Shown here one piece after another: positions 1-57,661 of a stretch of 57,661 bases of DNA. Position 1 is the stretch's first letter; the number at the start of each line of letters is the position of its first letter. The stretch is from positions 1 through 57,661 of IMG/VR virus record IMGVR_UViG_3300029268_000020; one strand, given 5' to 3'. The notes beneath the pieces were generated by a model that saw only the letters and a list, made by a program, of their open reading frames with translations, did no database searches and was not told the DNA's origin. Both the position numbers and the translations under genes were made by a program. Source of the DNA: a virus (lineage: Duplodnaviria > Caudoviricetes).

Positions 1-4
1 AAGA

Positions 5-130
5 GGCCGCGGCGATCTGCTGGGTGTGGGGCTGGCCGTGGGCGGCGTTCCTCAAGCGGGGCGAGGCGGCGATCCCGGAGCCGAAGGCGTGGGCGGCCCA
101 GGAAAAGGACAAAGGACAAAGGACAAAGGA
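5..130. repeat. Terminal direct repeat (circular assembly overlap), left copy
   Basis: Identical to 57536-57661 (126 bp); bases 1-4 match 57531-57534 with a 1-bp gap. Confidence 0.95.
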
Positions 131-254
131 CAAAGTGGGGAAGGGAGCGAAGGACGGCAGGGGGAAAGCGGGGTGGCGGGACGGGAAGGCGGCGGCGGCC
201 GGGGAGCGGGAGGAGGACGAGGAGGAAGGAGAGGAAGAGGAAGGAGAGGAGTAG
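5..254 (+). CDS. C-terminal end of the ParB-family protein that starts at 54996 and crosses the circular join
   Basis: Same peptide as the end of the window (AAICWVWGWPWAAFLKRGE...), acidic tail, TAG at 252-254. Confidence 0.8.
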
Positions 255-329
255 GAGAGGGAATTTCAGATTTCAGATTTCAAATTTCAGATTCTAACCA
301 CGGATGACACGGAAGGCACGGATAGGACG

Positions 330-680
330 ATGGTCAAAATTACGCGGCAGTGGGCGACGATGCGGACGTTGGCGGAGGAGCGGCACTTTGAATGCCTGGG
401 AGGCAAGGTGCTGATTTATGCCCAGAGGTATAAGGAAGGCGGGGGACAGGTGATGCTGGAGGCGGGACGCAAGAGCCTGAGCGCGGGCGCGGCGATCGTT
501 CTGGCGGCGACGCTCGATGCGGCGGCCCGATTCGTGGGGGGCGAGGAGGTGACGCCGGAGATGCTGAGCGTCGTGGAGCAAGTGGACGGGGGAAAGACAA
601 AGGACAAAGGACAAAGGACGAAGGACAAAGGACAAAGGACTGAGGACGAAGGACTGAAGGCGGAGGCGAACGTAAATTAA
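330..680 (+). CDS. Hypothetical protein with in-frame heptamer repeat (KDKGQRT)
   Basis: ATG after AGGA, coding-like composition. Confidence 0.65.
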   Translation: MVKITRQWATMRTLAEERHFECLGGKVLIYAQRYKEGGGQVMLEAGRKSLSAGAAIVLAATLDAAARFVGGEEVTPEMLSVVEQVDGGKTKDKGQRTKDKGQRTEDEGLKAEANVN

Positions 681-689
681 CCCGCGGGG

Positions 690-1046
690 GTGGACGCGAT
701 GGAGTGGACGCTGCAAACGGCGGGATGGCTGTGGGGCGCGGGCGTGCTGACGCTGCTGGCCGAGTGGGTGTATCAGGAGGGAAAACGGGCGGGGCGGGCG
801 CAGTGGAAGCTCGAAGCCCGCAAGCTGCGCGAAGAGATCGAGGAGGTCCGGTACCAGGCGCGGGAGCTGAAGGACCAGAAGTGCGGGGCCTGGCGGACGG
901 GGCCAACGGTGTGCCTGGTGTGCTGGACGCGGGGGGTGAGCGTGCGGCCGGTGTGCGTGGGCGTGATGGAGTGCCCCAGGTGCGGGGAGATGGCGATGAT
1001 CGCGGCGGATGAATTAACCGCGGATGGCGCGGAGGGACGCGGATAA
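690..1046 (+). CDS. Hypothetical protein: N-terminal TM helix, coiled coil, CxxC...CxxC zinc ribbon
   Basis: WLWGAGVLTLLA; CLVC and CPRC. Confidence 0.65.
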   Translation: MDAMEWTLQTAGWLWGAGVLTLLAEWVYQEGKRAGRAQWKLEARKLREEIEEVRYQARELKDQKCGAWRTGPTVCLVCWTRGVSVRPVCVGVMECPRCGEMAMIAADELTADGAEGRG

Positions 1047-1079
1047 CCACGAAAAACTCTGAAGACACGAAAAGGAGAA

Positions 1080-1475
1080 ATGGAGATGGAAGGCAATGCG
1101 GACGGGGCCGGGCTGGCTTATTCGATTGACGGGGAGCAGTTCACGGACGACCTGGAGGAGCTGTTGACGGATTACATCGCCGAATTTGTGGAGCCGGGCG
1201 AGCCGCGGCCGCAGAAGGTGCCGGTCAAGATGGGGCAGGTGCGGCGCTTCAAGGCCAGCGAATTCGCCGGCGGCTGCGCCGAGCGGCTGCTGGACGAGCT
1301 GCGCGACAACGCCGGAGACAACGCGGGGGAGTTTGCCGAAAGCTGGCTGGAGGAGGTCGCGCCGGAGCAGGAGCGGGACCTGGAGGAGCGGCTTAAGCAG
1401 GCGCTGGACGAGTGGGCGGAGGCCCAAGGGCACCAGCCGCGGTTCTACCTGGTGGAAAAGGTAAAGGACGCCTAG
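1080..1475 (+). CDS. Acidic phage hypothetical protein
   Basis: AAGGAG SD before ATG; coding-like ORF. Confidence 0.8.
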   Translation: MEMEGNADGAGLAYSIDGEQFTDDLEELLTDYIAEFVEPGEPRPQKVPVKMGQVRRFKASEFAGGCAERLLDELRDNAGDNAGEFAESWLEEVAPEQERDLEERLKQALDEWAEAQGHQPRFYLVEKVKDA

Positions 1476-1603
1476 GTCGACGTCGAGGAAGTGCTGGGGA
1501 AGGAAGCCGCGGGGCAGGCCACGGACTAAAACCACGGATGACACGGAGAGCACGGATGAATGAGGGCGAGCAAAACCACGGATCACACGGAGGGACGCGG
1601 ATA

Positions 1604-2275
1604 ATGGGGTGTAAACATCGGCGGATTGACCAGAATACCTTATGCTGCTTCGATTGCGGCGAGCTGGCGGCCAATCCGGGGAAGGAGCGGACGGGGGCGT
1701 CCGCGCTCCCAGGGGAGGGCCGCACGGGGCGATGGGTGCCGACGTTCAGCGGGGGGAAGGTGTGGCCGCGGGAGCCGCGGGCCGAGGAGATCAGGATCGA
1801 GGACATCGCCCACGGGTTATCCATGCTGTGCCGGTATACCGGGGCAACGCGATGGTTTTATTCGGTGGCGCAGCACTCGGTGTTGGTGGCGCGGGCCTGC
1901 CGACCGGAGAACAAGGGATGGGGGCTGCTGCACGACGCAGCCGAGGCCTACCTGGGCGACGTGAGCGCGCCGATCCGGGCGATGTTCAAGTATTGCGAAT
2001 TCGATATGGCAGAACTTCGACTGCTGGAAGTGATCGGGGTTAAGTTCGGACTGGAGCCAGGCTGGAAGAATTTGCTACCTCAGGAGGTAGTCGAGGCGGA
2101 CTTGAGGATCCGGATCAACGAGAAGCGCTTGCTGCTGAATGGGGCGCTGAGCTACATCGAGCCGCACGAGCTGGCGCTGGAGCGGCTGAAGATGGGGGAG
2201 ATCGAGATGTGGAGTCCGGAGGTGGCGGAGGGGATGTTCATGAGTGAGTTCCGGAGGATATTCAAGGATTTTTAA
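1604..2275 (+). CDS. HD-domain phosphohydrolase (YfbR-like 5'-deoxynucleotidase)
   Basis: IEDIAHGLS..CRY.G...YSVAQHS..LLHDAAEAYLGD motifs; start moved to ATG 1604. Confidence 0.88.
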   Translation: MGCKHRRIDQNTLCCFDCGELAANPGKERTGASALPGEGRTGRWVPTFSGGKVWPREPRAEEIRIEDIAHGLSMLCRYTGATRWFYSVAQHSVLVARACRPENKGWGLLHDAAEAYLGDVSAPIRAMFKYCEFDMAELRLLEVIGVKFGLEPGWKNLLPQEVVEADLRIRINEKRLLLNGALSYIEPHELALERLKMGEIEMWSPEVAEGMFMSEFRRIFKDF

Positions 2276-2387
2276 CCACGGATGGCACGGATGGGCACGG
2301 ATAAGGGATTTTAACCACGGATGGCACGGATGGGTGCGGATGGGGAAAATGTTACAAATTTTGGCGAAACGGGGTTTGGCGTAACAA

Positions 2388-2699
2388 ATGGACGGAGACC
2401 GGGTGAGTTGCCTGATGCTGATGGTGGGGCTGAACCGGGAGGAGTTCGCGGCGCTGCTGGGCGTGGAGCGGATGACGGTGTGGCGCTGGGAGCAGGGGCG
2501 GGCCAGGCCGCGGCGCGAGCAGGCCGAGCTGATGGAGCGGCTGTGGCGGGCGCTGCTGGAGCTGGCCGAGGGGGAGGCGGGGGAACTGGTGCTGGCGGCG
2601 CTGGAGCAGCGGGACCGGGCGGGGTGGTGGCGGGGGTGGATCGAAGGACAAAGGACAAAGGACGAAGGACAAATGGCCGGGATGGTTGGGAATGAGTGA
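2388..2699 (+). CDS. XRE-type helix-turn-helix protein
   Basis: GLNREEFAALLGVERMTVWRWEQGRARP. Confidence 0.82.
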   Translation: MDGDRVSCLMLMVGLNREEFAALLGVERMTVWRWEQGRARPRREQAELMERLWRALLELAEGEAGELVLAALEQRDRAGWWRGWIEGQRTKDEGQMAGMVGNE

Positions 2700-2797
2700 C
2701 CACGAAACACACATGACACGAAATAAATGGAAAGTAAACCGGGATTTGCGGGGGTTTTTGTCTAGTAAACGGGGACTTTACACGAGGTGGACGGGGC

Positions 2798-3700
2798 ATG
2801 CGGACGATTTATGAACCTTCAGGCAAGGCGCGGGAGTACTCGCCGCTGGCGCTGAATATTTATTTGGGCTGCGACCACGGGTGCGTTTACTGCTACGCGC
2901 GGGACAATAAGCGGGGCGGGGCGGAGGGGCCGGTCAAGGCGCGGGCGGGGCTGGTGGCGGCGCTGGAGCTGGAACTGCAGAAGCGGGTGGTGACGCAGCA
3001 GGTGCTGCTGTGCTTCACGTGCGACCCGTACCCGATGGCGCCGGAGTATCACCTGACGCACGACGTGCTCAAGGTGCTGCTGGCGCACAAGGTGCCGACG
3101 GCGATCCTGACCAAGGGCGGGGCGCGGTGCCATGCGGACCTGGCCCTGTTCAAGCGCTATGGGGTGCAGGGCGTGCCGCTCAAGGTGGGGGCCAGCCTGA
3201 CGCTGTTTGACGCGGAGGCGTCGGCGCGGCTGGAGCCGGGGGCGGCGCTGCCTGACGAGCGCCTGGCGACGCTGGAGATGCTGCACGAGGCGGGGGTGAG
3301 GACCTGGGTGAGCTTCGAGCCGGTCGTCGACCCGGAGCAGACGCTGGACCTGATGGCCGCCGCGACGCCGTGGGTGGATGAATACAAGATCGGCAAGCTC
3401 AACCACGATCCGGCGGCCGAGGCGGCGATCGACTGGGGGGCGTTCGGGAGGCGGGCGGTGCTGCTGGCCAGGAAGCTGGGCAAGCGGTTTTATGTGAAGG
3501 AGGATTTGCGCAAGGCGATGGGAGGCAGAAAGGAGGTGGACGACGTGGAGTTGACCGCGGCGGAGACGGACCAGGACGCGCTGACCTTAAGAAGCGCGGA
3601 GTGCGGAGTACGGAGCGCGGAAATGGGGAATGCGGAGTGCGGAGTGCGAAATGCGGAAACGGAAAAGGAGGGGCCAGGGGGGCAGCTATCGTTATTTTAA
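2798..3700 (+). CDS. Radical SAM protein (spore photoproduct lyase-like)
   Basis: CxxxCxxC (CDHGCVYC), DPYP, ILTK, LEPGA..P..RL, SFEP motifs; ends in QLSLF. Confidence 0.88.
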   Translation: MRTIYEPSGKAREYSPLALNIYLGCDHGCVYCYARDNKRGGAEGPVKARAGLVAALELELQKRVVTQQVLLCFTCDPYPMAPEYHLTHDVLKVLLAHKVPTAILTKGGARCHADLALFKRYGVQGVPLKVGASLTLFDAEASARLEPGAALPDERLATLEMLHEAGVRTWVSFEPVVDPEQTLDLMAAATPWVDEYKIGKLNHDPAAEAAIDWGAFGRRAVLLARKLGKRFYVKEDLRKAMGGRKEVDDVELTAAETDQDALTLRSAECGVRSAEMGNAECGVRNAETEKEGPGGQLSLF

Positions 3701-3774
3701 CCGCGGATGACGCGGAGGGCGCGGATGGAAACCGTCTTTAAGGGACGGTAATCAACAAACAGCGGAGGAGAGAG

Positions 3775-4013
3775 ATGGATCGAACAAAGATCGTAGTGTT
3801 GGACCGGGGATTCGTCTACGTCGGCCAGGTGGACCTGGACGAAAAATTCTGCACGATCAGCGGGGCCAAATGCATCCGGCGCTGGGGAACCACCAAGGGC
3901 CTGGGGGAACTGGCCCTGGAAGGACCGAAGCTGATGACAAAAATGGACCCGACCGGGACCGTGAAGGCGCCGATGCGCGCGGTGATCACGCTGATCGACA
4001 CCGAGGCAGCCTT

Positions 4014-4029
<16 letters not shown>
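3775..4029 (+). CDS. Small phage protein of the type typically found before Gly-Asp/Gly-Tyr repeat genes (DUF6948-like)
   Basis: IVVLDRGFVYVG...IRRWGTTKGLGELALEGP; GGAGGAG SD. Confidence 0.75.
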
Positions 4030-4265
<236 letters not shown>

Positions 4266-4270
4266 TCTTA

Positions 4271-4314
4271 CCTGGGCGCGGCGCCCGCCCTACGGGCAGG
4301 ACGCCGCGCCCAGG
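4271..4314. promoter_or_regulatory. Strong hairpin upstream of the replication gene
   Basis: CCTGGGCGCGGCG (4271-4283) pairs with CGCCGCGCCCAGG (4302-4314). Confidence 0.5.
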
Positions 4315-4372
4315 GATTGACCACGGTCCGCTTGAGGACCAGGCAAAAGCAACCTGTTGAGGAGCAGCATGA

Positions 4373-5350
4373 GTGCCACGGCAACGCATGATCAAACCGG
4401 AATTTCTTTCGAGCGAGACGATGGGAAGACTTTCGTTCCCGGCACGGCTGGCCTACGTGGGCAGTTGGATGCTGGCGGACGACGAGGGCAAGTGCCGAGG
4501 GGCGCTTCCCTACCTGCAAGGGCAGATTTTTCCCTTTGAGGAAACACGGATCGATATGGCGAAGATCCGCGATCGGCTGGCTGAGGCGGAGCGCTGGTTT
4601 GTCTATCAAGTGGGTGGCATGTCATATATCTGGTTGCCCCGGTTCTGGGCGCACCAGACGATTAACCGGCCATATCGGAGCTCGATCCCCGATCCACCGC
4701 AAGAGGCAATCGTGGCGGCGTCGGAACGGGTGCAGGAGTGGCATGCGCGGTGGATAGCCTGGCGGAAGATGCAGGAGTGGGAAGTGCGCAAAGGCGAAGA
4801 AAGACGCGGAATACGCAATGCGGAATGCGTAGTGCGCAATGAGGCGGAAGGAGAGTCAGAAGAGTCGTGGAATGGTGAAAACAATGGGCTTGCCCATTCA
4901 GTGAATGATTCCGTGAGCCATTCACGCTCTAATACTAAATCTAAGACTAAATCTAAATCGGATAGCGCGCTGGCGCGCGGGAGGCCAAAACCAAAAAGAA
5001 ATACCGGAATGCGGAATGCGGAATGCGGGGCGGAGGCGCCGGTGCAGGGGGACCTGCTGGAGGCGGCGGGGGAACTGACGGCGGCGGGAGCGACGACGTG
5101 GGACCTGGCGCTGGCGAAACTGCGGGGGACGATGGACCGGGAGTCCTTCGCGACCTGGCTGATGCCGCTGCGGTGCCTGAGGCTGGACGGCGCGCGGGGG
5201 GAAGTGGTGCTGGGTGTGCCGAGCGAGTTTTGCCGTCACTGGATCGAGCGCGATTATGGCACGGCGATCCGGGAGACGCTGAGTGAGATCACGGCGGCAG
5301 GAGCGGAGGGGCGGGCGTGGGAGGTGGAATACCGGATCGTGGGGGACTGA
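4373..5350 (+). CDS. Phage replication initiator with C-terminal DnaA N-terminal-like domain
   Basis: N-terminal RQRMIKPEF...ADDEG initiator motif; C-terminal WDLALAKL...SFATWL.PL...LGVPSEF..HWIE..Y. Confidence 0.82.
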   Translation: MPRQRMIKPEFLSSETMGRLSFPARLAYVGSWMLADDEGKCRGALPYLQGQIFPFEETRIDMAKIRDRLAEAERWFVYQVGGMSYIWLPRFWAHQTINRPYRSSIPDPPQEAIVAASERVQEWHARWIAWRKMQEWEVRKGEERRGIRNAECVVRNEAEGESEESWNGENNGLAHSVNDSVSHSRSNTKSKTKSKSDSALARGRPKPKRNTGMRNAECGAEAPVQGDLLEAAGELTAAGATTWDLALAKLRGTMDRESFATWLMPLRCLRLDGARGEVVLGVPSEFCRHWIERDYGTAIRETLSEITAAGAEGRAWEVEYRIVGD

Positions 5351-5429
5351 GGAGATTTAACCACGGATGGCACGGAAGGCGCGGATACAATTGGGAGTGA
5401 AACCACGAAAGACACGGAGCACACTGAAA

Positions 5430-5648
5430 ATGGGACAGGATAGCGAATACCGGGTGGTGCGGACGAAGTGGGGAGTGGCGGTGTATGGAATCGTGCCGGC
5501 GGGGGAGGTTTGCGTGTTGCTGAAGCACTGGGAGGAGGCGAGGGGCTGGGATATGGTGGACTCGCGGATCGGGGAGAAGCTTGGGGCGACGATCGTGGTG
5601 GGGGAGCGGAAGGAGTTGGAGTGTTGGCGCGAGGATTTGGGAATTTAA
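5430..5648 (+). CDS. Hypothetical protein
   Basis: ORF between two nonamer repeats. Confidence 0.6.
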   Translation: MGQDSEYRVVRTKWGVAVYGIVPAGEVCVLLKHWEEARGWDMVDSRIGEKLGATIVVGERKELECWREDLGI

Positions 5649-5686
5649 ACCACGAAAGACACGGATCTCACACAAAGGAGCTGACG

Positions 5687-5959
5687 ATGGAGCGGGACGC
5701 GCGGGCTCCGGGCGAGGAAAAGGACAAAGGACAAAGGACAAAGGACAACAATGCCGAGGTGACGACCTACGTAGGGGCGCGAGTCAGCCTGGAGCTGCTG
5801 ACGCGTTTCAAGGCGGCTGTGGGGCGGGTCAACCTGGAGCGGCAGGAGGAGGGGCGGCCGGCCTACCGCCAGGCGGACGCGCTGGAGGAGGCGCTGCGGC
5901 TGTGGCTGGGAGAGAAGGTGACCACGGAAGAGGGGCGGGGGGATTTGAACCACGGATGA
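5687..5959 (+). CDS. Ribbon-helix-helix-like DNA-binding protein
   Basis: AAGGAG SD; YVGARVSLELLTRFKAAV...QADALEEALRLWL. Confidence 0.65.
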   Translation: MERDARAPGEEKDKGQRTKDNNAEVTTYVGARVSLELLTRFKAAVGRVNLERQEEGRPAYRQADALEEALRLWLGEKVTTEEGRGDLNHG

Positions 5960-6285
5960 CGCGGAGGGCGCGGATTGGGAAAGGAAAGGACGGTGCGCAA
6001 ATGAGTATCTTAACGACGTTCATTACCCGCGAGGGATTCATGGTGCTGGTGGAAATTCCACACATCTCCGTTCAACTTCAACACAACCCAGGAATCGCGC
6101 GCCTGGCCTCCGCCGGCGCCGGCGCGATTGTCGTTTGACCCCCCGACGCGCGCGCGTCCAACAAAATTCACCGTAAATAGAACCGCGGATGACGCGGAAG
6201 GCGCGGATTGGGAACGGATCATGGGGCGCTGGTGACTTGAGGGCACCGGCGTTTTTTTATTGTGTTGGAGCGGGCCAGTATAAAT

Positions 6286-6307
6286 TTAGATTTTTATAAA
6301 AATCTAA
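6286..6307. promoter_or_regulatory. Perfect 22-bp AT-rich palindrome in the late control region
   Basis: TTAGATTTTTA|TAAAAATCTAA inside an AT-rich island before terS. Confidence 0.55.
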
Positions 6308-6492
6308 GCGCTTCTCTTTTCGGGCGGATCCCCCCTTAATTAAATTTGAGTTGCTGGTTTGAAAATCGAGCGCCCGGCCGATGGTTGGAAGATACCGGGC
6401 CGGGCGCTTCTGTAGTGCTGAATGATGAGTGCTGAATGATGGGGAAAAGGACAAAGGACAAAGGACAAAGGACAAAGGAGCGGGCGGACAAG

Positions 6493-7110
6493 ATGTCCGC
6501 GCTCCCAAAGAAGCGGCGGCGGGGGCCGACGCCGCCGGTTGTGATTGAAGCGCCGGAGGCTGTAGAGCTGGGGGCGCGACAGCTTTTGTTCGTCAAGGAA
6601 TACCTGGTCGACCTGAACGCGACGCAGGCGGCGATCCGGGCGGGCTACAGCAAACGGACGGCCGGCGTGCAGGGTCCGCGGCTGTTAGGAAATGTTAGCG
6701 TCAGGAAGATGATCCAGGAGGGGCTGGAGCGGCAGGCCTTACAGGCGGACAAGGACGCCCAGGCGGTGATCAAGGAGCTGGAGCGGCTGGCGTTCGCGAA
6801 CATGCTGGACTTCATTCAGGTGGGGGCGGACGGCAGTGCCAACCTGGACCTGTCGCGGCTGACGCGGGAGCAGGCGGCGGCGATCCAGGAGATCACGACG
6901 GACGAATACATGGACGGCACGGGCGAGGACGCGCGGCCGGTGCGGCGGACGAAAGTCAAGCTGGTTTCCAAGTCCCGGATGCTGGAGCTGCTGGGCAAAC
7001 ATCACGGACTGTTCGTGCAGAAGGTGGAGATGGTGGGGGCCAAGGCGGGGCCGCTGGCGGGCATGAGCGAGGAGCAGTTGCGCAGGATCGTGGAGGGCTG
7101 CGGGGAGTAG
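6493..7110 (+). CDS. terS: Terminase small subunit
   Basis: FVKEYLVDLNATQAAIRAGYS..TA...G.RLL; ELLGKHHGLF; start uncertain (6436 or 6493). Confidence 0.92.
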   Translation: MSALPKKRRRGPTPPVVIEAPEAVELGARQLLFVKEYLVDLNATQAAIRAGYSKRTAGVQGPRLLGNVSVRKMIQEGLERQALQADKDAQAVIKELERLAFANMLDFIQVGADGSANLDLSRLTREQAAAIQEITTDEYMDGTGEDARPVRRTKVKLVSKSRMLELLGKHHGLFVQKVEMVGAKAGPLAGMSEEQLRRIVEGCGE

Positions 7111-7219
7111 GAAAAGTGGAGAATGCGGAATGCGGAATACGCAAAGCGGAATGCGAAAGATCGGACGGGCGGCGCGGGCGTTGGGCCTGGCGCTGCTGTT
7201 TTTTTGCGGGTCTGCTGTG

Positions 7220-8710
7220 ATGGTAGAGGCGAGTAATAGTCCGGGCGCGGAGCAACGGCGCGCGGTGTGGCTTGAGGCGCGGCGGGAGCTGGCGCGTCGC
7301 TGCCACCTGGATTTCATGAAATACACCTGGCGGACGCCGGCGAGCCCGTTGATCGAGGGGCGGCACACGCGGGAGGTGGCCGAGCGGCTGGACCGGGCCG
7401 AGGCGGACCTGGCGCGGAGCAAGAGCTCCTACTTGATCGTGACCTTGCCGCCGCGGCACGGCAAGAGCGACCTGGTATCGCGCTACTGGCCGCCGAAGGT
7501 GCTGGGCCGCAACCCAGACCTGGAGATCATCCTGACGACTTATGGCGCCGTGCTGAGCGAGGAAATGAGTCGCGACGCGCGTGGCGTTTTAAGCAGCGCG
7601 GAATTTCGGGAGTTGTTCCCGGACGTGCGCCTGGACCCGGAAAAGAGCGCGGTGGGGTTCTGGGCGATCGATGGGCGGCGCGGAAAACTGCGGGCGGCCG
7701 GCCTGGACGGCGGGATTACGGGCAAGGGCGCCGACGTGCTGATCGTGGACGACTACCAGAAGAATCGCAAGGAAGCGGAATCGCCAACGATCCGCCAGGG
7801 CAACTGGGATTCATTCACCAACGATTTAATGACGCGTCTTGCTCCGGCCCACATCGTGGTCATCCTGGCCACACGCTGGCATGTGAACGATCTGATTGGA
7901 CGCATCCTGGAGATGATGAAAACCAACCCAGAATTCCCGCACTTTGAGGTCATGCATTTTCCGGCGCGGACTGAAACGACTAGGCCAGACGGGACGCGCC
8001 AAACGCGGTGGCTTTTTCCGGAGCGCTTCAGCGAGGAGTATTACCTGCGGACGTTCGCGACGCTGGGAGCGTATGCGGCCGCGGCGCTGATGCAGGGCGA
8101 GCCGACGCTGCGCGGCGGCAACATGCTAAAGGTGGAGAACATCCAGATCGTCGACGAGATGCCGGCGGGGCTGCTGTGGGTGCGGATGTGGGACCTGGCC
8201 TCGACGGAGAAAGAGCGTGACCTGGACGATCCGGACTGGACGGTGGGGGCGAAGATCGCGGCGAAGGTGGTGAACGGCGCCGAATGGCTGTTTATCGACG
8301 ACATGCGCTGGTGCCAGGCCGAGGCGCTGACGCGCAACAAGCTGATCCGGGATACGGCGTTGGCGGACGGTCCGGGGGTGTGGCAGGCGATCGAGGATGT
8401 CGGCGGATATAAAGACTGCGTGACGACGATGAAGAACATTTTGAAGGGCAAGTCGATCGTGCACGAGGTGACCAATCGTCCGGACAAGGTGGTTTGCGCC
8501 GGCGAGGTGGAACCGATCTATTCCGAGGGCCATGTGGTCATGCGGCGCGGCTGGTGGAACCAGGAAGCAATCCAGGAGATGGCGGATTTCCCCAATGGGG
8601 TGCATGACGACAAGGTGGACGCGGTGACCAAGGGATGGCCGCTGGCGCTAGAGCGCTGGAATAAGGCCGGAAAGTTCGGGGCGCCGGCGATGCGGCGGGG
8701 AATGGTGTAG
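7220..8710 (+). CDS. terL: Terminase large subunit
   Basis: PPRHGKS Walker A, LIVDD Walker B, WDLAS..DWTVG nuclease motif, FPNGVHDDKVDA; start uncertain (7130-7220). Confidence 0.95.
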   Translation: MVEASNSPGAEQRRAVWLEARRELARRCHLDFMKYTWRTPASPLIEGRHTREVAERLDRAEADLARSKSSYLIVTLPPRHGKSDLVSRYWPPKVLGRNPDLEIILTTYGAVLSEEMSRDARGVLSSAEFRELFPDVRLDPEKSAVGFWAIDGRRGKLRAAGLDGGITGKGADVLIVDDYQKNRKEAESPTIRQGNWDSFTNDLMTRLAPAHIVVILATRWHVNDLIGRILEMMKTNPEFPHFEVMHFPARTETTRPDGTRQTRWLFPERFSEEYYLRTFATLGAYAAAALMQGEPTLRGGNMLKVENIQIVDEMPAGLLWVRMWDLASTEKERDLDDPDWTVGAKIAAKVVNGAEWLFIDDMRWCQAEALTRNKLIRDTALADGPGVWQAIEDVGGYKDCVTTMKNILKGKSIVHEVTNRPDKVVCAGEVEPIYSEGHVVMRRGWWNQEAIQEMADFPNGVHDDKVDAVTKGWPLALERWNKAGKFGAPAMRRGMV

Positions 8711-8760
8711 GGGGATTGTAGATTGGAGATTGTAGATTGCGGATTGAGGATTGAGTCGAA

Positions 8761-9432
8761 ATGAGCGAATGGCTGGGGGCGACAGAGCGGTACCGGATCG
8801 AGAAGGCGGGGATGGCGCACCTGGTTTACCCGGAAGGGTCGGTGGTGCCGACGGGCGACTACCGGGCGCTGGTGGGCGTGGCGGCGCCGGCGGACGGGGC
8901 GATGGGATTCGCGGCGCTGTGCCTGTATGAGCCGAAGCGGGGGCGGGTCTACGTGGCCGAGGAGGAGGAATTCGACGTGGCGGCGCCGGTGGTGCGCGAG
9001 CGGCGGGTGGAGGCCTACCCGGCGCTGGCGCCGCTGATGAACCGCTGGCTGCACGACTATTACTGCGCGGCTTACTGGCTGGCCGAGCCTTATTACCGCC
9101 TGGAGCTGGAGGGGCTGGGTGCGTTGACGTTTTTGCCGGAGCTGTTGCCGGCGCGCTGGCCGAACGAAGCCGAGGGGCTGATGTTCCTGACGTGCCTGGG
9201 GGCGGCGGGCGACCTGGTGGCGCGGGCCGGCGGCCGGCTCGAACAGGCGATGACGCAACACGAGGCGGACGGGACGCTGGAGGCGCCGCTGAAGGCGATG
9301 CTGGCGGCGGGATGGGGGTTGCGGCTGCTGCGCGAGGAGGCGCGGGCGACGCGTGAAGGGGCGGCGGCCAGGGCGCAGGCGCTCCTGGCGGCGCAATACG
9401 GGCAGGGGAGAGGGGCGGCGGGGTGCTGGTAG
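8761..9432 (+). CDS. Hypothetical protein
   Basis: 223-aa ORF with genome-typical codon use. Confidence 0.7.
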   Translation: MSEWLGATERYRIEKAGMAHLVYPEGSVVPTGDYRALVGVAAPADGAMGFAALCLYEPKRGRVYVAEEEEFDVAAPVVRERRVEAYPALAPLMNRWLHDYYCAAYWLAEPYYRLELEGLGALTFLPELLPARWPNEAEGLMFLTCLGAAGDLVARAGGRLEQAMTQHEADGTLEAPLKAMLAAGWGLRLLREEARATREGAAARAQALLAAQYGQGRGAAGCW

Positions 9433-9585
9433 GAGGAGAAGAAGGACAAAGGACAAAGGACGAAGGACAAAGGGAATTTCAGATTTCAGATTTCAAATTT
9501 CAGATTGACGGAGAAGAGGACAGAGGCGAAGGGAATTTCAGATTTCAGATTTTTGGGGGAAACGGGACGAAGGACGCAAAGCAGA

Positions 9586-9825
9586 ATGAGTGTTTACAGC
9601 GGGACACCCACCGATACGCGAACCATGATGGTTCGACTTCTTGATAACTGGATTGCGCAACTCCAGCGAGTGGGATTCTTGCCTTCCGTGGCCGCGGACT
9701 GGGCGATGACCTGCCAGTTCAATCAGCCGATGTCGATCTATACAACGCCACCCTGGGTCAAGTGGAACTCACAGCCTTCCATGAAAATGTGGGATGAGCT
9801 GTTTCCTTCCGAGGACAAAGGATAA
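9586..9825 (+). CDS. Small hypothetical protein between repeat blocks
   Basis: 79-aa ORF with lower GC. Confidence 0.5.
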   Translation: MSVYSGTPTDTRTMMVRLLDNWIAQLQRVGFLPSVAADWAMTCQFNQPMSIYTTPPWVKWNSQPSMKMWDELFPSEDKG

Positions 9826-9928
9826 AGGACAAAAGGAATTTCAGATTTCAAATTTCAGATTTCAAATTGGGGATGAAGAGAACAAAGGGGCGATCGATGA
9901 CGAGCACGAAAAATATAAGGAGCGGGAC

Positions 9929-11953
9929 GTGGACGTGATGGAGGGCGAGGTCGATATCGGGCGCGCGGTGCTGGAGGAACTCCAGTGGGCGGAGACGCAG
10001 GCGGAGCTGGAGCGGCAGCGGCGGGCGGAGCTGGCGCGGCAGCTGGCCGAGCACGTGCGCACGGCCTTCCGCGAGGCGGCCACGCAGCGCACGACGACGG
10101 CGACGCCGGGCCAGCGCTCGCTGAAGGACCGGCTGCTGCTATGCCAGCGGCTCAACGAGGGGCGCTACGACGAGCAGAAGCTGGCCGAAATTCGCAAGGC
10201 GCGGCAAAGCGAGGCCTACGACAACATCGTGGCGCCCAAGAGCCAGGACCTGATCGGCTGGATGACGAAGGTGATGGGCGGCAAGCGGGAGCGGCCGTTC
10301 GCGCTGGAACCTTCGCCGATGCCGGACCTGCCGCCGATGGAAGCGCTGGGCAGCGCGGCGCTGGAGGAGGATTTCGACGCGATGGTGGCGGCGGCGCGCG
10401 AGGAGGCCGAAACGCGGGCCAAGCGGATGCAGCGCAAGATCGAGGACCAGTTCGACGAGGGGGGCTTTGACGACGCGCTGGCGGGGTTTCTCAACAACTA
10501 TGCGGTCTATCCCTACGCGGTGCTGCGGGCGCCGGTGGTGCGGCCGTCCAAGCGCTACGTGTGGCGGCAATATCAGGGCGGCAAGCTGGTGCGGGATTTT
10601 CTGCTGGGGATCAAGAACGTCAATCCGTTCGATTTCTACAAGGAGCCCAACGCGGCCGACGTGCAGGACGGCTACACGCTGGAGCTGGCGGCGGACATCT
10701 CGCGGCGGGACCTGGAGGCGATGCGCGGGCAGCCGGGATGGAACGACGAGGAGATCGAGGCGGCGCTGGCCGAGCCGGCGCCGATCAGCGAGCGGTCCTA
10801 CCTGGACGACGAGGCGGCGCGGGCCCAGGGCGAGGGGCGCGACCCGATGTTCAACGCGGGGATCACGCGCAACAGTTTCTGCGGGATCTGGATGCACGAC
10901 GACATCGAGGGCCAGGTGCTGCAGAACTGGGGGGCGCAGTGGGCGGAGGAAGCGCAGGAGTGGTATCCGACGGTCGCGCTGCTGATCGGCCAGCACGTGG
11001 TTTACGCGATGGAAAACCCGGACCCGCTGGGGCTGAAGCCTTATTTCGCGGATTCGTTCCGGGCGGTGCCGGGGAGCTGGTGCGGGCGCGGGCTGCCGGA
11101 AATCCTGGAGGAGAAGCAGGACGCTTATAACGCCTGCGAGCGGGCGCTGCGGATGAACGTGGCCTTCGCGGCGCGGGCGACGCCGGTGGTCGACCTGAGC
11201 GTCGTGGAGCCGGGATTCAACGCGGAGACGGACATCCAGCCAGGCCTGCCCATATTGCACCGCAGCAACCGGATCACCAATCCCAGCGCCACGCAAAAGC
11301 CGGTGGACTGGCTGATCACGCCGGCGCAGGTGGCGACGTTCCAGAACGCGAAGGAGGCGATCGCGCGGGAGGCGGACAACATCACGCTGATCCCGCGCTT
11401 CGTCCATGGCGCGGGCGAGGGACTGACCGGCGGGGCGGCGACCAAGGGCGGGCTGCTGGCGCTGATGGAGGCCGCGGCCGACGGGGTGCGCTACGCCCTG
11501 GCCAGCGTGGACCGCAAAGTGCTGCGGCCGCTGGTGGAGAGTTTCAACCGCTTCAACATCCGCTACCTGCCGGACGAGATTTACGCGGCGCTGAAGGGCG
11601 ACTTCCGGGCGGTGGCGCGCGGAGTGATGAGCCTGCTGATCCAGGAGAGCGCCGACCAGCGCCTGGCGGAGCTGACGCAGCAGGCGGCGGCGACGCCGGC
11701 GATCCTGCAGCGGATCGGGATGGACGGCCTGGGCAAGATGCTGCGCCAGGTGTACGAGCGCAACAATCTCCCGGACATCCTGCCGTCGGAGACGACGATG
11801 GAGCAGATCGCGGCGGGGCAAGAGGCGATGGGGAATGCGGAATTCGGAATGCGGAATGCGGAATTGGGGATGGGGAATGGGGGACCGGGTGAAGCCGGGA
11901 CAACGAACGGGAGACCGGCTGAAGCTGGGAACGGGGAGATAAATGCTGCGTGA
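9929..11953 (+). CDS. Portal protein (P22-like)
   Basis: Position after terL, ~670 aa, VNPFDFY..P.A, PY......PGSWCGRGLPEIL...QD.YN, GDF..VARG; GTG start after AAGGAG. Confidence 0.88.
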   Translation: MDVMEGEVDIGRAVLEELQWAETQAELERQRRAELARQLAEHVRTAFREAATQRTTTATPGQRSLKDRLLLCQRLNEGRYDEQKLAEIRKARQSEAYDNIVAPKSQDLIGWMTKVMGGKRERPFALEPSPMPDLPPMEALGSAALEEDFDAMVAAAREEAETRAKRMQRKIEDQFDEGGFDDALAGFLNNYAVYPYAVLRAPVVRPSKRYVWRQYQGGKLVRDFLLGIKNVNPFDFYKEPNAADVQDGYTLELAADISRRDLEAMRGQPGWNDEEIEAALAEPAPISERSYLDDEAARAQGEGRDPMFNAGITRNSFCGIWMHDDIEGQVLQNWGAQWAEEAQEWYPTVALLIGQHVVYAMENPDPLGLKPYFADSFRAVPGSWCGRGLPEILEEKQDAYNACERALRMNVAFAARATPVVDLSVVEPGFNAETDIQPGLPILHRSNRITNPSATQKPVDWLITPAQVATFQNAKEAIAREADNITLIPRFVHGAGEGLTGGAATKGGLLALMEAAADGVRYALASVDRKVLRPLVESFNRFNIRYLPDEIYAALKGDFRAVARGVMSLLIQESADQRLAELTQQAAATPAILQRIGMDGLGKMLRQVYERNNLPDILPSETTMEQIAAGQEAMGNAEFGMRNAELGMGNGGPGEAGTTNGRPAEAGNGEINAA

Positions 11954-12164
11954 AGTGGAAGACGAGCAGGTGCGCGCGGCGCTGGCGCGGATCGCGCGGA
12001 CGGAGGACGGCAGGATACTGACCAGGCTGCTGCGGGAGACGGCCGAGGCGAACGCCTGGCTGGTGGTGGACAGCGACGCGGAGCGCCCGATCGAAAAGGG
12101 AGCGGCGCGCCAGCTCAAGGCGCTGGGGGAGCTGCTGAGCGAGCTGGCGAAGCCGAGGGGATAA
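11943..12164 (+). CDS. Small head-assembly protein following the portal
   Basis: Overlaps the portal stop; T.DGR.L..LL...QL..L pattern. Confidence 0.7.
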   Translation: MLREVEDEQVRAALARIARTEDGRILTRLLRETAEANAWLVVDSDAERPIEKGAARQLKALGELLSELAKPRG

Positions 12165-12349
12165 AGGAATTTCAGATTTCAGATTTCAAATTTCAGATTC
12201 GAGGGCAAGGGACAAAGGACGAAGGATAAAACACGGGGCGCGAGCGGACGCGACCTGAGCGAGTTTAGCCCGAACACCCAGGGAAACCGGGATCGGGCGC
12301 GATCACAACAGGCGAATACCCGGAGACGGGATCGCGGAAGAAGGACAGC

Positions 12350-13480
12350 ATGGGCGGCGTATTCGAGAAACAGGACTGGATGGACCCGGGTCTGGTGGCC
12401 GACGTGGAGAAGCTGAAGAAAATGCAGCTTGAAGCACTCGGGGCCGACACGGAGACCACGCAGACCACGCAAAGCGCGGCGGGCACCGAGGCGGCGGCAT
12501 CCGAAAAGGAAGAGCCGAAGCCCGAGGCCCAGGCAGGCGCGGCGGGCACAGAGGGGACGGCATCCGAGAAGGAAGAGCCAAAGCCCGAACAAGACAACGA
12601 GACCCAGAAGACGGAAACCGAGGCCGGCGAGGACCCGAACAGCGAGACCTGGAAGCACAAGTACGACGTGCTGAAGGGGATGCACCAGGCGAAGGAGCGG
12701 CAGATCCAGACCGAAGCCGAGCGCAAGGTGGCGGAGCTGGAGCGGAGCATCCACGAGCGGCTGGAGAAGCGGCTGCGCGAGCTGGAAGCGAAACTGCCCG
12801 GCGGGAGCGGCGCGGCGGAGAAGACGGTGGAGACACCGATCCCGAGCGACGCGGAGCTGGAGCGGATGCTGACCGAGCAGGTGGGGCCGGACCTGGCCAA
12901 GATCTTCATGACCTCGAACGCGCGGACCAAGGCGCAACTGGAGGCCGTAAAGGCGGACCTGAGCGAGCAGCTTAAGCCGCTGAGTCAGACCGTGGCCGAT
13001 CGCGCGCAGCGCGAATACGACCAGGCGGTCTTCAGCCGGGCGCCGCAGGCTCTGGACATTGCCGGCAGCGAGGAGTTTCAGCGCTGGATGGGCAAGGCCG
13101 GGATGAACGTGTTCTGGGCGCAGTATGACAACAAAGAAGTCGACGAGGCGGGCGTGCCGCTCGTCGTGCAGCATTTCAAGAACTTTGCGAATACAAAAAT
13201 TCAACCAACCCAGGCCGCGCCTGGGGCGGATCAGGCATCCGACAAAGCCGCCGCGGCGGCGGCCGCCGAAGAGACGCGCAAACGGGAGTTGGCGGCGCAG
13301 GCGGCGCCGCGCTCGCGCGCGGGAACGACGACGGTGACGCAGCCGCGCATCTTCACGGATAAAGAAATCCAGGCGATCCGCATCGGCATCCAGGGACACA
13401 AGTACACGGATGCGGAAGCGGAGAAGCTGGAAAAGGAAATCCGTCTGGCGGCGATCGAAGGGCGGGTGAAGAACGCCTAG
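12350..13480 (+). CDS. Scaffolding protein
   Basis: Acidic, coiled-coil, WKHKYDVLKG, ends AIEGRV; lies before the capsid gene. Confidence 0.8.
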   Translation: MGGVFEKQDWMDPGLVADVEKLKKMQLEALGADTETTQTTQSAAGTEAAASEKEEPKPEAQAGAAGTEGTASEKEEPKPEQDNETQKTETEAGEDPNSETWKHKYDVLKGMHQAKERQIQTEAERKVAELERSIHERLEKRLRELEAKLPGGSGAAEKTVETPIPSDAELERMLTEQVGPDLAKIFMTSNARTKAQLEAVKADLSEQLKPLSQTVADRAQREYDQAVFSRAPQALDIAGSEEFQRWMGKAGMNVFWAQYDNKEVDEAGVPLVVQHFKNFANTKIQPTQAAPGADQASDKAAAAAAAEETRKRELAAQAAPRSRAGTTTVTQPRIFTDKEIQAIRIGIQGHKYTDAEAEKLEKEIRLAAIEGRVKNA

Positions 13481-13512
13481 GGGCGCGGTGACCTGGAGAC
13501 AAGGATACCGCA

Positions 13513-14454
13513 ATGGCTTTACCGACCAACGCAAACGTGCCGGACCTGACCGGTTATAACTGGCTGCCGTACCTGGCCAGTGAATACCAGACAGTGCTGC
13601 GGCGCGGCACGATCCTGGACCGGGTAACCAACACCGATCCGGACAAGAGCAAGTTCGTCGCCAACAAGGGCGACACGATGCGCATCCCGATCATGCCGCA
13701 GGTGCGCTCGACGCGCGCCGAGGTGGGATACCAGAACGCCTGGGCCGATCCGCAGCCCGATTACATCGACGTGGTGATCGACCGGCTGCGCTACTGGGAT
13801 CTGAAGACGTACGACGCGCAGGAGATCATCTCGCAGATCCGCAATTACGGCCAGACCTGGGCGACGAACGCCGCCATCAACGCCACGGAAGACATCGAAG
13901 AGGAGATCTTCGGGGAGCTGGCGGCGCTGGTGCTGGCGGCCAACCAGGGGCTGACCGCCGGGGCCAAGACGGGCGGCGTGAACATGGGGACGCTGGCGGC
14001 GCCGCGGACGATCGCCTCGGCCGAAGGCACGACCTACGTGCTGGACGCCATCCTGGAGGGCGGGGTGGTGCTGGGCGAGCAGAACGTGGACAGCAACGAG
14101 CGCAACGTGGTGTTCCCGGACCTGGTGGGCGCGCGCCTGATGAGCGCGCTGCGCAAGGCCAACGAGATGGGCGACGCGACGAGCGTGTTGCGGGCCAAGA
14201 GCCTGGGCAAGATCAACAACATGGAGTTCTTCGCCAGCAACCGGTTGCCGACGTGCGCGGCGGTGGCCAGCAAGCCGGTGTTGCCGGTGCTGTTCATCCA
14301 GAAGAGCGCGATCGCGTTCCACGTGCAGGCCGGGCCGATCGAGAAGATCCGGCTGGAGAGCTCGCCGGCGTGGGGCTACCGCTCCGAGATCCTGTACGGC
14401 TACAAGCTTGTGCAGCCCAAGGCGCTGGCGCTGGCGTACTACACGATCGCCTGA
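13513..14454 (+). CDS. Major capsid protein
   Basis: 313 aa after scaffold; KGDTMRIP, GKINNMEFFASNRLP, LYGYKLVQPKAL. Confidence 0.9.
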   Translation: MALPTNANVPDLTGYNWLPYLASEYQTVLRRGTILDRVTNTDPDKSKFVANKGDTMRIPIMPQVRSTRAEVGYQNAWADPQPDYIDVVIDRLRYWDLKTYDAQEIISQIRNYGQTWATNAAINATEDIEEEIFGELAALVLAANQGLTAGAKTGGVNMGTLAAPRTIASAEGTTYVLDAILEGGVVLGEQNVDSNERNVVFPDLVGARLMSALRKANEMGDATSVLRAKSLGKINNMEFFASNRLPTCAAVASKPVLPVLFIQKSAIAFHVQAGPIEKIRLESSPAWGYRSEILYGYKLVQPKALALAYYTIA

Positions 14455-14591
14455 GGCCAGTAGGCCAAGGACAAAGGACGAAGGACAAAGGACAAAGCGC
14501 GCCAGAAGGGGCGGCGAAGGACAAAACAGGGCGGCGGCGGGACAGGCCCGGGCCGCCCAAAACAACCAAGCAATGAAGGAGGAGGCAAATT

Positions 14592-15470
14592 ATGAAAATG
14601 CGGAACCTGGCGATCGCGCTGACGCTGTGGGCCATGCTGGCCGCGGGCGCGTTCGCCTCGAATTACGACATGCGCCTGGGCGGGCTGACCAGCCGCATGC
14701 CGGCGCGGATCGGGGTGGTGAGCCGGAGCCTGGACATGAGCCAGATTCCGGTGGGCGTCTCCAGCACGACCCAGCTGCTGACGATCCCGGCCGGAGCCAC
14801 GGTGCTGGACGTGCAACTGAAGGTGGACGTGGCGCCGACGACGGCCACCACGTTCGACGTGGGGGACTCGGCCGACGCCGACGGCTACCTGGACGGGGTA
14901 AGCAACGCCACGGCGGCCACGGTGTTCAACTCGTTTCACGCGTGCAGCTTGCGGGCGGTCAAAACGCTGATCTTCGGCGACATCGCCGTGGCGGCCAGCC
15001 AGTCGGCCGCGGCGTGGGGCACGGACACCGAAACCGACGTGGGCGGCGTCGTGAAGGGCTACGTCGTGCCCCTGGCCGGCTACGTCAAGGCGATCACGGC
15101 CTACACGGATGACGCCTGCACGTCGGGGACGCTGGACGCCGACGCGACGATCAACGGCACGGTCACCGGTTTGCAGGCCAACCTGGATTCGGTGACCAAC
15201 ACGACCAAGGACACGACCAGCCAGGGCTTCGGCCTGGACCCGGTGGCCGCCGGCGACATCATCGGGGTCAAGGTGACGACGAGTTCCACCTGGGCGCCGA
15301 CCAGCGGCAATGGCGTGGTGGTGGCGGTGGACGTGGTGCAGGACGACTTGACAACCACGGCCTACGCCTACGGCAAGTATTACTCGGCGGCCAATTACAT
15401 CGTGCTCAAGGCGGTGGGGGCCTGCACGACGGGCAAGCTGACGGTCTCGGCCGTATACCTCAATCCGTAA
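14592..15470 (+). CDS. Putative capsid decoration/cement protein with Sec-type signal peptide
   Basis: AAGGAGGAGG SD; MKMRNLAIALTLWAMLAAGAFA|S; IPAGATVLDV..VGDSADADGY motif. Confidence 0.75.
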   Translation: MKMRNLAIALTLWAMLAAGAFASNYDMRLGGLTSRMPARIGVVSRSLDMSQIPVGVSSTTQLLTIPAGATVLDVQLKVDVAPTTATTFDVGDSADADGYLDGVSNATAATVFNSFHACSLRAVKTLIFGDIAVAASQSAAAWGTDTETDVGGVVKGYVVPLAGYVKAITAYTDDACTSGTLDADATINGTVTGLQANLDSVTNTTKDTTSQGFGLDPVAAGDIIGVKVTTSSTWAPTSGNGVVVAVDVVQDDLTTTAYAYGKYYSAANYIVLKAVGACTTGKLTVSAVYLNP

Positions 15471-15542
15471 GCGGGCGAGAGCGGCAAAGACAGGGCAGAA
15501 ACAGGAAAGACAGGGCAGAAGCAGGAGCAGCATGACCGAAAT

Positions 15543-15570
15543 GGGGGCGCCGGAGCCGCCCCCGATTTTT
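15543..15570 (+). terminator. Rho-independent terminator
   Basis: GGGGGCG/CGCCCCC stem followed by GATTTTT. Confidence 0.6.
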
Positions 15571-15591
15571 AGAAGCGAAGGAGAAAGCACG

Positions 15592-16377
15592 ATGAAACGG
15601 TTTTACAAAATCACCCTGGGCGCGTGTGCGCTGGCGGCCATCGCGTTCCTGGCGATCGAGGCCCTGGGGGCGGTGGCGATTCCCTGGCAGTAATACGGCC
15701 GCTATAACCACGCCTGGTTCCAGCACCGGGTCAAGGTGGATCAAACGCTGTCCGTGGCCGACAACTTTGACACGTCGGGGACGGCGACGGTGCGCGGGGC
15801 CTCGTCGCTGCAAGCGGTGACGGCGACGACGGTGGCGGGGACGGCGCTCAGCGGCACGACGGGCAGTTTCGCCGGAAACATCCACCAAAGCGCCGGCCAC
15901 AGCGATTTGAAGGGCACCACGGTCACGGGGGCTTTGACGGTGACCGGGGGCGCGTCGCTGCAAGCGGTAACGGCGACGACGGTGGCGGGGACGGCGATCA
16001 GCGGCACGACCGGGAATTTTTCCGGGGCGCTGGATACCAAGGGAAATATGTATGTCACCGGGAACCAGTTGACCACGGGGACGCTGGGAGTGACGGGGGT
16101 GGCGTCGCTGAACGGCGGGGCGAAGGTCGGGACCAGCGGGACAACGCGGACGGGACTGATCAGCGGCAGCGTGAGTTTCCCCAACGGGTCGACCACGGCC
16201 AGCCTAGCCATTGCCGGGCTCACGGCGAGTTACAAGTTGATCATGGCGCCGATGTCGGCCTACTCGGGGAGCGTGTATTACAAGTATGCGGTGCCGGGGA
16301 CGGCGGCGGCCGTGGCGGCATTCTCGGGCGATCCGGGGACGACGGTGACGATGGGGTATGAGGCCTGGACGCAATAG
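15592..16377 (+). pseudogene. Thr/Gly-rich fibre-like protein with signal peptide, interrupted by in-frame TAA at 15691 (or a CDS starting at 15736)
   Basis: GAAGGAG SD then ATG 15592; the frame stays open after the TAA; duplicated ASLQAVTATTVAGTA.SGTTG. Confidence 0.6.
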
Positions 16378-16472
16378 ACGTGGAGAGGGGGAGACACGGA
16401 GAGGACAGGGATCAATCGGGCAACTCAACAACTATTGAATAATTTGAAAACCCAAGAGAAGGAGACGGGATC

Positions 16473-16724
16473 ATGTCGAAGGCGATACGCAGGACGGCGG
16501 ACGGGGTGCTGAGCCCCTACAACGCATTCGCGGCCACGCAGCCGGGATACGAGGTGGTGGAGCTGGAGGAGGTGATCGCGGCGCAGGCCAAGGGGGCCGC
16601 GGAGAAGGGCGAGAAGGACGCGGCGGAGGGCGAGGAAGCCGCGGAGGGCGAGAAGGAGGAGGAAACCAGCGAGAGCGGGAGCGAGGACGCGCCGGCGGCG
16701 AAGAGCCATAAGAAGAAGAAATAA
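16473..16724 (+). CDS. Small acidic hypothetical protein
   Basis: AAGGAG SD; Glu-rich with basic tail. Confidence 0.65.
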   Translation: MSKAIRRTADGVLSPYNAFAATQPGYEVVELEEVIAAQAKGAAEKGEKDAAEGEEAAEGEKEEETSESGSEDAPAAKSHKKKK

Positions 16725-16906
16725 AAGGGGATATTAACCGCGGATGGCGCGGAGGGCACGGATGCGGAAATGGCCTGGACGCCGGCGCAGGTGGCGCTAC
16801 TGAACGGGTTCGCGGAGTTTGGGACGGTGGCGGGGCATTTGGTGCTGGGGGACTGACCACGGAATGATGGCGATGACGATGACGATGACGATGAAAGAAA
16901 ACCGAG

Positions 16907-17290
16907 ATGTGTGAATTGCTGATCAAGGCTCAATCTGCCACTCATTCTGATTTAACCAAATCGGAGCGTGGTTGTTATAAGATTGGCGACATCGTCGATG
17001 TTCGTGAAGACGGATTCAAATGGGGTAAATCCGAATGTCCACCTAAGTTTTATATCGTTAAATTAACAAACGTTTCCGTTAAAGACGCACAAAAATATAT
17101 TGTTGCCGATTATGATACGACCGATCCTGAGCATCCGGTTTTGCTTCATCGACGTTTATATCAAATACCGATTGTCGATATCCCAGCGCAAATTAAATCA
17201 ACATTACAAGCGACTGGATCAGTGTCAGTAACATGGACACAGATAAAGACATATGTAGTCAACAAGACAACGGGCATTGGTGAAAAATAA
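16907..17290 (+). CDS. Hypothetical protein, markedly low GC
   Basis: 127-aa ORF abutting the next gene. Confidence 0.8.
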   Translation: MCELLIKAQSATHSDLTKSERGCYKIGDIVDVREDGFKWGKSECPPKFYIVKLTNVSVKDAQKYIVADYDTTDPEHPVLLHRRLYQIPIVDIPAQIKSTLQATGSVSVTWTQIKTYVVNKTTGIGEK

Positions 17291-18238
17291 ATGGCGACGA
17301 TCACCAAAACCATCAAGCCGAGCGGCGGGGATTACACCTCGCTATCCAATTGGGAAGCGGGCGAGCAGGCGGACTTGGTCGCGGCGGGGAACATCGCCGT
17401 GGCCGAGTGCTACGCGATGGAGGACACGACGGCGGTATTGATTGATGGCTGGAACACGGACGCAACCCACTATATTCGCATCACGGTGCCGAGCGCCGAG
17501 CGGCACGACGGCAAGCGCAATACGAGCAAATACCGGCTGAAGATTGGCGCGCATTTTCTGAACGGTTCGGTTGATGTGGCCGAAAACTACACCCGCTTCG
17601 AGGGGTTGCAGATTCGCAATTCGAGCGCCTATACGCTCTCTGCGCTCAACGTCGGGGCTGATTACTGTAACGTAAGCGACTGTATTTTTTACGACTGCGC
17701 CACCAACGGGTTCCGCTTCCCCTGGAACACGGTTTATCTTGAAAACTGTCTGGCGCTGACTTGCGCGGAAGCCGGATTTTTGGGCTACGCCTACGGCTCG
17801 GCCACCATGTATTTGAGCAATTGCGTAGCCCTCAACTGTGCCAACGGGTTTTACACGCCAACCTCGCGCACGATCTACTGCCGCAACTGCTACGCGGGGG
17901 CGTGCAGCACGGCGGGCTACGGCGGGGCGGGGACCAAAACCCTGACCACCAGCCACGCCTCCGACACCAGCGGCAACACACAGACATCGTGCTCCACGTC
18001 GGCGGGGACCTATTTTACCAACGTTACGGCGGGCAGCGAAGATATCCATATCGGCGCATTGTCAGCGCTCATAGACGCGGGCACGGACCTCAGCGCGGAT
18101 ACCTACTGGCACCATCCCGGCGGCGCGGTGGACATTGACGGGAAGGCGCGAGGCGCGAGCTGGGACGTGGGGGCGGAAGAGTACGTGGCGGCGGGGCCGG
18201 CCGGGACGATCCTGCGACAAATGATGCAATACGTTTAG
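17291..18238 (+). CDS. Right-handed beta-helix (pectin-lyase-like) tail-spike-type protein
   Basis: GGDYTSLSNWE, repeated NC/DC beta-helix rungs, DIDG..R...WDVGAEEY. Confidence 0.75.
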   Translation: MATITKTIKPSGGDYTSLSNWEAGEQADLVAAGNIAVAECYAMEDTTAVLIDGWNTDATHYIRITVPSAERHDGKRNTSKYRLKIGAHFLNGSVDVAENYTRFEGLQIRNSSAYTLSALNVGADYCNVSDCIFYDCATNGFRFPWNTVYLENCLALTCAEAGFLGYAYGSATMYLSNCVALNCANGFYTPTSRTIYCRNCYAGACSTAGYGGAGTKTLTTSHASDTSGNTQTSCSTSAGTYFTNVTAGSEDIHIGALSALIDAGTDLSADTYWHHPGGAVDIDGKARGASWDVGAEEYVAAGPAGTILRQMMQYV

Positions 18239-18247
18239 GAGCGAAAG

Positions 18248-18985
18248 ATGGCAAGCCTGCTCGATATCATCAAAAAGGGCTCGACCGATCGTGGCGTGAC
18301 GATTCGCATCATCGACTCGACCGACGGCACGCCGGAGACGGGCGTGGTTTACACCACGTCGGGAATTGCGATGTGGTATCGGCGGCAGGGCGGGGCGCTG
18401 GTGGCGATCACCGAGGCGACGCTGGCGGCGGTGGACTCGGCGCACTCGGACGGGGGCATCATCCATATTTCGGACGGCGAGTATCGGCTCGACCTTCCGG
18501 ACGCGGCATTTGCGACAGGCGCGAATTACGTCGATGTGGGCGGCACGGTGACGGGCATGGTGGTGATCGGCGGGCGGGTGCGCCTGGTGGATGTGGACCT
18601 GGAAGACACCGTGCGGGCAGGACTGACGGCGCTGCCCAACGCGACGCCGGCGGGCAATGGCGGGCTGGGGACGGTCGACGCGGATAACAAGATCGCGGGG
18701 ATTGTCGCGGCGGGGATCACGCCGATTGTGACAGCGGCCTGGGCGACGGGGGCGGGGGCGATCAGTTGGACGCATACGGTGACGGACGCGGCCACGGGGC
18801 TACCGCTGGCCGATGTCGAGGTGTGGGTGAGCACGGACAGCGCGGGGTCAAACGTGGTGGCGGGGCCGCTGCGCACGAGCGCGGCCGGGGTGGTGACGTT
18901 CCGATTGGATGCGGGGGCCTACTATTTCTGGCATCAGAAGAGCGGGTGGAATTTTACGGACCCGGACGCGGAGACGGTGAGCTGA
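18248..18985 (+). CDS. Putative virion protein with C-terminal carboxypeptidase-regulatory-like domain
   Basis: VTD..TG.PL.DVEVWV...T...G...F.LDAG.Y. Confidence 0.7.
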   Translation: MASLLDIIKKGSTDRGVTIRIIDSTDGTPETGVVYTTSGIAMWYRRQGGALVAITEATLAAVDSAHSDGGIIHISDGEYRLDLPDAAFATGANYVDVGGTVTGMVVIGGRVRLVDVDLEDTVRAGLTALPNATPAGNGGLGTVDADNKIAGIVAAGITPIVTAAWATGAGAISWTHTVTDAATGLPLADVEVWVSTDSAGSNVVAGPLRTSAAGVVTFRLDAGAYYFWHQKSGWNFTDPDAETVS

Positions 18986-19054
18986 GGAATTGTAGATTGT
19001 AGATTGTAGATTGCGGATTAAGAAATTTGACCACGGATAGCACGGAAGGCACGG

Positions 19055-19708
19055 ATGATTATGGGCGGGACATTCACGGGCACAGCGGTGGGGACTCCGG
19101 CCGGCGTCGAGCTGAGCGGGCTGCTGGACGAGGCGGCGGTGCAGTTGCCGGAGTGCCCGGACGGGCATATCACGGCCAAGCTGCGGGCGGGGTGCCGGAT
19201 GTTTTTCGAGGACTCCTGGGCGTGGAACGAAAAGCTGGCGGCGATCGCGCTGGTGGCGGGCCAGACCCAATATACGATCCCCAACCCCTACAACTACACC
19301 GTGGACACGCTGGCGGTCGAGAGCGTCAAGCGCGTCAGCGCCGCGGGGATCGTGTTGAGCACGATCGACGCGAGCCTGTACACGGTGGGGGACGACAACA
19401 CGCTGGAGTTTATCGCGGCGCCGCTGGCGACGGGGGCGACGACAACGGACACGCTGACGATCCAGGCGATCCGCTGGCCGCGCGAGACATGCACGTCGAT
19501 ACCGGAAAAGCTGTTCAACCGCTGGCGGGGGGCGATCGCGGCCTGGGCGATCTGGCAAATCAAGCTGGAGAAAGGCCAGCCCTGGAGCGATCGGGAAGGG
19601 GCCGGGGCGTGGTTGGAGACTTATCAGCGCGGCGTCGAGCAGGCGATTGGGGACGCGATCAAGGGGCGCAAGGCGGCGTGCCGGATGCCGGAGCCGCCGT
19701 GCATGTGA
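19055..19708 (+). CDS. Head-tail adaptor (tail tubular protein A-like)
   Basis: LPECPD...LR.....F..S.AW, L.AGQTQY.I, AIAAWA......GQPWSD. Confidence 0.72.
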   Translation: MIMGGTFTGTAVGTPAGVELSGLLDEAAVQLPECPDGHITAKLRAGCRMFFEDSWAWNEKLAAIALVAGQTQYTIPNPYNYTVDTLAVESVKRVSAAGIVLSTIDASLYTVGDDNTLEFIAAPLATGATTTDTLTIQAIRWPRETCTSIPEKLFNRWRGAIAAWAIWQIKLEKGQPWSDREGAGAWLETYQRGVEQAIGDAIKGRKAACRMPEPPCM

Positions 19709-19816
19709 AGCAATGGAGAATGGAGAATGGAGAATGGAGAAGGACGAAGAAGAATTTCAGATTTCAGATTTCAGATTCCAGGAAAAGATCAGTAGGGGCG
19801 ACAAAGGACGAAGGCA

Positions 19817-20554
19817 ATGACACTGCCGTATCAACAGGCCAGCGCGAGTTTTTTGGGGCTGATCGATGAAGTGACCGGAGTGCCGGCGGGCAACGTTGCG
19901 CGGCTGCAGCAGTCGTTTCCGCTTAGCCACAGCCAGGCGGTGGTGGTGACGGCGATCTGGGTCAAGTCGGCGCTGGCGGGGACGGGGCCGACGCGGGTGG
20001 TGGCCGCGGACGCGGCTTATAACGGGGCGGCGACGGCGACGATCAAGGCGACGCTGGCGGCGGCGGACCTGCGCACGGCGCCGGTGGCGGGCTCGATCGA
20101 GCTGGACGCGGGGGCCAGCCTGTACGTCTATTTCGAGCTGGCCGGCCAGCACGGCAACGTGGAGCTGGCGGTGGAGTACCGCCCGGTCTGGACACAGGAC
20201 GAAGTGGCGGCCGGGACGCTGCTGGCCGCGGTGGTGATCGACCGGGCGCGCTACCTGCTGGGCGACGAAGCCAAGACGGCGGCGAGCGACGCGCGGATGC
20301 TGGAGTGGCTGGCCGAGGGGCAGCAGCGGGTGCTGACGCGGCGGCCGGCGCTGCGCTGGGACGCGACGGGCACGGCGCGGGCGGCCATCCCGGATACCGT
20401 GGCGCTGGGCTCGACGCTGGTGCTGGGTTACCCGTGGGTGGACTGGCTGGTGCGCTGGGTCATGTGCTGGTGGCGGATCGCGCTGGACCCGGACAAAGCC
20501 AACCGGGAAGCGGCGCGGCAGGATTACGAGCAGTTGCTGGCGGAGCTGGGATAG
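19817..20554 (+). CDS. Second adaptor-like virion protein
   Basis: VIDRARYLLGD....SD..MLEWL.EGQ......RP. Confidence 0.6.
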   Translation: MTLPYQQASASFLGLIDEVTGVPAGNVARLQQSFPLSHSQAVVVTAIWVKSALAGTGPTRVVAADAAYNGAATATIKATLAAADLRTAPVAGSIELDAGASLYVYFELAGQHGNVELAVEYRPVWTQDEVAAGTLLAAVVIDRARYLLGDEAKTAASDARMLEWLAEGQQRVLTRRPALRWDATGTARAAIPDTVALGSTLVLGYPWVDWLVRWVMCWWRIALDPDKANREAARQDYEQLLAELG

Positions 20555-20659
20555 CAAAGGACAAAGGACGAAGGACGAAGGACAAAGGACGAAGAAGAAT
20601 TTCAAATTTCAAATTTCAGATTTCAGATTTGAGGACTAGGGACGAAGGACAAAGGACAA

Positions 20660-22282
20660 ATGAAACGGATCGTGATGGCGTTGATCGTATGGATGGCCGC
20701 GGCGGGGGCGGGGGCGGTGGAGTGGCCGCAGATCCCGGCGCGCTCGATTGTGCTGGGGGAGCGGGGCAGCAGCGCGGTGACGACGATGACCAAGGCCTGG
20801 GCGGACGCGCGGCCGGCGGTGGCGGGGACGGCGGGAGTCGGCAACTTCGCGGTGCAGGGGGCGACGAGCACGACGCTGGCCTGGACGGCGCCGCAAACGC
20901 TGACGGTAGGCCACGCGACGACGGCGACGGCAACGACGGGAGCGGCGGCCACGGCGACGACGGCGACGGTGGCGCTGGACGCGCAAGCGCACATCGCTAC
21001 GACTACCAACGTTCACGGCTTGACCTTCACTGGGGAAGGCGCAGGCGGCGGACTGGACGCCGACACGCTGGACGGACAGCAGGGGACCTATTACGCGACC
21101 TCAGCGACGGCGGCGGCGCACATCGCCAACACCAGCAACCCGCATAGCGTCACTCGGGCGCAGGTGGGGGCGGGCGCGTCCGATAGCCCCGGTTTCGCGG
21201 GAGTCTCAAGTACGGGTTCATTCTTCCTGCCCGACACGACCACAACCAGCACGGGCGTTCTTTATAAGAACAGCCTCGCCTTTCTCCATAACTACCCTGG
21301 CGGGACGCGGCGCAACACCTATCTGGGTTACTATGCGGGCAATCTCACCGGAACGCCGCGCACCAATGAGGGCAACACCGGGATCGGATACAAGGCGCTC
21401 AACGACCTCACGAACGGATCGACCAACGTGGCAGTCGGCCAGTATGCCCTTACCCATTGCACGACGGGGATCAACAACATCGCCGTGGGGGATGACGCGC
21501 TGCATACCAACACTTCTGGTTACAGCAACAATGCCATTGGCGTTGCCGCATTGTATTATAACACGATTGGCACGGAAAATGCCGCATTCGGGGCTTACGC
21601 TTTGCGGATGAACATCGATGGGGATTGCAACTATGCGGTGGGGCCGCACAGTCTTCAATACAACACGACGGGAGATTTCAATCTTGGGATTGGTTATGGT
21701 TCCGGGTACTGGAACTCGACTGGCTCCCTCAACACTCAGGTGGGCTGCTACGCGCTTTACTACAATCTGACGGGCGGCAACACGGCGCTGGGCTATCAGG
21801 CCGGCCGCGGCGACAATGCGACCGTCAATCGTCGGTCCTACCTCGACACCTACTCGATGTTTTTGGGCTATCAGGCGTCGCGGGCCTCCGGCGTCACGAC
21901 CTCGACCGTCCTTACCAACGCAATCAGCATCGGAAAAGATGCCCAGGTGGGGGCAAGCAATACCATGGCGCTGGGCGGGACCGGGGCCGACGCGATAAGC
22001 GTCGTCATCGGCGGCACGACGGCGACGCAGAAATTGGACGTGATCGGGGACATCCGGGCCACGGGCGGACTCTACACGGGCGGCAGCGCGGGAGTGGCGG
22101 GAACGCAGCGGATTGACAACATGGGCCAACTGACCGGGACCACCACCACACTGACCGGGGCGCTGAAGTTGACGCCGCGGGCGGACGTGCCGAGTTCGCC
22201 GACGGCGGGGATGATCTGGATGGGGACGGACGGGCATTTTTACGGGCATGGCGGCGGGGTGACGCGCCAGCTGGATAATTAA
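20660..22282 (+). CDS. Tail fibre/adhesin-like protein with N-x-A-x-G repeats and signal peptide
   Basis: MKRIVMALIVWMAAAGAGA|V; GLDADTLDG, HIANTSNPHSVT, ~14-aa NTGIGYKAL-type repeats. Confidence 0.8.
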   Translation: MKRIVMALIVWMAAAGAGAVEWPQIPARSIVLGERGSSAVTTMTKAWADARPAVAGTAGVGNFAVQGATSTTLAWTAPQTLTVGHATTATATTGAAATATTATVALDAQAHIATTTNVHGLTFTGEGAGGGLDADTLDGQQGTYYATSATAAAHIANTSNPHSVTRAQVGAGASDSPGFAGVSSTGSFFLPDTTTTSTGVLYKNSLAFLHNYPGGTRRNTYLGYYAGNLTGTPRTNEGNTGIGYKALNDLTNGSTNVAVGQYALTHCTTGINNIAVGDDALHTNTSGYSNNAIGVAALYYNTIGTENAAFGAYALRMNIDGDCNYAVGPHSLQYNTTGDFNLGIGYGSGYWNSTGSLNTQVGCYALYYNLTGGNTALGYQAGRGDNATVNRRSYLDTYSMFLGYQASRASGVTTSTVLTNAISIGKDAQVGASNTMALGGTGADAISVVIGGTTATQKLDVIGDIRATGGLYTGGSAGVAGTQRIDNMGQLTGTTTTLTGALKLTPRADVPSSPTAGMIWMGTDGHFYGHGGGVTRQLDN

Positions 22283-22302
22283 CGGAGACGGGAGTACTGC
22301 GG

Positions 22303-22686
22303 ATGGAGCAGGTCGTTATGGAGATTATCAGGGTTGCCGGGTTGCCGGGCGCCATCCTGGCCGCGTGCCTGTGGTATTTCATCACCACGGACAAGGCGCG
22401 CAAACTGGCGGACCTGGAGCGCGACCGGGCGCGGGTGGCGGCGGACCTGGAGCGCGAGAAGCGGACGGACTCGCGGCTGGACGAGCTGGAGAGCTACATC
22501 CGGGAGCGGCTGGACGGGATGCTGGAGCGGGCGACGCAGGCGATCCAGCAACAGGCCGACGCCAGCAACGCGTGCGCGCACGCCAACCGCAACATGCTGC
22601 AACTGCTGCAAGGGGGGCGGCTGGGGGCGATCCTGCCGGAGGCCGGAAGGGAGGAAGGGCGCAAGTTGCGGGCGGGGGAGGCGTGA
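22303..22686 (+). CDS. Membrane protein with one TM helix and a coiled coil (holin or spanin candidate)
   Basis: VAGLPGAILAACLWYFI; located at the start of the lysis region. Confidence 0.6.
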   Translation: MEQVVMEIIRVAGLPGAILAACLWYFITTDKARKLADLERDRARVAADLEREKRTDSRLDELESYIRERLDGMLERATQAIQQQADASNACAHANRNMLQLLQGGRLGAILPEAGREEGRKLRAGEA

Positions 22687-22800
22687 GGAAAATTGTAGAT
22701 TGTAGATTGTAGATTGCGGAGTGAGGAGTGCGGAGATACGGAATTTCAGATTTCAAATTTCAGATTTCAGATTTGTTGGGGGGAGAACGGGAGCGGGACA

Positions 22801-23514
22801 ATGCGTAAAGGGAATTTCAGATTTCAGATTTCAGATTTCAGATTCGGTCTGGCGCTGGCGGCGGTGGTGCTGTTGGCGGGGTGCGCGACGCCACGGCTGG
22901 AGTCGATGACGATGACCTGGGCGCCGGGGACGAGTCTGCCGGCGACGCTGGCGCGGACGACGGAAGAGGGCTACCAGTTATACTTCGGCGCGCGGCACCA
23001 GGCGACGGCCGGACCGGGGGCGCTGGCCAGCCAGGACGTGGACAAGAGTTCGACGGCGGCGACGATATTGGGGCTGGCCGGCATTGCGGCGGGGGCTTAC
23101 ACGTCCGGGCCGATCGGCGCGGTGGCCGGCGGAGTGGGCGGGGCGGCGGTGGGGCATTACCTGGACGGGGGCAACGCACCGACCACGAGCACGGCGGCGC
23201 TGCTGGCCAAGACCTCGCTGGCGGGGCCGGGGGCGGCGGGGCCACTGTCATCCGCGGGGGGGAGCCAAGCGACTGTGGTGACGCCGGGCGGCGCCCTGGG
23301 CGGGGTTTTGGGCAGCGGCGCGATATCGCCGTCCGTGGCCACGTTTTTGAAGGATTATATCAAGAGGAATCCGAGCGCCTGCAAACTGGTGCCGCTGCTG
23401 GGGCAGGACGGGGTTGATCAACTCATTGACCAGGTGACGGGCCGGGATGGGGCGGACTTGTCGGCGATTATCGGAGAGCTCTTGGCGCGGCGGACGGGGG
23501 TGAACAAGCCATGA
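22801..23514 (+). CDS. Lipoprotein with glycine zipper
   Basis: Lipobox LLAG|C; GAVAGGVGGAAVG; heptamer repeat inside the n-region. Confidence 0.7.
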   Translation: MRKGNFRFQISDFRFGLALAAVVLLAGCATPRLESMTMTWAPGTSLPATLARTTEEGYQLYFGARHQATAGPGALASQDVDKSSTAATILGLAGIAAGAYTSGPIGAVAGGVGGAAVGHYLDGGNAPTTSTAALLAKTSLAGPGAAGPLSSAGGSQATVVTPGGALGGVLGSGAISPSVATFLKDYIKRNPSACKLVPLLGQDGVDQLIDQVTGRDGADLSAIIGELLARRTGVNKP

Positions 23515-23708
23515 TACAGACCGAGACTGTAACCCGGACCATCGAAACCGATGACGCCAAGCAGGACGCGGCCTTGACCCTGATGCGGCGCGTCCTGGCT
23601 GAGGTAAGGGCGCTGCGGGAGCAGGTCGGGCATCTGGAGCACCTGGTGCGGGAAGGCCGGGAAGAACACACGGGCGAGGGCGACGGGTGCCACGGATCGG
23701 GATCTTGA
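23511..23708 (+). CDS. Small coiled-coil protein
   Basis: ATGA overlap with the upstream stop. Confidence 0.6.
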   Translation: MIQTETVTRTIETDDAKQDAALTLMRRVLAEVRALREQVGHLEHLVREGREEHTGEGDGCHGSGS

Positions 23709-23748
23709 CCACGGATGGGCGCGGAGGGGCGCGGAAAAGGAGGACAGT

Positions 23749-24333
23749 ATGGACAGACCGGAGGGATGTCGGTTTGACGAGGCGACGTGGGAGCGCTACT
23801 GCGCGACGGCGACGCGGGGGCGGCTGTTTCTCTCGGACTCGGGGGGCCAATACGGCCGGATGAACGAGGAGTATCAGCGGCGGCTGCGCAACCGGCCGGC
23901 GCCGGCGCCGCACATGAGCCACATCGGGGTGATCCTGGGTGAGCGGGGGATTGCCGAGGTGCGCAGCGACATCGGGCCGTGCGTCGATGGCAGCCTGGAT
24001 CGCTACACTGTGGGGGCGCAGAAGCTGATGATCGTGGAGCCGCAACCGGTGCTGACGACGCCGCAGGTGGACCGGGGTATTTCGCGGATGCTGGCCTTTG
24101 TGGCGCGCAAAAAGGAGAAAGGCACGCTGGGTTACGACTGGACCTCGCTCTGGTCCAAGGGCCGATTGTGCGAACCCGGCCACGATATCTGTTCGGAGTT
24201 TGCGGCGAAGTATCTCTATATCGCCTGGGGAGACGAGTTGTTTCAGCAGGCCACCGGGATCGATCCGCTGGACGAGGAGCTGGTGCTGCCGGACGATTTC
24301 TTTGGGTTTTGCACGGTCATGTTCGAGGGGTGA
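23749..24333 (+). CDS. Permuted papain-like NlpC/P60 amidase (YiiX/YebB-like)
   Basis: SHIGVI...GYDW...ICSEFAA (His precedes Cys). Confidence 0.75.
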   Translation: MDRPEGCRFDEATWERYCATATRGRLFLSDSGGQYGRMNEEYQRRLRNRPAPAPHMSHIGVILGERGIAEVRSDIGPCVDGSLDRYTVGAQKLMIVEPQPVLTTPQVDRGISRMLAFVARKKEKGTLGYDWTSLWSKGRLCEPGHDICSEFAAKYLYIAWGDELFQQATGIDPLDEELVLPDDFFGFCTVMFEG

Positions 24334-24400
24334 GGGGGAGAGGGAGAGGGGATTTTAACCACGGATGGCGCGGAAGGCGCGGATGGAAAGGGTCAAAGGA

Positions 24401-25033
24401 ATGAAGATCAATTCGGAGTTCGTGCGGGCGATGCTGCCGGCGGCGGTGGAGGCGATCGGGCGCCAGCATGGGTTTCTGGTGGAGTGGGCGATCGCCAAGG
24501 CGGGGCAGGAGTGCGGCTGGAACGTGAACAACTGCCTGGTGACGCGCGCCAACAACTGCCTGGGGATCAAGGCCGGGGTGTTCTTCGAGGAGAGCGGCAA
24601 GTGGGCGACGTTCGACGTGCCGCTGATCTGGATCGGGGACTCGACGGCGGACGGGCGCGACGATGGGCGGGTGCCGTGGCGGAGGTTCGATTCGCTGGCG
24701 CAATGTTTCGGAGAGTTCGTGCGCATGATCAACGACCGCGAGCCGTATCATCCGCTGCGCGACAAGACGGCGGGGCTGTATGAGGAGTTGCTGGCCAAGG
24801 TTAACGGCGCCCTGGGGCAGCTACGAGCAGAGACCGTGGCGGCGTTCGAGAATGTTTACACCGACAACCTCAAGGGACACGCCGAGGCGATCCTGGGGGG
24901 CATCCATGAGGTCAAACGGCTGCTGGAGGCGGAACATATCTGCGACGAAAAGGGGCGGCTGGGGGCGGGTGAAAGCGAGAAGTTCTGGATGCAGCGGACG
25001 GGCCTGAAGGGAAGGAACACGGAGGGTATTTAA
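24401..25033 (+). CDS. Endolysin, GH73 glucosaminidase (FlgJ-like)
   Basis: AIAKAGQECGW...ANNCLGIKA...WRRFDSL..CF. Confidence 0.78.
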   Translation: MKINSEFVRAMLPAAVEAIGRQHGFLVEWAIAKAGQECGWNVNNCLVTRANNCLGIKAGVFFEESGKWATFDVPLIWIGDSTADGRDDGRVPWRRFDSLAQCFGEFVRMINDREPYHPLRDKTAGLYEELLAKVNGALGQLRAETVAAFENVYTDNLKGHAEAILGGIHEVKRLLEAEHICDEKGRLGAGESEKFWMQRTGLKGRNTEGI

Positions 25034-25220
25034 GGAGAATTTGACCACGGATGGCGCGGAAGGACGCGGATAAGGAAAGGAATTTCAGATTTCAGATTTC
25101 AAATTTCAGATGGGCGGACAAGATGTCCGCGCTCTCAGAAGGGGAATTTGACCACGGATGGCGCGGGAGGGCGCGGATAGGTCCGGACCGGGCCACGAAA
25201 AACACGAAAGACACGAAAAA

Positions 25221-28200
25221 ATGAAGATCGGCTGGGGACCAGGACTTAGGGGGATGACGGCGGCGATCGCGGAGGAGGCGATCGCGCACGGGGGGGCGAA
25301 GTGGGCCCAGAACGTGGCGCTGGCCAGCGGCGTGGCGCGGCCGATCGCGCTGGTGGCGCCGACGGCGCCGCCGGGCAAGCTGTGGAACGATTCGGGGATG
25401 GTGGGGGAGATCGCGGCGGCGGAGCTGGCGACGCTGACGCCGCCGGGGGCGCCGACGGCGGCCAAGGTGTGGAAGGCGCTGCCGCTGGGGGCGGGAGCGG
25501 AGACGGGCTGGATCGAAATCGCGGCGGTTTACTGGCTGAGCTATCTCGGCGCCGAAACCGCCGGGCAAGTCGGCCACGTCCAGACGAGCGTGACTCTGAC
25601 GCTGGGCAGCGTGATCCGGACGCGGACGGGGTTTCAGATCCAGGCGACCCTGAATGACACCACCGCATCGTTGGACGCGGCAGTGGAGTATGAGCTGCAC
25701 GGCCCGCGCTTTTATTATCACCTCATCGCCCCCGGCACGGGAATTGTCGACGGAGGGCCGGCCGCCGAACATTATTTCCCGCCCGACGGCGGCGAAATAT
25801 CGGCCGATCCGTACGTCATCCCGTTCTCCGTGCCGCTGGTGCATGGCGGCAGGACCTACGGCGAGCTGAGCCTGCGCGACGTGGCCGGGCCGCTGTGGGA
25901 CGCCAGCTACACGCCGGCGGCCAACACGATCGTGGACCTGGAGGGCGGCCAGGTCCTGTTTACGTTCGATTGCAATTACCAGGGCGTGGACGCGCGGACG
26001 CGGCTATGGAGGTTCGTGCAGGCGCTGGTGGACGCCGACGCCAACGGCAACCGGGAATTTCCGCCGAGCGAGATTCTAACGGTGACGGTGGATCCGGGCG
26101 AGGCGCTGACGCTGACCTTGCCGGGCAACGCGCCGGCGGGGACGGGGGCGCACCGGCATCTATACGAGGGCGGCGCCAGCGGCGACCGCTGGCTGCTGCG
26201 GGCGGACGACATCGCGGGCAACGCCCCCACCTGGGCCGACGACGGCCTGCCGGCGCAGGAAGTGGAGCTGCCGCCTTATGGCAATTTCGGGGACAGCGGC
26301 GAGGCGGCGGTGGAGACGTTCCGCAAGTGGTCGGTGATCTATCACGACTTCGGAGTGGCGCTGGTCAACGTGGGGGCCAAGGCGGTGGTGTGCTTCTCGG
26401 ATTACAAGCGGCTGCACGCCTGGCCGGAGGAGTGGATGGTCAAGAGCTTCAGCGCGGCCGGGGTGGGGCTGGACTGGTGCGCGGGGGGCGTGCTGGCGTG
26501 GATCGGGACGGAATTGTGGCTGTTCGCGGGGCACAACCCGGCGCAGATGAGCCGCCAGCGCCTGAGCTCGACATATCCGCTCCTGAGCGACAAGGGCAAG
26601 GGGCGGATCGGGGGAACGGTCTACTGGGTGACGAGCGACGGGCTGGCGGCCAGCAGCGGCGGGCCGCCCGAGCTGGTGACGCGGGACATCTACACCGCGG
26701 CGCAGTGGGCGGCGATGACGCCGGCGAGCATGACGCTGATGACGAGCAACGACACGCTGCTGATCGCCGGGGGAACGGTCAATATCCACGTGGAGCGGAC
26801 GGGGCGCGGGCTGGAGTTTTCGGAATATACGGCGCTGACGGGGGTGCAGCCAAGTTGGTGGTCGGGGACGGTGCTTCTGGACGAGCCGGCGGTGATGGAC
26901 TGGGCGCGGGTGACGGCCGACGCCAACGTGGAGTTGTCTGTTTACGCCGACGGAGCGGCGCCGCCGGCGGCCTTGCAGAACCAGCCGGCGGGGATCGTGG
27001 CGCTGGCGGGGCTGGGACCGGCGCGGTCCTGGGCGGTCAAGGCGAAGCTGCTGGCGACGGATGCGACCAAGGCGCTGCGGCGGATCGAGCTGGTGGCGCG
27101 CAGCGTGATCGAGGCGGGGGCGACGACGGTGGTGACGCCGGGGATGGTGGAAGGGATCTTCGGCGACGTGTGGCTGCATTGGAAGGGGGCGCCGGCGCAG
27201 ATCGCGGCGGTGCTGGTGACGCTGGGAGGCAACGCCGCGGCCGCCTGCCGGGTAAGGCTGGCCGACCGCTACGGCAACGAGCTGACGGCGGCGGGCGGGG
27301 AGGAATACGACACGGTGCGCGCGCTGTCGAGCGAGACGGGGCTGGTGGCGCTGTATTCCAAGACGCTGGACGCGGCGGACCTGGCGCGGGTGCAGGTGCT
27401 CAACGAGAGCGACGACGGGGCTTATAACGGCGTGGTGGAGTCGGTGACGGTCATCACGCGGCGGACGCGCAACGTGGGCGAAGAGGACCTGGTGATCCAG
27501 GGGGCGCGGACGGGGGCGGATATCGCCGGGATCCCGGAGTGGATGTATACGACGTACGTGTTCGGGCGGCGGCACTACGTGGTCGGGGTGACGGTCCAGG
27601 CGAACAATTACGAGGAGCTGGCCTGCAACCTGTCGCTGGACGGGGGCGAGGCGGTGCAGCCGCTGGGGACGCTAGGGCGGCTCTACGCGCCGCTGGAGGC
27701 GCCGGCGCAAGCCAACCAGGTGGAACTGGACTTCGGGGGCGAGCTGGACAATGAAGTGCTGGCGTACGCGGCGCGGGTGGCGCGGGTGCGGGTGCACGCG
27801 CAGGAGCCGGAGACGATCGGGCCGGGCGGGGCGCGGATCAGGAGCGACTTCCGGGACCGGCTGTTCAAGTTCGACGAGCCGCGGGCGATCGCGGCGGTGG
27901 GGATCGGGGTGCACGGCGGCGCCTGGACGGGTTCGCTCGAGCTGACGCGCGACCTGGACGCGGCCGGCACCACGTGGAACTATGCGCTGGAGGCGGACGG
28001 GGCGGCGCCCAGCCCGAGCCGGCGGCTGATCCCGGCGCCGCGGGCGAGCCAGGTCGAGGGGAGCCTGTGGCTGGCGGACCTTGAAGTGACGGGCGGGCTG
28101 CCGTTCCTGCTGGAGCTGCTGCCGCGGCGGGAGGTGGATTGCAGCGGACTGAGGCAGTTGCGGGTGGGCGGCCGGCAGGGCGCGGCAGCGCGCAACGTGG

Positions 28201-29708
28201 TGGAGCGTTACAATTTCGGGCGACCGGTCAAGGCGGCAAGCTTCAAGGTGGAGAGCGCGGCGACCACGGCGGCGCCGCTGACGCTTGAGCTGTGGCCCGA
28301 CGGATCCCTGGGGGCGCCCGTAACGCTGACGATCACCAGCGGGCGCGAGCTGCTGGCGCCGGCGGAGCTGGGGACCTTCCGGACGCTGGATTACCTGGTG
28401 GTGGACGCGAGCGGGGACCTGGCCAGCTACAACACGCTGACGCTGTGGCTGGAGGAGGCCGAGCCGCTGGGCGGCGGGGGCTACCACCAGAGCGATCCCG
28501 AGCACACGCGCGGGCTGCTGCTGACGCTGGAGGAGCCGGGGACGCTGAGCGCCATGCGGGTGGAGTGGGACGCGGCGAGCTGGCCGACGGCGGCGATGGT
28601 GCTGAGCGTCAAGTGCGACGGGACGTTGCTGGACTTCGGCGCGGGGGCGGGCCAGCAGAACCAGGCGGTGACGGACGGCGGGCTGATATTGCTGCCGGCG
28701 GCCAGCGGGACGCAATGGTGGATCGACCTGGACCCGGACGCGGGCGGGGCGAATCACGGGCCGGTGAAAATCAAGGCGCTGCACGTATGGGGGCGGCTGG
28801 GGCGCATGGCGGCGGGGCCGGCGTCGACGCTGGACGCCTTGCCGGCCGACGTGCCGGAGTGGCTGAAGCGCGAGGCCTATTACAACACGGACGCCGAGGT
28901 GGTCAGTGCGCTGGTGCGGTGCACGGGAGCGGCGCCGGTATTGTGGCTGACCAAGAACGGCGGGGCGCGGACGAGCCGCGGAGCGATGGCCGACGACGTG
29001 GAGCTGGCGCTGAGCGGGCTGGAGGCGACGCACAAGCTGGCGGCCGACTTCGCCGGGGGCGACATGGCGGTGGCCAAGCTGAGCTTTTTCACGCGCGAGG
29101 AGCGGGAGATCGGCGTGGCCGGGCTGGCGCTGCCGGGAATGCAGATGACGCGGGGCTGGCTGGGCCATAAGGCGCGGTTCCGGGAGCCGGGCAGCTTCGA
29201 CGTGGGCCAGGTGGCCGCCTCAAGCTACGACGGGCTGACGCTGACCGTAGGCGGGCAGACGTGGGCCGTGGCCAGCGCGGCGGAATTCGCGCTGACCTGG
29301 GGCGACGATGAGTGGCTGGGCGAAGCGCAGGAATGGGAGTGGTCGGTGGCGCGACCGGCCGGGGCGGAGATTTACGGAATCAAGATCGTGGGCCGGGTGG
29401 AGTGGCCGCTGAAAACCGGGGTGTGGACGGTGCGCCAGGCGGAAGAGCCGCTGGCCTGGATCTGCCGGCGGCTGGTGGCAACGCAACCGGCGCGGCCGGC
29501 GGCGGCGCGGGTGCTGGCGACGGCCTACCCGGTGAGCCTGAGGCTGCGGGGCGACGCAGAGCTTTACGATGCGGTATCGATCCCCAGCCAGAGGGCGGTG
29601 TGGCTGCCGCGCATGGCGGGGGCGCGGCGCTGGATGATGGATGTGACGGCGCCGGCGGGGGCGCGGATCATCGAGGCGACGGTGGGGACGGGGATGGACG
29701 GGATGTGA
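25221..29708 (+). CDS. Large tail nozzle/stabilisation protein with repeated C-terminal domains
   Basis: VCFS....HAWPEEW, VYWVTSDGL...G...LVT..I.T..QW....P.SM; ~1495 aa. Confidence 0.75.
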   Translation: MKIGWGPGLRGMTAAIAEEAIAHGGAKWAQNVALASGVARPIALVAPTAPPGKLWNDSGMVGEIAAAELATLTPPGAPTAAKVWKALPLGAGAETGWIEIAAVYWLSYLGAETAGQVGHVQTSVTLTLGSVIRTRTGFQIQATLNDTTASLDAAVEYELHGPRFYYHLIAPGTGIVDGGPAAEHYFPPDGGEISADPYVIPFSVPLVHGGRTYGELSLRDVAGPLWDASYTPAANTIVDLEGGQVLFTFDCNYQGVDARTRLWRFVQALVDADANGNREFPPSEILTVTVDPGEALTLTLPGNAPAGTGAHRHLYEGGASGDRWLLRADDIAGNAPTWADDGLPAQEVELPPYGNFGDSGEAAVETFRKWSVIYHDFGVALVNVGAKAVVCFSDYKRLHAWPEEWMVKSFSAAGVGLDWCAGGVLAWIGTELWLFAGHNPAQMSRQRLSSTYPLLSDKGKGRIGGTVYWVTSDGLAASSGGPPELVTRDIYTAAQWAAMTPASMTLMTSNDTLLIAGGTVNIHVERTGRGLEFSEYTALTGVQPSWWSGTVLLDEPAVMDWARVTADANVELSVYADGAAPPAALQNQPAGIVALAGLGPARSWAVKAKLLATDATKALRRIELVARSVIEAGATTVVTPGMVEGIFGDVWLHWKGAPAQIAAVLVTLGGNAAAACRVRLADRYGNELTAAGGEEYDTVRALSSETGLVALYSKTLDAADLARVQVLNESDDGAYNGVVESVTVITRRTRNVGEEDLVIQGARTGADIAGIPEWMYTTYVFGRRHYVVGVTVQANNYEELACNLSLDGGEAVQPLGTLGRLYAPLEAPAQANQVELDFGGELDNEVLAYAARVARVRVHAQEPETIGPGGARIRSDFRDRLFKFDEPRAIAAVGIGVHGGAWTGSLELTRDLDAAGTTWNYALEADGAAPSPSRRLIPAPRASQVEGSLWLADLEVTGGLPFLLELLPRREVDCSGLRQLRVGGRQGAAARNVVERYNFGRPVKAASFKVESAATTAAPLTLELWPDGSLGAPVTLTITSGRELLAPAELGTFRTLDYLVVDASGDLASYNTLTLWLEEAEPLGGGGYHQSDPEHTRGLLLTLEEPGTLSAMRVEWDAASWPTAAMVLSVKCDGTLLDFGAGAGQQNQAVTDGGLILLPAASGTQWWIDLDPDAGGANHGPVKIKALHVWGRLGRMAAGPASTLDALPADVPEWLKREAYYNTDAEVVSALVRCTGAAPVLWLTKNGGARTSRGAMADDVELALSGLEATHKLAADFAGGDMAVAKLSFFTREEREIGVAGLALPGMQMTRGWLGHKARFREPGSFDVGQVAASSYDGLTLTVGGQTWAVASAAEFALTWGDDEWLGEAQEWEWSVARPAGAEIYGIKIVGRVEWPLKTGVWTVRQAEEPLAWICRRLVATQPARPAAARVLATAYPVSLRLRGDAELYDAVSIPSQRAVWLPRMAGARRWMMDVTAPAGARIIEATVGTGMDGM

Positions 29709-29830
29709 TGAGGAATTGGAGATTGGAGATTGTAGATTGCGAATTGTAGATTGCGGATTGCGGATTGGGAGGAATTGCGGAATTGACCACGAAAGACACG
29801 AAGCACACGAAAGAGTGAGAGGTGAGGGCG

Positions 29831-31507
29831 ATGGTTTATAGTCCGATGTATGCCGGGGAGATGGGGGCGCTGCGGCGGCGGCGGACGATGGACGCGGCGG
29901 CCGAGGATGCTTATGGCGAGAACCTCCAGGCGCGGCCGGCTGAGGATTCGGGGCTGGCGCCGGGCTACGGGGCCGAAGGCGCCTATTATGAAAACAAGCT
30001 GGAGCGCTCGCTGAGCCCGGGCGGGCTGGGCGTGCGGCGCAACACGGCGCGGGTGACGAGCTCGCGGCTGCTGGAGCCGGCGCGGGATATCTGGGGCGGG
30101 GCGGGGACGGGGACGGGAGAAGGACAAAGGACGAAGGACAAAGGACAAATTGAAGGACAAATAGCAGGAGCGGACGGGGGCGTCCGCGCTCCCAGGGGGG
30201 CGCTGAACGTGGCGCGGGGGACGGGCGCGGGGACGGTGGATAAAGCGGCGGCGGCGGCGGACAAGGCGCGGGGAACGGCGTTTAAGGCGGGAGTCCAGGA
30301 CATCACCTCGTATTGGGACGATCAGGAGCGGCGGGCCAAGGATGAGATCGGCGACGTTGTGAGCGCCAACCGGACGCTGCGCGGGGGGATGCTGCGCCAG
30401 GGTTATACGCCGGCGAGCACAGACGCGGCGCTCAACACGGGCGACACGAGCGGGCTGGAGCTGGCGCCGGCCAAGGTCAAGCCGGCCGATCCGGATTTGG
30501 AGCTGAAGCGGCGCAAGATGTGGGAAGGACTGAGCAATAACCGGGCGCCGCGGCGGACGGATAAGAAATACGTCGATGCCGGGATCAAGGGAGACGAGCT
30601 ATTCAGCCAGGACCAGGCGGCGCATGATGCGCGGTGGCTGGACTATCAGGCCAAGCATCCGCTGCCCGAGCCGGGGGCGACGGCGGGGACGGCGGGGGCG
30701 GCAGGTGGTGCGCAAGGTGGTGCGGGTGGTGCGGGGATTCAGGCCCGACTCGATCAAACCGCCAGGCAATTTGGACAAGTTAACGTGAACGGTCCGGCAC
30801 TGAACCAGGTGCGCGCCGACCAGCAGGCGGCGGTCAACCCGGAAGGCTGGACGCCGCCCTCGACGGCGGAGGCGGCGGGCAAGGTGGCCGTGCCGAGCGG
30901 ACCGGGGGCTTACGAGCAGTCCGCGGCGGCGTTCGGCGCGCTGCCGATGCGCGAGAAGTTGGCGCGGGTTTCGGCCATGCGGCCGCCGGCGCTGGAGACG
31001 GCGCGGGCAATGGGGATCAGCCCCAGCCTGGCGCCGCCGCGGTTGTCGCCGGCACGGCGAGCGCTGGAGCCACCGGGTTCGAACGAATCCTCGCTCCTGG
31101 CGTCGAATGCAGGCGATGTCATCCGCGATTGGGAACAGCCCAATTATTTAAACCCGGCAAAGCGGGAGATTTTCGGGGACGAAGTTTACAGGGTTCTTGA
31201 TTCAATCCCGGCCAGCAGCGTGAGCAATCCAATCCAGAGACTCAAACCGCTTCCGGAAGTCCCCTATGAAACGCCGACGGAACGGGCGGCGGGAGCCTTA
31301 GCCCCCGCCAGAAAACACGCTTATAACTGGGTCGATACGCTTCCCGAACCGATCAAGCCGCCCCAGCAGTGGGAGGGCTATCCCGAAATGGATGAGGACC
31401 AGGAGATGGCGCACTGGGCCGAGAGCAACATGGACTCGGCGGACCCGGACAAACGGCAGCGGGCGCTGGAGGCACTGCGGATGCTGGGTTATACCTTCAG
31501 CGGATAA
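29831..31507 (+). CDS. Putative internal virion (ejection) protein
   Basis: Ala/Gly/Pro-rich; between the nozzle and the giant protein. Confidence 0.65.
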   Translation: MVYSPMYAGEMGALRRRRTMDAAAEDAYGENLQARPAEDSGLAPGYGAEGAYYENKLERSLSPGGLGVRRNTARVTSSRLLEPARDIWGGAGTGTGEGQRTKDKGQIEGQIAGADGGVRAPRGALNVARGTGAGTVDKAAAAADKARGTAFKAGVQDITSYWDDQERRAKDEIGDVVSANRTLRGGMLRQGYTPASTDAALNTGDTSGLELAPAKVKPADPDLELKRRKMWEGLSNNRAPRRTDKKYVDAGIKGDELFSQDQAAHDARWLDYQAKHPLPEPGATAGTAGAAGGAQGGAGGAGIQARLDQTARQFGQVNVNGPALNQVRADQQAAVNPEGWTPPSTAEAAGKVAVPSGPGAYEQSAAAFGALPMREKLARVSAMRPPALETARAMGISPSLAPPRLSPARRALEPPGSNESSLLASNAGDVIRDWEQPNYLNPAKREIFGDEVYRVLDSIPASSVSNPIQRLKPLPEVPYETPTERAAGALAPARKHAYNWVDTLPEPIKPPQQWEGYPEMDEDQEMAHWAESNMDSADPDKRQRALEALRMLGYTFSG

Positions 31508-31552
31508 GAAGCATGGGAAGCATGGGAAGAATCTGAAAGGGGACCGGCAAGC

Positions 31553-34500
31553 ATGGCAATGGCACCGACCGACGAACTGGCGCGGGTGGACAACTGGCTG
31601 GCGCGCAAACGCGCGGCGCGGCCGGAGACTCCAGGCCCGGTGACCGCGACGGCGGGCGGCGCGGGAAATGAGGGAAATGATGAGTTGGCGCGGGTGGACG
31701 ACTGGCTGGCGCGCAAACGCGCGGGTCGGGCGGCGCCGGCCCAAACTGCGAACACCGGACCGTCTGAAGCCGGGATAACGAACTTAAGACCGGCTGAAGC
31801 CGGGACAACGAACCCGGAGCGGACGGGGGCGTCCGCGCTCCCAGGGTTGCCGGCGGGGTGGAGTTTGAGCCGGGCGCGGGGCGTTCCTGCCGCTCCGGCG
31901 CCGGCGCCGCGGCCGCAGGCGGATTTTCCGCAGGGAGGCGAGGCCTCGCAGACGCTGGAGGCGGCGCGGATGCGGGCGCAGGGGAGTTATCCGCGGCAGG
32001 GATTCAACCAGCCGGATCATAACCGGCTGCCGGCGGGGGAAGCGGCGGCGGGGATCGGGAGCAAGACGATCGCCGGGGCGGCCAGGGTGCTGGCCTGGCC
32101 GGAGAAGGCGGGTGGGGCGCTGACGCGAGTGCTGCGGAATACGCCGGTGGCGCGTGACGTGATGATGGGGTTTCCGACGTTGCGGGATGCGGCGCTGCGG
32201 CAGGCGGCGGGCGACGCGCGACAAAGCGGGGCGGCCGGCGCGGAGAACCTGCCCGAATCAAGGGGGCCGGTGACGCGGTTCGTGGACCGGACGCAGGCGA
32301 TGGCGGACGCGCAGACGCGGGGGATGAGCACGGGCCAGGAGATCGGGGCCGGAGTGGGACAAGCGGTGGGCGAGATCCTGCCGGTGCTGCCGGTGTATGG
32401 CGCGGCGGGCAAGGTGGTGGAAGCGATTCCGGGGATGGCGAGGATGGCCGCGGCGGCCGCGGCGGTGCGCAACCCGGTGGCGCGGGTGGCGGCCAAGGGA
32501 GCATTGTCGGCGGCCAAGGGGGCGCTGTCGTTCGGGGCGGCGGAAGTGGCGCTAAACCCGGACCGGCCGGCCGAAGCGGGGCTGGCGGGGATGAAAACGG
32601 GGGCGGTGCTGGGGCCGTGGGGCGAAGTGGCGGGAAAACTGGTCAAGCCGCTGGCGGCGCGGCCGGCGTTGCAGAAGATTGCGCGGGTGGGAGCCGGGGC
32701 GGCGTTCGGGGCGGGGATGGCGGCGGCGGAGAAGCCGGCGGACGTGAGCTGGCGGCAGTGGGCGCCGGAGATCGGCAAGAGCGCGGGGACGTTCGCGGCG
32801 CTGGACCTGCTGCATCCGACGGACGCGGCGACCAAGCGCAAATGGACCGAAGCGCGCGGGGCGGAGCTGGAGCGGGCGGGGATCAGGACGACGCCGGAGG
32901 AACTGGACGCGGTGCACCAGGCCACGGTGGACGCGGCGGAGCCCAAATGGGAAGAGGAAAAGTTTGACTCGCCGTGGGCCGCGAATGAATGGCGCAACAG
33001 CGAAAGGCATGCGGCGGAGGGGATCGACCCGGCCAGCGTGCGGATGAACGTGGGCAAGGGCGGCCAGACGACGCTGCGCTACACGCGCCTGGGGAACCAA
33101 CCCGAAGACGTGTGGAACCGGTTCGTGGAGCAGAAGATCCAGGGGCAGGTCAACCGAGAGCAGAACCAGCGCTTTAACGCCGCGGAGGATAAACTGGAGT
33201 GGGATCCCGCGGGCGCGCGGTGGGTGCGGCGGGTGAAGGACAAAGGACAAAGGACGGGAGAAGGACAAAGCGCGCCGGCCGGCGCGGCAAAGGACGAAGG
33301 ACAAGTTGAAGACCAGGCGTATCAAGGCCATCGCATGTGGGCGGACTGGACGCTGGAGCCGGGCAGAGAAGGGCAACTGCGGCAAGACTGGGGCCGCGGG
33401 GTCAGTCCGGGCGAGCCGGGCGAGCCGGTGCGGCGGGTGCTGGTGCAGGACGGCAGCGTGGTGCGCGAGGCGACGGCGGAGGAGGCGGAGAATTTCGAGC
33501 GGGAGCTGAGGGGGGAAGGAGAAGGACAAAGGACGGGGGAAGGACAAAGGACAAAGGACGAAGGACAAATGGGGGGACCGGCTGAAGCCGGGACAACGAA
33601 CGTTGGAAATCTTCCACGAGGAGGTGATGCCAATGAAGGGCAAGGGCAAGAAGGGGGGCTGCTGAAAGGGCAGCCCGTGCAAACCGCGCCGGTAGTGGCG
33701 CCCGAGCGAAGCAAGGAACAACCTGCCCCGTTGCTCGCACCGACGGGGCAGGTCTCGGCGGAGGCGTCCGCGGTACCGGTACCGGGGAAAGAGGAGCGGA
33801 CGGGGGCGTCCGCGCTCCCAGGAGTGGCGGAGACGCGGGCGGCGGGACGGAGCGAACGTGAAGCCCTGGCGGCGGAAGCGCGGGCCAGGATGGAAGCGGC
33901 GGCGGCGAAGCAGGCGGGGACGGGGGCGTCCGCGCTCCCAGGAGGGGCGGCCGCGCTCCCAGGAAAGGGCTTGACAGGGGCGGGGGCGGGGGCTAGAACG
34001 GCAGAGGAGCGGACGGGGGCGTCCGCGCTCCCAGGAAAAGAAACGCTCCCAGGAAAAGAAACGCCCCCAGGGGAGGAAACCCATGGTGGACCTTTATCTG
34101 CAGAACGGAATCCGCCTGAGTCTGAAACGCGAGAAGGACGAGAACGGGCGCTTGCTCGTCTTACAGAATCCGTTCGTGCTCGGGCTGCTGGAGGAGGGGG
34201 CGGACTTCATCCCGATCGGGACCGGATCGTATACGACAATACCGGCGCCCGAGCACTTGCGGGGGGCTGGAAAGTTGCCAACCGACTAGCCGAAATCTTC
34301 GGGTTCCGGCTGCATCCGGTGCGCGCCGAGGGCAAACTGGACAACTTCAACGGCGCCGTCGACCCGGAAAATCACAAAACATTATTTTACAACACCAACA
34401 CGGAGGCGCACAAGACACCGGTGGCCTTCGTCATCGGGCACGAGCTGGGCCACGCCATCGAGCTGGAGCTGGGCGCGGGCAGTCCGGTCGTGCGCGCCTA

Positions 34501-37500
34501 CCGCGAGGCGCACGAGGCGGCGTTCGTCAACGCCGAGAATTACGTGCGCAGCTACGCGAAGAGCGTGGGCTTGAATTACGACGCGATGCCGCGGGGCGAG
34601 AAGGAAGCTTATAAAAAGAAAGCCATCGAAGAGCACCGGCAGGACCTGACGGGAGAGAACCTGGTCAAGCCGGAGTTCTGGGAGCGCCTGGCCAAGGTTG
34701 ACCCGGGCGTGTTCCGGCGCACGGCGCGGGCGTTCATCCGGCTGCTGGACAAGATCAAGGAGATGCTGGGGATCGGGATGGATTACCAGGCCGAGCGCTG
34801 GCTGCAGCCGGCCAAGCTGGAGGCGCTGCGGGACAAGCTGGCGGGGATGCTGGGCGAGTATCAGCGGGCCAGCGGGCGGCTGGAGGATTTCAAGCAGCGG
34901 CGGCAGGGACGCCAGATGCACACGGTGCTCTCCTTCGCGGACATGAACAAGAGCACGGTGGCGACGCGGATCATGGACGCCGGCGGGCTGAGCGAAAACG
35001 CCGCGTTCGAGCTGAAGCACCTGGGGGCGTTCGAGGGCATGCAGCCGTGGCAGGTCAAGCGCCTGGCGCCGGAGGGAGGCGGGCCGGTGGACCTGGACGC
35101 GGTGGGCGAGCTGCTGCCGGCGTATCAGGAGCTCGGAGGGATATTCCGGGAGGTGGACAGTTACGGGCGGCCGGGCAAGCAGGACGTGCTGGACTGGCTG
35201 GCGGACAACATGCAGACGCGTTACTCGACGGGCAAACATTACCGGGCGGCGGAGAAGGCGGAGCTGAGCCGCGAGGAGGAGCAATACAACGCCGAACACG
35301 AGCGGGAATGGGCGGGGCTGAGTCAGGAGGAAAGGGAGGCGGCGGAGAAAAGCGCGGAGGGCGGAGTGCGGAGCGCGGAGGGAGAGGAAACGAAGGAAGA
35401 GTCGGATTTGCCGTTCATGGAGCGGAGAGGGAAGGGAGAAGAAGAAGAGCGGACGGGGGCGTCCGCGCTCCCAGGAGAGGACCTGGGGACGATCATGAAA
35501 GGGCGGCAGGGGGAATTAGAAGGACAAAGGACAAAGGACGAAGAACAAAGGGTGCGGGGGCAGGGGGAGCTGTTTCCGGGGGGAATGTTCGAGCAGGCGG
35601 CGGGGAGCACGCCGAGCGCGGAGGCGAAGGTCGGGAAGAAGACGGGGGACCGCAAAGGGCAGATTGCGTTTCAGGAGCGGCGGGGAGAAGCGGCGGCCAA
35701 GGCATTTACGCCGGATTACGATCCCGATAAAACAGGCGAGGTCATCCGGGCGTTGATTGAAAACAGGCCGGTGGCAACGGCGGATGCCTATAAAAACCCA
35801 CTGACGCGGCGGATGTTCGACAAGAAATATCGCGAGGCGCGCGTGCCGGCCTCCCGCGAGGCATTTGAGACTCTGGACAAAATTCCTGGCCGACTGTTTG
35901 CCGACTACATCCAACTCCAGGCCAAACACCCCGAAGAGTTTGCCACGGCACAAGAGGCACAGCGCCATGTGGAATGGGTCATGGAAGCACCCACCGATCA
36001 CCAGCCGGCCAGCAAGGACGGGGCGGTCATCTTCATGCGGCGCAACGGCGGAGACAAGGTGTCGATCGTCGAGTTTGAGAATCAAAAAGGCAAAGCGGTA
36101 AAAGACCGCGTCATCAGCGCCTATACGATGGATGCGGGACAATGGGAGTTTAAATTGCGGGGAGAGGAGAACGATCGGGGCGGGGTTTCCGAGCCCGGTC
36201 CTGCGAGTAAACCCGGCCAAGGCCAGGAACTCTCTCAGGGTGGTGGCGCGCCTTTCGACGCGCTTCGTCCCGATCCCAAAGCCAGTATTCCACCGGGAAG
36301 CCCGGAGGTCAAGAGTGAAGAGAGTTTGGGGACGTTTGAGGCGGGCAATCCGGACATCCGGATGCAGGAGCGGCGGAGTTATGGGGAGCTGGAGCGGGAG
36401 CGGCGGCAAATGAAGGAGACGGTCACGGCGGCGATCAAGGCGCCGGAGATCAAGGAGGTTGCCGAACAACTGAGCTGGGCGGACCAATATAAGGGCAAGG
36501 TGCGGGAGCGGAAGGCCAAGCTGGAGCAGACGCGGCGGGCGGTGGAGCGGCAGTCGCAGGCGCCGTACGGGCAGGACACGTCCGGCTGGAAGGTGCGACC
36601 GAAGAAGCAGGCGGACGGGGGAGTCAAGTGGGAGGTGCAGGACAAGGGCGGACAACTGATGGCCGGCCCTTTCACGACCGAGCGCGAGGCCGAGGCGGCG
36701 CGGGACAAGGCGCGCGGGGTGGTCACGGTGGCGCAAGGGGCGGCCGAGCTGAGGCGGCGGATCGAGAAGAGCTCGGTCAAGGCAGAGCAGGAGCGCGCGC
36801 TGGCGACGGCGAACATGACGATTGAGAAACTGATGGACGGGCCGCTGGAGGCGGCGAAGCGTCCGCAAACGATGAGCAAGGCGATGCAGGTGCTGATGAG
36901 GGTTTCGGGCGACGTGCGGGAAGAAGAGGTCCTGGCCGAAACGCGGCCGACCGAGGATGTGTTTCGCGCCGGGCTCAAGCAACTGGAGGAGAGTTACGGG
37001 ACAGACACGCCGCGCCACAAAGAGGCGCTGCAAACCTACCGCAATCAGATCGAACAGGCCGATCAGTTGGCCGCCGCGATGCAGGCGGACGGCCAGGCGA
37101 CGGAGGCGGCCTACGAAACGGCGCTCAGGGGTTTGTTCCCGAACGCGCCCAAGCGGATCGCCGGGTTGAAGCGGGCCAACGGCGGCAGCGCCAAAGAGGC
37201 CGTGAACAAGGTGCGCGAGGTTTTCGACAAGGAAATGACCCGGATCACGGCCAAGGACACGACGCGGCTGATGGCGCGGGTCAACGCCAAGGATTTATAT
37301 AACGACGCCCAGACGCCGGGGCACAATTACCGGCAGCAGTGGGAAATGTTGACGGGCCAGGATGAAGCATTCCGCGAACTGCGGCGGAAATACAGCGAGG
37401 CGCTGGCGGCGCTGCGCAAAACAGAGGCGGAAATCAAGGCCGGCACGGGAGGCCGGACGGCTCCGACCGAGGAGCGGGCGCTGGTGGCGCATTTGCGGGG

Positions 37501-40135
37501 ATCGATCGACCGGGCCGTCGAGCAATTCAACCGCGAAACCGGGCTGCACCTGACCTCGGCGACCTACAAAAGCATGGGCGCGATGCAGCGCCTGGGAGAA
37601 CGCATCACCAAAGCCGAGGGTTACCTGGACAAAATCCGGAAGCACGGGGCCTTGCCGGCGGAGATCGAGAAGCAGCGCGAGAAAATCGCGAACCTGAAGG
37701 AGGATATCGAATTTGAGGCGAAGGCGATGGACTGGCGCCAGGCGGAGGAAGTCAACCGGGCGCTGCGGCAGATCAAGGCCGACAGCGAACGGATTCAGGA
37801 ACGGGAAAAGCGGGAGCGCAAGAATTACCGTGACCTGATGGCCCAGGAGGGCGAGGAGATCGCCGAAGGAAAGGACATGCTTTCGGAATTCGTGACGGGC
37901 GCGGCGAAGGGCGCGGCTCCGGCGCGCGCGGGCGGAGTTGTTGGAGCGCTCAAGCATTGGTACGGGCCGATGATGGACTCGCTGGAGCCGCTGACGCTGC
38001 GGCTGGTGGGCGGTAACAAGGGCGCGTTTCTGTATCAGATGTTCGAGAAGCTGCGCGACGGGGTGCCGGGCGCGATCTCCGGCGGGCAGCGGGGCAAACT
38101 GGATGACCTGGCCGCGGCCAAGCGCCAGTTTAATGAGGCGATGGACCGGGAGGGCGGCGAAGCGGAGTTGATGCGCTGGCTCAGCGAGCATCAGGAATAC
38201 CAGGTGGGCAACGGACGGTTCCGGCTGACCATCGGGCAATTGCAGGATCTTTATTTGCTCCACGGAGATCCCGAGGCGATGGCGGGGCTGATCATGGCCG
38301 GCTGGAAAGCCGAAGCGCAACGCGGCCTGAGCCTGGCGGGGCGCGACGTGGCGCAAGTGATGGACGAGCAGGGAAATCTATCGCCGGAGAAGATGCTGGA
38401 GGCCATCGAGGAGTTGATCGCCAAGTTGAGCCCCGGACAAAAACGCATGGCCGACCTGATGCAGAAAATACACAGCGACTATGCCGGGACTAAAGGCAAC
38501 GCGGCCGGCAACCGGATGCGCGGTTTCGAGCCGTTCCTCAATAAGCTGCACTGGCCGATTATGCGCGATCGCAGCGCCAGCCCGTTCCGTAAAGTGACGA
38601 CGGAAGACATGGGAAAAGCCAATTCCGGACAGCCGGTTTCGCTGCTGAATCCGGCCTGGCAGACGCGGCGGGTGGTCAACCGCAACCCCATCGTGCTGCG
38701 CAACGCCTATGAGACATTTATCGAGCAGATGGAGGACCTGACGACATTCGTCCACGTGGCCGAGCCGTACACGGACATGATCAACGTGCTGATCAATCCC
38801 AAGGTGGCGACCGAGATCAAGACGCGCCATGGCACGCAGGCCTATGAAATGGTGCTGGAGAAGGTGGCGCGGGCGGCGGGAATCGAAGAGGATTCGCCGA
38901 GCAAGGTCTGGGATCCCATCACGGGAATCACCAAGAAGGCCAGTCGCGGATTCGCGGTGATGCAACTTGGATTCAAGGCCACCAGCGCCCTGAAAAACTG
39001 GTATGGCAGCGCGATGCTGATGGGCGCCGAGCTGGCCAAGGAACACCCGGAGCTGGGCGGCCAGTTCTGGAATACGTTCAAATTATTAACGCCGTCATTC
39101 GCCGCGAAAATCGGGGGGAAGGAATTCGCCTTCAGCGCCAAAGACAAGGCGGCGCTGGACAGAATCATGCAAAGCGGATTCTTTTACGACCGTTGGGTCA
39201 GCGATCCGCTGCGCGTCTACGGCAACATCAAGGGCGAGACCAGCCAGGCCATGAGCGCGTGGAAGCTGAAAAAAACGCAATTGGCCAATGCCAGCGCGAT
39301 GGGCATGGTCAAGGGCGAGCAGTCCACCGTCATCTCGCTTTACAAGTTACTGGTGCAGAACGGCTACACCCCGGAGCGGGCGGTGCGGACGGCCGAGCTG
39401 CTGACGCGCCGTTCGAACAACGCCTCAACCGAGATGGAAGACAGCACGCTCAACACCAAGGTCCGCAACACCGGGGCCTCGCTGCTGTTCCCGTTCATGA
39501 GCCAGACCTATACGGCGCGCTCGATGTTGATGCGCGACATGTTGCAATACCAGCATCTCAAGCGGACGGGCCAGAGCGTCCAGCCGGCGGTGGTCAACAT
39601 GGGGCGGACGATGGGGGCCTGGGTGGCGTCGGGGCTGGCGGATGCGGCGATGTATTACACGTTAACCCTGGCCAGCAGCGGGCTGATTGGACGCGACAAG
39701 GACGAGAAGGAGAAGCAGATGCTGGCCGATCGGCGGCTCGAGCTGCTGGTCGACGTCGGAACCAACGTCCTTTCCACGATCGCGCCGGGGTCGGGAATAG
39801 TGACGGAGCCGGGAATCAAAACGTTGAAAGAGGTATTGACGGCCGAGCCGGGAAAGCGGGCGGCGGCGGCTTATAAAGCCTCCAGAAACATGATGGACCT
39901 GGTCGGGGGCATGCCGCCCGGCCAAATAGTGCGAGCGGCGGACGATCTTCGCACTCAGGGCTACGGGATGTACCGGGATGGGTATGAACACTGGCGCCTG
40001 CAAAAGATGCTGGTGGACGCCTCGCGACTGGGGGGAACGGCCGCGGCCCTACCCACGGGAGGCATCGAACAGGCAGTAAAGGCGGGTTACGGGGCGGCGA
40101 CGGGAAAGGAGTGGGGCTGGAAGGAGAAGAAGTGA
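31553..40135 (+). CDS. Giant polyvalent internal virion/ejection protein (2860 aa)
   Basis: Size and position; HELGH zincin motif, PBECR-like nuclease-fold segment, helical C-terminus with hydrophobic segments. Confidence 0.85.
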   Translation: MAMAPTDELARVDNWLARKRAARPETPGPVTATAGGAGNEGNDELARVDDWLARKRAGRAAPAQTANTGPSEAGITNLRPAEAGTTNPERTGASALPGLPAGWSLSRARGVPAAPAPAPRPQADFPQGGEASQTLEAARMRAQGSYPRQGFNQPDHNRLPAGEAAAGIGSKTIAGAARVLAWPEKAGGALTRVLRNTPVARDVMMGFPTLRDAALRQAAGDARQSGAAGAENLPESRGPVTRFVDRTQAMADAQTRGMSTGQEIGAGVGQAVGEILPVLPVYGAAGKVVEAIPGMARMAAAAAAVRNPVARVAAKGALSAAKGALSFGAAEVALNPDRPAEAGLAGMKTGAVLGPWGEVAGKLVKPLAARPALQKIARVGAGAAFGAGMAAAEKPADVSWRQWAPEIGKSAGTFAALDLLHPTDAATKRKWTEARGAELERAGIRTTPEELDAVHQATVDAAEPKWEEEKFDSPWAANEWRNSERHAAEGIDPASVRMNVGKGGQTTLRYTRLGNQPEDVWNRFVEQKIQGQVNREQNQRFNAAEDKLEWDPAGARWVRRVKDKGQRTGEGQSAPAGAAKDEGQVEDQAYQGHRMWADWTLEPGREGQLRQDWGRGVSPGEPGEPVRRVLVQDGSVVREATAEEAENFERELRGEGEGQRTGEGQRTKDEGQMGGPAEAGTTNVGNLPRGGDANEGQGQEGGLLKGQPVQTAPVVAPERSKEQPAPLLAPTGQVSAEASAVPVPGKEERTGASALPGVAETRAAGRSEREALAAEARARMEAAAAKQAGTGASALPGGAAALPGKGLTGAGAGARTAEERTGASALPGKETLPGKETPPGEETHGGPLSAERNPPESETREGRERALARLTESVRARAAGGGGGLHPDRDRIVYDNTGARALAGGWKVANRLAEIFGFRLHPVRAEGKLDNFNGAVDPENHKTLFYNTNTEAHKTPVAFVIGHELGHAIELELGAGSPVVRAYREAHEAAFVNAENYVRSYAKSVGLNYDAMPRGEKEAYKKKAIEEHRQDLTGENLVKPEFWERLAKVDPGVFRRTARAFIRLLDKIKEMLGIGMDYQAERWLQPAKLEALRDKLAGMLGEYQRASGRLEDFKQRRQGRQMHTVLSFADMNKSTVATRIMDAGGLSENAAFELKHLGAFEGMQPWQVKRLAPEGGGPVDLDAVGELLPAYQELGGIFREVDSYGRPGKQDVLDWLADNMQTRYSTGKHYRAAEKAELSREEEQYNAEHEREWAGLSQEEREAAEKSAEGGVRSAEGEETKEESDLPFMERRGKGEEEERTGASALPGEDLGTIMKGRQGELEGQRTKDEEQRVRGQGELFPGGMFEQAAGSTPSAEAKVGKKTGDRKGQIAFQERRGEAAAKAFTPDYDPDKTGEVIRALIENRPVATADAYKNPLTRRMFDKKYREARVPASREAFETLDKIPGRLFADYIQLQAKHPEEFATAQEAQRHVEWVMEAPTDHQPASKDGAVIFMRRNGGDKVSIVEFENQKGKAVKDRVISAYTMDAGQWEFKLRGEENDRGGVSEPGPASKPGQGQELSQGGGAPFDALRPDPKASIPPGSPEVKSEESLGTFEAGNPDIRMQERRSYGELERERRQMKETVTAAIKAPEIKEVAEQLSWADQYKGKVRERKAKLEQTRRAVERQSQAPYGQDTSGWKVRPKKQADGGVKWEVQDKGGQLMAGPFTTEREAEAARDKARGVVTVAQGAAELRRRIEKSSVKAEQERALATANMTIEKLMDGPLEAAKRPQTMSKAMQVLMRVSGDVREEEVLAETRPTEDVFRAGLKQLEESYGTDTPRHKEALQTYRNQIEQADQLAAAMQADGQATEAAYETALRGLFPNAPKRIAGLKRANGGSAKEAVNKVREVFDKEMTRITAKDTTRLMARVNAKDLYNDAQTPGHNYRQQWEMLTGQDEAFRELRRKYSEALAALRKTEAEIKAGTGGRTAPTEERALVAHLRGSIDRAVEQFNRETGLHLTSATYKSMGAMQRLGERITKAEGYLDKIRKHGALPAEIEKQREKIANLKEDIEFEAKAMDWRQAEEVNRALRQIKADSERIQEREKRERKNYRDLMAQEGEEIAEGKDMLSEFVTGAAKGAAPARAGGVVGALKHWYGPMMDSLEPLTLRLVGGNKGAFLYQMFEKLRDGVPGAISGGQRGKLDDLAAAKRQFNEAMDREGGEAELMRWLSEHQEYQVGNGRFRLTIGQLQDLYLLHGDPEAMAGLIMAGWKAEAQRGLSLAGRDVAQVMDEQGNLSPEKMLEAIEELIAKLSPGQKRMADLMQKIHSDYAGTKGNAAGNRMRGFEPFLNKLHWPIMRDRSASPFRKVTTEDMGKANSGQPVSLLNPAWQTRRVVNRNPIVLRNAYETFIEQMEDLTTFVHVAEPYTDMINVLINPKVATEIKTRHGTQAYEMVLEKVARAAGIEEDSPSKVWDPITGITKKASRGFAVMQLGFKATSALKNWYGSAMLMGAELAKEHPELGGQFWNTFKLLTPSFAAKIGGKEFAFSAKDKAALDRIMQSGFFYDRWVSDPLRVYGNIKGETSQAMSAWKLKKTQLANASAMGMVKGEQSTVISLYKLLVQNGYTPERAVRTAELLTRRSNNASTEMEDSTLNTKVRNTGASLLFPFMSQTYTARSMLMRDMLQYQHLKRTGQSVQPAVVNMGRTMGAWVASGLADAAMYYTLTLASSGLIGRDKDEKEKQMLADRRLELLVDVGTNVLSTIAPGSGIVTEPGIKTLKEVLTAEPGKRAAAAYKASRNMMDLVGGMPPGQIVRAADDLRTQGYGMYRDGYEHWRLQKMLVDASRLGGTAAALPTGGIEQAVKAGYGAATGKEWGWKEKK
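33633..33665 (+). CDS. Nested micro-ORF MKGKGKKGGC (+1 frame)
   Basis: AGGAGGT SD 7 nt upstream of the ATG. Confidence 0.35.
   Translation: MKGKGKKGGC
33971..33999 (+). promoter_or_regulatory. Putative internal sigma70 promoter
   Basis: TTGACA-N17-TAGAAC. Confidence 0.45.
34083..34289 (+). CDS. Nested overprinted 68-aa ORF (+1 frame)
   Basis: GGAGG SD, upstream promoter-like site, globular-looking sequence while the host frame is low-complexity. Confidence 0.5.
   Translation: MVDLYLQNGIRLSLKREKDENGRLLVLQNPFVLGLLEEGADFIPIGTGSYTTIPAPEHLRGAGKLPTD
36284..36312 (-). promoter_or_regulatory. Putative antisense promoter inside the giant gene
   Basis: TTGACC-N17-AATACT on the minus strand. Confidence 0.35.
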
Positions 40136-40237
40136 GAAGGACAAAGGACAAATTACAAAGGTCAAAGGAATACGTGCCGGGTGTCCAATAGAGCGGGCCA
40201 GACACGGACTAACACGGACTAAACGGGAAAGAACGGC

Positions 40238-40639
40238 ATGAGCAAGATCATTCGAGTGGCGGCGCGGCCGGGGGGGATGGGGACGGCGGACCCGGAAGCG
40301 GTGGCCGATCCGGCGACGCGGGACTGTTTGCGCGGGATCATCGCGGCGCTGGGCCAGCTCGGGGGAGCGGCGCCGGCGGCGACGGACCAGGGGCGGCAAG
40401 ACCTGGTGCTGGAGGTGCTGACGCGGCGGGTGGACCAGCAGGGGAGGCGGGTCAAGTTTTACGCGCGCCAGATCCGGATTGAGAACGGGGCGAGCGGGGT
40501 GGAGATCTCAGCGAGCGAGGAATACGCGGTGGCGGGGATCGAGGTGGGCGCGGACGTGGAAACCAGCGTCATCAACAACGTCGCCGTAACCGACCTGGGC
40601 CTGACGCTGGTTTATCCCTACCTGGTGGTGCAACCGTAA
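40238..40639 (+). CDS. Hypothetical, probably tail-associated, protein
   Basis: 133 aa; TAATG coupling to the next gene. Confidence 0.7.
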   Translation: MSKIIRVAARPGGMGTADPEAVADPATRDCLRGIIAALGQLGGAAPAATDQGRQDLVLEVLTRRVDQQGRRVKFYARQIRIENGASGVEISASEEYAVAGIEVGADVETSVINNVAVTDLGLTLVYPYLVVQP

Positions 40640-43605
40640 TGGCGCTGCTGATCGGCACCGACAACGCGACCGCCCCCGGCGTGGCCAGCCTGCCGGTTTT
40701 TGAATCGTGGACCTATTACCGCCGCGCCTACCACGAATGCGACGATGCCGGCTGCCTCAAGCGCTATCCGGGGCTGGCCGCCATGGCCGAGCACAAGGGC
40801 TGCCGGGGCGTGGGGCTGCGGGCGAGCAGGTTGTCGGCGTTGAGTTTCTGCCAGGCCAATATCGAGAGCCACAACACGCTGACTGAAAAGATACGGCTGG
40901 CCCAGTCGCTGATCGAGTTTTACGCGCTGATGGTGGCGGGCATCGGGCGCACCGGCATCCCGCCCACCAGCGGCACGGACGAAACTTATAAAGACTACCT
41001 GATCAACCGCACGACGCAGCCCTGGAAAGAGTTCGGGCCGTGGGATGTTGACAGCTACAGCGCCGAATACCTGGACCTGGCTTACACGATCGGCGGCATC
41101 GATTCAGATCCCACGTGTTTCCGGGACAACCATGGCCGGCCCTTCACCTGGTCCGGCTGGGGCGTGCTGGAGTTTTGCAACCTGGCCGGCGTGAGCAACT
41201 CCAAACTGGGCCACACGGCGCGCCTTTACACGTCTTACTACGATCCTGACGAGACCGAATCCGGCATATTCCGGCTGTATAGTGTCGCCGCTAATATCCC
41301 CACCGGCGGGCGATTGTGGGAGAAACTCGATCCGGACGCGCCGATCCAGGTGCGGCTGCGGGCCTGGACTGCGCCCGGGCGCGAGCCGTGGATCGCCGTC
41401 GAGGATGCCTATCCCGCCTATGCCGTGCCGACCGTCTGGGGGCCGGGCGCCTGGCCCGTGGCGCCCGAGGACATGGTGGCGACGACGCTCTTCACGGGCC
41501 AGGCGATGATCCCGCAGTACGGCGGAACGACGATCATCGGCCTGGGCGGGACCGCCTATTATTCCAGCGTCGCGCTGATCGAAATTTACGACGGCACCGA
41601 CTGGGTGCCCTATGTCGATCCCGATCATCCGATTGAAGAGTTGCTGCGCAATGAGCTGAATGTCGACACGGGACTTTATGAGGCAACCCTGCATCTGGAG
41701 TTAATGGATCTGAGCGCCGCCCAAGATCTGCGCGCGACGATCCTGCTGCAGTACGTCAACCCCGTGGAAATCCCCGCCGAAACCTGGGCCTACGCAGTCA
41801 GCCGTGACCGCTGCGACCACGCCCGACCCGATTACAGCGACAGCGTTGGGGTCAAACAGGAGGGCGAGATCGCGCGCTGGCACTGTGACCAGCACCAGGA
41901 CATCACGGAGGCCATCGCCACCTATACCGCCATCGCCGCGGCGCTGGGTTCCTCGCATCCCAGTTACGCCACCTACGTCGCGCTGATCGCCTTGTATAAC
42001 AGCTTTCTGACCCACTTCGCCACACGCCTGGGGGTGTGCTGGAATCAGGACTGCCCCTTTTTCCAGGTGGCGAAGGTCCCGATCGGAACCAACTTTACCG
42101 CGGCCATGACGCAACTGATCCAGGACCGGCCGTTCCGGCGCGACGAATCGCGCCTCCAGACCGACCTGGGGGCAGTCTCCACCTGGGCCGTGATCCGGGT
42201 GGGCACGCCTTCGGTGGACTCGCTGGCCGGCACCGATCGCAAAACGGCCGGCATTAATTTTGACCGGCGCGACTGGCTTTTCGGATCCCAGCCGACGCTG
42301 GGAAAACTGGTCATGGCCGGCGCGCTGGGCGAATATGTGAGCGTCAGCAACGGGCTGGAATTTTTGGAGGGCACGCACATCAACGAAGCCGGGCCGGCCG
42401 CGGGCCTGCGCACGACCGTCGCGCCGCGGACCGATTTCGCCGAGGAGACGGCCGACGACGACAACGATCCCAACTGCGCCTTTCGCAACTCGATGACGTG
42501 CGGCCAGAGCAGCCTGGACCGCCATTCGGGCGCGCCGCTGGGGAAATTGTTTGTCCAGAATGAATACCCGCTGACCTGGCTCCAGTGGCCGATGCTGGTG
42601 AACACGCCGGGCCTGGTGCAACGCCGCGAGGTGGGGACGGCCGAGGTTGGCTACTGGACGCCCGACTTGAGGCACCAGGAATCAGAGGACGGCGAAACGG
42701 CGTATCATCTTAAATTAACCATCGGGACCGACGTGCGACCGCTGACGTTGAACACGGACGGCCACGCGCTGGCCAGCCTGGGGACCGCCACCGTGCAGGA
42801 GACATTCTCGCCGTGCGTCATCACGACTCCCAACGTCTCCGGAGCCGTGCTGGTCGGACTGGCCCTGGTCCACCGGCAGGACCAGCTCCTGACCATGGGC
42901 GGCACCGGCGAGGATGACCGCATCACGAACGTGTGGACGGGCGGCACCAACGTCTATCCGCACAACCGGCGGCGGATGCGCTCGCCGGTCAGCCGGGCCT
43001 CGGGGACCGGCGCGGGGGCCGGAGAGGGGTTCCTGCACGCCGGGCGGGCGCTGCGCATCCTCGAGGACGCGGACTTGCCCGAGGCGCTGTGGGGGCGTCT
43101 GCTGCCCGTGCGGCGCGCCCTGGACAGCAATCCCGACGGTCCGCACGAAGCCCTTTACCGCACCGTGCACGATCCCGAAACCGAGAGCAATGAAACGCTC
43201 GTCGCGGCGGCGCTATCGGTGGGGGGCGACGTGGCCCAGGGCTACAGCGGCGCCAGCGTGGACGCGCTGGAGCACTGCGACACCATCGAGGTGGAGGTGG
43301 AGGCCGATACCGCCGCGGTGATCGAGGCCACGGAGGCCGGCTGGGCCCGCGCCTTTGACATCGTGCAGGGAGCGCGGGCCGTCGCGGCGCCGGGCGAGGA
43401 GCATTTTTGGGCCAGCGATCCCACCGCCGTGACCGATACCGAAATCGTGCCCGCCGTGCTCTATCATACCGGCGAGCTTTATTTGGAGGCTTTCACGCAG
43501 TGCCCCACCGTGGTGATGCGGGTGCTGCGGCTGGTGCGTCTGTTGTCCCAGAGCGGCGACATCGACACTATCGGCCCCACCATTTCCAAGCTGCTGGAGG
43601 AATAA
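40639..43605 (+). CDS. Large hypothetical protein (988 aa)
   Basis: Long ORF, no motif recognised. Confidence 0.8.
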   Translation: MALLIGTDNATAPGVASLPVFESWTYYRRAYHECDDAGCLKRYPGLAAMAEHKGCRGVGLRASRLSALSFCQANIESHNTLTEKIRLAQSLIEFYALMVAGIGRTGIPPTSGTDETYKDYLINRTTQPWKEFGPWDVDSYSAEYLDLAYTIGGIDSDPTCFRDNHGRPFTWSGWGVLEFCNLAGVSNSKLGHTARLYTSYYDPDETESGIFRLYSVAANIPTGGRLWEKLDPDAPIQVRLRAWTAPGREPWIAVEDAYPAYAVPTVWGPGAWPVAPEDMVATTLFTGQAMIPQYGGTTIIGLGGTAYYSSVALIEIYDGTDWVPYVDPDHPIEELLRNELNVDTGLYEATLHLELMDLSAAQDLRATILLQYVNPVEIPAETWAYAVSRDRCDHARPDYSDSVGVKQEGEIARWHCDQHQDITEAIATYTAIAAALGSSHPSYATYVALIALYNSFLTHFATRLGVCWNQDCPFFQVAKVPIGTNFTAAMTQLIQDRPFRRDESRLQTDLGAVSTWAVIRVGTPSVDSLAGTDRKTAGINFDRRDWLFGSQPTLGKLVMAGALGEYVSVSNGLEFLEGTHINEAGPAAGLRTTVAPRTDFAEETADDDNDPNCAFRNSMTCGQSSLDRHSGAPLGKLFVQNEYPLTWLQWPMLVNTPGLVQRREVGTAEVGYWTPDLRHQESEDGETAYHLKLTIGTDVRPLTLNTDGHALASLGTATVQETFSPCVITTPNVSGAVLVGLALVHRQDQLLTMGGTGEDDRITNVWTGGTNVYPHNRRRMRSPVSRASGTGAGAGEGFLHAGRALRILEDADLPEALWGRLLPVRRALDSNPDGPHEALYRTVHDPETESNETLVAAALSVGGDVAQGYSGASVDALEHCDTIEVEVEADTAAVIEATEAGWARAFDIVQGARAVAAPGEEHFWASDPTAVTDTEIVPAVLYHTGELYLEAFTQCPTVVMRVLRLVRLLSQSGDIDTIGPTISKLLEE

Positions 43606-43609
43606 CGGC

Positions 43610-44599
43610 GTGGGTCCCCCTATTGTTTTTACCAACGGCGATTTCCCCCTCGAAGGCTACCGCCATTACCTGGTGGCCTACAAGTCGGCGGCGGCCTGGA
43701 CCGCGCCCGAGATGCCCTATCCGGTCTATGATCCCGATGTGCCCATCGATCCCGACCACGATGTTTTATGTTTCAGCGCTCCGGCGGCGGGCGGCGGCTA
43801 CTGGAACTGTGTCTACTGGATGCAGTGGATCGAGGCACCGGTGCCCACCGACGGGCGTATCCGGGCGCACTGCGGCACCCTGGTGCCCAACACGCTGGGC
43901 ATACCGGCCTTCGCGGACTACGGCGATCCGTTGGGGGTGGTGATCGAATACAGCAACCCCACCGCTCCCTGCTACTCCGAAAGCATCTGGGCCATGCCAT
44001 TCACCCCCACGACGCTGGAGGCGGGAGTCATCCTGACGGCACTGATCAATGCCCAGGCGCTGCTGTCGGGCGCGGTCGAAACGCGGATCTATGACGGAGA
44101 CATCAATTCCTACGCGCCGGCCGATATCGCCGATCTGCCGGTCAACTTCCGGGTGGGGCTGTTGGGCGTCAACCGCGAGGGCGGCGTCTACGTTTACCAG
44201 CAACTCGACCCGGACCCGCCGCTGCCTCTCGTTACCGGAGACGGCCAGCCGTGGGCCTTTGACGCCAAGGGATTCATCGAATATTACTTTTCGGCGATCC
44301 GGGAAAACTTCGACGCGCTGACCTTCTGGCCGATCATTGAGGGCGGGACGGTGACACCCGGAACCACCATCGGGCCGGAGTTCATGCTGGGGCTGCTGCC
44401 GGTGGTGCATGAAAACGGGATCGTGCTGCCACTGGGAATAGACCCGGAGCCGCAGTATTCGGGGACGGTGGTGTATCGGGATATCCAATGGACACCGCCG
44501 ATCCTGAACCTGGGCACCGGGCGGATGACGATCGTGCCGACCGGGATCAATCCGCGCTCGCGCATTTCGCCGCTGATGCCGCCGGGACTGCGGCGGTAG
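43610..44599 (+). CDS. Hypothetical Pro/aromatic-rich protein
   Basis: GGAGG SD before GTG; 329 aa. Confidence 0.75.
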   Translation: MGPPIVFTNGDFPLEGYRHYLVAYKSAAAWTAPEMPYPVYDPDVPIDPDHDVLCFSAPAAGGGYWNCVYWMQWIEAPVPTDGRIRAHCGTLVPNTLGIPAFADYGDPLGVVIEYSNPTAPCYSESIWAMPFTPTTLEAGVILTALINAQALLSGAVETRIYDGDINSYAPADIADLPVNFRVGLLGVNREGGVYVYQQLDPDPPLPLVTGDGQPWAFDAKGFIEYYFSAIRENFDALTFWPIIEGGTVTPGTTIGPEFMLGLLPVVHENGIVLPLGIDPEPQYSGTVVYRDIQWTPPILNLGTGRMTIVPTGINPRSRISPLMPPGLRR

Positions 44600-44748
44600 A
44601 TCGAGGGCGAGCCGGGCGGGTTTGTCTTAAAACCTGCAATACTCGTGCAATATTTTTTTGTTCACATGGGCGTGATGGAATGCTTAAAAAGCCTTATAAG
44701 TGACCTTCTTTCAGCTAACTGTATTCTTTTCAATGGATGTGACTATGC

Positions 44749-44793
44749 CTCACATGCCTGAGGTCAGAGGTTCGATCCCTCTACCACCCACCA
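44749..44793 (+). other. attP: attP core: 3' half of tRNA-Val(CAC)
   Basis: CT-CAC-AT anticodon loop, AGAGG-TTCGATC-CCTCT T-arm, ACCACCC-ACCA end; no 5' half; 15 bp from the integrase stop. Confidence 0.85.
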
Positions 44794-44808
44794 CTCTCAT
44801 TAAATGAC

Positions 44809-45924
44809 TTACGCAATCTCGATGATCTTTTTCCGGGCTTCTTTTTCCAGGTCTGCTTTGCCCTTGCAATACTTCTGCTCCAGCGCGGCGGCGGCGCCGG
44901 CGTCCTGGTCTGGACACAGATGCGCGTAGCGCTCCGTGGTCGTGATCGACTCGTGGCCGGCCAGGTCGCGGATCTGGTGCAGGCTGACGCCGGCCTGGGC
45001 CAGCCAGGAACAGTAAGTGTCGCGCAGATCGGATGGAGTGTGCGCCGGCACGGCGCCGGAGGCGCAGTCCTCCAGCATGTCCCGGCGCCAGTTGCACTGG
45101 CAGGGGAAGACCAGGTCATCGGCCACTTCGGCGTGGGGATCGCCAGTCTCGGCGCGCTTGCAGGCCTCCAGTTCGGCGCGGCGCTGGCGCAGGGCCTCCA
45201 GGAGCATGGGGCAGAGCGGGACGCGGCGAAAGGGATGGCGCGTGCCCTTGCCTTTCTGGGCCGACTCGATGAGCAGGCGCCGGGCCTCAAGATCGAAGTC
45301 GCGCCAGCGGACCTTCCAGGCCTCGACCAGGCGCAGGCCGGTAAAGGCCATGACGCGCCAGCGAAAGGCGCGCTCGGGCGGGGCGGCGGCCAGCAGCTTC
45401 TCGAATTGCAATTCGGTCAGGAATGAAATTTTTCCCTTGGGCTCGGAAGGAATGGCGACGTCGCGGAAGATGTCGTTGCCGGCGCGTTTGAAGACGGCGC
45501 GCAGGAAGGTCAGTTCCTTGCGCAGGGTGGAGGGGGCGCCGGCCTCGGCGTCGAGGGCGCGCAGGTGGGCGTAATCGCGGGCGGCGGCGGGGGTGAGCAC
45601 GGCGGCCGGGATCTTGCCGGCAAAATCCTGGAAGCGGCCGACGAAACGTTTGAGGGTTTCAACCCATTCCGGCGTCGCGCGGGCCTCTCTTTCGGCGATC
45701 AGTTCGTTCGCGATCTCGTTCCAGTTTGCGGTCGATTTCCCGTCCGATTTCGGCAGCCCGAGATTTGAGCGGTCCAAATCGTCCTGCATCGAACGCTGGC
45801 AGCTCTCGGCCTCGCGCAAGGATTTGATGGAGGCTGGCAGGGTGATCCAGCGCTGTTTCTTCCGGGCGCGGTCCCAGAGAATCGCCGACCACTTCAATCC
45901 GCGCTTTTGGACGTTTCGTCCCAT
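44809..45924 (-). CDS. int: Tyrosine integrase
   Basis: TGLR..E, DLR.TY.SWL..AG...I..L.GH..ITTT.RYAH. Confidence 0.95.
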   Translation of the reverse strand: MGRNVQKRGLKWSAILWDRARKKQRWITLPASIKSLREAESCQRSMQDDLDRSNLGLPKSDGKSTANWNEIANELIAEREARATPEWVETLKRFVGRFQDFAGKIPAAVLTPAAARDYAHLRALDAEAGAPSTLRKELTFLRAVFKRAGNDIFRDVAIPSEPKGKISFLTELQFEKLLAAAPPERAFRWRVMAFTGLRLVEAWKVRWRDFDLEARRLLIESAQKGKGTRHPFRRVPLCPMLLEALRQRRAELEACKRAETGDPHAEVADDLVFPCQCNWRRDMLEDCASGAVPAHTPSDLRDTYCSWLAQAGVSLHQIRDLAGHESITTTERYAHLCPDQDAGAAAALEQKYCKGKADLEKEARKKIIEIA

Positions 45925-46129
45925 GATTCAGGGCCTCCAGGACGGCGGGCAGGTCGTAGCGGTAGAGACTGCCTGGAATGCCGACGAAAGGAATGAGGCC
46001 GGCGGAGGTCCAGCGCAGGACACTGCCGGGATGGACGCGCAAGCGGGCGGCCAACTCGCGCACGGTAAGCAGGCCGCGGGGCGCGGGGTTGGGGGACGCG
46101 GCGGAGTCGGACGCAATAGAAGCGGCCAT
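45659..46129 (-). CDS. xis: Excisionase (MerR-like HTH), reading frame overlapping int
   Basis: LLTVRELAARLRVHPGSVLRW...GLIP...YRYDL. Confidence 0.75.
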   Translation of the reverse strand: MAASIASDSAASPNPAPRGLLTVRELAARLRVHPGSVLRWTSAGLIPFVGIPGSLYRYDLPAVLEALNHGTKRPKARIEVVGDSLGPRPEETALDHPASLHQILARGRELPAFDAGRFGPLKSRAAEIGREIDRKLERDRERTDRRKRGPRDAGMG

Positions 46130-46169
46130 GGATGGGGGCGCGGGGGGAGGAGCTGGGAAAAGCAAGGGG

Positions 46170-46199
46170 AGTATAGAGCGGGGGAGGCCACGGCGTCAA
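46170..46199 (-). promoter_or_regulatory. Promoter for xis-int
   Basis: TTGACG-N18-TATACT on the minus strand. Confidence 0.6.
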
Positions 46200-46355
46200 C
46201 AGGAAAAGGACAAAGGACAATTGAAGGACAAAGGACAAAGGACAAAGGACGAATTGAAGGACAAAGGGAGGAAGGGGCGGGGGCGAGGCGGCGGAAGTGG
46301 GGTTTGGCGTAGGGCATGGGGAATTTTAACCACGGATGGCGCGGACGGGCGCGGA

Positions 46356-47315
46356 TCAGGAATTAAAATATTCTTCGCGAATCCGAACCAATTGTTTCTT
46401 AATCAAGAATAAGAGTTTATTGAAACTGATTTCCGAAAAGACGCGAACGACAATGAATAAGAAGAATGGAATTGCGCAACAGGCATCGACCAGCGCCCAT
46501 TCATCGCGCTTCATGTGCACCGGCAACACGGGATTAAAGAGAATAAGAATTACCAAGAAGACCAGCGAAATTGAAAGCGCCCAGGGGGTGAAAGTGGCCT
46601 TGGTCCAGGCGCCGGGCGACGGGGCGGATTTCTCAAGAAAAAGGAAAAGACCGTAAAGAACATAAAATAAAGAGGCGGCGGCGACGTAAACGCGCAATAG
46701 TTTATAGAAATTATCTGGAACGTCTTCGCAAAATGCCGCAAAAAGAAGAAAAGGAATGGCGAGCAGCGCCGGCAGACAGACGCGAATCATATTTAAATAG
46801 TTAAGGGGATTGGCGGATTCTTTTTCTGAGATTATTTGTTTTAGTGGTTCCGACGTTTTTAGATCAGCATTAGATTCTTCGGTCAACAGCGTTTCGTCCA
46901 GGACCTCTTCTTCCCGCATGTCGCCCGAAACCTTCCCCAACATCCGCATCGCCTTGTTCCGCATCGCCTTACTCATCGTTTTGGGGCGCTTCGCCAACCC
47001 CAGCGCGTGATCCCGACCCGCCTCGGCCTCGCGCTCGGTCTGAAACGGCCCGACCATTAGCGCGCCGTTCTTGTCCTGCACCTCCCACATGACCGACCCG
47101 TCCGGCTGCTTCTTCGGCCGTACCTTCCAGCCGGTCGTGTCATGCCCGAACGCCTTTCCGCTGTCCTTAATTACCCCCTGTCGTCTCAACGCTTGTTCGA
47201 CCTTCCACTCTTTCGCCTTGGCCTTGTATTGCTCCGCCCAATTAAGCGATGGACTGTCTTGCTCCGGTTCTTGATTACTGTAAATACGCCGTTCCTGGAA
47301 ATGATATTCAGGCAT
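46356..47315 (-). CDS. Chimeric membrane protein: N-terminal copy of an ejection-protein segment plus C-terminal multi-TM (DUF6804-like) domain
   Basis: GWKVRPKKQ.DG.V.WEVQDK shared with the 2860-aa protein; FY.LLR...ILFNPV.PVH..R..W..VD membrane domain; starts 9 nt after the cI stop. Confidence 0.85.
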   Translation of the reverse strand: MPEYHFQERRIYSNQEPEQDSPSLNWAEQYKAKAKEWKVEQALRRQGVIKDSGKAFGHDTTGWKVRPKKQPDGSVMWEVQDKNGALMVGPFQTEREAEAGRDHALGLAKRPKTMSKAMRNKAMRMLGKVSGDMREEEVLDETLLTEESNADLKTSEPLKQIISEKESANPLNYLNMIRVCLPALLAIPFLLFAAFCEDVPDNFYKLLRVYVAAASLFYVLYGLFLFLEKSAPSPGAWTKATFTPWALSISLVFLVILILFNPVLPVHMKRDEWALVDACCAIPFFLFIVVRVFSEISFNKLLFLIKKQLVRIREEYFNS

Positions 47316-47324
47316 TAAACAAAA

Positions 47325-48008
47325 TCACTCCGTTTTGGTGCCGCAGACGTAGACGCCCCAGAGGCGGGCGCCGCGCGGGCAGGGGATGGGCTTGAAGGCC
47401 GGGTTGATGCCTTCGAGGACGCCGGAGTCGCGCCAGACCTTGAAGGTGTGGCCTTCGCCGGGAAGCTCGATAATGACGGATTGGCCGTCGTGGACCAGGG
47501 ACTTGTCGCGGGTCTGGCGCACGAAGATCAGATCGCCGGGATAGTGGCGCGGGGTCATGGAGGCGCCCTGGATGCGCAGGGCGACCAGGCCGCGGGGATC
47601 GACGCCGGGATAAATCAAGCGCCAAACTTCCAAAGGTAGATCAATGTGGTCCAGTTCGGTCTCGAGCAGGACCGAATCGGTTGGCGCGGATGGGATGCCG
47701 GCGGCGACTTCGCCGAAGATTGGAATGGCGCAGGTATGGCGGGACGGAAGTTCGGGGCCGGGATGACTGCCGGGGGGATCGGACAGTGGAAAAGCCGTGT
47801 AAACATTGAGGCTGAGCTTGTGGCAGACCTCCACGTAAAAAGCCAACGGCATCTTCGCATGGGGCACAACGGCGTTTCGATGAATGGTTGTGCGCCCGAT
47901 TCCGAGAACCGCAGCCGCTTCTTCACGCTTCATGGCGAGGAGCTTCGACTCAAGTCGTTTTACGGGCTCTTCCCCAAAAAGTTTAGATGCTGAAATTTTT
48001 TTTGTCAT
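47325..48008 (-). CDS. cI: CI-like repressor (HTH plus S24 peptidase)
   Basis: IPIFGEVAAG.P, ALRIQGASM.P...PGDLIFV, TFK; divergent from a small HTH gene. Confidence 0.9.
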   Translation of the reverse strand: MTKKISASKLFGEEPVKRLESKLLAMKREEAAAVLGIGRTTIHRNAVVPHAKMPLAFYVEVCHKLSLNVYTAFPLSDPPGSHPGPELPSRHTCAIPIFGEVAAGIPSAPTDSVLLETELDHIDLPLEVWRLIYPGVDPRGLVALRIQGASMTPRHYPGDLIFVRQTRDKSLVHDGQSVIIELPGEGHTFKVWRDSGVLEGINPAFKPIPCPRGARLWGVYVCGTKTE

Positions 48009-48017
48009 GCCCTTCCC

Positions 48018-48100
48018 AATGTTTCAATACTGCAACGACAATCATTCCCTTAACGTTGAAACATTTTCTCTTGACTTTTATGTGCCGATAATGGAACGAT
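48018..48100. promoter_or_regulatory. Immunity region operators/promoters
   Basis: AATGTTTCAA (48018-48027) and TTGAAACATT (48056-48065) inverted pair; TTGACT at 48071. Confidence 0.55.
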
Positions 48101-48120
48101 TCCAAAATCGGAGGTGAGCG

Positions 48121-48342
48121 ATGTTGGAAAATGTGAAGTCGGCGCTGGAATTAGGGTGGCGGTACAACGAAATCGCCCGGGTGTGCGGGGTGAGCCGAAC
48201 AACGCTGTGGCGCCTGGTGAAGGGAACTAGCAGCGGCCAGGGGTTGACGCTGGACGCGATACGTTGCGGGGTGGAAAAACTGGTGGCCCAGGGCGCACCG
48301 ACGCGGGGAAAGCGCCAGGAGGCGCGGACGGGGACGGATTGA
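48121..48342 (+). CDS. cro: Cro-like HTH protein
   Basis: GGAGGTGA SD; YNEIARVCGVSRTTLWRL; divergent from cI. Confidence 0.8.
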   Translation: MLENVKSALELGWRYNEIARVCGVSRTTLWRLVKGTSSGQGLTLDAIRCGVEKLVAQGAPTRGKRQEARTGTD

Positions 48343-48414
48343 TGGGGCCGGGGATGGGGTTGAGGCCGGATATGGACCACGAAAAACACTGAAGGCACGA
48401 AAGGGGAAGGGGAA

Positions 48415-48693
48415 ATGGAACGGGAAGCGAAACGGACGTGGGGGATGGAGAAGGTTCGGCGGGCGATGCTGATCGACACGGCCGCGCGGGCCGCCGTGGC
48501 GATGTATCCCGATTTTTTCGTTTATAAAGGGGGCAGCCACGTGGCGGTGCACCGGCGTCCTGAAGACGGGAGGGGGCACGAGCGGCTGATCTTCGCGCCG
48601 GATTGCGCGGTGCGCATCCGATGGATGGACGTGGCGGGGGTGTTCGCGGATTGGCGCGAGCTGGAGCCGCTGAAGTGGGCCGACGCGGCGTGA
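48415..48693 (+). CDS. Hypothetical protein
   Basis: Coding-like ORF in the early operon. Confidence 0.6.
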   Translation: MEREAKRTWGMEKVRRAMLIDTAARAAVAMYPDFFVYKGGSHVAVHRRPEDGRGHERLIFAPDCAVRIRWMDVAGVFADWRELEPLKWADAA

Positions 48694-48732
48694 GGCACGA
48701 AAGACTTTGGAGAAACGAAAGGGGAGCGGGCG

Positions 48733-49038
48733 ATGAAGCTGGTGCTGGTGGGCGGAGCGACGGTGCGGGCGGGAGTCGGAATCGATCTGAGCGGCATCGG
48801 GTTTGTCTTCGAGGAAGTGATCCTGGAGGCGGAGGATTTTAACGATTACGAGGCAACGGCGGCATGGCTGCGCGAGCAGGTCAAGCCGTGTGTGCCGCAT
48901 GCGGGGCACCCCGTGGAGCTGTACAAAGATTTCCTGTTGGCCTTTCGCGACAAAGACCAAGACTACCAGCGTAACTTCAACAGCTATATCGATAATATGG
49001 CGAAGGAGCGCGCCAAGGTCCCCCCAGACAGCGTTTAG
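48733..49038 (+). CDS. Hypothetical protein
   Basis: GGGGAG SD; 101 aa. Confidence 0.6.
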   Translation: MKLVLVGGATVRAGVGIDLSGIGFVFEEVILEAEDFNDYEATAAWLREQVKPCVPHAGHPVELYKDFLLAFRDKDQDYQRNFNSYIDNMAKERAKVPPDSV

Positions 49039-49292
49039 CGCATCATTCCGCTTCGCATGGAAGCCCCGGAGCGGCGCGTCGGATCTTCCAGCACGATCCG
49101 GCCGGCGGGACGATCCGCGAGGACAGGAAAGAGTAAGACGGCTTGAATTTTGAAAATCTGCTCCTGGCCGTCGATTTGAAAGAGCAGTTCCTGGCCGATC
49201 GGTGGGATGGCGTGCAGGTCGATGGTTTGCGGCAGAGGCGAGGGTGGTTGGACACCCTTCGTCTTTTCGAGGCGGATTTGAAACGTGAGCAT
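49035..49292 (-). CDS. Small counter-oriented hypothetical protein
   Basis: GAAAGGAG SD before ATG 49292; 85 aa. Confidence 0.55.
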   Translation of the reverse strand: MLTFQIRLEKTKGVQPPSPLPQTIDLHAIPPIGQELLFQIDGQEQIFKIQAVLLFPVLADRPAGRIVLEDPTRRSGASMRSGMMR

Positions 49293-49596
49293 GGCCGCTC
49301 CTTTCGGATGTGAGATGGATGGAGTAGACACCGGACAGCTTACGCCGCGCGCGGCGCGCGGTCAACGGAAGGGGCGGCCAGGAGGATAAGCCAGGGGGCC
49401 GTTGGGGCCGGAGAGGAGGCGCGGCGCGCGGGGAGCGCGAGCTTGGAAAAGCAAGGCCGGGGCCGGAGGCGGTTGGGAGAGGCCGCCGCCGGCGCCGGCG
49501 CGAAGGGATTTCAGATTTGAGATTTAAGATTTCAGATTGAAGGACAAAGCGGGGCATTTCAGATTTCAGATTTCAACTTGAATCGAGGGGAGAGCG

Positions 49597-50130
49597 ATGA
49601 CGGCAGTATGCGGGATGGGGCGGCGGCGGGCGAGTCGAAAAAGCGAAGATGTATTTTACGCCCCGCCGGAGGGGTTGGGGGCGGCGCTGGCGGAGGACCT
49701 GCGCGAGGCGCGCAAAGAGCGCGGGGGCGTCAACGAGGCGGTGGCGGCGAGCTGCGGGGTGGAGCCGATGACGGTCTATACCTGGAGCGAGCGGGCGGGT
49801 CACCAGTGGACGACGGGGCAGATCGAGGCGGTGATCGAGGCGACGGGGGGACGCCACGCGCTGGTCTGGCTGATGACCCAGGCGGCCAAGCGGGAGCAGG
49901 GAGCGGCGGCGGCGGGGACGGGGACGGGGCCGTTCGACGTGCTGGAGCGGCTGGGGCGGATCGGGGAGGGGCTGGCGGCGCTGACGCGGCGGGCGGCGGA
50001 GTTTCTGGCGCCGGGGGGGCGGTCGCCGGGAGAGTTTGACGCGCGCGAGCGGCGGGCGTTGGCGGCGCTGACCGAGGCGAGCCAGGCCGAGCTGGTGGGG
50101 GTGCGGACGCTGATCGCGGGGTTGGAGTGA
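49597..50130 (+). CDS. CII-like regulatory protein
   Basis: GGVNEAVAASCGVEPMTVYTW...IEAVIEATG; FDARERRAL. Confidence 0.65.
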   Translation: MTAVCGMGRRRASRKSEDVFYAPPEGLGAALAEDLREARKERGGVNEAVAASCGVEPMTVYTWSERAGHQWTTGQIEAVIEATGGRHALVWLMTQAAKREQGAAAAGTGTGPFDVLERLGRIGEGLAALTRRAAEFLAPGGRSPGEFDARERRALAALTEASQAELVGVRTLIAGLE

Positions 50131-50180
50131 TTTTTTAACCACGGATGGGCACGGAAGGCGCGGATGAGAGGTGAAGGGCG

Positions 50181-50387
50181 ATGTGGACGGTGGTGACGGA
50201 ACAGGACCTGGAGGCGGTGGAGCGGCTGGCGGGCGGGATGGCCGAGCTGTGCCCGGACTGCGGGGGACTGTGGGAAGTGCAGGTCGGGCGGGTGGTGCGG
50301 ACGTGCTGCGGCAGGCAGCGCGAGCGCCTGGAGCGGCTACTGGCGCTGGGGCGCGGGGAACTGGAGCGCGAGGCGCGGGCGGCATAG
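50181..50387 (+). CDS. Small zinc-ribbon protein
   Basis: CPDC...TCC. Confidence 0.6.
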   Translation: MWTVVTEQDLEAVERLAGGMAELCPDCGGLWEVQVGRVVRTCCGRQRERLERLLALGRGELEREARAA

Positions 50388-50481
50388 GGGAGAGGGATGT
50401 TGACCACGGATAGCGCGGAGGGACGCGGATTGATACCGGGGGGAGAGGGATTTTTACCACGGATAGCGCGGAGGGACGCGG

Positions 50482-51009
50482 ATGAAGATGGAAGCGGAAC
50501 TGGAAGTTCTGAATCTGGAGGCGGCGCGCGAGGAGCTGGCGCGGCTGCAGGAGATCAACGAGGCGCGTGATGCGCGGATCGCGCGGCTGGAGCGGGAGGC
50601 GGGGGAGCTGTGGGAGGCGCTGGCGCCGTTCGCGAAGCTGGGCGCCGAGTTGCCGGAAATGTATCCGGGGTTTTATCTGCTGGAGCACAAATGTTCATGG
50701 CCGAGGGCGGATGAATTCCGGCGGGCCGCGGCCGCGCTGGGATTGATCGGCGAGGGATGCGGCCGAGGCGCCCGGGCCGAGACGAAGGAGCCGGCTGAAG
50801 CCGGGACAACGAACCCGCGGCCGGGGGAGATCGTGGCGGCGCTGTGGGAGGGGGCGGCGGCGCGGATGACGAGGCTGCGGGAGGCGTATGAGGAGTTGGG
50901 CGGGGCGGGCGCGCCGGCGCTGTTCATCGCGCTGCGGCCGCTGTGGCGGCGCTACGAGGCCGGAGAGCGCAGCGAGGAGCTGTGGACGGCGATCATGGAG
51001 CTGGCGTGA
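50482..51009 (+). CDS. Hypothetical protein
   Basis: Coiled-coil N-terminus; in-frame PAEAGTTN repeat. Confidence 0.65.
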   Translation: MKMEAELEVLNLEAAREELARLQEINEARDARIARLEREAGELWEALAPFAKLGAELPEMYPGFYLLEHKCSWPRADEFRRAAAALGLIGEGCGRGARAETKEPAEAGTTNPRPGEIVAALWEGAAARMTRLREAYEELGGAGAPALFIALRPLWRRYEAGERSEELWTAIMELA

Positions 51010-51064
51010 GGAAGATCCATGGCCACGAAAGACACGAAAGACACAAAAAAGGGGAGGGACGGCG

Positions 51065-51253
51065 GTGAAACACAAGCGGACCGAAGTGGAGTATGTGGAG
51101 TTGCCGCCCTATTTGTGGACGCGGCCGGAGAAGGCGGCGCGGGCGGCGCGGAATTTTTTGATCATGCTGGGGATCGTCGGGCTGGGGCTGGCGGGGGCGC
51201 TGGCGCTGTGCCTGAGATACAGCGCCTGGCTGCGGGAGCTGGGGGGGAAATAG
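51065..51253 (+). CDS. Small single-TM protein
   Basis: FLIMLGIVGLGLAGALALCL; GGAGGG before GTG. Confidence 0.55.
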   Translation: MKHKRTEVEYVELPPYLWTRPEKAARAARNFLIMLGIVGLGLAGALALCLRYSAWLRELGGK

Positions 51254-51325
51254 CAAGAAAGTAGCTGAGTAGCTGAGTAGCAAAGTAGCTGAGAAATTAA
51301 CCACGGAGGGCGCGGAGGGGCGCGG

Positions 51326-51601
51326 ATGAACAGGCTGCCGGAAAGCGGAGAGGAGATCCCGGATCGGGTCTGGCACGCGGCGTGCGACACGTGCCTGGAG
51401 GCCGTCGAGGACATGAAGGGCAGGATCGAGGCCGGGGCGCGCGGGGACAAGCTGCGCGCCGTGCTGCTGGGCAACCTGGCCGCGGCGGTAAGCATGGCGC
51501 TGCTGATTGGGGAAGAGCTGGCGCTGGCGAAAGTGCAGATCAAGGAACTTAAGAGCGAGCTGGAGCGGCGGGGCGGCGGCAAGCGCAACGGCGACGGCTG
51601 A
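51326..51601 (+). CDS. Hypothetical protein
   Basis: ATG supplied by a nonamer repeat; 91 aa. Confidence 0.65.
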   Translation: MNRLPESGEEIPDRVWHAACDTCLEAVEDMKGRIEAGARGDKLRAVLLGNLAAAVSMALLIGEELALAKVQIKELKSELERRGGGKRNGDG

Positions 51602-51684
51602 AATTTAACCGCGGATGGCGCGGAAGGCACGGATGAGGGAGAGGGATTTTTGACCACGGATGGGCACGGAGGGACGCGGATGAA

Positions 51685-52330
51685 ATTGGCCGGGAAGACG
51701 GCCTGAAGGAATCCCCACAACAAGCGGGGTGGATAAGCTGGATGCAAGCCAGAGGCGGAGGGGACGTGCCGGACAACCTGGTTGGAGCCGGCGGGTCAGC
51801 CAAGCGGACGTGAAGACCAGGACGCATCCACCCCCAATGAGGCAACCGGACGCGCCGGCCGAAGGCCTGAGCTGGTCTCAGGCCACCGAGGTAGATCGGC
51901 CGTTCCGGAGTGGACCGCGAAGCCGTTGGAAATTGGTGGAGCGGTCCATGGCGCGGGCGACACCGGCCCGGATCGGACTAACCATGGAAAGACCGATTGA
52001 AAGGGCGTGACAGCCGGCAGAGACCGGCAACAAGTTTGGGCCGCGACGTCAATGCACATCAAGCGAGAGCGCCTGGCAATGCCAGGCGTGCGGCGGCGCG
52101 GCCCAAAATGACCTGACGGGTAAACGGTGAAACCCGGACCATGAGGGGATAACGCCAGGGCTTAAATCTCTGGATAATGCCTCAAGGAACTGTGGCAATC
52201 CTGCACCGTGACAGGCCGGGAGAGACCGGCACCTTTCCATACGCCGCCGGGCGCGGGCCGGGCGACGCCACAAACAACCGACGAGGCGGAACGCAGCATG
52301 GATGTTACAGCCGGGACGAGTCGGGGAGAT
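51685..52330 (+). ncRNA. Candidate large structured non-coding RNA or RNA-element cluster
   Basis: Several 8-11-bp stems, recurring GTGACAG-GCCGG-SAGAGA-CCGGC motif, no convincing ORF; strand assumed from the operon. Confidence 0.55.
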
Positions 52331-52808
52331 TGCAAATCAGCAATTCAAAATTTAACCACGGATGACGCGGACAACACGGATGGAGGAGCGGACGGGGACG
52401 TCCGCGCTCCCATGAAATTCGTGGTTCGAGGCAGCGCCGCGCCCTGGACAGTTCGCCGGGCTTGGCGACGGGAAACCCCAATCCCGCCCGTCGCGAAGTC
52501 AGTCCGGCCGGACCTTTGATTCCCCGGAGGTCAACGGCCGGCGTCCGCGCCAAGGCGCGGCGGCGACCGGGAGCCGGGCGCGGCGCTGCCTGGAGCCACG
52601 GAACAATTGTAGATTGTGGATTGTAGATTGCGGATTGGGGGAGCGGACGGGGGCGTCCGCGCTCCCAGGAGAGTTTGTGCGGCGGGCCGGCCTTCCTTGA
52701 ACACGAACGCGGAGAACGACTGAGGCCCACCTTAAAACCGCTACGCGACCGAACGGTCCGCCGCACAAGAAGAAGGACAAAGGACAAAGGACAAAGGACG
52801 AAGGACGC

Positions 52809-53141
52809 ATGGTGAAGGATGACATGGCGGCGGAGCGGATGGCGTGGGCGCCGGCGGAGGTGCGGATCCTGGGGCTGGTGCGCGAGCTGCGCGAGCTGCT
52901 GGGGACGATGGAAGGGGTGGAAGTGCGGGGGACGGCGCCGGAGGGGCTGGCGCTGCGGGTGTGGCTGCCGGGACGGGAGTGGGTGCAGGCCAAGTTGGGA
53001 GCCCAGGTGACGGCGGCCTGCGCGAGGCGGTGCGAAGGGTGCGTGAGGGCAAGGAAGGGCAAGGAAGCGCGACCACGAAAGACACGGAAAACACGAAAAA
53101 TAATTAAAGAAGAGGGCGAGGGCGGGAAAGCGGGTGGTTGA
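52809..53141 (+). CDS. Hypothetical protein
   Basis: Coding-like ORF with repeat-derived C-terminus. Confidence 0.55.
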   Translation: MVKDDMAAERMAWAPAEVRILGLVRELRELLGTMEGVEVRGTAPEGLALRVWLPGREWVQAKLGAQVTAACARRCEGCVRARKGKEARPRKTRKTRKIIKEEGEGGKAGG

Positions 53142-53142
53142 G

Positions 53143-54216
53143 ATGGGTCGGACGCGGGAGGAGATGTTGGAAGATAGCGGGCGGACGGGGATGCTGGACG
53201 TGCGGCCGTGCGAGGCGGAGACGTGCGACGGGGGCTGCGGGACGGTCAGGCAGGCGCACCGGCCATGGTGGACGCGAGACGGGCTGTTCGGCTACTGCGA
53301 CAAGTGCCGGCGGGAGGAGGGCGGCGAGGGCTGGCGGGCGATGGACGAAGGACAAAGGACAAAGGACGAAGGACAAAGAGGGGAGGGGGAGAGGGAGAAA
53401 GGTGAGAAGGGGGAGGGGGAGAGGGAGGGAGATGAAACCACGGATGGCGCGGAAGGCGCGGATGGGAAAGAGGGGACGGGGGAGAGCGCGCGCGAGTGGT
53501 TCGAACGCCAAACACGGCACGAAATTGAGAATTTTGACAAAGTGCGAAAACTGGGGAAGATGCGGGAAGAAGTGGATACGAAGGGGCTGGTGCTGAATTT
53601 CAGGCCGTGGGGAGAACGGGGAAGGGGTAAGGACAAAGGACAAAGGGGGAAGGGGGGGGAGGGTAATCATTTGGAAACGGAGGAGACAGAGATGAAGGAA
53701 GGAAACGGCAAGAAGCGGGGCGGGTGGACGATGAGTCCGGAGGCGCGGGCGCACGTAAGCGAGGGGATAAAGCGGGCGCATGCGAAGAAGGCCGAGGAGC
53801 GGCGGGCCAGGCTGATGAAGCTGGAAAGTACAAAGGACGAAGGACGAATGGGGGAAGGAGCGGCGGTGGGGAACGGGGAGCGGGAGCGGACGGGGGCGTC
53901 CGCGCTCCCAGGCAAGGCGGGGCGGGGGCTCAAGGGACGAGTGGTAATCACGTCGACGCCGGCGCCGGAGACCCTGGGTGAGGAGACGCGGCGGGCGCTG
54001 GAGAAGATGGGGCGGGCGGCGGTGCGGGCGATGCAGGGCGGCCCGGCCGGCGTGGAGCACGCGGAAAACGAGGAGACGGTCGGGCTGAGCGAGGCGCTGG
54101 CGGCGCTCAAGGTGTTGGCGCGGCTGGGCCGGGAGCATCCGGAGACGCTGGGGACGCTGCGGCGGATGAACGAGGCGGACCTGGTGGAGTTGCTGGAGGC
54201 GGCCGCGGCATTATAA
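53143..54216 (+). CDS. Repeat-rich multi-module hypothetical protein
   Basis: Cys-rich N-terminus, NUMOD3-like MSPEARAHVSEGIK, in-frame repeats. Confidence 0.6.
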   Translation: MGRTREEMLEDSGRTGMLDVRPCEAETCDGGCGTVRQAHRPWWTRDGLFGYCDKCRREEGGEGWRAMDEGQRTKDEGQRGEGEREKGEKGEGEREGDETTDGAEGADGKEGTGESAREWFERQTRHEIENFDKVRKLGKMREEVDTKGLVLNFRPWGERGRGKDKGQRGKGGEGNHLETEETEMKEGNGKKRGGWTMSPEARAHVSEGIKRAHAKKAEERRARLMKLESTKDEGRMGEGAAVGNGERERTGASALPGKAGRGLKGRVVITSTPAPETLGEETRRALEKMGRAAVRAMQGGPAGVEHAENEETVGLSEALAALKVLARLGREHPETLGTLRRMNEADLVELLEAAAAL

Positions 54217-54330
54217 CCACGGAAAGGCCCAACCACGAAAAACGCGAAGCACACGAAAGACGGGAAAGAAATTGACCGCGGATGACGCGGAAGGCGCGGA
54301 TGGGGAATTTGGGCGCGGGGAGGCGCGAAA

Positions 54331-54924
54331 ATGATTGAGGCCTCGATACGGGAGTTGTTGCTGAAGATCAAGGCGTTGGCGGAGCGCGGGGCCAGCGAGG
54401 GGGAACGCGCGGCGGCGCGGGGGATGCTGGAGCGCAAGCTGGCGGCGCTGAAGATCACGCTGGCGGACCTGGAGCATGAAGAGAAGGAGATCGTCTGGTT
54501 TATCTACGCCAACGAGCAGGAGCGCCGGGTGATCGCCCATATCATGATGCGGCTGTTCGACCTGGATTCATTCTACAAGTCGCCCCTGAGGAAGAAGCGG
54601 GCGGGCTACGAGCTAACCAAGGCGCAGACCATCGAGGCGGCGGAGTGGGTGCGGCATTACCTGAGCGCCTTCCGGGAGGATTGGCGCGTCGAGACCCTGG
54701 CGTACAAGAAGCGGCTGAGCCTGATGTCGGTGGCGTTCGTGAATAAACACAAATTATTTTCCACGAATGAAGCGGTTGGGGGCGGTCCCAAAAAGAAAAC
54801 CGACATCGAGGAGATCAGGAGCATCCTGGTCATGATGGAGGGCCTAAAGGAGGTCAATCCGCCGCGGGCGAAGATGAGAAGCGGAGAGCCGGCGCGGGCG
54901 ATCGGCTGGGAAAAGGGGAAGTAA
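54331..54924 (+). CDS. DUF2786-like phage protein
   Basis: LLKIKALAERGASEGERAAAR.ML. Confidence 0.7.
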   Translation: MIEASIRELLLKIKALAERGASEGERAAARGMLERKLAALKITLADLEHEEKEIVWFIYANEQERRVIAHIMMRLFDLDSFYKSPLRKKRAGYELTKAQTIEAAEWVRHYLSAFREDWRVETLAYKKRLSLMSVAFVNKHKLFSTNEAVGGGPKKKTDIEEIRSILVMMEGLKEVNPPRAKMRSGEPARAIGWEKGK

Positions 54925-54995
54925 AAATTAACCGCGGATGACGCGGAAGGCGCGGATGGGGATTTCAGATTTCAGATCGTAAATTGGGACTGTGA

Positions 54996-57661
54996 ATGGG
55001 GAAGCGGATGGGGTGGCCGGGGTTTGTGAAGATCCGGGTGCTGAATACGCCGGCGGAGACGGGGATGGGGCGGCTGCACGTCGTCACGATCTGGATCAGG
55101 CCGCTGGCGGGAACCGGAGATGAACGGCGGGAATTGGGGGCGTTGCACGAGCTGTTGCGGGAAGGGGGATTCGGTTATGAAATATGGGCGCTGGCGGGGG
55201 AATGGCACTGGACGGCGGACAACGGCGAGAAATCGCGGGCAGCCTATGACCGGGCGGCGGGAAGCCGCTGGGTAAGCCGGAGGTGGCAGGAAGCGTCGAC
55301 GAGCGATGGACCAAGGACAAAGGACGAAGGACAAAACGCGGACGGGGAAGAGACGGACGCCATGAAACCAGGGGAAAGAAAAGAGGGTGGGGAGATGACC
55401 ACGAAAGACACGAAGCACACGAAAAAAGGGACGGGGCCGGCGGCGGACGGTTCCGAGGCGGAAATCATACGTAAGGCCGACGCGGGGGATTGGAAATGGG
55501 AGGTTGGGCAACGGGTTCGCGTGAAGGATCGGGACGGCTATAATTTTGGCGGGAAGATCTGGGAGCGGGTGATTTTTCGGGGACGGCGGGTGTACCGGCT
55601 CGAAGGGCCGAGTTTCAGACTGCCGACGGACAAGGAGATTGAATGGGAGGAAGACGAGCTGGAGCCGATCCCGCAGCACCGAGCGGGGACGTGCCAGTAC
55701 TGCGGCTGTGAAGACGAGCACGGATGCGAGGAGGGGTGCTCGTGGGTCGATCGAAAGCGGACGGTGTGCACCTCGTGCGTGGCGGAGGCGGAGACGGAGG
55801 CGAAGGCGAAGGGTGAAGGACAAAGGACAAAGGACAAAGGACGAAGGACAAAGGAGGACAAAGGACAAACTCCCGGAGAAACCACGGATGACGCGGATGG
55901 CGCGGATGGGGAAGAAGGATTGGCCACGAAAAACACGAAGCACACGAAAGGAAGCGGACAAGATGTCCGCGCTCCCAGTAGGTTGACGGCGATCCTGGAC
56001 GGGTTGGCGGCGGAGACGGAGCGGGTTTACCTGGTGCCGCTGGACCAGATCGAGGCGCATCCGAAGAACCCGCGGCACATCAATATCGCCAAGCCGGACA
56101 AGGCGCTGCTGGAGCTGGCGGAGTCGATCAAGGCCCAGGGGGTGAAGGAGCCGGCGCTGGGGCGGCCTTTGCCGCTGCCGGAAGGACCGGGGACGAAGGA
56201 CAAAGGACAAAATAAGATCCAGTTGGTGTTCGGGCATCGGCGCTGGCATGGCTGCCGGTTGGCGGGGGCGGCGTCGCTCAAGATGTACGTGCGGGAGATG
56301 GACGACATCGAGGCGCTGGAGCTGATGAGCCTGGAGAATTTGCAGCGCGAGAATCTGACGCCGCTGGAGGAGGCGGCGGGGATCCGCAACCTGACGGAGC
56401 TGGGGCGGACGCACGGGGAGATCGCGGCGGAGCTGGGCAAGCCGCTCAGCTTCGTGGCGCGGCGGGCGGCGCTCCACCGGCTGGACGAGCGCTGGGTCAG
56501 GGCGCGCCAGGGTGAGGACAAGCGCCTGGACGTGAGCGGCTGGGGAGCGAGCCACCTGGAGCTGGTGGCGTCGTTGCCCGCGGAGATGCAGGCCAAGCTG
56601 TACGGAGACCTGAGCGGGAGCCACTGGTGGGGAGGGGGCGGTCCGGGCGGCTGGAGCCTGGGCGAGCTGAGCCGCTTCATCGGCCAGGCGCTGCACCTGG
56701 TCAAGCTGGCGCCGTGGGGCGTCAAGGCGGAGGAGCTGGCCGGCGAGTGCGCCTGCCAGGTGTGCTCGCGGCGCAGCGGCTGCCAGCCCGAGCTGTTCGA
56801 GTCGCTGGCGGGGGAGGCCGCGGAGGACGAGGAGCGAGGGAATTGCAACGGGGAGATCGTGGGCAAGGACGACACGTGCCTGGATCCCAAGTGCTGGGAG
56901 CGGAAAATGGCGGCCTGGCTGGAGCGCAAGGCCGGGGAGCTGAAGGAGGAGCACGGCGACCAGGTCAAGCTGGTGCGGGAGAGTTACAGTCCGCCGAGCC
57001 CGGCGCAGGCGAAGGCCAATCCGCTGCTGGCCAAGACGGTGTACAAGGGCGACCTCCGGGCGGCCAAGAAGGGCGAGGCGGGGGCGTTCCCGATCTTGCA
57101 GGTGGAAGGAGCGGCGGCGGGCCAGACGCAGTGGATGAAGGCGGAGAGTTATGCCGCGAACAAGCCGGGACTGGCGGCGCCCAAGACGCTGGCGCAGAAG
57201 CGGAAGGAGCTGGAGGGGCGGCGGCTGATCAGGAGCTGCGAGGAGGTGATCGGGGAGCTGGAGCGGCTGATGGCTGACAATGGCAAAGGGATCGACCTGG
57301 AGAAACTCCCCGGCGGCTGGTTTCAGCGGACGATCGCGGTGGTGGTGCTGCGAGGCTGCCGGGCCCAGGGCGAGCAAAAGATCTGCTGCGCCAAGAACTT
57401 CCCGAAGGACATCGAGGCGCTGGCGGCTGACGTGCCCCGGCTGGATATGGCGCTGGTGGCGCGGGCGATGGACACGATGCTCCGGGAGTTGAACGATGAT
57501 GTGAAATACAAACTTCACGAACAAGCGCAGAAGACGGCCGCGGCGATCTGCTGGGTGTGGGGCTGGCCGTGGGCGGCGTTCCTCAAGCGGGGCGAGGCGG
57601 CGATCCCGGAGCCGAAGGCGTGGGCGGCCCAGGAAAAGGACAAAGGACAAAGGACAAAGGA
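54996..57661 (+). CDS. ParB/RepB/Spo0J-family protein with N-terminal extensions; continues across the join to 254
   Basis: Manual translation: VPLDQIEAHPKNPR..LLELAESIKAQGV.EP..GHRRW..ENLQRENLTPLEEA; absent from the ORF track because its stop is beyond the window end; true start uncertain. Confidence 0.85.
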   Translation, partial: MGKRMGWPGFVKIRVLNTPAETGMGRLHVVTIWIRPLAGTGDERRELGALHELLREGGFGYEIWALAGEWHWTADNGEKSRAAYDRAAGSRWVSRRWQEASTSDGPRTKDEGQNADGEETDAMKPGERKEGGEMTTKDTKHTKKGTGPAADGSEAEIIRKADAGDWKWEVGQRVRVKDRDGYNFGGKIWERVIFRGRRVYRLEGPSFRLPTDKEIEWEEDELEPIPQHRAGTCQYCGCEDEHGCEEGCSWVDRKRTVCTSCVAEAETEAKAKGEGQRTKDKGRRTKEDKGQTPGETTDDADGADGEEGLATKNTKHTKGSGQDVRAPSRLTAILDGLAAETERVYLVPLDQIEAHPKNPRHINIAKPDKALLELAESIKAQGVKEPALGRPLPLPEGPGTKDKGQNKIQLVFGHRRWHGCRLAGAASLKMYVREMDDIEALELMSLENLQRENLTPLEEAAGIRNLTELGRTHGEIAAELGKPLSFVARRAALHRLDERWVRARQGEDKRLDVSGWGASHLELVASLPAEMQAKLYGDLSGSHWWGGGGPGGWSLGELSRFIGQALHLVKLAPWGVKAEELAGECACQVCSRRSGCQPELFESLAGEAAEDEERGNCNGEIVGKDDTCLDPKCWERKMAAWLERKAGELKEEHGDQVKLVRESYSPPSPAQAKANPLLAKTVYKGDLRAAKKGEAGAFPILQVEGAAAGQTQWMKAESYAANKPGLAAPKTLAQKRKELEGRRLIRSCEEVIGELERLMADNGKGIDLEKLPGGWFQRTIAVVVLRGCRAQGEQKICCAKNFPKDIEALAADVPRLDMALVARAMDTMLRELNDDVKYKLHEQAQKTAAAICWVWGWPWAAFLKRGEAAIPEPKAWAAQEKDKGQRTK
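57536..57661. repeat. Terminal direct repeat, right copy
   Basis: Identical to 5-130. Confidence 0.95.

Follow-up and report, generated by a model that had tools for sequence, protein, structure and literature searches.

Why should dozens of short repeats, scattered along a phage genome, all read in the same direction? The question is raised by the window analyzed here, a stretch of 57,661 nucleotides that is an entire IMG/VR virus record and represents a temperate phage of 57.7 kb from lake water, with a completeness rating of 86%. An earlier note on this DNA had described at least eight recurring families of repeats with every copy in the + orientation, and our looser census bears out both statements: it holds 96 short repeat elements in eight word families (spanning 2,474 nt in total), 96 on the + strand and none on the - strand.

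Repeat families and their copies

Five of the families, with 51 elements, are heptamer families, in keeping with the class of tandem 7-nt arrays, namely H1 (AAGGACA, 28 elements), H2 (ATTTCAG, 13), H3 (ATTGNRG, 5), H4 (AATGCGG, 4) and H5 (AATGGAG, 1); the others are N9 (CRCGGA x3, 26), N9b (CACGAA, 10) and a hairpin family, HP (9). When counted as exact tandem arrays of at least two units, AAGGACA occurs 24 times on the + strand, ATTTCAG 11 times, GCGGAAT three times, ATTGTAG and GCGGAGT twice each and AATGGAG once, and motif matches number 26 for CRCGGA x3 (period 9-10 nt), five for CACGAA x3 and nine for the hairpin GAGCGGACG..CGTCCGC, with a - strand count of zero in every case. There are 39 runs, each 17 nt or longer, with an exact period of 7. 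The N9 pattern has 15 matches compared to a mean of 0.00 in 100 dinucleotide shuffles, and AAGGACR x2 has 62, compared to 0.00 in such shuffles. It is thus confirmed that the repeats are real, well above chance and all on one strand. Strictly, the ratio of 96:0 is the co-orientation of copies inside each family, which has a probability of 2^-88 if orientation is random; in addition, G exceeds C on the + strand in every window family in which the two differ in number.

The elements are discrete units of 20-40 nt whose ends and internal order do not vary. Four H2 copies have an internal ATTTCAA variant in common, four of the five H3 copies terminate in ATTGCGG-ATT (the fifth, at 22692, ends at ATTGCGG), and the nine HP copies, imperfect hairpins of 25-30 nt (fold -18 kcal/mol, z -2.1), are near-identical, which shows that the copies are whole-element duplicates and not separate slippage products.

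We give hardly any weight to the idea that the arrays are assembly artefacts. Contigs of public runs do terminate within the longer arrays, as this idea would have it, but contigs from three lake-water runs, each belonging to a different study (two of the runs being a possible source of the record), show 0 differences to the record on either side of the arrays and, for part of the way, across them; moreover, isolate genomes carry the same words, and long ORFs stay open through in-frame copies. No array-length variants appeared in the contigs of the three runs, a form of data from which rare variants are dropped. The absence of a transposase, RAYT or reverse transcriptase, also put forward in the earlier note, agrees with six-frame searches of the 86%-complete record, which gave no match to PF01797 (Y1 transposase/RAYT, E<=1), PF00078 (reverse transcriptase), PF05635 or PF13366.

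Elements at gene junctions and within proteins

The elements lie mainly at cistron junctions: 53 of the 96 are mostly intergenic, compared to a 12% intergenic share of the genome, and at least one is present at 32 of the 50 gene junctions, both as in the heptamer-array class. The other 43 copies are not mostly intergenic, and at least ten lie deep within ORFs. Near the start of the window, an H1 array, (AAGGACA)n (105..135, + strand, as are all elements described below), is followed at 263..322 by a stack of H2 (GGA-ATTTCAG x2-ATTTCAA-ATTTCAG-ATT) and N9 (CACGGATGA-CACGGAAGG-CACGGATAG), which ends 8 nt upstream of a start at 330. Larger stacks had been reported at 9442-9552, 20556-20660, 25043-25220 and 55816-55978, and every one was recovered in the census. 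The first, H1+H2+H2 (9442..9552), lies 3' of the gene 8761-9432 and, as sense RNA, folds more poorly than its own shuffles (z +2.29); the second, H1+H2+H1 (20557..20658), reaches an ATG at 20660; the third (25046..25217) combines N9, H2 and N9b with a second variant of the hairpin (GGCGGACAAGATGTCCGC) and with a TTTGACCACGG leader that stands bare where a 1516-aa gene begins; and the fourth, H1+N9+N9b (55816..55948), lies within a ParB-like ORF.

N9 elements in particular contribute the signals of adjacent genes. Seven of the 26 start no more than 14 nt past an annotated stop; the TTTAACC leader of the N9 at 2277..2301 contains the TAA stop of the gene 1412-2275, and the leader of that at 3702..3725 contains the TAA stop of the gene 2798-3700. 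Five of the 26 supply a start ATG: unit 1 in an N9 + N9b pair at 5362..5418 (ATG at 5367, 93-aa gene 5367-5648), unit 3 at 18989..19055, beside an H3 of (ATTGTAG)3-ATTGCGG-ATT (19055, 217-aa virion gene), unit 1 at 24360..24383 (24365, 222-aa glucosaminidase-like gene), unit 3 of the second of two N9 at 50405..50482 (50482, 175-aa gene), and unit 3 at 51302..51326 (51326, 91-aa gene). Overall, of 46 + strand gene starts, 17 are accompanied by an element within -22..+2, most copies lying away from starts. Paired with a generic 16S tail, N9 has a duplex energy of -9 to -10 kcal/mol, H1 of -5.9 and N9b of -5.1, compared to -0.5 and -1.4 kcal/mol for reverse complements; H2 and H3 have no Shine-Dalgarno (SD) character. 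We infer that the junction elements were co-opted as linkers, in which the TAACC/TGACC leader would be the source of a stop codon, AAAGGA, GGAGG/GGAAGG and GAAAG would be the cores that pair with the 16S rRNA tail, and the ATG of CACGGATG would be the start codon.

Other copies are read in frame within tolerant protein loops. H1 arrays and two HP hairpins at 33236..34031 are part of a 2860-aa ORF, where they read as KDKGQRT... and EERTGASALPG, and the same ORF holds HP + H1 at 35447..35544; in all, seven of the nine HP copies are inside ORFs and translated. An H1 array at 56196..56209 adds eight residues (tkdkgqnk) to a ParB N-domain loop, as compared with Spo0J 1vz0. A gene-poor stretch, 51610..52807, carries N9 x3, HP x2, H3 and H1 and has no Rfam match.

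A possible, if doubtful, explanation of the polarity is that it arises at the mRNA level, the elements working only in sense on long polycistronic + transcripts, as stop/spacer/SD/start linkers, ribosome standby or RNase sites, so that antisense copies are selected out and the DNA skew is unrelated. Consistent with this, 93 of the 96 elements run in the sense direction of the genes around them, neighbouring genes use their stop codons, SD-like cores and start ATGs, and the reverse complements are without anti-SD pairing; in G013, a cyanobacterium, about nine H1 arrays lie in sense 7-17 nt upstream of an initiation codon, and the reports on Cluster K SAS (PMC3203893) and on TAACTGA (PMC4679880) offer precedents. 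However, the copies deep in ORFs have no initiation function there, yet all are +, and the H1 and N9 words are stop-free in six of six frames, yet their intra-ORF copies too are all +. The lack of SD character in H2 and H3, the elements at 46.2 kb that are antisense to their own operon and the similar sense and antisense placements in bacteria also argue against it.

Strand skew and the source of polarity

The four-fold sites of + genes are strongly skewed (G5308:C1841). On the - strand, the integrase (phrog_1, PF00589; 44809..45924) and the S24/CI-type repressor (47325..48008) are C-rich on their own coding strand (C129:G57 and C82:G25), that is, G:C is 129:57 (p=1e-7) and 82:25 (p=3e-8) on the + strand, and the skew therefore follows the DNA strand; the other two of the four - strand ORFs are unskewed (DUF6804, C48:G55; a small ORF at 45928-46128, C14:G19). 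In a Verrucomicrobiota genome of similar GC, C/(C+G) is >=0.69 in 0 of 205 genes and <=0.30 in 1%.

The earlier note held that polarity follows the DNA strand and not transcription, a claim that stands in part. Local gene direction is indeed not decisive, as seen from three antisense elements and from the skew of the integrase and repressor; however, with 47 of the 51 genes on the + strand, transcription and DNA strand coincide for these genes, and polarity is largely confounded with transcription. The two are discordant at one junction only, 46206..46355, where + copies between - strand genes had been noticed and where the census holds two H1 arrays and one N9. This is the sole junction whose elements oppose the local genes, its flanks being the 3' end of the - strand gene 46356-47315 and the small ORF 45928-46128, and the three elements could be one insertion event. 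The region 40640-44600, described as free of repeats, lies within the longest element-free stretch (40170..46205), which contains two late genes, an attP-like tRNA fragment, the integrase and the small ORF. These late genes (40639-44599) have almost no silent-site skew (G:C 366:320), and element density rises with silent-site skew (Spearman 0.65, p=5e-5).

The best explanation of the repeats is that they are phage copies of widespread bacterial short-unit tandem-array elements (the heptamer, TAACTGA, GGGAATC class). As to their polarity, the reading we favour, at a probability of roughly 0.42, is that the elements were gained in place, co-opted as junction linkers and oriented by a one-directional process at the DNA level. 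Gain in place over the history of the lineage is suggested by the lack of elements in the 40.2-46.2 kb block, which is foreign in composition, and by the rise of density with skew. What would set the single orientation is a DNA-strand transaction that runs in one direction only; one-way replication, in which the leading or exposed strand is always the same one, is its most plausible form. Only one orientation of each word would then arise or survive, and inverted copies, common in bacteria, would never persist.

Two other phage records, G413 and G414, have no protein match to the window, carry their genes on one strand and show extreme silent-site G>C, a skew also present in an integrase (180:50) and a regulator (69:17) encoded on the opposite strand. 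Of the 10 and 11 copies that belong to multi-copy families in these records, none takes the minority orientation, and ATTTCAG, ATTGCAG and AATGCGG read the same on the gene-sense, G-rich strand of all three phages. In a comparison of 76 viral loci, minority-orientation copies numbered 0 of 25 where |GC skew| was >=0.1 and, once two overlapping loci were dropped, 9 of 38 below it (p=0.0087); array-unit G-C sign showed no general agreement with the skew of skewed viral loci (35 concordant, 23 discordant). The nearest TerL has an identity of only 61%, and among about 160 related loci the number of arrays never exceeds two.

The same data bear on an explanation that involves neither a polar process nor a function, and which we consider unlikely: co-orientation by descent, through copying that preserves orientation (for example, concatemers that exchange unequally or switch templates), while a compact genome whose genes run one way would not tolerate inversions or inverted repeats. 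Whole-element identity among copies fits such descent, the 96:0 ratio strictly shows nothing more than within-family co-orientation, and inverted pairs 25-45 nt apart, frequent in bacteria and low-skew viral contigs (e.g., L680), are absent here. Nevertheless, an arbitrary lock would not predict that three phages without detectable protein similarity share word orientation. The uniform G-richness on + of the window families of unequal G and C also speaks against this explanation.

Very improbable, in our judgement, is the proposal that the elements act like Chi, KOPS or parS, as polar DNA sites at which proteins load or recombination takes place, and might load the ParB-like protein or promote gene shuffling; we found nothing pointing to loading sites and no support for a role in shuffling. 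The strict DNA polarity would suit it, one of the phage's proteins, of 888 aa, has ParB_N and ParB HTH domains, and ATTTCAG presumably resembles ParB box or parS half-site words. Yet eight unrelated words would require several readers, the words are common across bacterial phyla without polarity, many copies lie within ORFs, and the ParB-like domain matches chromosomal Spo0J/ParB, whose known sites are 16-bp palindromes.

The same words in bacteria and in known systems

AAGGACA, ATTTCAG and the CACGGATGG triplet are found in many bacterial phyla and are not phage-specific. AAGGACR x4 and ATTTCAG x4 occur in at least 121 stretches each, a cross-phylum recurrence typical of the heptamer-array class, with Planctomycetota, Verrucomicrobiota, Acidobacteriota, Chloroflexota, Bacteroidota, Cyanobacteria and others among the listed matches. 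Strict N9 copies number 11 in the phage, compared to 63 stretches over 185,579 species (one genome each) and 82 in 241 million metagenome records. Deposition by a host, as suggested earlier, finds no backing here, no searched genome or metagenome contig coming near the phage's N9 density.

In bacteria, the words point both ways, whether judged against the genes or along the chromosome. Counts of sense and antisense copies are 24 vs 12 for H1, 19 vs 21 for H2 and 10 vs 7 for N9, and in G013 the downstream gene is sense 19 times and antisense 13 times; the words being untied to transcription in bacteria, a purely mRNA-level rule would be specific to phages. The orientations are interleaved in G002, G003 and G013, with no replichore split, and in G202 they are concordant with sampled skew in 16 cases, discordant in 9 and ambiguous in 2. 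Flank skew in the array sense is weakly positive (H1 45/74, N9 32/53, H2 33/65).

Among known systems, cassettes like those of 23S rRNA intervening sequences (IVS) place inverted arrays around an S23p/IVP four-helix-bundle or GxxExxY gene, and the phage, having neither inverted arms nor a PF05635 or PF13366 gene, falls outside them. HP resembles REP/REPIN with RAYT as a dispersed short imperfect palindrome in nine copies, but the record encodes no Y1 transposase, HP has one orientation, and most of its copies are translated. Chi and KOPS are likewise strand-polar short words; they are single 8-mers oriented by replichore, whereas the phage words have no replichore polarity in bacteria. The bacterial heptamer arrays, a class of heptanucleotide tandem arrays that includes the cyanobacterial STRR, share with the phage elements their 2-6 tandem 7-nt units, several word families per genome, positions a few nt from the ends of genes or, at times, within genes in frame, words that span distant phyla and a function that is unproven; no enzyme is known to mobilize them. 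Here, in contrast, the carrier is a phage genome, 0 of 96 copies are inverted where bacteria have both orientations and inverted pairs, and the heptamers are accompanied by 9-nt triplet elements and a hairpin family.

Of the described bacterial words, TAACTGA is reported from Beggiatoaceae, Cyanobacteria and Bacteroidetes, forward and just 5' of start codons (MacGregor 2015, PMC4679880). GGGAATC and GGGGAYT repeats occur in Xanthomonas and Nostoc; GGGAATC has no leading/lagging preference, plus and minus copies are about equal in Xanthomonas, with 70-75 convergent pairs, and no such repeats lie on plasmids of the strains studied (PMC4692102). The SAS/ESAS of Cluster K mycobacteriophages is a 13-bp word in one orientation, 3-7 bp before starts, confined to the genome's non-structural half and all but missing from the host (PMC3203893). 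It bears a possible likeness to the phage elements, being an asymmetric short repeat of a phage genome, nearly all in one orientation, that adjoins start codons, has an SD core and sometimes contains the upstream stop codon; it is a single word, whereas the phage has eight tandem-unit words, genome-wide, also inside ORFs and common to many bacteria. The word class was already known from bacteria, and what is new is its strict polarity within a phage.

Discrete, co-oriented elements at gene junctions

Exact arrays and motif counts in the window were wholly one-sided, Tandem Repeats Finder returned 202 rows, and a looser census resolved 96 elements. The earlier note had claimed that the repeats keep to one strand, and per-strand counts bear this out, with 96 elements on + and none on -, where "all +" refers, strictly, to co-orientation among the copies of each family (probability 2^-88 under random orientation). 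Dinucleotide shuffles gave 0.00 expected matches, versus 15 observed for the N9 pattern and 62 for AAGGACR x2.

The commonest heptamer array, H1 (AAGGACA)n, has 28 copies, at 105, 600, 2644, 5720, 6447, 9442, 9811, 12208, 14467, 20557, 20638, 30120, 33236, 33290, 33522, 33540, 35520, 40137, 46206, 46224, 52773, 53348, 53629, 53833, 55313, 55816, 56196 and 57636. H2 (ATTTCAG)n has 13, at 263, 9476, 9535, 9838, 12169, 19754, 20599, 22743, 22814, 25082, 49508, 49556 and 54962. There are five copies of H3 (ATTGNRG)n (8715, 18989, 22692, 29715, 52606), four of H4 (AATGCGG)n (3622, 5008, 7122, 11834) and a single H5 (AATGGAG)n at 19712. The nonamer-type repeat N9 (CRCGGA x3 at a 9-10-nt period) occurs 26 times, at 299, 1019, 1533, 1577, 2277, 3702, 5362, 5951, 6184, 16739, 19032, 23710, 24360, 25046, 46331, 50140, 50405, 50458, 51302, 51610, 51655, 52357, 53439, 54277, 54933 and 55883, and N9b (CACGAA x2-3) ten times, at 5404, 5651, 25194, 29788, 48378, 51024, 53074, 54234, 55400 and 55925. 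The hairpin HP, GGAGCGGACGGGGGCGTCCGCGCTCCCAGG, has nine copies (1685, 30168, 31817, 33794, 34007, 35447, 52386, 52641, 53884). A second hairpin word, GGCGGACAAGATGTCCGC, was seen twice, at 25112-25135 and 55949-55970, both + and each adjoining another element.

Together, the 96 elements span 2,474 nt and fill 1,408 of the window's 6,944 intergenic nt; 53 of them are mostly intergenic, and 32 of 50 gene junctions carry at least one. The longest stretch without elements is 40170-46205, which contains the interval (40640-44600) from which the repeats had been said to be absent.

The elements form discrete units in which both the ends and the internal order are fixed. Four H2 copies (263, 9476, 12169, 25082) read identically as GGA-ATTTCAG-ATTTCAG-ATTTCAA-ATTTCAG-ATT; H3 consists of (ATTGTAG)2-3 followed by ATTGCGG-ATT in four of five copies, that at 22692 stopping at ATTGCGG; and the nine HP copies are near-identical in unrelated flanks. 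Fixed ends, shared internal order and near-identical copies therefore point to descent from whole elements and not to independent slippage. The elements are real, copied whole, enriched at junctions and strictly co-oriented.

Neighbouring genes draw stop codons, Shine-Dalgarno-like cores and start codons from them. The N9 leader, ..ATTT(T)AACC or ..ATTTGACC, contains TAA or TGA, and 7 of 26 N9 copies start no more than 14 nt past an annotated stop codon; five of the 26 supply the next gene's ATG, from unit 1 (5367, 24365) or unit 3 (19055, 50482, 51326). An element lies within -22 to +2 of 17 of 46 + gene starts. Against a generic 16S 3' tail motif, predicted pairing was -9 to -10 kcal/mol for N9, -5.9 for H1 and -5.1 for N9b, with none predicted for H2 (-1.8), H3 (-2.6) or reverse complements (-0.5, -1.4). 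Elements are also tolerated in frame within protein loops: copies inside ORFs are translated, e.g., as KDKGQRT and EERTGASALPG in the 2860-aa ORF, and the ParB N-domain loop carries an 8-residue in-frame insertion from an element relative to Spo0J 1vz0.

When folded, HP forms a hairpin (-18 kcal/mol, z -2.1). Junction RNAs as a group are not all unstructured, and that idea was dropped: five sense-strand junction folds ranged from z +2.29 to -2.31. CsrA, Hfq and cold-shock proteins, weighed as candidate readers in part after PMC4679880, were set aside because several words have no GGA and some of the phyla that carry the words are not known to possess CsrA.

A silent-site skew on the same DNA strand

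The window is the complete IMG/VR record of 57,661 nt, classed as linear by IMG/VR and 86% complete by CheckV, with 65% G+C. Its + strand is purine-rich (G 22,534, C 14,847, A 11,962, T 8,318) and bears 47 of the 51 genes in our own gene list. PHROG and Pfam scans identified the small (6436-7110) and large (7130-8710) terminase, portal (9794-11953), major head protein (13513-14454), a tail-spike-like protein (20660-22282) and an internal-virion-like protein of 1516 aa (25158-29708), and the 2860-aa ORF lies at 31553-40135. The lysogeny module, on the - strand, comprises the integrase (44809-45924), a 66-aa ORF without a family match (45928-46128), a DUF6804 membrane-protein gene of low GC (0.50; 46356-47315) and an S24 repressor (47325-48008). 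The 66-aa ORF had been suggested by eye to be an HTH protein, which was rejected when Pfam gave no match at E<=0.1. Early genes, on +, encode a cro-like HTH protein (48121-48342), the ParB-like protein (54996-57659), a DnaA_N-domain replication initiator (4373-5350) and a radical-SAM protein (2798-3700). The last, together with a deoxynucleoside-monophosphate phosphatase-like gene of the early region (1412-2275, phrog_318), may form a nucleotide or DNA modification pathway.

Several further features deserve mention. Immediately 5' of the replication-initiator gene, at 4043-4252, lies a hexamer array (CGACGG/CTACGG, 35 copies, 92% matched) that may represent origin iterons or else low-complexity coding sequence of ORF 3870-4265. 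A sequence resembling a tRNA 3' half (T-arm and acceptor end) adjoins the integrase at 44735-44800 and is probably the attP core; ARAGORN found no whole tRNA in the window, and Rfam at gathering thresholds gave no match to it. Between early genes, the 1.2-kb stretch 51602-52808 lacks both a convincing ORF and an Rfam match, and is dotted with N9, HP, H3 and H1. Transposase, RAYT and reverse transcriptase genes were not found in the window, as the earlier note had maintained, nor were S23p or GxxExxY genes.

At four-fold sites, + genes outside 40639-44599 have G 5308 versus C 1841 (skew +0.48). The integrase and repressor, on the - strand, have an excess of C on the strand that codes for them, with G:C on + of 129:57 (p=1e-7) and 82:25 (p=3e-8), respectively; the skew thus tracks the DNA strand and not gene direction, and it lies on the same strand as the elements. 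Judged by the spread among 205 control genes, a sample of a Verrucomicrobiota genome with similar GC (mean C/(C+G) 0.50, sd 0.10; none at 0.69 or above, 1% at 0.30 or below), the phage values of 0.26, 0.69 and 0.77 are extreme in both directions. Neutral values on + were obtained for the late genes at 40639-44599 (366:320), the DUF6804 gene (55:48) and, in small numbers, ORF 45928-46128 (14:19). Genes with stronger skew have a higher element density (Spearman 0.65, p=5e-5), and the element-free block and the unskewed genes coincide; recent import of this block, with gradual gain of elements elsewhere, fits. The DUF6804 gene, 3' of the repressor and without strand skew, looks like a recently acquired moron.

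Since DNA strand and transcription go together over almost all of the genome, selection of the sense orientation on polycistronic mRNA stands as the main rival account, and a possible if rather doubtful one. If it held, the elements would be portable stop, ribosome-binding-site and start linkers, relevant to translation in PVC-type hosts. Copies inside ORFs speak against it, as do the 46.2-kb junction, where elements are antisense, and the mixture of orientations seen in bacteria.

The words in other phages, bacteria and lake metagenomes

Single-protein scans of genome and viral collections with TerL found no close relatives, and a megablast of 20 kb against deposited phages gave no match. TerL profile scans returned 80 + 80 loci of at most 54% identity with at most two arrays each, and one further TerL match reached 61%; as pointers to the host, the nearest prophage TerL relatives in bacterial genomes (48-52%) fell in Lentisphaerota, Victivallales and Kiritimatiellia. 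The HP hairpin (at most one mismatch) was present in 3 of 401 Verrucomicrobiota sampled, and no genome searched held the phage's set of elements. Three IMG/VR records found through H1 or N9 (G006, G007, G008) were discarded as kin, being unrelated and array-poor.

IMG/VR scans for H2 x3 (59 stretches) and H1 x3 (19 stretches) led to two phages, G413 (30.6 kb) and G414 (43.2 kb, 98% complete), which show the window's whole pattern despite no detectable protein similarity (no tblastn match to any window protein). Nearly all their genes lie on a single strand, on which four-fold sites show an extreme excess of G over C (reaching 629:49 in one G413 gene; mostly +0.3 to +0.8 in G414), and the skew extends to two genes on the other strand, an integrase (phrog_1, E=1e-20; 180:50) and a regulator (phrog_1368, E=3e-5; 69:17). 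Their multi-copy array families comprise 10 copies in G413 and 11 in G414, none in the minority orientation, and ATTTCAG, ATTGCAG and AATGCGG run on the G-rich strand in the window's direction. Descent alone might also yield co-oriented copies; yet shared words keep their orientation in three phages without detectable protein similarity, and we consider this account improbable.

Among 76 viral loci chosen for carrying arrays, minority-orientation copies numbered 0/25 at |GC skew| >= 0.1 versus 12/49 below, or 9/38 at low skew with two overlapping loci dropped (p=0.0087). The units' own G-C sign was not tied to locus skew (35 concordant, 23 discordant), and a "G-rich orientation" is therefore no general rule. 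An 18-kb viral sequence (IMGVR_UViG_3300035696_002251) with little GC skew carries 17 heptamer arrays as inverted pairs (e.g., ACTAGCC 2+2, AAAATCC 3+2), a hairpin-type counterpart of the window.

In species-representative genomes, AAGGACR x4 and ATTTCAG x4 each occur in at least 121 stretches, the matches listed including Planctomycetota, Verrucomicrobiota, Acidobacteriota, Chloroflexota, Bacteroidota, Cyanobacteria and others. The strict N9 24-mer, present 11 times in the phage, was found in 63 stretches of these genomes, 82 of metagenomes (one strict match each, none phage-like) and one other viral contig. Many bacterial N9 copies share a ..GACC/AACC leader. One locus and others like it (L508) were rejected as N9 kin, being long (CGCGGAAGG)n arrays of a different kind. 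In a Calditrichaeota MAG (L153, 1501-1632), the unit of a 36-nt tandem repeat is a complete phage-type element including the TGACC leader (TGACC-ACGGATGA-CACGGAAGG-CACGGAAAGG), and in a Verrucomicrobiota genome (G355:C1:667342-667492; L592, L594, L596) the HP word, with one mismatch, recurs four times at a 42-nt period.

With crude, heuristic gene calls and many loci left unclassified, arrays between co-directional bacterial genes were sense versus antisense in 24 vs 12 (H1), 19 vs 21 (H2) and 10 vs 7 (N9) cases. In the cyanobacterium G013, 32 intergenic H1 arrays were sense (19) or antisense (13) to the downstream gene; whichever way they point, arrays there typically sit 4-18 nt from the end of a gene. 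Orientation along the chromosome was interleaved in G013 and in two further genomes (G002, G003). Hence, neither transcription nor replichore sets orientation in bacteria. Blocks of 27 N9/N9b elements in a Verrucomicrobiota genome (G202) tracked sampled GC skew only partly (16 concordant, 9 discordant, 2 ambiguous), and flank GC skew in the array sense was weakly positive (H1 45/74, N9 32/53, metagenome N9 37/51, H2 33/65). In another genome, G005, inverted pairs 25-45 nt apart were common.

The phage sequence is present in three lake-water metagenome DNA runs, and no RNA run was listed as containing it. Contigs of these runs, which cannot reveal rare variants, held no array-length indels; that the arrays are artefacts is very unlikely. 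Apparent "joints" between arrays proved to be repeat-mediated contigs of other DNA. At the (GAATGCG)n array (11828-11879) depth was 294-1555, versus about 20 elsewhere, and many contigs with differing flanks end there, so other DNA in the lake samples is rich in this array.

Origin of the orientation and known heptamer arrays

Our preferred reading, held tentatively at a probability of roughly 0.4, is that the elements were acquired in situ and recruited as linkers at junctions, their orientation being imposed on the DNA by a one-directional process. Under such a process, most simply one-way replication, a single orientation of each word would arise or survive. The earlier note had alternatively offered protein-loading or recombination sites; no positive evidence for these emerged, and we regard them as very improbable.

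A broader proposal, which we think unlikely, is that the window, G413 and G414 represent a class of temperate high-GC phages in which a one-directional DNA process depletes silent C on one strand whatever the gene direction (G:C 3:1 to 13:1) and also deposits or preserves heptamer and nonamer arrays in one orientation. Were it true, the heptamer arrays of bacteria would arise from a DNA transaction specific to one strand, for instance template switching or repeat instability linked to the direction of the fork, or an attack on single-stranded DNA while it is exposed. They would not have been selected as regulatory sites, and their origin could be read in phages. In bacterial chromosomes, mixed orientation masks any directional cause. 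These phages offer a compact 30-58 kb system for setting a strand-specific DNA process against mRNA-level selection, and their unusually strong, transcription-independent strand asymmetry needs an explanation of its own.

The window's words belong to a known class of bacterial heptamer arrays. To our knowledge, such arrays have been known for decades without a known mechanism of origin or function. A search of Creative Commons PMC and bioRxiv found no paper on phage heptamer arrays that are strictly co-oriented; bacterial orientation is mixed, and the unusual part is the phage's 96:0. TAACTGA repeats are mainly forward and just 5' of start codons (PMC4679880), and the GGGAATC repeats of Xanthomonas form 70-75 convergent pairs, with none on plasmids (PMC4692102). 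The latter are spread about equally over the two strands, with no leading or lagging preference (PMC4692102), whereas all 96 elements of the phage lie on one.

Follow-up and report, generated by a model that had tools for sequence, protein, structure and literature searches.

A conserved two-helix RNA module at the ends of two probable non-coding units in a temperate-type lake-water phage

A gene-free stretch in the early gene block

The window analysed here, the whole 57,661 nucleotides of IMG/VR virus record IMGVR_UViG_3300029268_000020, derives from a lake-water phage, and the record is 86% complete. It contains a gene-free gap of 1.2 kb between the open reading frames (ORFs) at 51326–51601 and 52809–53141. 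The flanking called genes from 49597 to 57659 are all on the + strand, the closest − strand genes being at 46356–48008, and the stretch sits intergenically on the sense strand of the genes around it. A CI-like repressor is encoded on the − strand (47325–48008), a CII-like product is weakly matched at 49597–50130 (PHROG E 0.0019), a ParB-like domain follows downstream, and terminase and head genes come after wrap-around. The record is that of a temperate-type phage, and the gene-free part lies in its early, rightward gene block.

An initial annotation had described 646 nt of this gap as a stretch with no credible gene, bounded by nonamer repeats and lacking the usual skew, and all three descriptions hold. 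The three longest internal + strand ORFs match no Pfam and no PHROG family at E ≤ 0.01, dispersed nonamer-type repeats lie on both sides at 51601–51685 and 52348–52391, and the GC skew, approximately 0.25–0.42 in the flanks, falls to 0.02–0.17 within the stretch. The excess of A over T remains high inside it despite the lowered GC skew. Copies of the nonamer repeat are spread across the whole record, every one of them on the + strand. Neither a sigma-70-like promoter nor a + strand terminator turned up in a scan of 51200–53000.

The elements between 51601 and 52806 are listed here; R1 and R2 are covariance models of the end-module and Pa is its outer helix, as described below.

51601..51685, + strand: dispersed nonamer-type intergenic repeats, CACGGATG-like, forming the left boundary (repeat families D1 and D2)
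51686..51953, + strand: body of unit 1, with a 9-bp long-range helix (51726–34/51826–34) and hairpins at 51864–84 and 51911–48 (fold z −2.2)
51954..52035, + strand: end-module copy 1 (R1 36.3 bits, E 1.7e-8; R2 34.0 bits, E 5e-8)
52035..52107, + strand: long hairpin opening unit 2, an 11-bp stem around an 8-bp hairpin at 52070–88 (inverted repeat I8, stems, fold)
52118..52237, + strand: end-module copy 2 (R2 33.4 bits, E 7.3e-8; R1 35.0 bits with a shorter Pa)
52232..52347, + strand: tail without fold signal, containing the claimed degenerate motif copy at about 52303–52326 (z +0.2)
52348..52412, + strand: second nonamer-repeat block, then one dispersed 27–32-nt GC hairpin (D1–D3, I10)
52413..52605, + strand: separate, very stable branched element with a closing helix of about 26 bp (inverted repeat I2)
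52668..52772, + strand: third small structured element with a 15–16-bp closing helix (inverted repeat I6, z −3.0)
52773–52806: heptamer tandem repeats, then the next ATG at 52809

The five stems named in the initial annotation are all present and perfect (51726–34/51826–34, 51864–71/51877–84, 51911–18/51941–48, 52035–45/52097–107 and 52070–77/52081–88). Among 1000 dinucleotide shuffles 0.4% contain five stems of this kind; at least five are found in 9 of 286 genome windows, the flagged one included. Folded as one, the 646 nt reach −287.3 kcal/mol, compared with −257.5 ± 8.1 kcal/mol for 20 shuffles (z −3.66 on the + strand, −2.58 on the − strand). Folding better than shuffled sequence is found for the whole stretch and also for unit 2 (z −3.2), but not for the tail. 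For unit 1 alone z is −2.1; since six coding control stretches range from −1.8 to +1.1 on the + strand, with one reaching −2.5 on the − strand, unit 1 folds no better than the best controls. Sliding 150-nt windows of minimum free energy (MFE), with GC content and skew regressed out, gave no outlier in the region. The branched element at 52413–52605 is outside the coordinates first annotated yet within the same gene-free stretch; its MFE is −133.6, where shuffles give −93.4 ± 4.5 (z −9.0 on the + strand, −4.2 on the − strand). The dispersed GC hairpin that precedes it has ten copies in the record.

Neither the flanking proteins nor the large terminase has a close relative among viral or genome contigs: the 91-aa left neighbour matches itself alone among 1.84 billion representatives, and the nearest terminase relative is 61% identical. 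The AAGGACA heptamer array is common to six viral contigs, and the region is absent from the five that were searched. Four lake or freshwater sequencing runs contain only identical fragments of the region, with zero variants.

Architecture, covariation and distribution of the end-module

Each of the two units is closed by a copy of the same module, as the initial annotation had proposed for its repeated motif. The module consists of an A or G at the 5' side, a helix Pa around a variable insert, a GACA linker, a hairpin Pb, and then an A. The first pairs of Pa are A-U and C-G, its 3' strand ending in GU and its 5' strand starting with AC after the unpaired A or G. Pb has 5 bp with G-C pairs at both ends and a hexaloop (N)AGAGA. 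The insert enclosed by Pa ranges from 3 to 150 nt, and in minimal members the Pa loop is 3–5 nt and there is no body. Secondary module copies have GAAAGA or GAAGAGA loops and GACGG linkers. The invariant letters of the module are partly set by the search patterns with which members were gathered.

In copy 1, Pa pairs 51960–64 with 52004–08 (5 bp with one A-C mismatch, preceded by G); the linker and first base of Pb, GACAG, occupy 52009–13; and Pb pairs 52013–17 with 52024–28 around the loop CAGAGA (52018–23), with the A at 52029. The C-first loop is seen in further family members too. In copy 2, Pa pairs 52124–29 with 52204–09 in a perfect 6-bp helix that follows an A and encloses a 74-nt insert; GACAG lies at 52210–14 with one additional G in the linker, and Pb pairs 52215–19 with 52226–30 around the loop GAGAGA (52220–25), with the A at 52231.

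Covariance models R1 and R2, built without the window's own copies, recover both (36.3 and 35.0 bits with R1, 34.0 and 33.4 bits with R2, E about 1e-8), and the next best match inside the window scores 13.9 bits. Of the three occurrences claimed for the motif, those at 52007–52029 and 52208–52231 are therefore borne out and the third is not: the supposed degenerate copy at 52303 is missed by R1 at E ≤ 10 and by R2 at E ≤ 5, and by eye the site differs from the family in its linker, in its loop and at one pair of the stem.

Once homologues were gathered, the covariation check that had been called for gave a strong signal in both helices. In alignment A2 (27 sequences, the rows having been selected for pairing) all five Pa pairs change on both sides, and none of 500 shuffles reaches the score. 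The Pb test avoids such pairing-based choice of rows: its search pattern placed no constraint on the four inner pairs of the stem beyond requiring the third 5' base not to be G, which excludes the consensus stem. In this set 109 of 120 matches are fully paired, compared with about 25 after shuffling, and there are 30 distinct stem combinations. G-U pairs (31) far outnumber A-C pairs (3), and the fold therefore belongs to the sense strand. In alignment A3 (93 sequences) 98.2% of cells are paired and the covariation score is 0.533, against 0.123 for shuffles. The two copies in the window almost certainly belong to a real, covarying and uncatalogued family.

The family is widespread. Metagenomes yield at least 120 contigs with an exact 21-mer of the module, and IMG/VR likewise at least 120; a 23-mer is found at 87 places in GTDB genomes, whose record titles name many phyla; and a 50-nt member matches 33 cultured-phage records. 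Carrier groups include Proteobacteria, Cyanobacteria, Chloroflexota, Planctomycetota, Acidobacteriota and Bacteroidota. The module is also found in virulent T1-like phages and in other unrelated ones, with up to 3–4 copies within 500 nt. Plain BLASTP found no protein family common to at least three of four module-bearing genomes.

As the novelty claim had required, Rfam 15 gives no match at gathering score in the window. At E ≤ 10 only chance-level matches appear in 51500–52900, and the motif draws no Rfam match in 20 + 12 loci or in a consensus-like member. Full-text literature searches found neither the module's 14-nt core nor a phage GAGAGA stem-loop. A 2023 catalogue of 10,006 viral candidate RNAs (PMC10690425) does not contain the motif in its searchable supplements, though its alignment files 1 and 2 and file 4 may hold it.

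Only the end-modules, roughly 45–120 nt, have relatives; the unit bodies show no similarity to anything among 330 fetched loci. This speaks against the first description of the stretch as one large structured RNA. The fold of the 646 nt as a whole, the A-rich loops and the balanced G and C would suit such a molecule of about 650 nt, but relatives were found for the two end-modules only, the tail lacks a fold signal, unit 1 scores inside the spread of the coding controls, and in hundreds of other phages the same module closes short units that stand on their own. We consider a single large RNA most improbable. The stretch is non-coding, structured and modular, and probably represents two tandem non-coding units (about 51686–52029 and 52030–52231) with a shared end.

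Position of the module relative to neighbouring units

The module has a characteristic position. Immediately 5' of the motif, cover by same-strand ORFs falls to 0.32; it is regained within 200 nt downstream. Near 421 module instances, 69 of 69 tRNAs are on the same strand; a tRNA begins 1–14 nt after the module in 30 of the 421, and the closest upstream tRNA ends at least 39 nt away. An ATG-led ORF begins within 12 nt after the module in 52 of 406 instances, and at 13–45 nt in a further 119. In only 2 of the 52 closest cases is there a Shine-Dalgarno-like word between module and ATG. Family-wide, positions +1 to +7 downstream of the module are poor in G and rich in C/U, with U mildly enriched at +3 to +7. 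A pyrimidine run complementary to the loop lies within 14 nt downstream in 123 of 418 instances, compared with 7–17% at other offsets.

These features could suggest that the module is a leader element of the following gene or tRNA, giving translational, riboswitch-like or ribosome-recruiting control of the next unit. Start codons 4–12 nt past the module lack a Shine-Dalgarno-like word in 50 of 52 cases, the loop and closing G contain a GGAG-like word, the pyrimidine partner of the loop would permit a small pseudoknot, the base composition at +1 to +7 fits, and conservation across phyla with no shared protein is typical of ligand-binding RNAs. However, the downstream genes are mutually unrelated (primase, exonuclease, adaptor, HNH endonuclease and clamp loader among them), and many modules, including both in the window, are followed by tRNAs or further non-coding units. 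The possible pseudoknot partner is present in just 29% of instances, and the spacing from loop to ATG would be 15–21 nt. In E. coli prophages, moreover, similarity to the locus of phage mEp390 stops exactly at the 3' end of the module, and this breakpoint leaves the module with the upstream part. We regard a leader function as unlikely. In one set of related contigs the module instead moves with the downstream sequence, and membership of the upstream unit is therefore not universal.

Tandem arrays of 2–4 units, 105–215 nt each, are seen at other loci as well as in phage mEp390. The suggestion that the stretch is an array of small RNA units fits this pattern, such units lying 105–215 nt apart in other phages. 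In mEp390, an E. coli phage, a pair of modules (27444–27527 and 27656–27717) lies beside the repressor in the early operon, and in phage Alexa, likewise temperate, the pair is next to the integrase gene, the element lying 126 nt after it. Cronobacter phage CS01 carries a copy at 20470–20527. One mEp390 gene annotated as a 'hypothetical protein', gp36, is overlapped by a copy of the module.

Arrays of units with unrelated bodies and a common end would also be expected if the units were trans-acting small RNAs, in which the function would reside in the variable body and the module would be a 3' handle bound by a stabilising or chaperone-like factor, or else a decoy or sponge for a host protein. 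The places beside the repressor in mEp390 and the integrase in Alexa are often expressed in lysogens, in keeping with such a role. Yet the minimal members have no body, their Pa loop being 3–5 nt, and many members are wedged between a gene and the start codon or tRNA that comes next, so we rate this possibility as rather improbable.

Alternatively, the conserved entity could be DNA, namely the end of a mobile or recombining cassette or a single-stranded hairpin site, conserved through a recombinase or horizontal spread. The near-identical sequence in a patchy set of unrelated phages and phyla, the mosaic breakpoints exactly at the 3' end of the module, the closing helix around a variable 'cargo' and the proximity to the Alexa integrase would all be accounted for. 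The excess of G-U over A-C pairs argues against a double-stranded palindrome, though not against sense-strand single-stranded DNA. The module, however, invariably runs in the same direction as genes and tRNAs (0 of 69 tRNAs are opposite), no recombinase or other protein is common to the four carrier genomes, and no target duplications were noticed in passing. A DNA-level element seems very improbable.

A possible unit-boundary signal and its relation to known systems

The explanation we favour, tentatively and on the strength of the module's position, is that it is a cis-acting RNA marking the boundaries of transcript units for processing and end protection. On long phage transcripts the module would act as a 'unit-end' signal, placed at the 3' end of a coding or non-coding unit immediately before the next tRNA or start codon. 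Most likely it would direct or tolerate cleavage just 3' of Pb, leaving the upstream RNA with a protected and specifically recognised 3' end. With such cleavage and end protection, the two units in the window would be released, or at least insulated, as RNAs of about 200–350 nt. Because the module is near-invariant across unrelated hosts and its carriers share no phage protein, its partner would be a component common to all hosts, or else the RNA itself. A mere protective hairpin does not need a conserved loop and linker, which argues that something more specific is involved.

The extreme form of this idea is a new, host-independent class of RNA, a small self-cleaving or otherwise self-sufficient 'insulator' that cuts and caps transcript units, used by phages of at least 12 bacterial phyla and cut just before the next tRNA or start codon. 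We consider this unlikely, but if true it would account for the near-invariant linker and loop, the missing shared phage protein, the patchy spread across phyla and the tight abutment to the next unit.

The early-gene RNase III hairpins of T7 and 'tRNA punctuation' are cis-acting folded processing signals. The module resembles them in lying at unit boundaries of polycistronic transcripts, on the sense strand, and it would likewise leave the upstream RNA ending in a hairpin. Those signals are recognised by shape and have little sequence in common, whereas the module has a near-invariant linker and hexaloop, a 5-bp helix and a second helix enclosing 3–150 nt, and its cleavage is putative. The PeSLs (promoter plus stem-loop) of T4-type phages are mobile regulatory cassettes, lineage-specific and promoter-based. 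Like PeSLs, the modules are small conserved intergenic cassettes at gene boundaries that coincide with mosaic recombination joints; unlike them, they cross phage families and host phyla and show RNA-type covariation.

A put- or nut-like antitermination element for the early operon, as initially suggested, would modify RNA polymerase and sustain transcription through untranslated stretches. The put RNA of phage HK022 consists of two adjacent hairpins and works without a phage protein; a nut site of the lambda type has boxA and boxB ahead of terminators and goes with an N-like protein of the phage. The module, with two hairpins and a short conserved linker between them, is similarly a short two-part cis RNA found in early operons of temperate phages (the window and mEp390); its presence in untranslated tRNA arrays also fits, and conservation across hosts is consistent with a partner as conserved as RNA polymerase. 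However, with filters off R1 has no match at E ≤ 1 in positions 23000–34000 of HK022, which we take to be the early region with the put sites (unannotated in the record), so identity with put is not upheld. The module also occurs in virulent T1-like and unrelated phages, in tRNA arrays and in tandem arrays of 3–4 copies within 500 nt; antitermination does not require its tight abutment to the start of the next unit, and no terminator was found downstream within 51200–53000 of the window. No antiterminator family was found among the 37 window ORFs scanned against PHROGs. Antitermination as the function seems to us improbable, though the module may work in a put- or nut-like way.

Theta ribozymes, as described in PMC10879173, are minimal HDV-like ribozymes found beside phage tRNAs and in Caudoviricetes non-coding regions, and they share with the module a small conserved RNA, sense orientation with genes and a tie to tRNA gene ends. 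We reject an HDV-like or theta identity: the minimal Pa loop of 3–5 nt is too short for a nested double pseudoknot, the tRNA lies 1–14 nt downstream of the module whereas the theta cleavage site is at the 3' end of the upstream tRNA, and no Rfam ribozyme model matches. UG27 arrays, according to a preprint (bioRxiv 10.64898/2026.09.22.753630), need a reverse transcriptase (RT) and two accessory proteins alongside; they resemble the module's arrays as phage arrays of diverse structured units of roughly 150 nt with short conserved motifs and gain and loss. A UG27, retron or DGR-type template was rejected too: the record, 86% complete, has no match to RVT_1 (PF00078), and the annotations of mEp390, Alexa and CS01 list no RT.

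Several further candidates were discarded. A CRISPR-like repeat, for which near-identical repeats of 25–40 nt at regular, short spacing would be expected, does not fit two copies 201 nt apart with about 23 nt in common, a structured intervening sequence, and unit lengths of 105–215 nt elsewhere. An intrinsic terminator, in which a run of U comes straight after a GC hairpin, is contradicted by the lack of any + strand terminator-like site in 51200–53000 and by the mildness of the U enrichment. A pseudoknot from the loop to downstream sequence is not a defining feature, its partner being present in 123 of 418 instances only, and a shared phage protein partner was dropped, none occurring in at least three of the four genomes.

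The 650 nt at this locus are thus resolved into two defined units, and two further structured elements are added to the early operon. A motif of about 40 nt, near letter-perfect across many phage groups and in no curated RNA library, points to an unrecognised rule of phage transcript organisation. Should it prove to be a signal for processing or insulation, the annotation of phage genomes would benefit, for example at mEp390 gp36, some of the mosaic joints between phage modules would be explained, and synthetic operons could gain a compact, host-independent part. If the module is bound by a universal host factor or is itself catalytic, this is testable in E. coli phage mEp390 and Cronobacter phage CS01.

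Two RNA units in a gene-free stretch

The module, a closing helix Pa followed by the linker GACA and a hairpin Pb with an (N)AGAGA loop, was searched for with two covariance models, R1 and R2, built without the window's own copies. They find exactly two copies in the window, the next hit scoring 13.9 bits:

51954-52035, module copy 1: R1 36.3 bits, R2 34.0 bits; Pa with one mismatch, loop CAGAGA
52118-52237, module copy 2: R2 33.4 bits; Pa of 6 bp without mismatch, enclosing a 74-nt insert

Among 330 fetched loci the bodies of the two units (approximately 51686-52029 and 52030-52231) have no match outside the module. Given these two hits and bodies without relatives, the flagged stretch, 51685-52330, is best described as two tandem units with a spacing of 201 nt, rather than the one large RNA of the initial annotation. 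Its second proposal, an array of processed small RNAs, comes closer: the most fitting view is of RNA units arrayed one after the other, each closing with the repeated module, while the processing itself is suggested by position only. That the units are small RNAs sharing the module as a common handle is distinctly unlikely. A third, degenerate copy placed at 52303 goes unreported by the models at E <= 5-10; apart from it, the earlier observation is real.

The units lie in 1.2 kb separating the ORFs 51326-51601 and 52809-53141, a gap whose three longest + strand ORFs match no Pfam or PHROG family, in agreement with the original view that no credible gene is present. The usual skew is indeed missing (GC skew 0.02-0.17 inside vs approximately 0.25-0.42 in the flanks) and the excess of A over T is retained, as would be expected of base-paired RNA whose loops are rich in A. 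All five proposed stems are perfect and in place. Among 1000 shuffles, 0.4% produce five such stems, and across the genome no more than 9 of 286 windows of this size have as many. The 646-nt windows at 25001-26050, 42601-43450, 14601, 27601 and 41001, mostly inside long ORFs, have five to seven perfect stems (at least 8 bp, within 120 nt), equalling or exceeding the flagged stretch. Folding better than shuffled controls holds for the whole 646 nt (z -3.66 on the + strand, -2.58 on the - strand) but is uneven by parts: unit 2 reaches z -3.2, whereas unit 1 (z -2.1) falls inside the range of six coding controls and the tail, 52232-52347, is at z +0.2.

Two further structured elements, both delimited by repeat blocks of the intergenic type, follow in the same gap, so that the 1.2 kb looks like four consecutive RNA slots:

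52413-52605, branched element of approximately 190 nt closed by a helix of approximately 26 bp: fold z -9.0 on +, -4.2 on -
52668-52772, hairpin of 105 nt with a closing helix of 15-16 bp: z -3.0; followed at once by a heptamer array and then the ATG 52809

The first gives the strongest fold signal measured in the window, and has neither an Rfam match nor a relative among the fetched loci. Duplexes as long as its closing helix are of the kind cut by RNase III.

The phage and its intergenic repeats

The IMG/VR record (57,661 bp) is classed as linear and estimated to be 86% complete. Its + strand is rich in G and A throughout and carries most called genes, with exceptions that include 46356-48008, the CI-like repressor and its neighbour. 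The PHROG and Pfam scans give the gene layout of a temperate tailed phage, which therefore places the flagged stretch within the early, rightward gene block:

47325-48008, - strand, CI-like repressor
49597-50130, weak CII-like match (PHROG E 0.0019)
Within 54996-57659, ParB-like domain
Past the wrap-around: nucleotidase, replication initiator, both terminase subunits, portal or adaptor protein, major head protein

Neither a sigma-70-like promoter nor a + strand terminator was found within 51200-53000. Several lake and freshwater metagenome runs contain near-identical pieces of this phage. Synteny yields no related locus, as the flank proteins and terminase have no close relative among viral or genome contigs: the protein neighbouring the flagged stretch is an orphan, and the closest terminase relative is 61% identical. 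At 4043-4252, just 5' of a replication-initiator-like gene (4373-5350), the hexamer CGACGG stands in 35 tandem copies, which may be an origin/iteron region or an in-frame peptide repeat.

Short tandem repeats occupy nearly all intergenic gaps, on the + strand throughout: heptamers (AAGGACA in approximately 20 arrays, ATTTCAG, ATTGTAG, GAATGCG, AATGGAG), the nonamers CACGGATGN and CACGAAAGA, and the octamer AGTAGCTG. Because these repeats lack stop codons, mechanical ORF calling merges adjacent genes, as in the giant ORFs 31553-40135 and 54996-57659. The nonamer blocks said to bound the flagged stretch are seen on both sides of it and belong to + strand repeats dispersed over the whole record, whereas its core is unique within the genome. 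Viewed on the - strand, the nonamer blocks 51609-51623, 52356-52370 and 51301-51315 resemble intrinsic terminators (a GC hairpin, then a T-rich tail) and might stop antisense transcription. A GC-rich hairpin of 27-32 nt, GGAGCGGACGGGGNCGTCCGCGCTCCC, occurs in ten dispersed copies, often adjoining repeat arrays, with no U run 3' of any of the ten.

100-135, 596-666, 6446-6479, 20555-20630, 29715-29768, 52606-52637 and 52773-52806, + strand, examples of gaps with tandem repeats
52381-52412, 52636-52667, ~1684, 30167, 31816, 33793, 33918, 34006, 35447 and 53882, + strand, GGAGCGGACGGGGNCGTCCGCGCTCCC hairpin

Anatomy and spread of the module

At its 5' end the module has an unpaired base, A in 73 and G in 19 of 93 sequences. 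The first pairs of Pa are A-U in 87 and C-G in 81 of 90 distinct rows, and its insert ranges from 3 to approximately 150 nt; the linker GACA, Pb (5 bp, G-C at both ends), the hexaloop GAGAGA, an A and usually a C follow. The invariance of linker, loop and stem is partly by design, because the search patterns fixed one or other of them; secondary copies found by the models have loops GAAAGA and GAAGAGA and linkers GACGG.

The covariation first called for is present. All five Pa pairs vary on both sides (27 sequences, in rows chosen for pairing). Pb was examined without presupposing pairing, leaving the four inner stem pairs free and demanding a third 5' base other than G, which rules out the consensus stem: 109 of 120 viral hits are fully complementary, vs approximately 25 after shuffling the 3' arms, in 30 distinct stem combinations. 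There are 31 G-U vs 3 A-C pairs; it is therefore the single-stranded sense strand that folds, whether as RNA or as DNA, which speaks against a double-stranded palindrome. In 93 sequences aligned by fitting to the model, 98.2% of cells are paired and the covariation score is 0.533, vs 0.123 for shuffles.

A pattern from the two motif copies matches at least 120 metagenome contigs, which come from widely differing habitats, and an exact 21-mer at least 120 IMG/VR contigs. A 23-mer occurs at 87 places in species-representative genomes, counted anywhere in the genome, prophage or not; read from genome titles, these span Alpha-, Beta- and Gammaproteobacteria, Cyanobacteria, Planctomycetota, Chloroflexota, Acidobacteriota, Bacteroidota, Saccharibacteria, Spirochaetes, Actinobacteria, Clostridiales, Myxococcota and others. 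A 50-nt member matches 33 cultured-phage records, including the lambdoid E. coli phage mEp390, T1-like Cronobacter phages, and Stenotrophomonas, Pseudomonas, Rhodobacter, Acinetobacter and cyanobacterial phages. Arrays elsewhere have 2-4 units per locus, spaced 105-215 nt. In phage Alexa one or two copies lie just 3' of the integrase gene, and in mEp390 two adjoin the repressor gene. The second of these, at 27656-27717, scores 19.6 bits with R2 (E 0.0013), and its Pb stem is fully compensated. This copy overlaps the annotated 'hypothetical protein gp36' (27501-27743), an ORF that is possibly not a genuine gene.

Comparison of the window, the fetched loci and a consensus-like member with Rfam 15 gives no matching family, as the novelty originally proposed would have it. 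Neither the core sequence nor a phage GAGAGA stem-loop was found in the full-text literature; the motif is also absent from the searched part of a catalogue of viral candidate RNAs from 2023, which may still contain it elsewhere. Judged by its sequences, the module represents a phage RNA family that is widespread and covarying, found in no catalogue searched.

A reverse-transcriptase template array such as those of UG27, which need that enzyme beside them, is unlikely, because the record has no RVT_1 match and the cultured carriers no annotated reverse transcriptase.

Position and possible function

Cover by same-strand ORFs drops to 0.32 immediately 5' of the module and is back up within 200 nt 3'. 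ARAGORN places 69 tRNAs near 421 distinct instances, none on the opposite strand; in 30 instances a tRNA starts 1-14 nt 3' of the module, mostly 3-6 nt, and the nearest upstream tRNA ends at least 39 nt 5'. In 52 of 406 instances an ORF opening with ATG begins no more than 12 nt away, 50 of them without an intervening Shine-Dalgarno-like word; in a further 119 it begins at 13-45 nt, and 78 of these have such a word. A role as leader of the next unit, or as its ligand sensor, would suit the starts that lack a Shine-Dalgarno-like word, as well as the loop-complementary pyrimidine run in 123 of 418 instances. However, the downstream genes are unrelated to each other, in metagenome loci being ordinary phage genes of many kinds (PHROG family in 21 of 52 ORFs), and the next unit is often a tRNA or non-coding, which makes a leader unlikely. 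The put- or nut-like antiterminator of the initial annotation is improbable, and R1 finds no likeness at E <= 1 within HK022 23000-34000, the stretch taken to include its put sites.

In a metagenome phage tRNA array that has the module between tRNA-Tyr and tRNA-Ala (709-1053 of the fetched locus), ARAGORN also predicts a tmRNA-like gene with a tag peptide. In Cronobacter phage CS01, an element of approximately 160 nt (2587-2756 of the fetched locus, record ~20242-20411) lies approximately 60 nt 3' of the module in the same intergenic gap. It matches 480 phage records, including P1, D6, T1-like and Vi01-like phages, in most of them unannotated; its hits to permuted tmRNA models are only weak and below threshold.

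Between E. coli prophages and the mEp390 locus, similarity breaks at the module's last base: one genome has the upstream part and the module, four only the part that follows. An end of a DNA-level cassette is very improbable. The dip in ORF cover, the adjoining tRNAs and starts and the prophage breakpoint fit a cis-acting boundary signal, and from position only we tentatively favour, at slightly below even confidence, such a unit-boundary signal on long phage transcripts. The module would close one unit and the next would begin at once; cleavage would fall just 3' of Pb, and the upstream RNA would retain a protected, specifically recognised end. BLASTP finds no protein family common to three of four carrier genomes, and the letters are near-identical across unrelated hosts, so the expected partner is either a component common to all hosts or the RNA itself.
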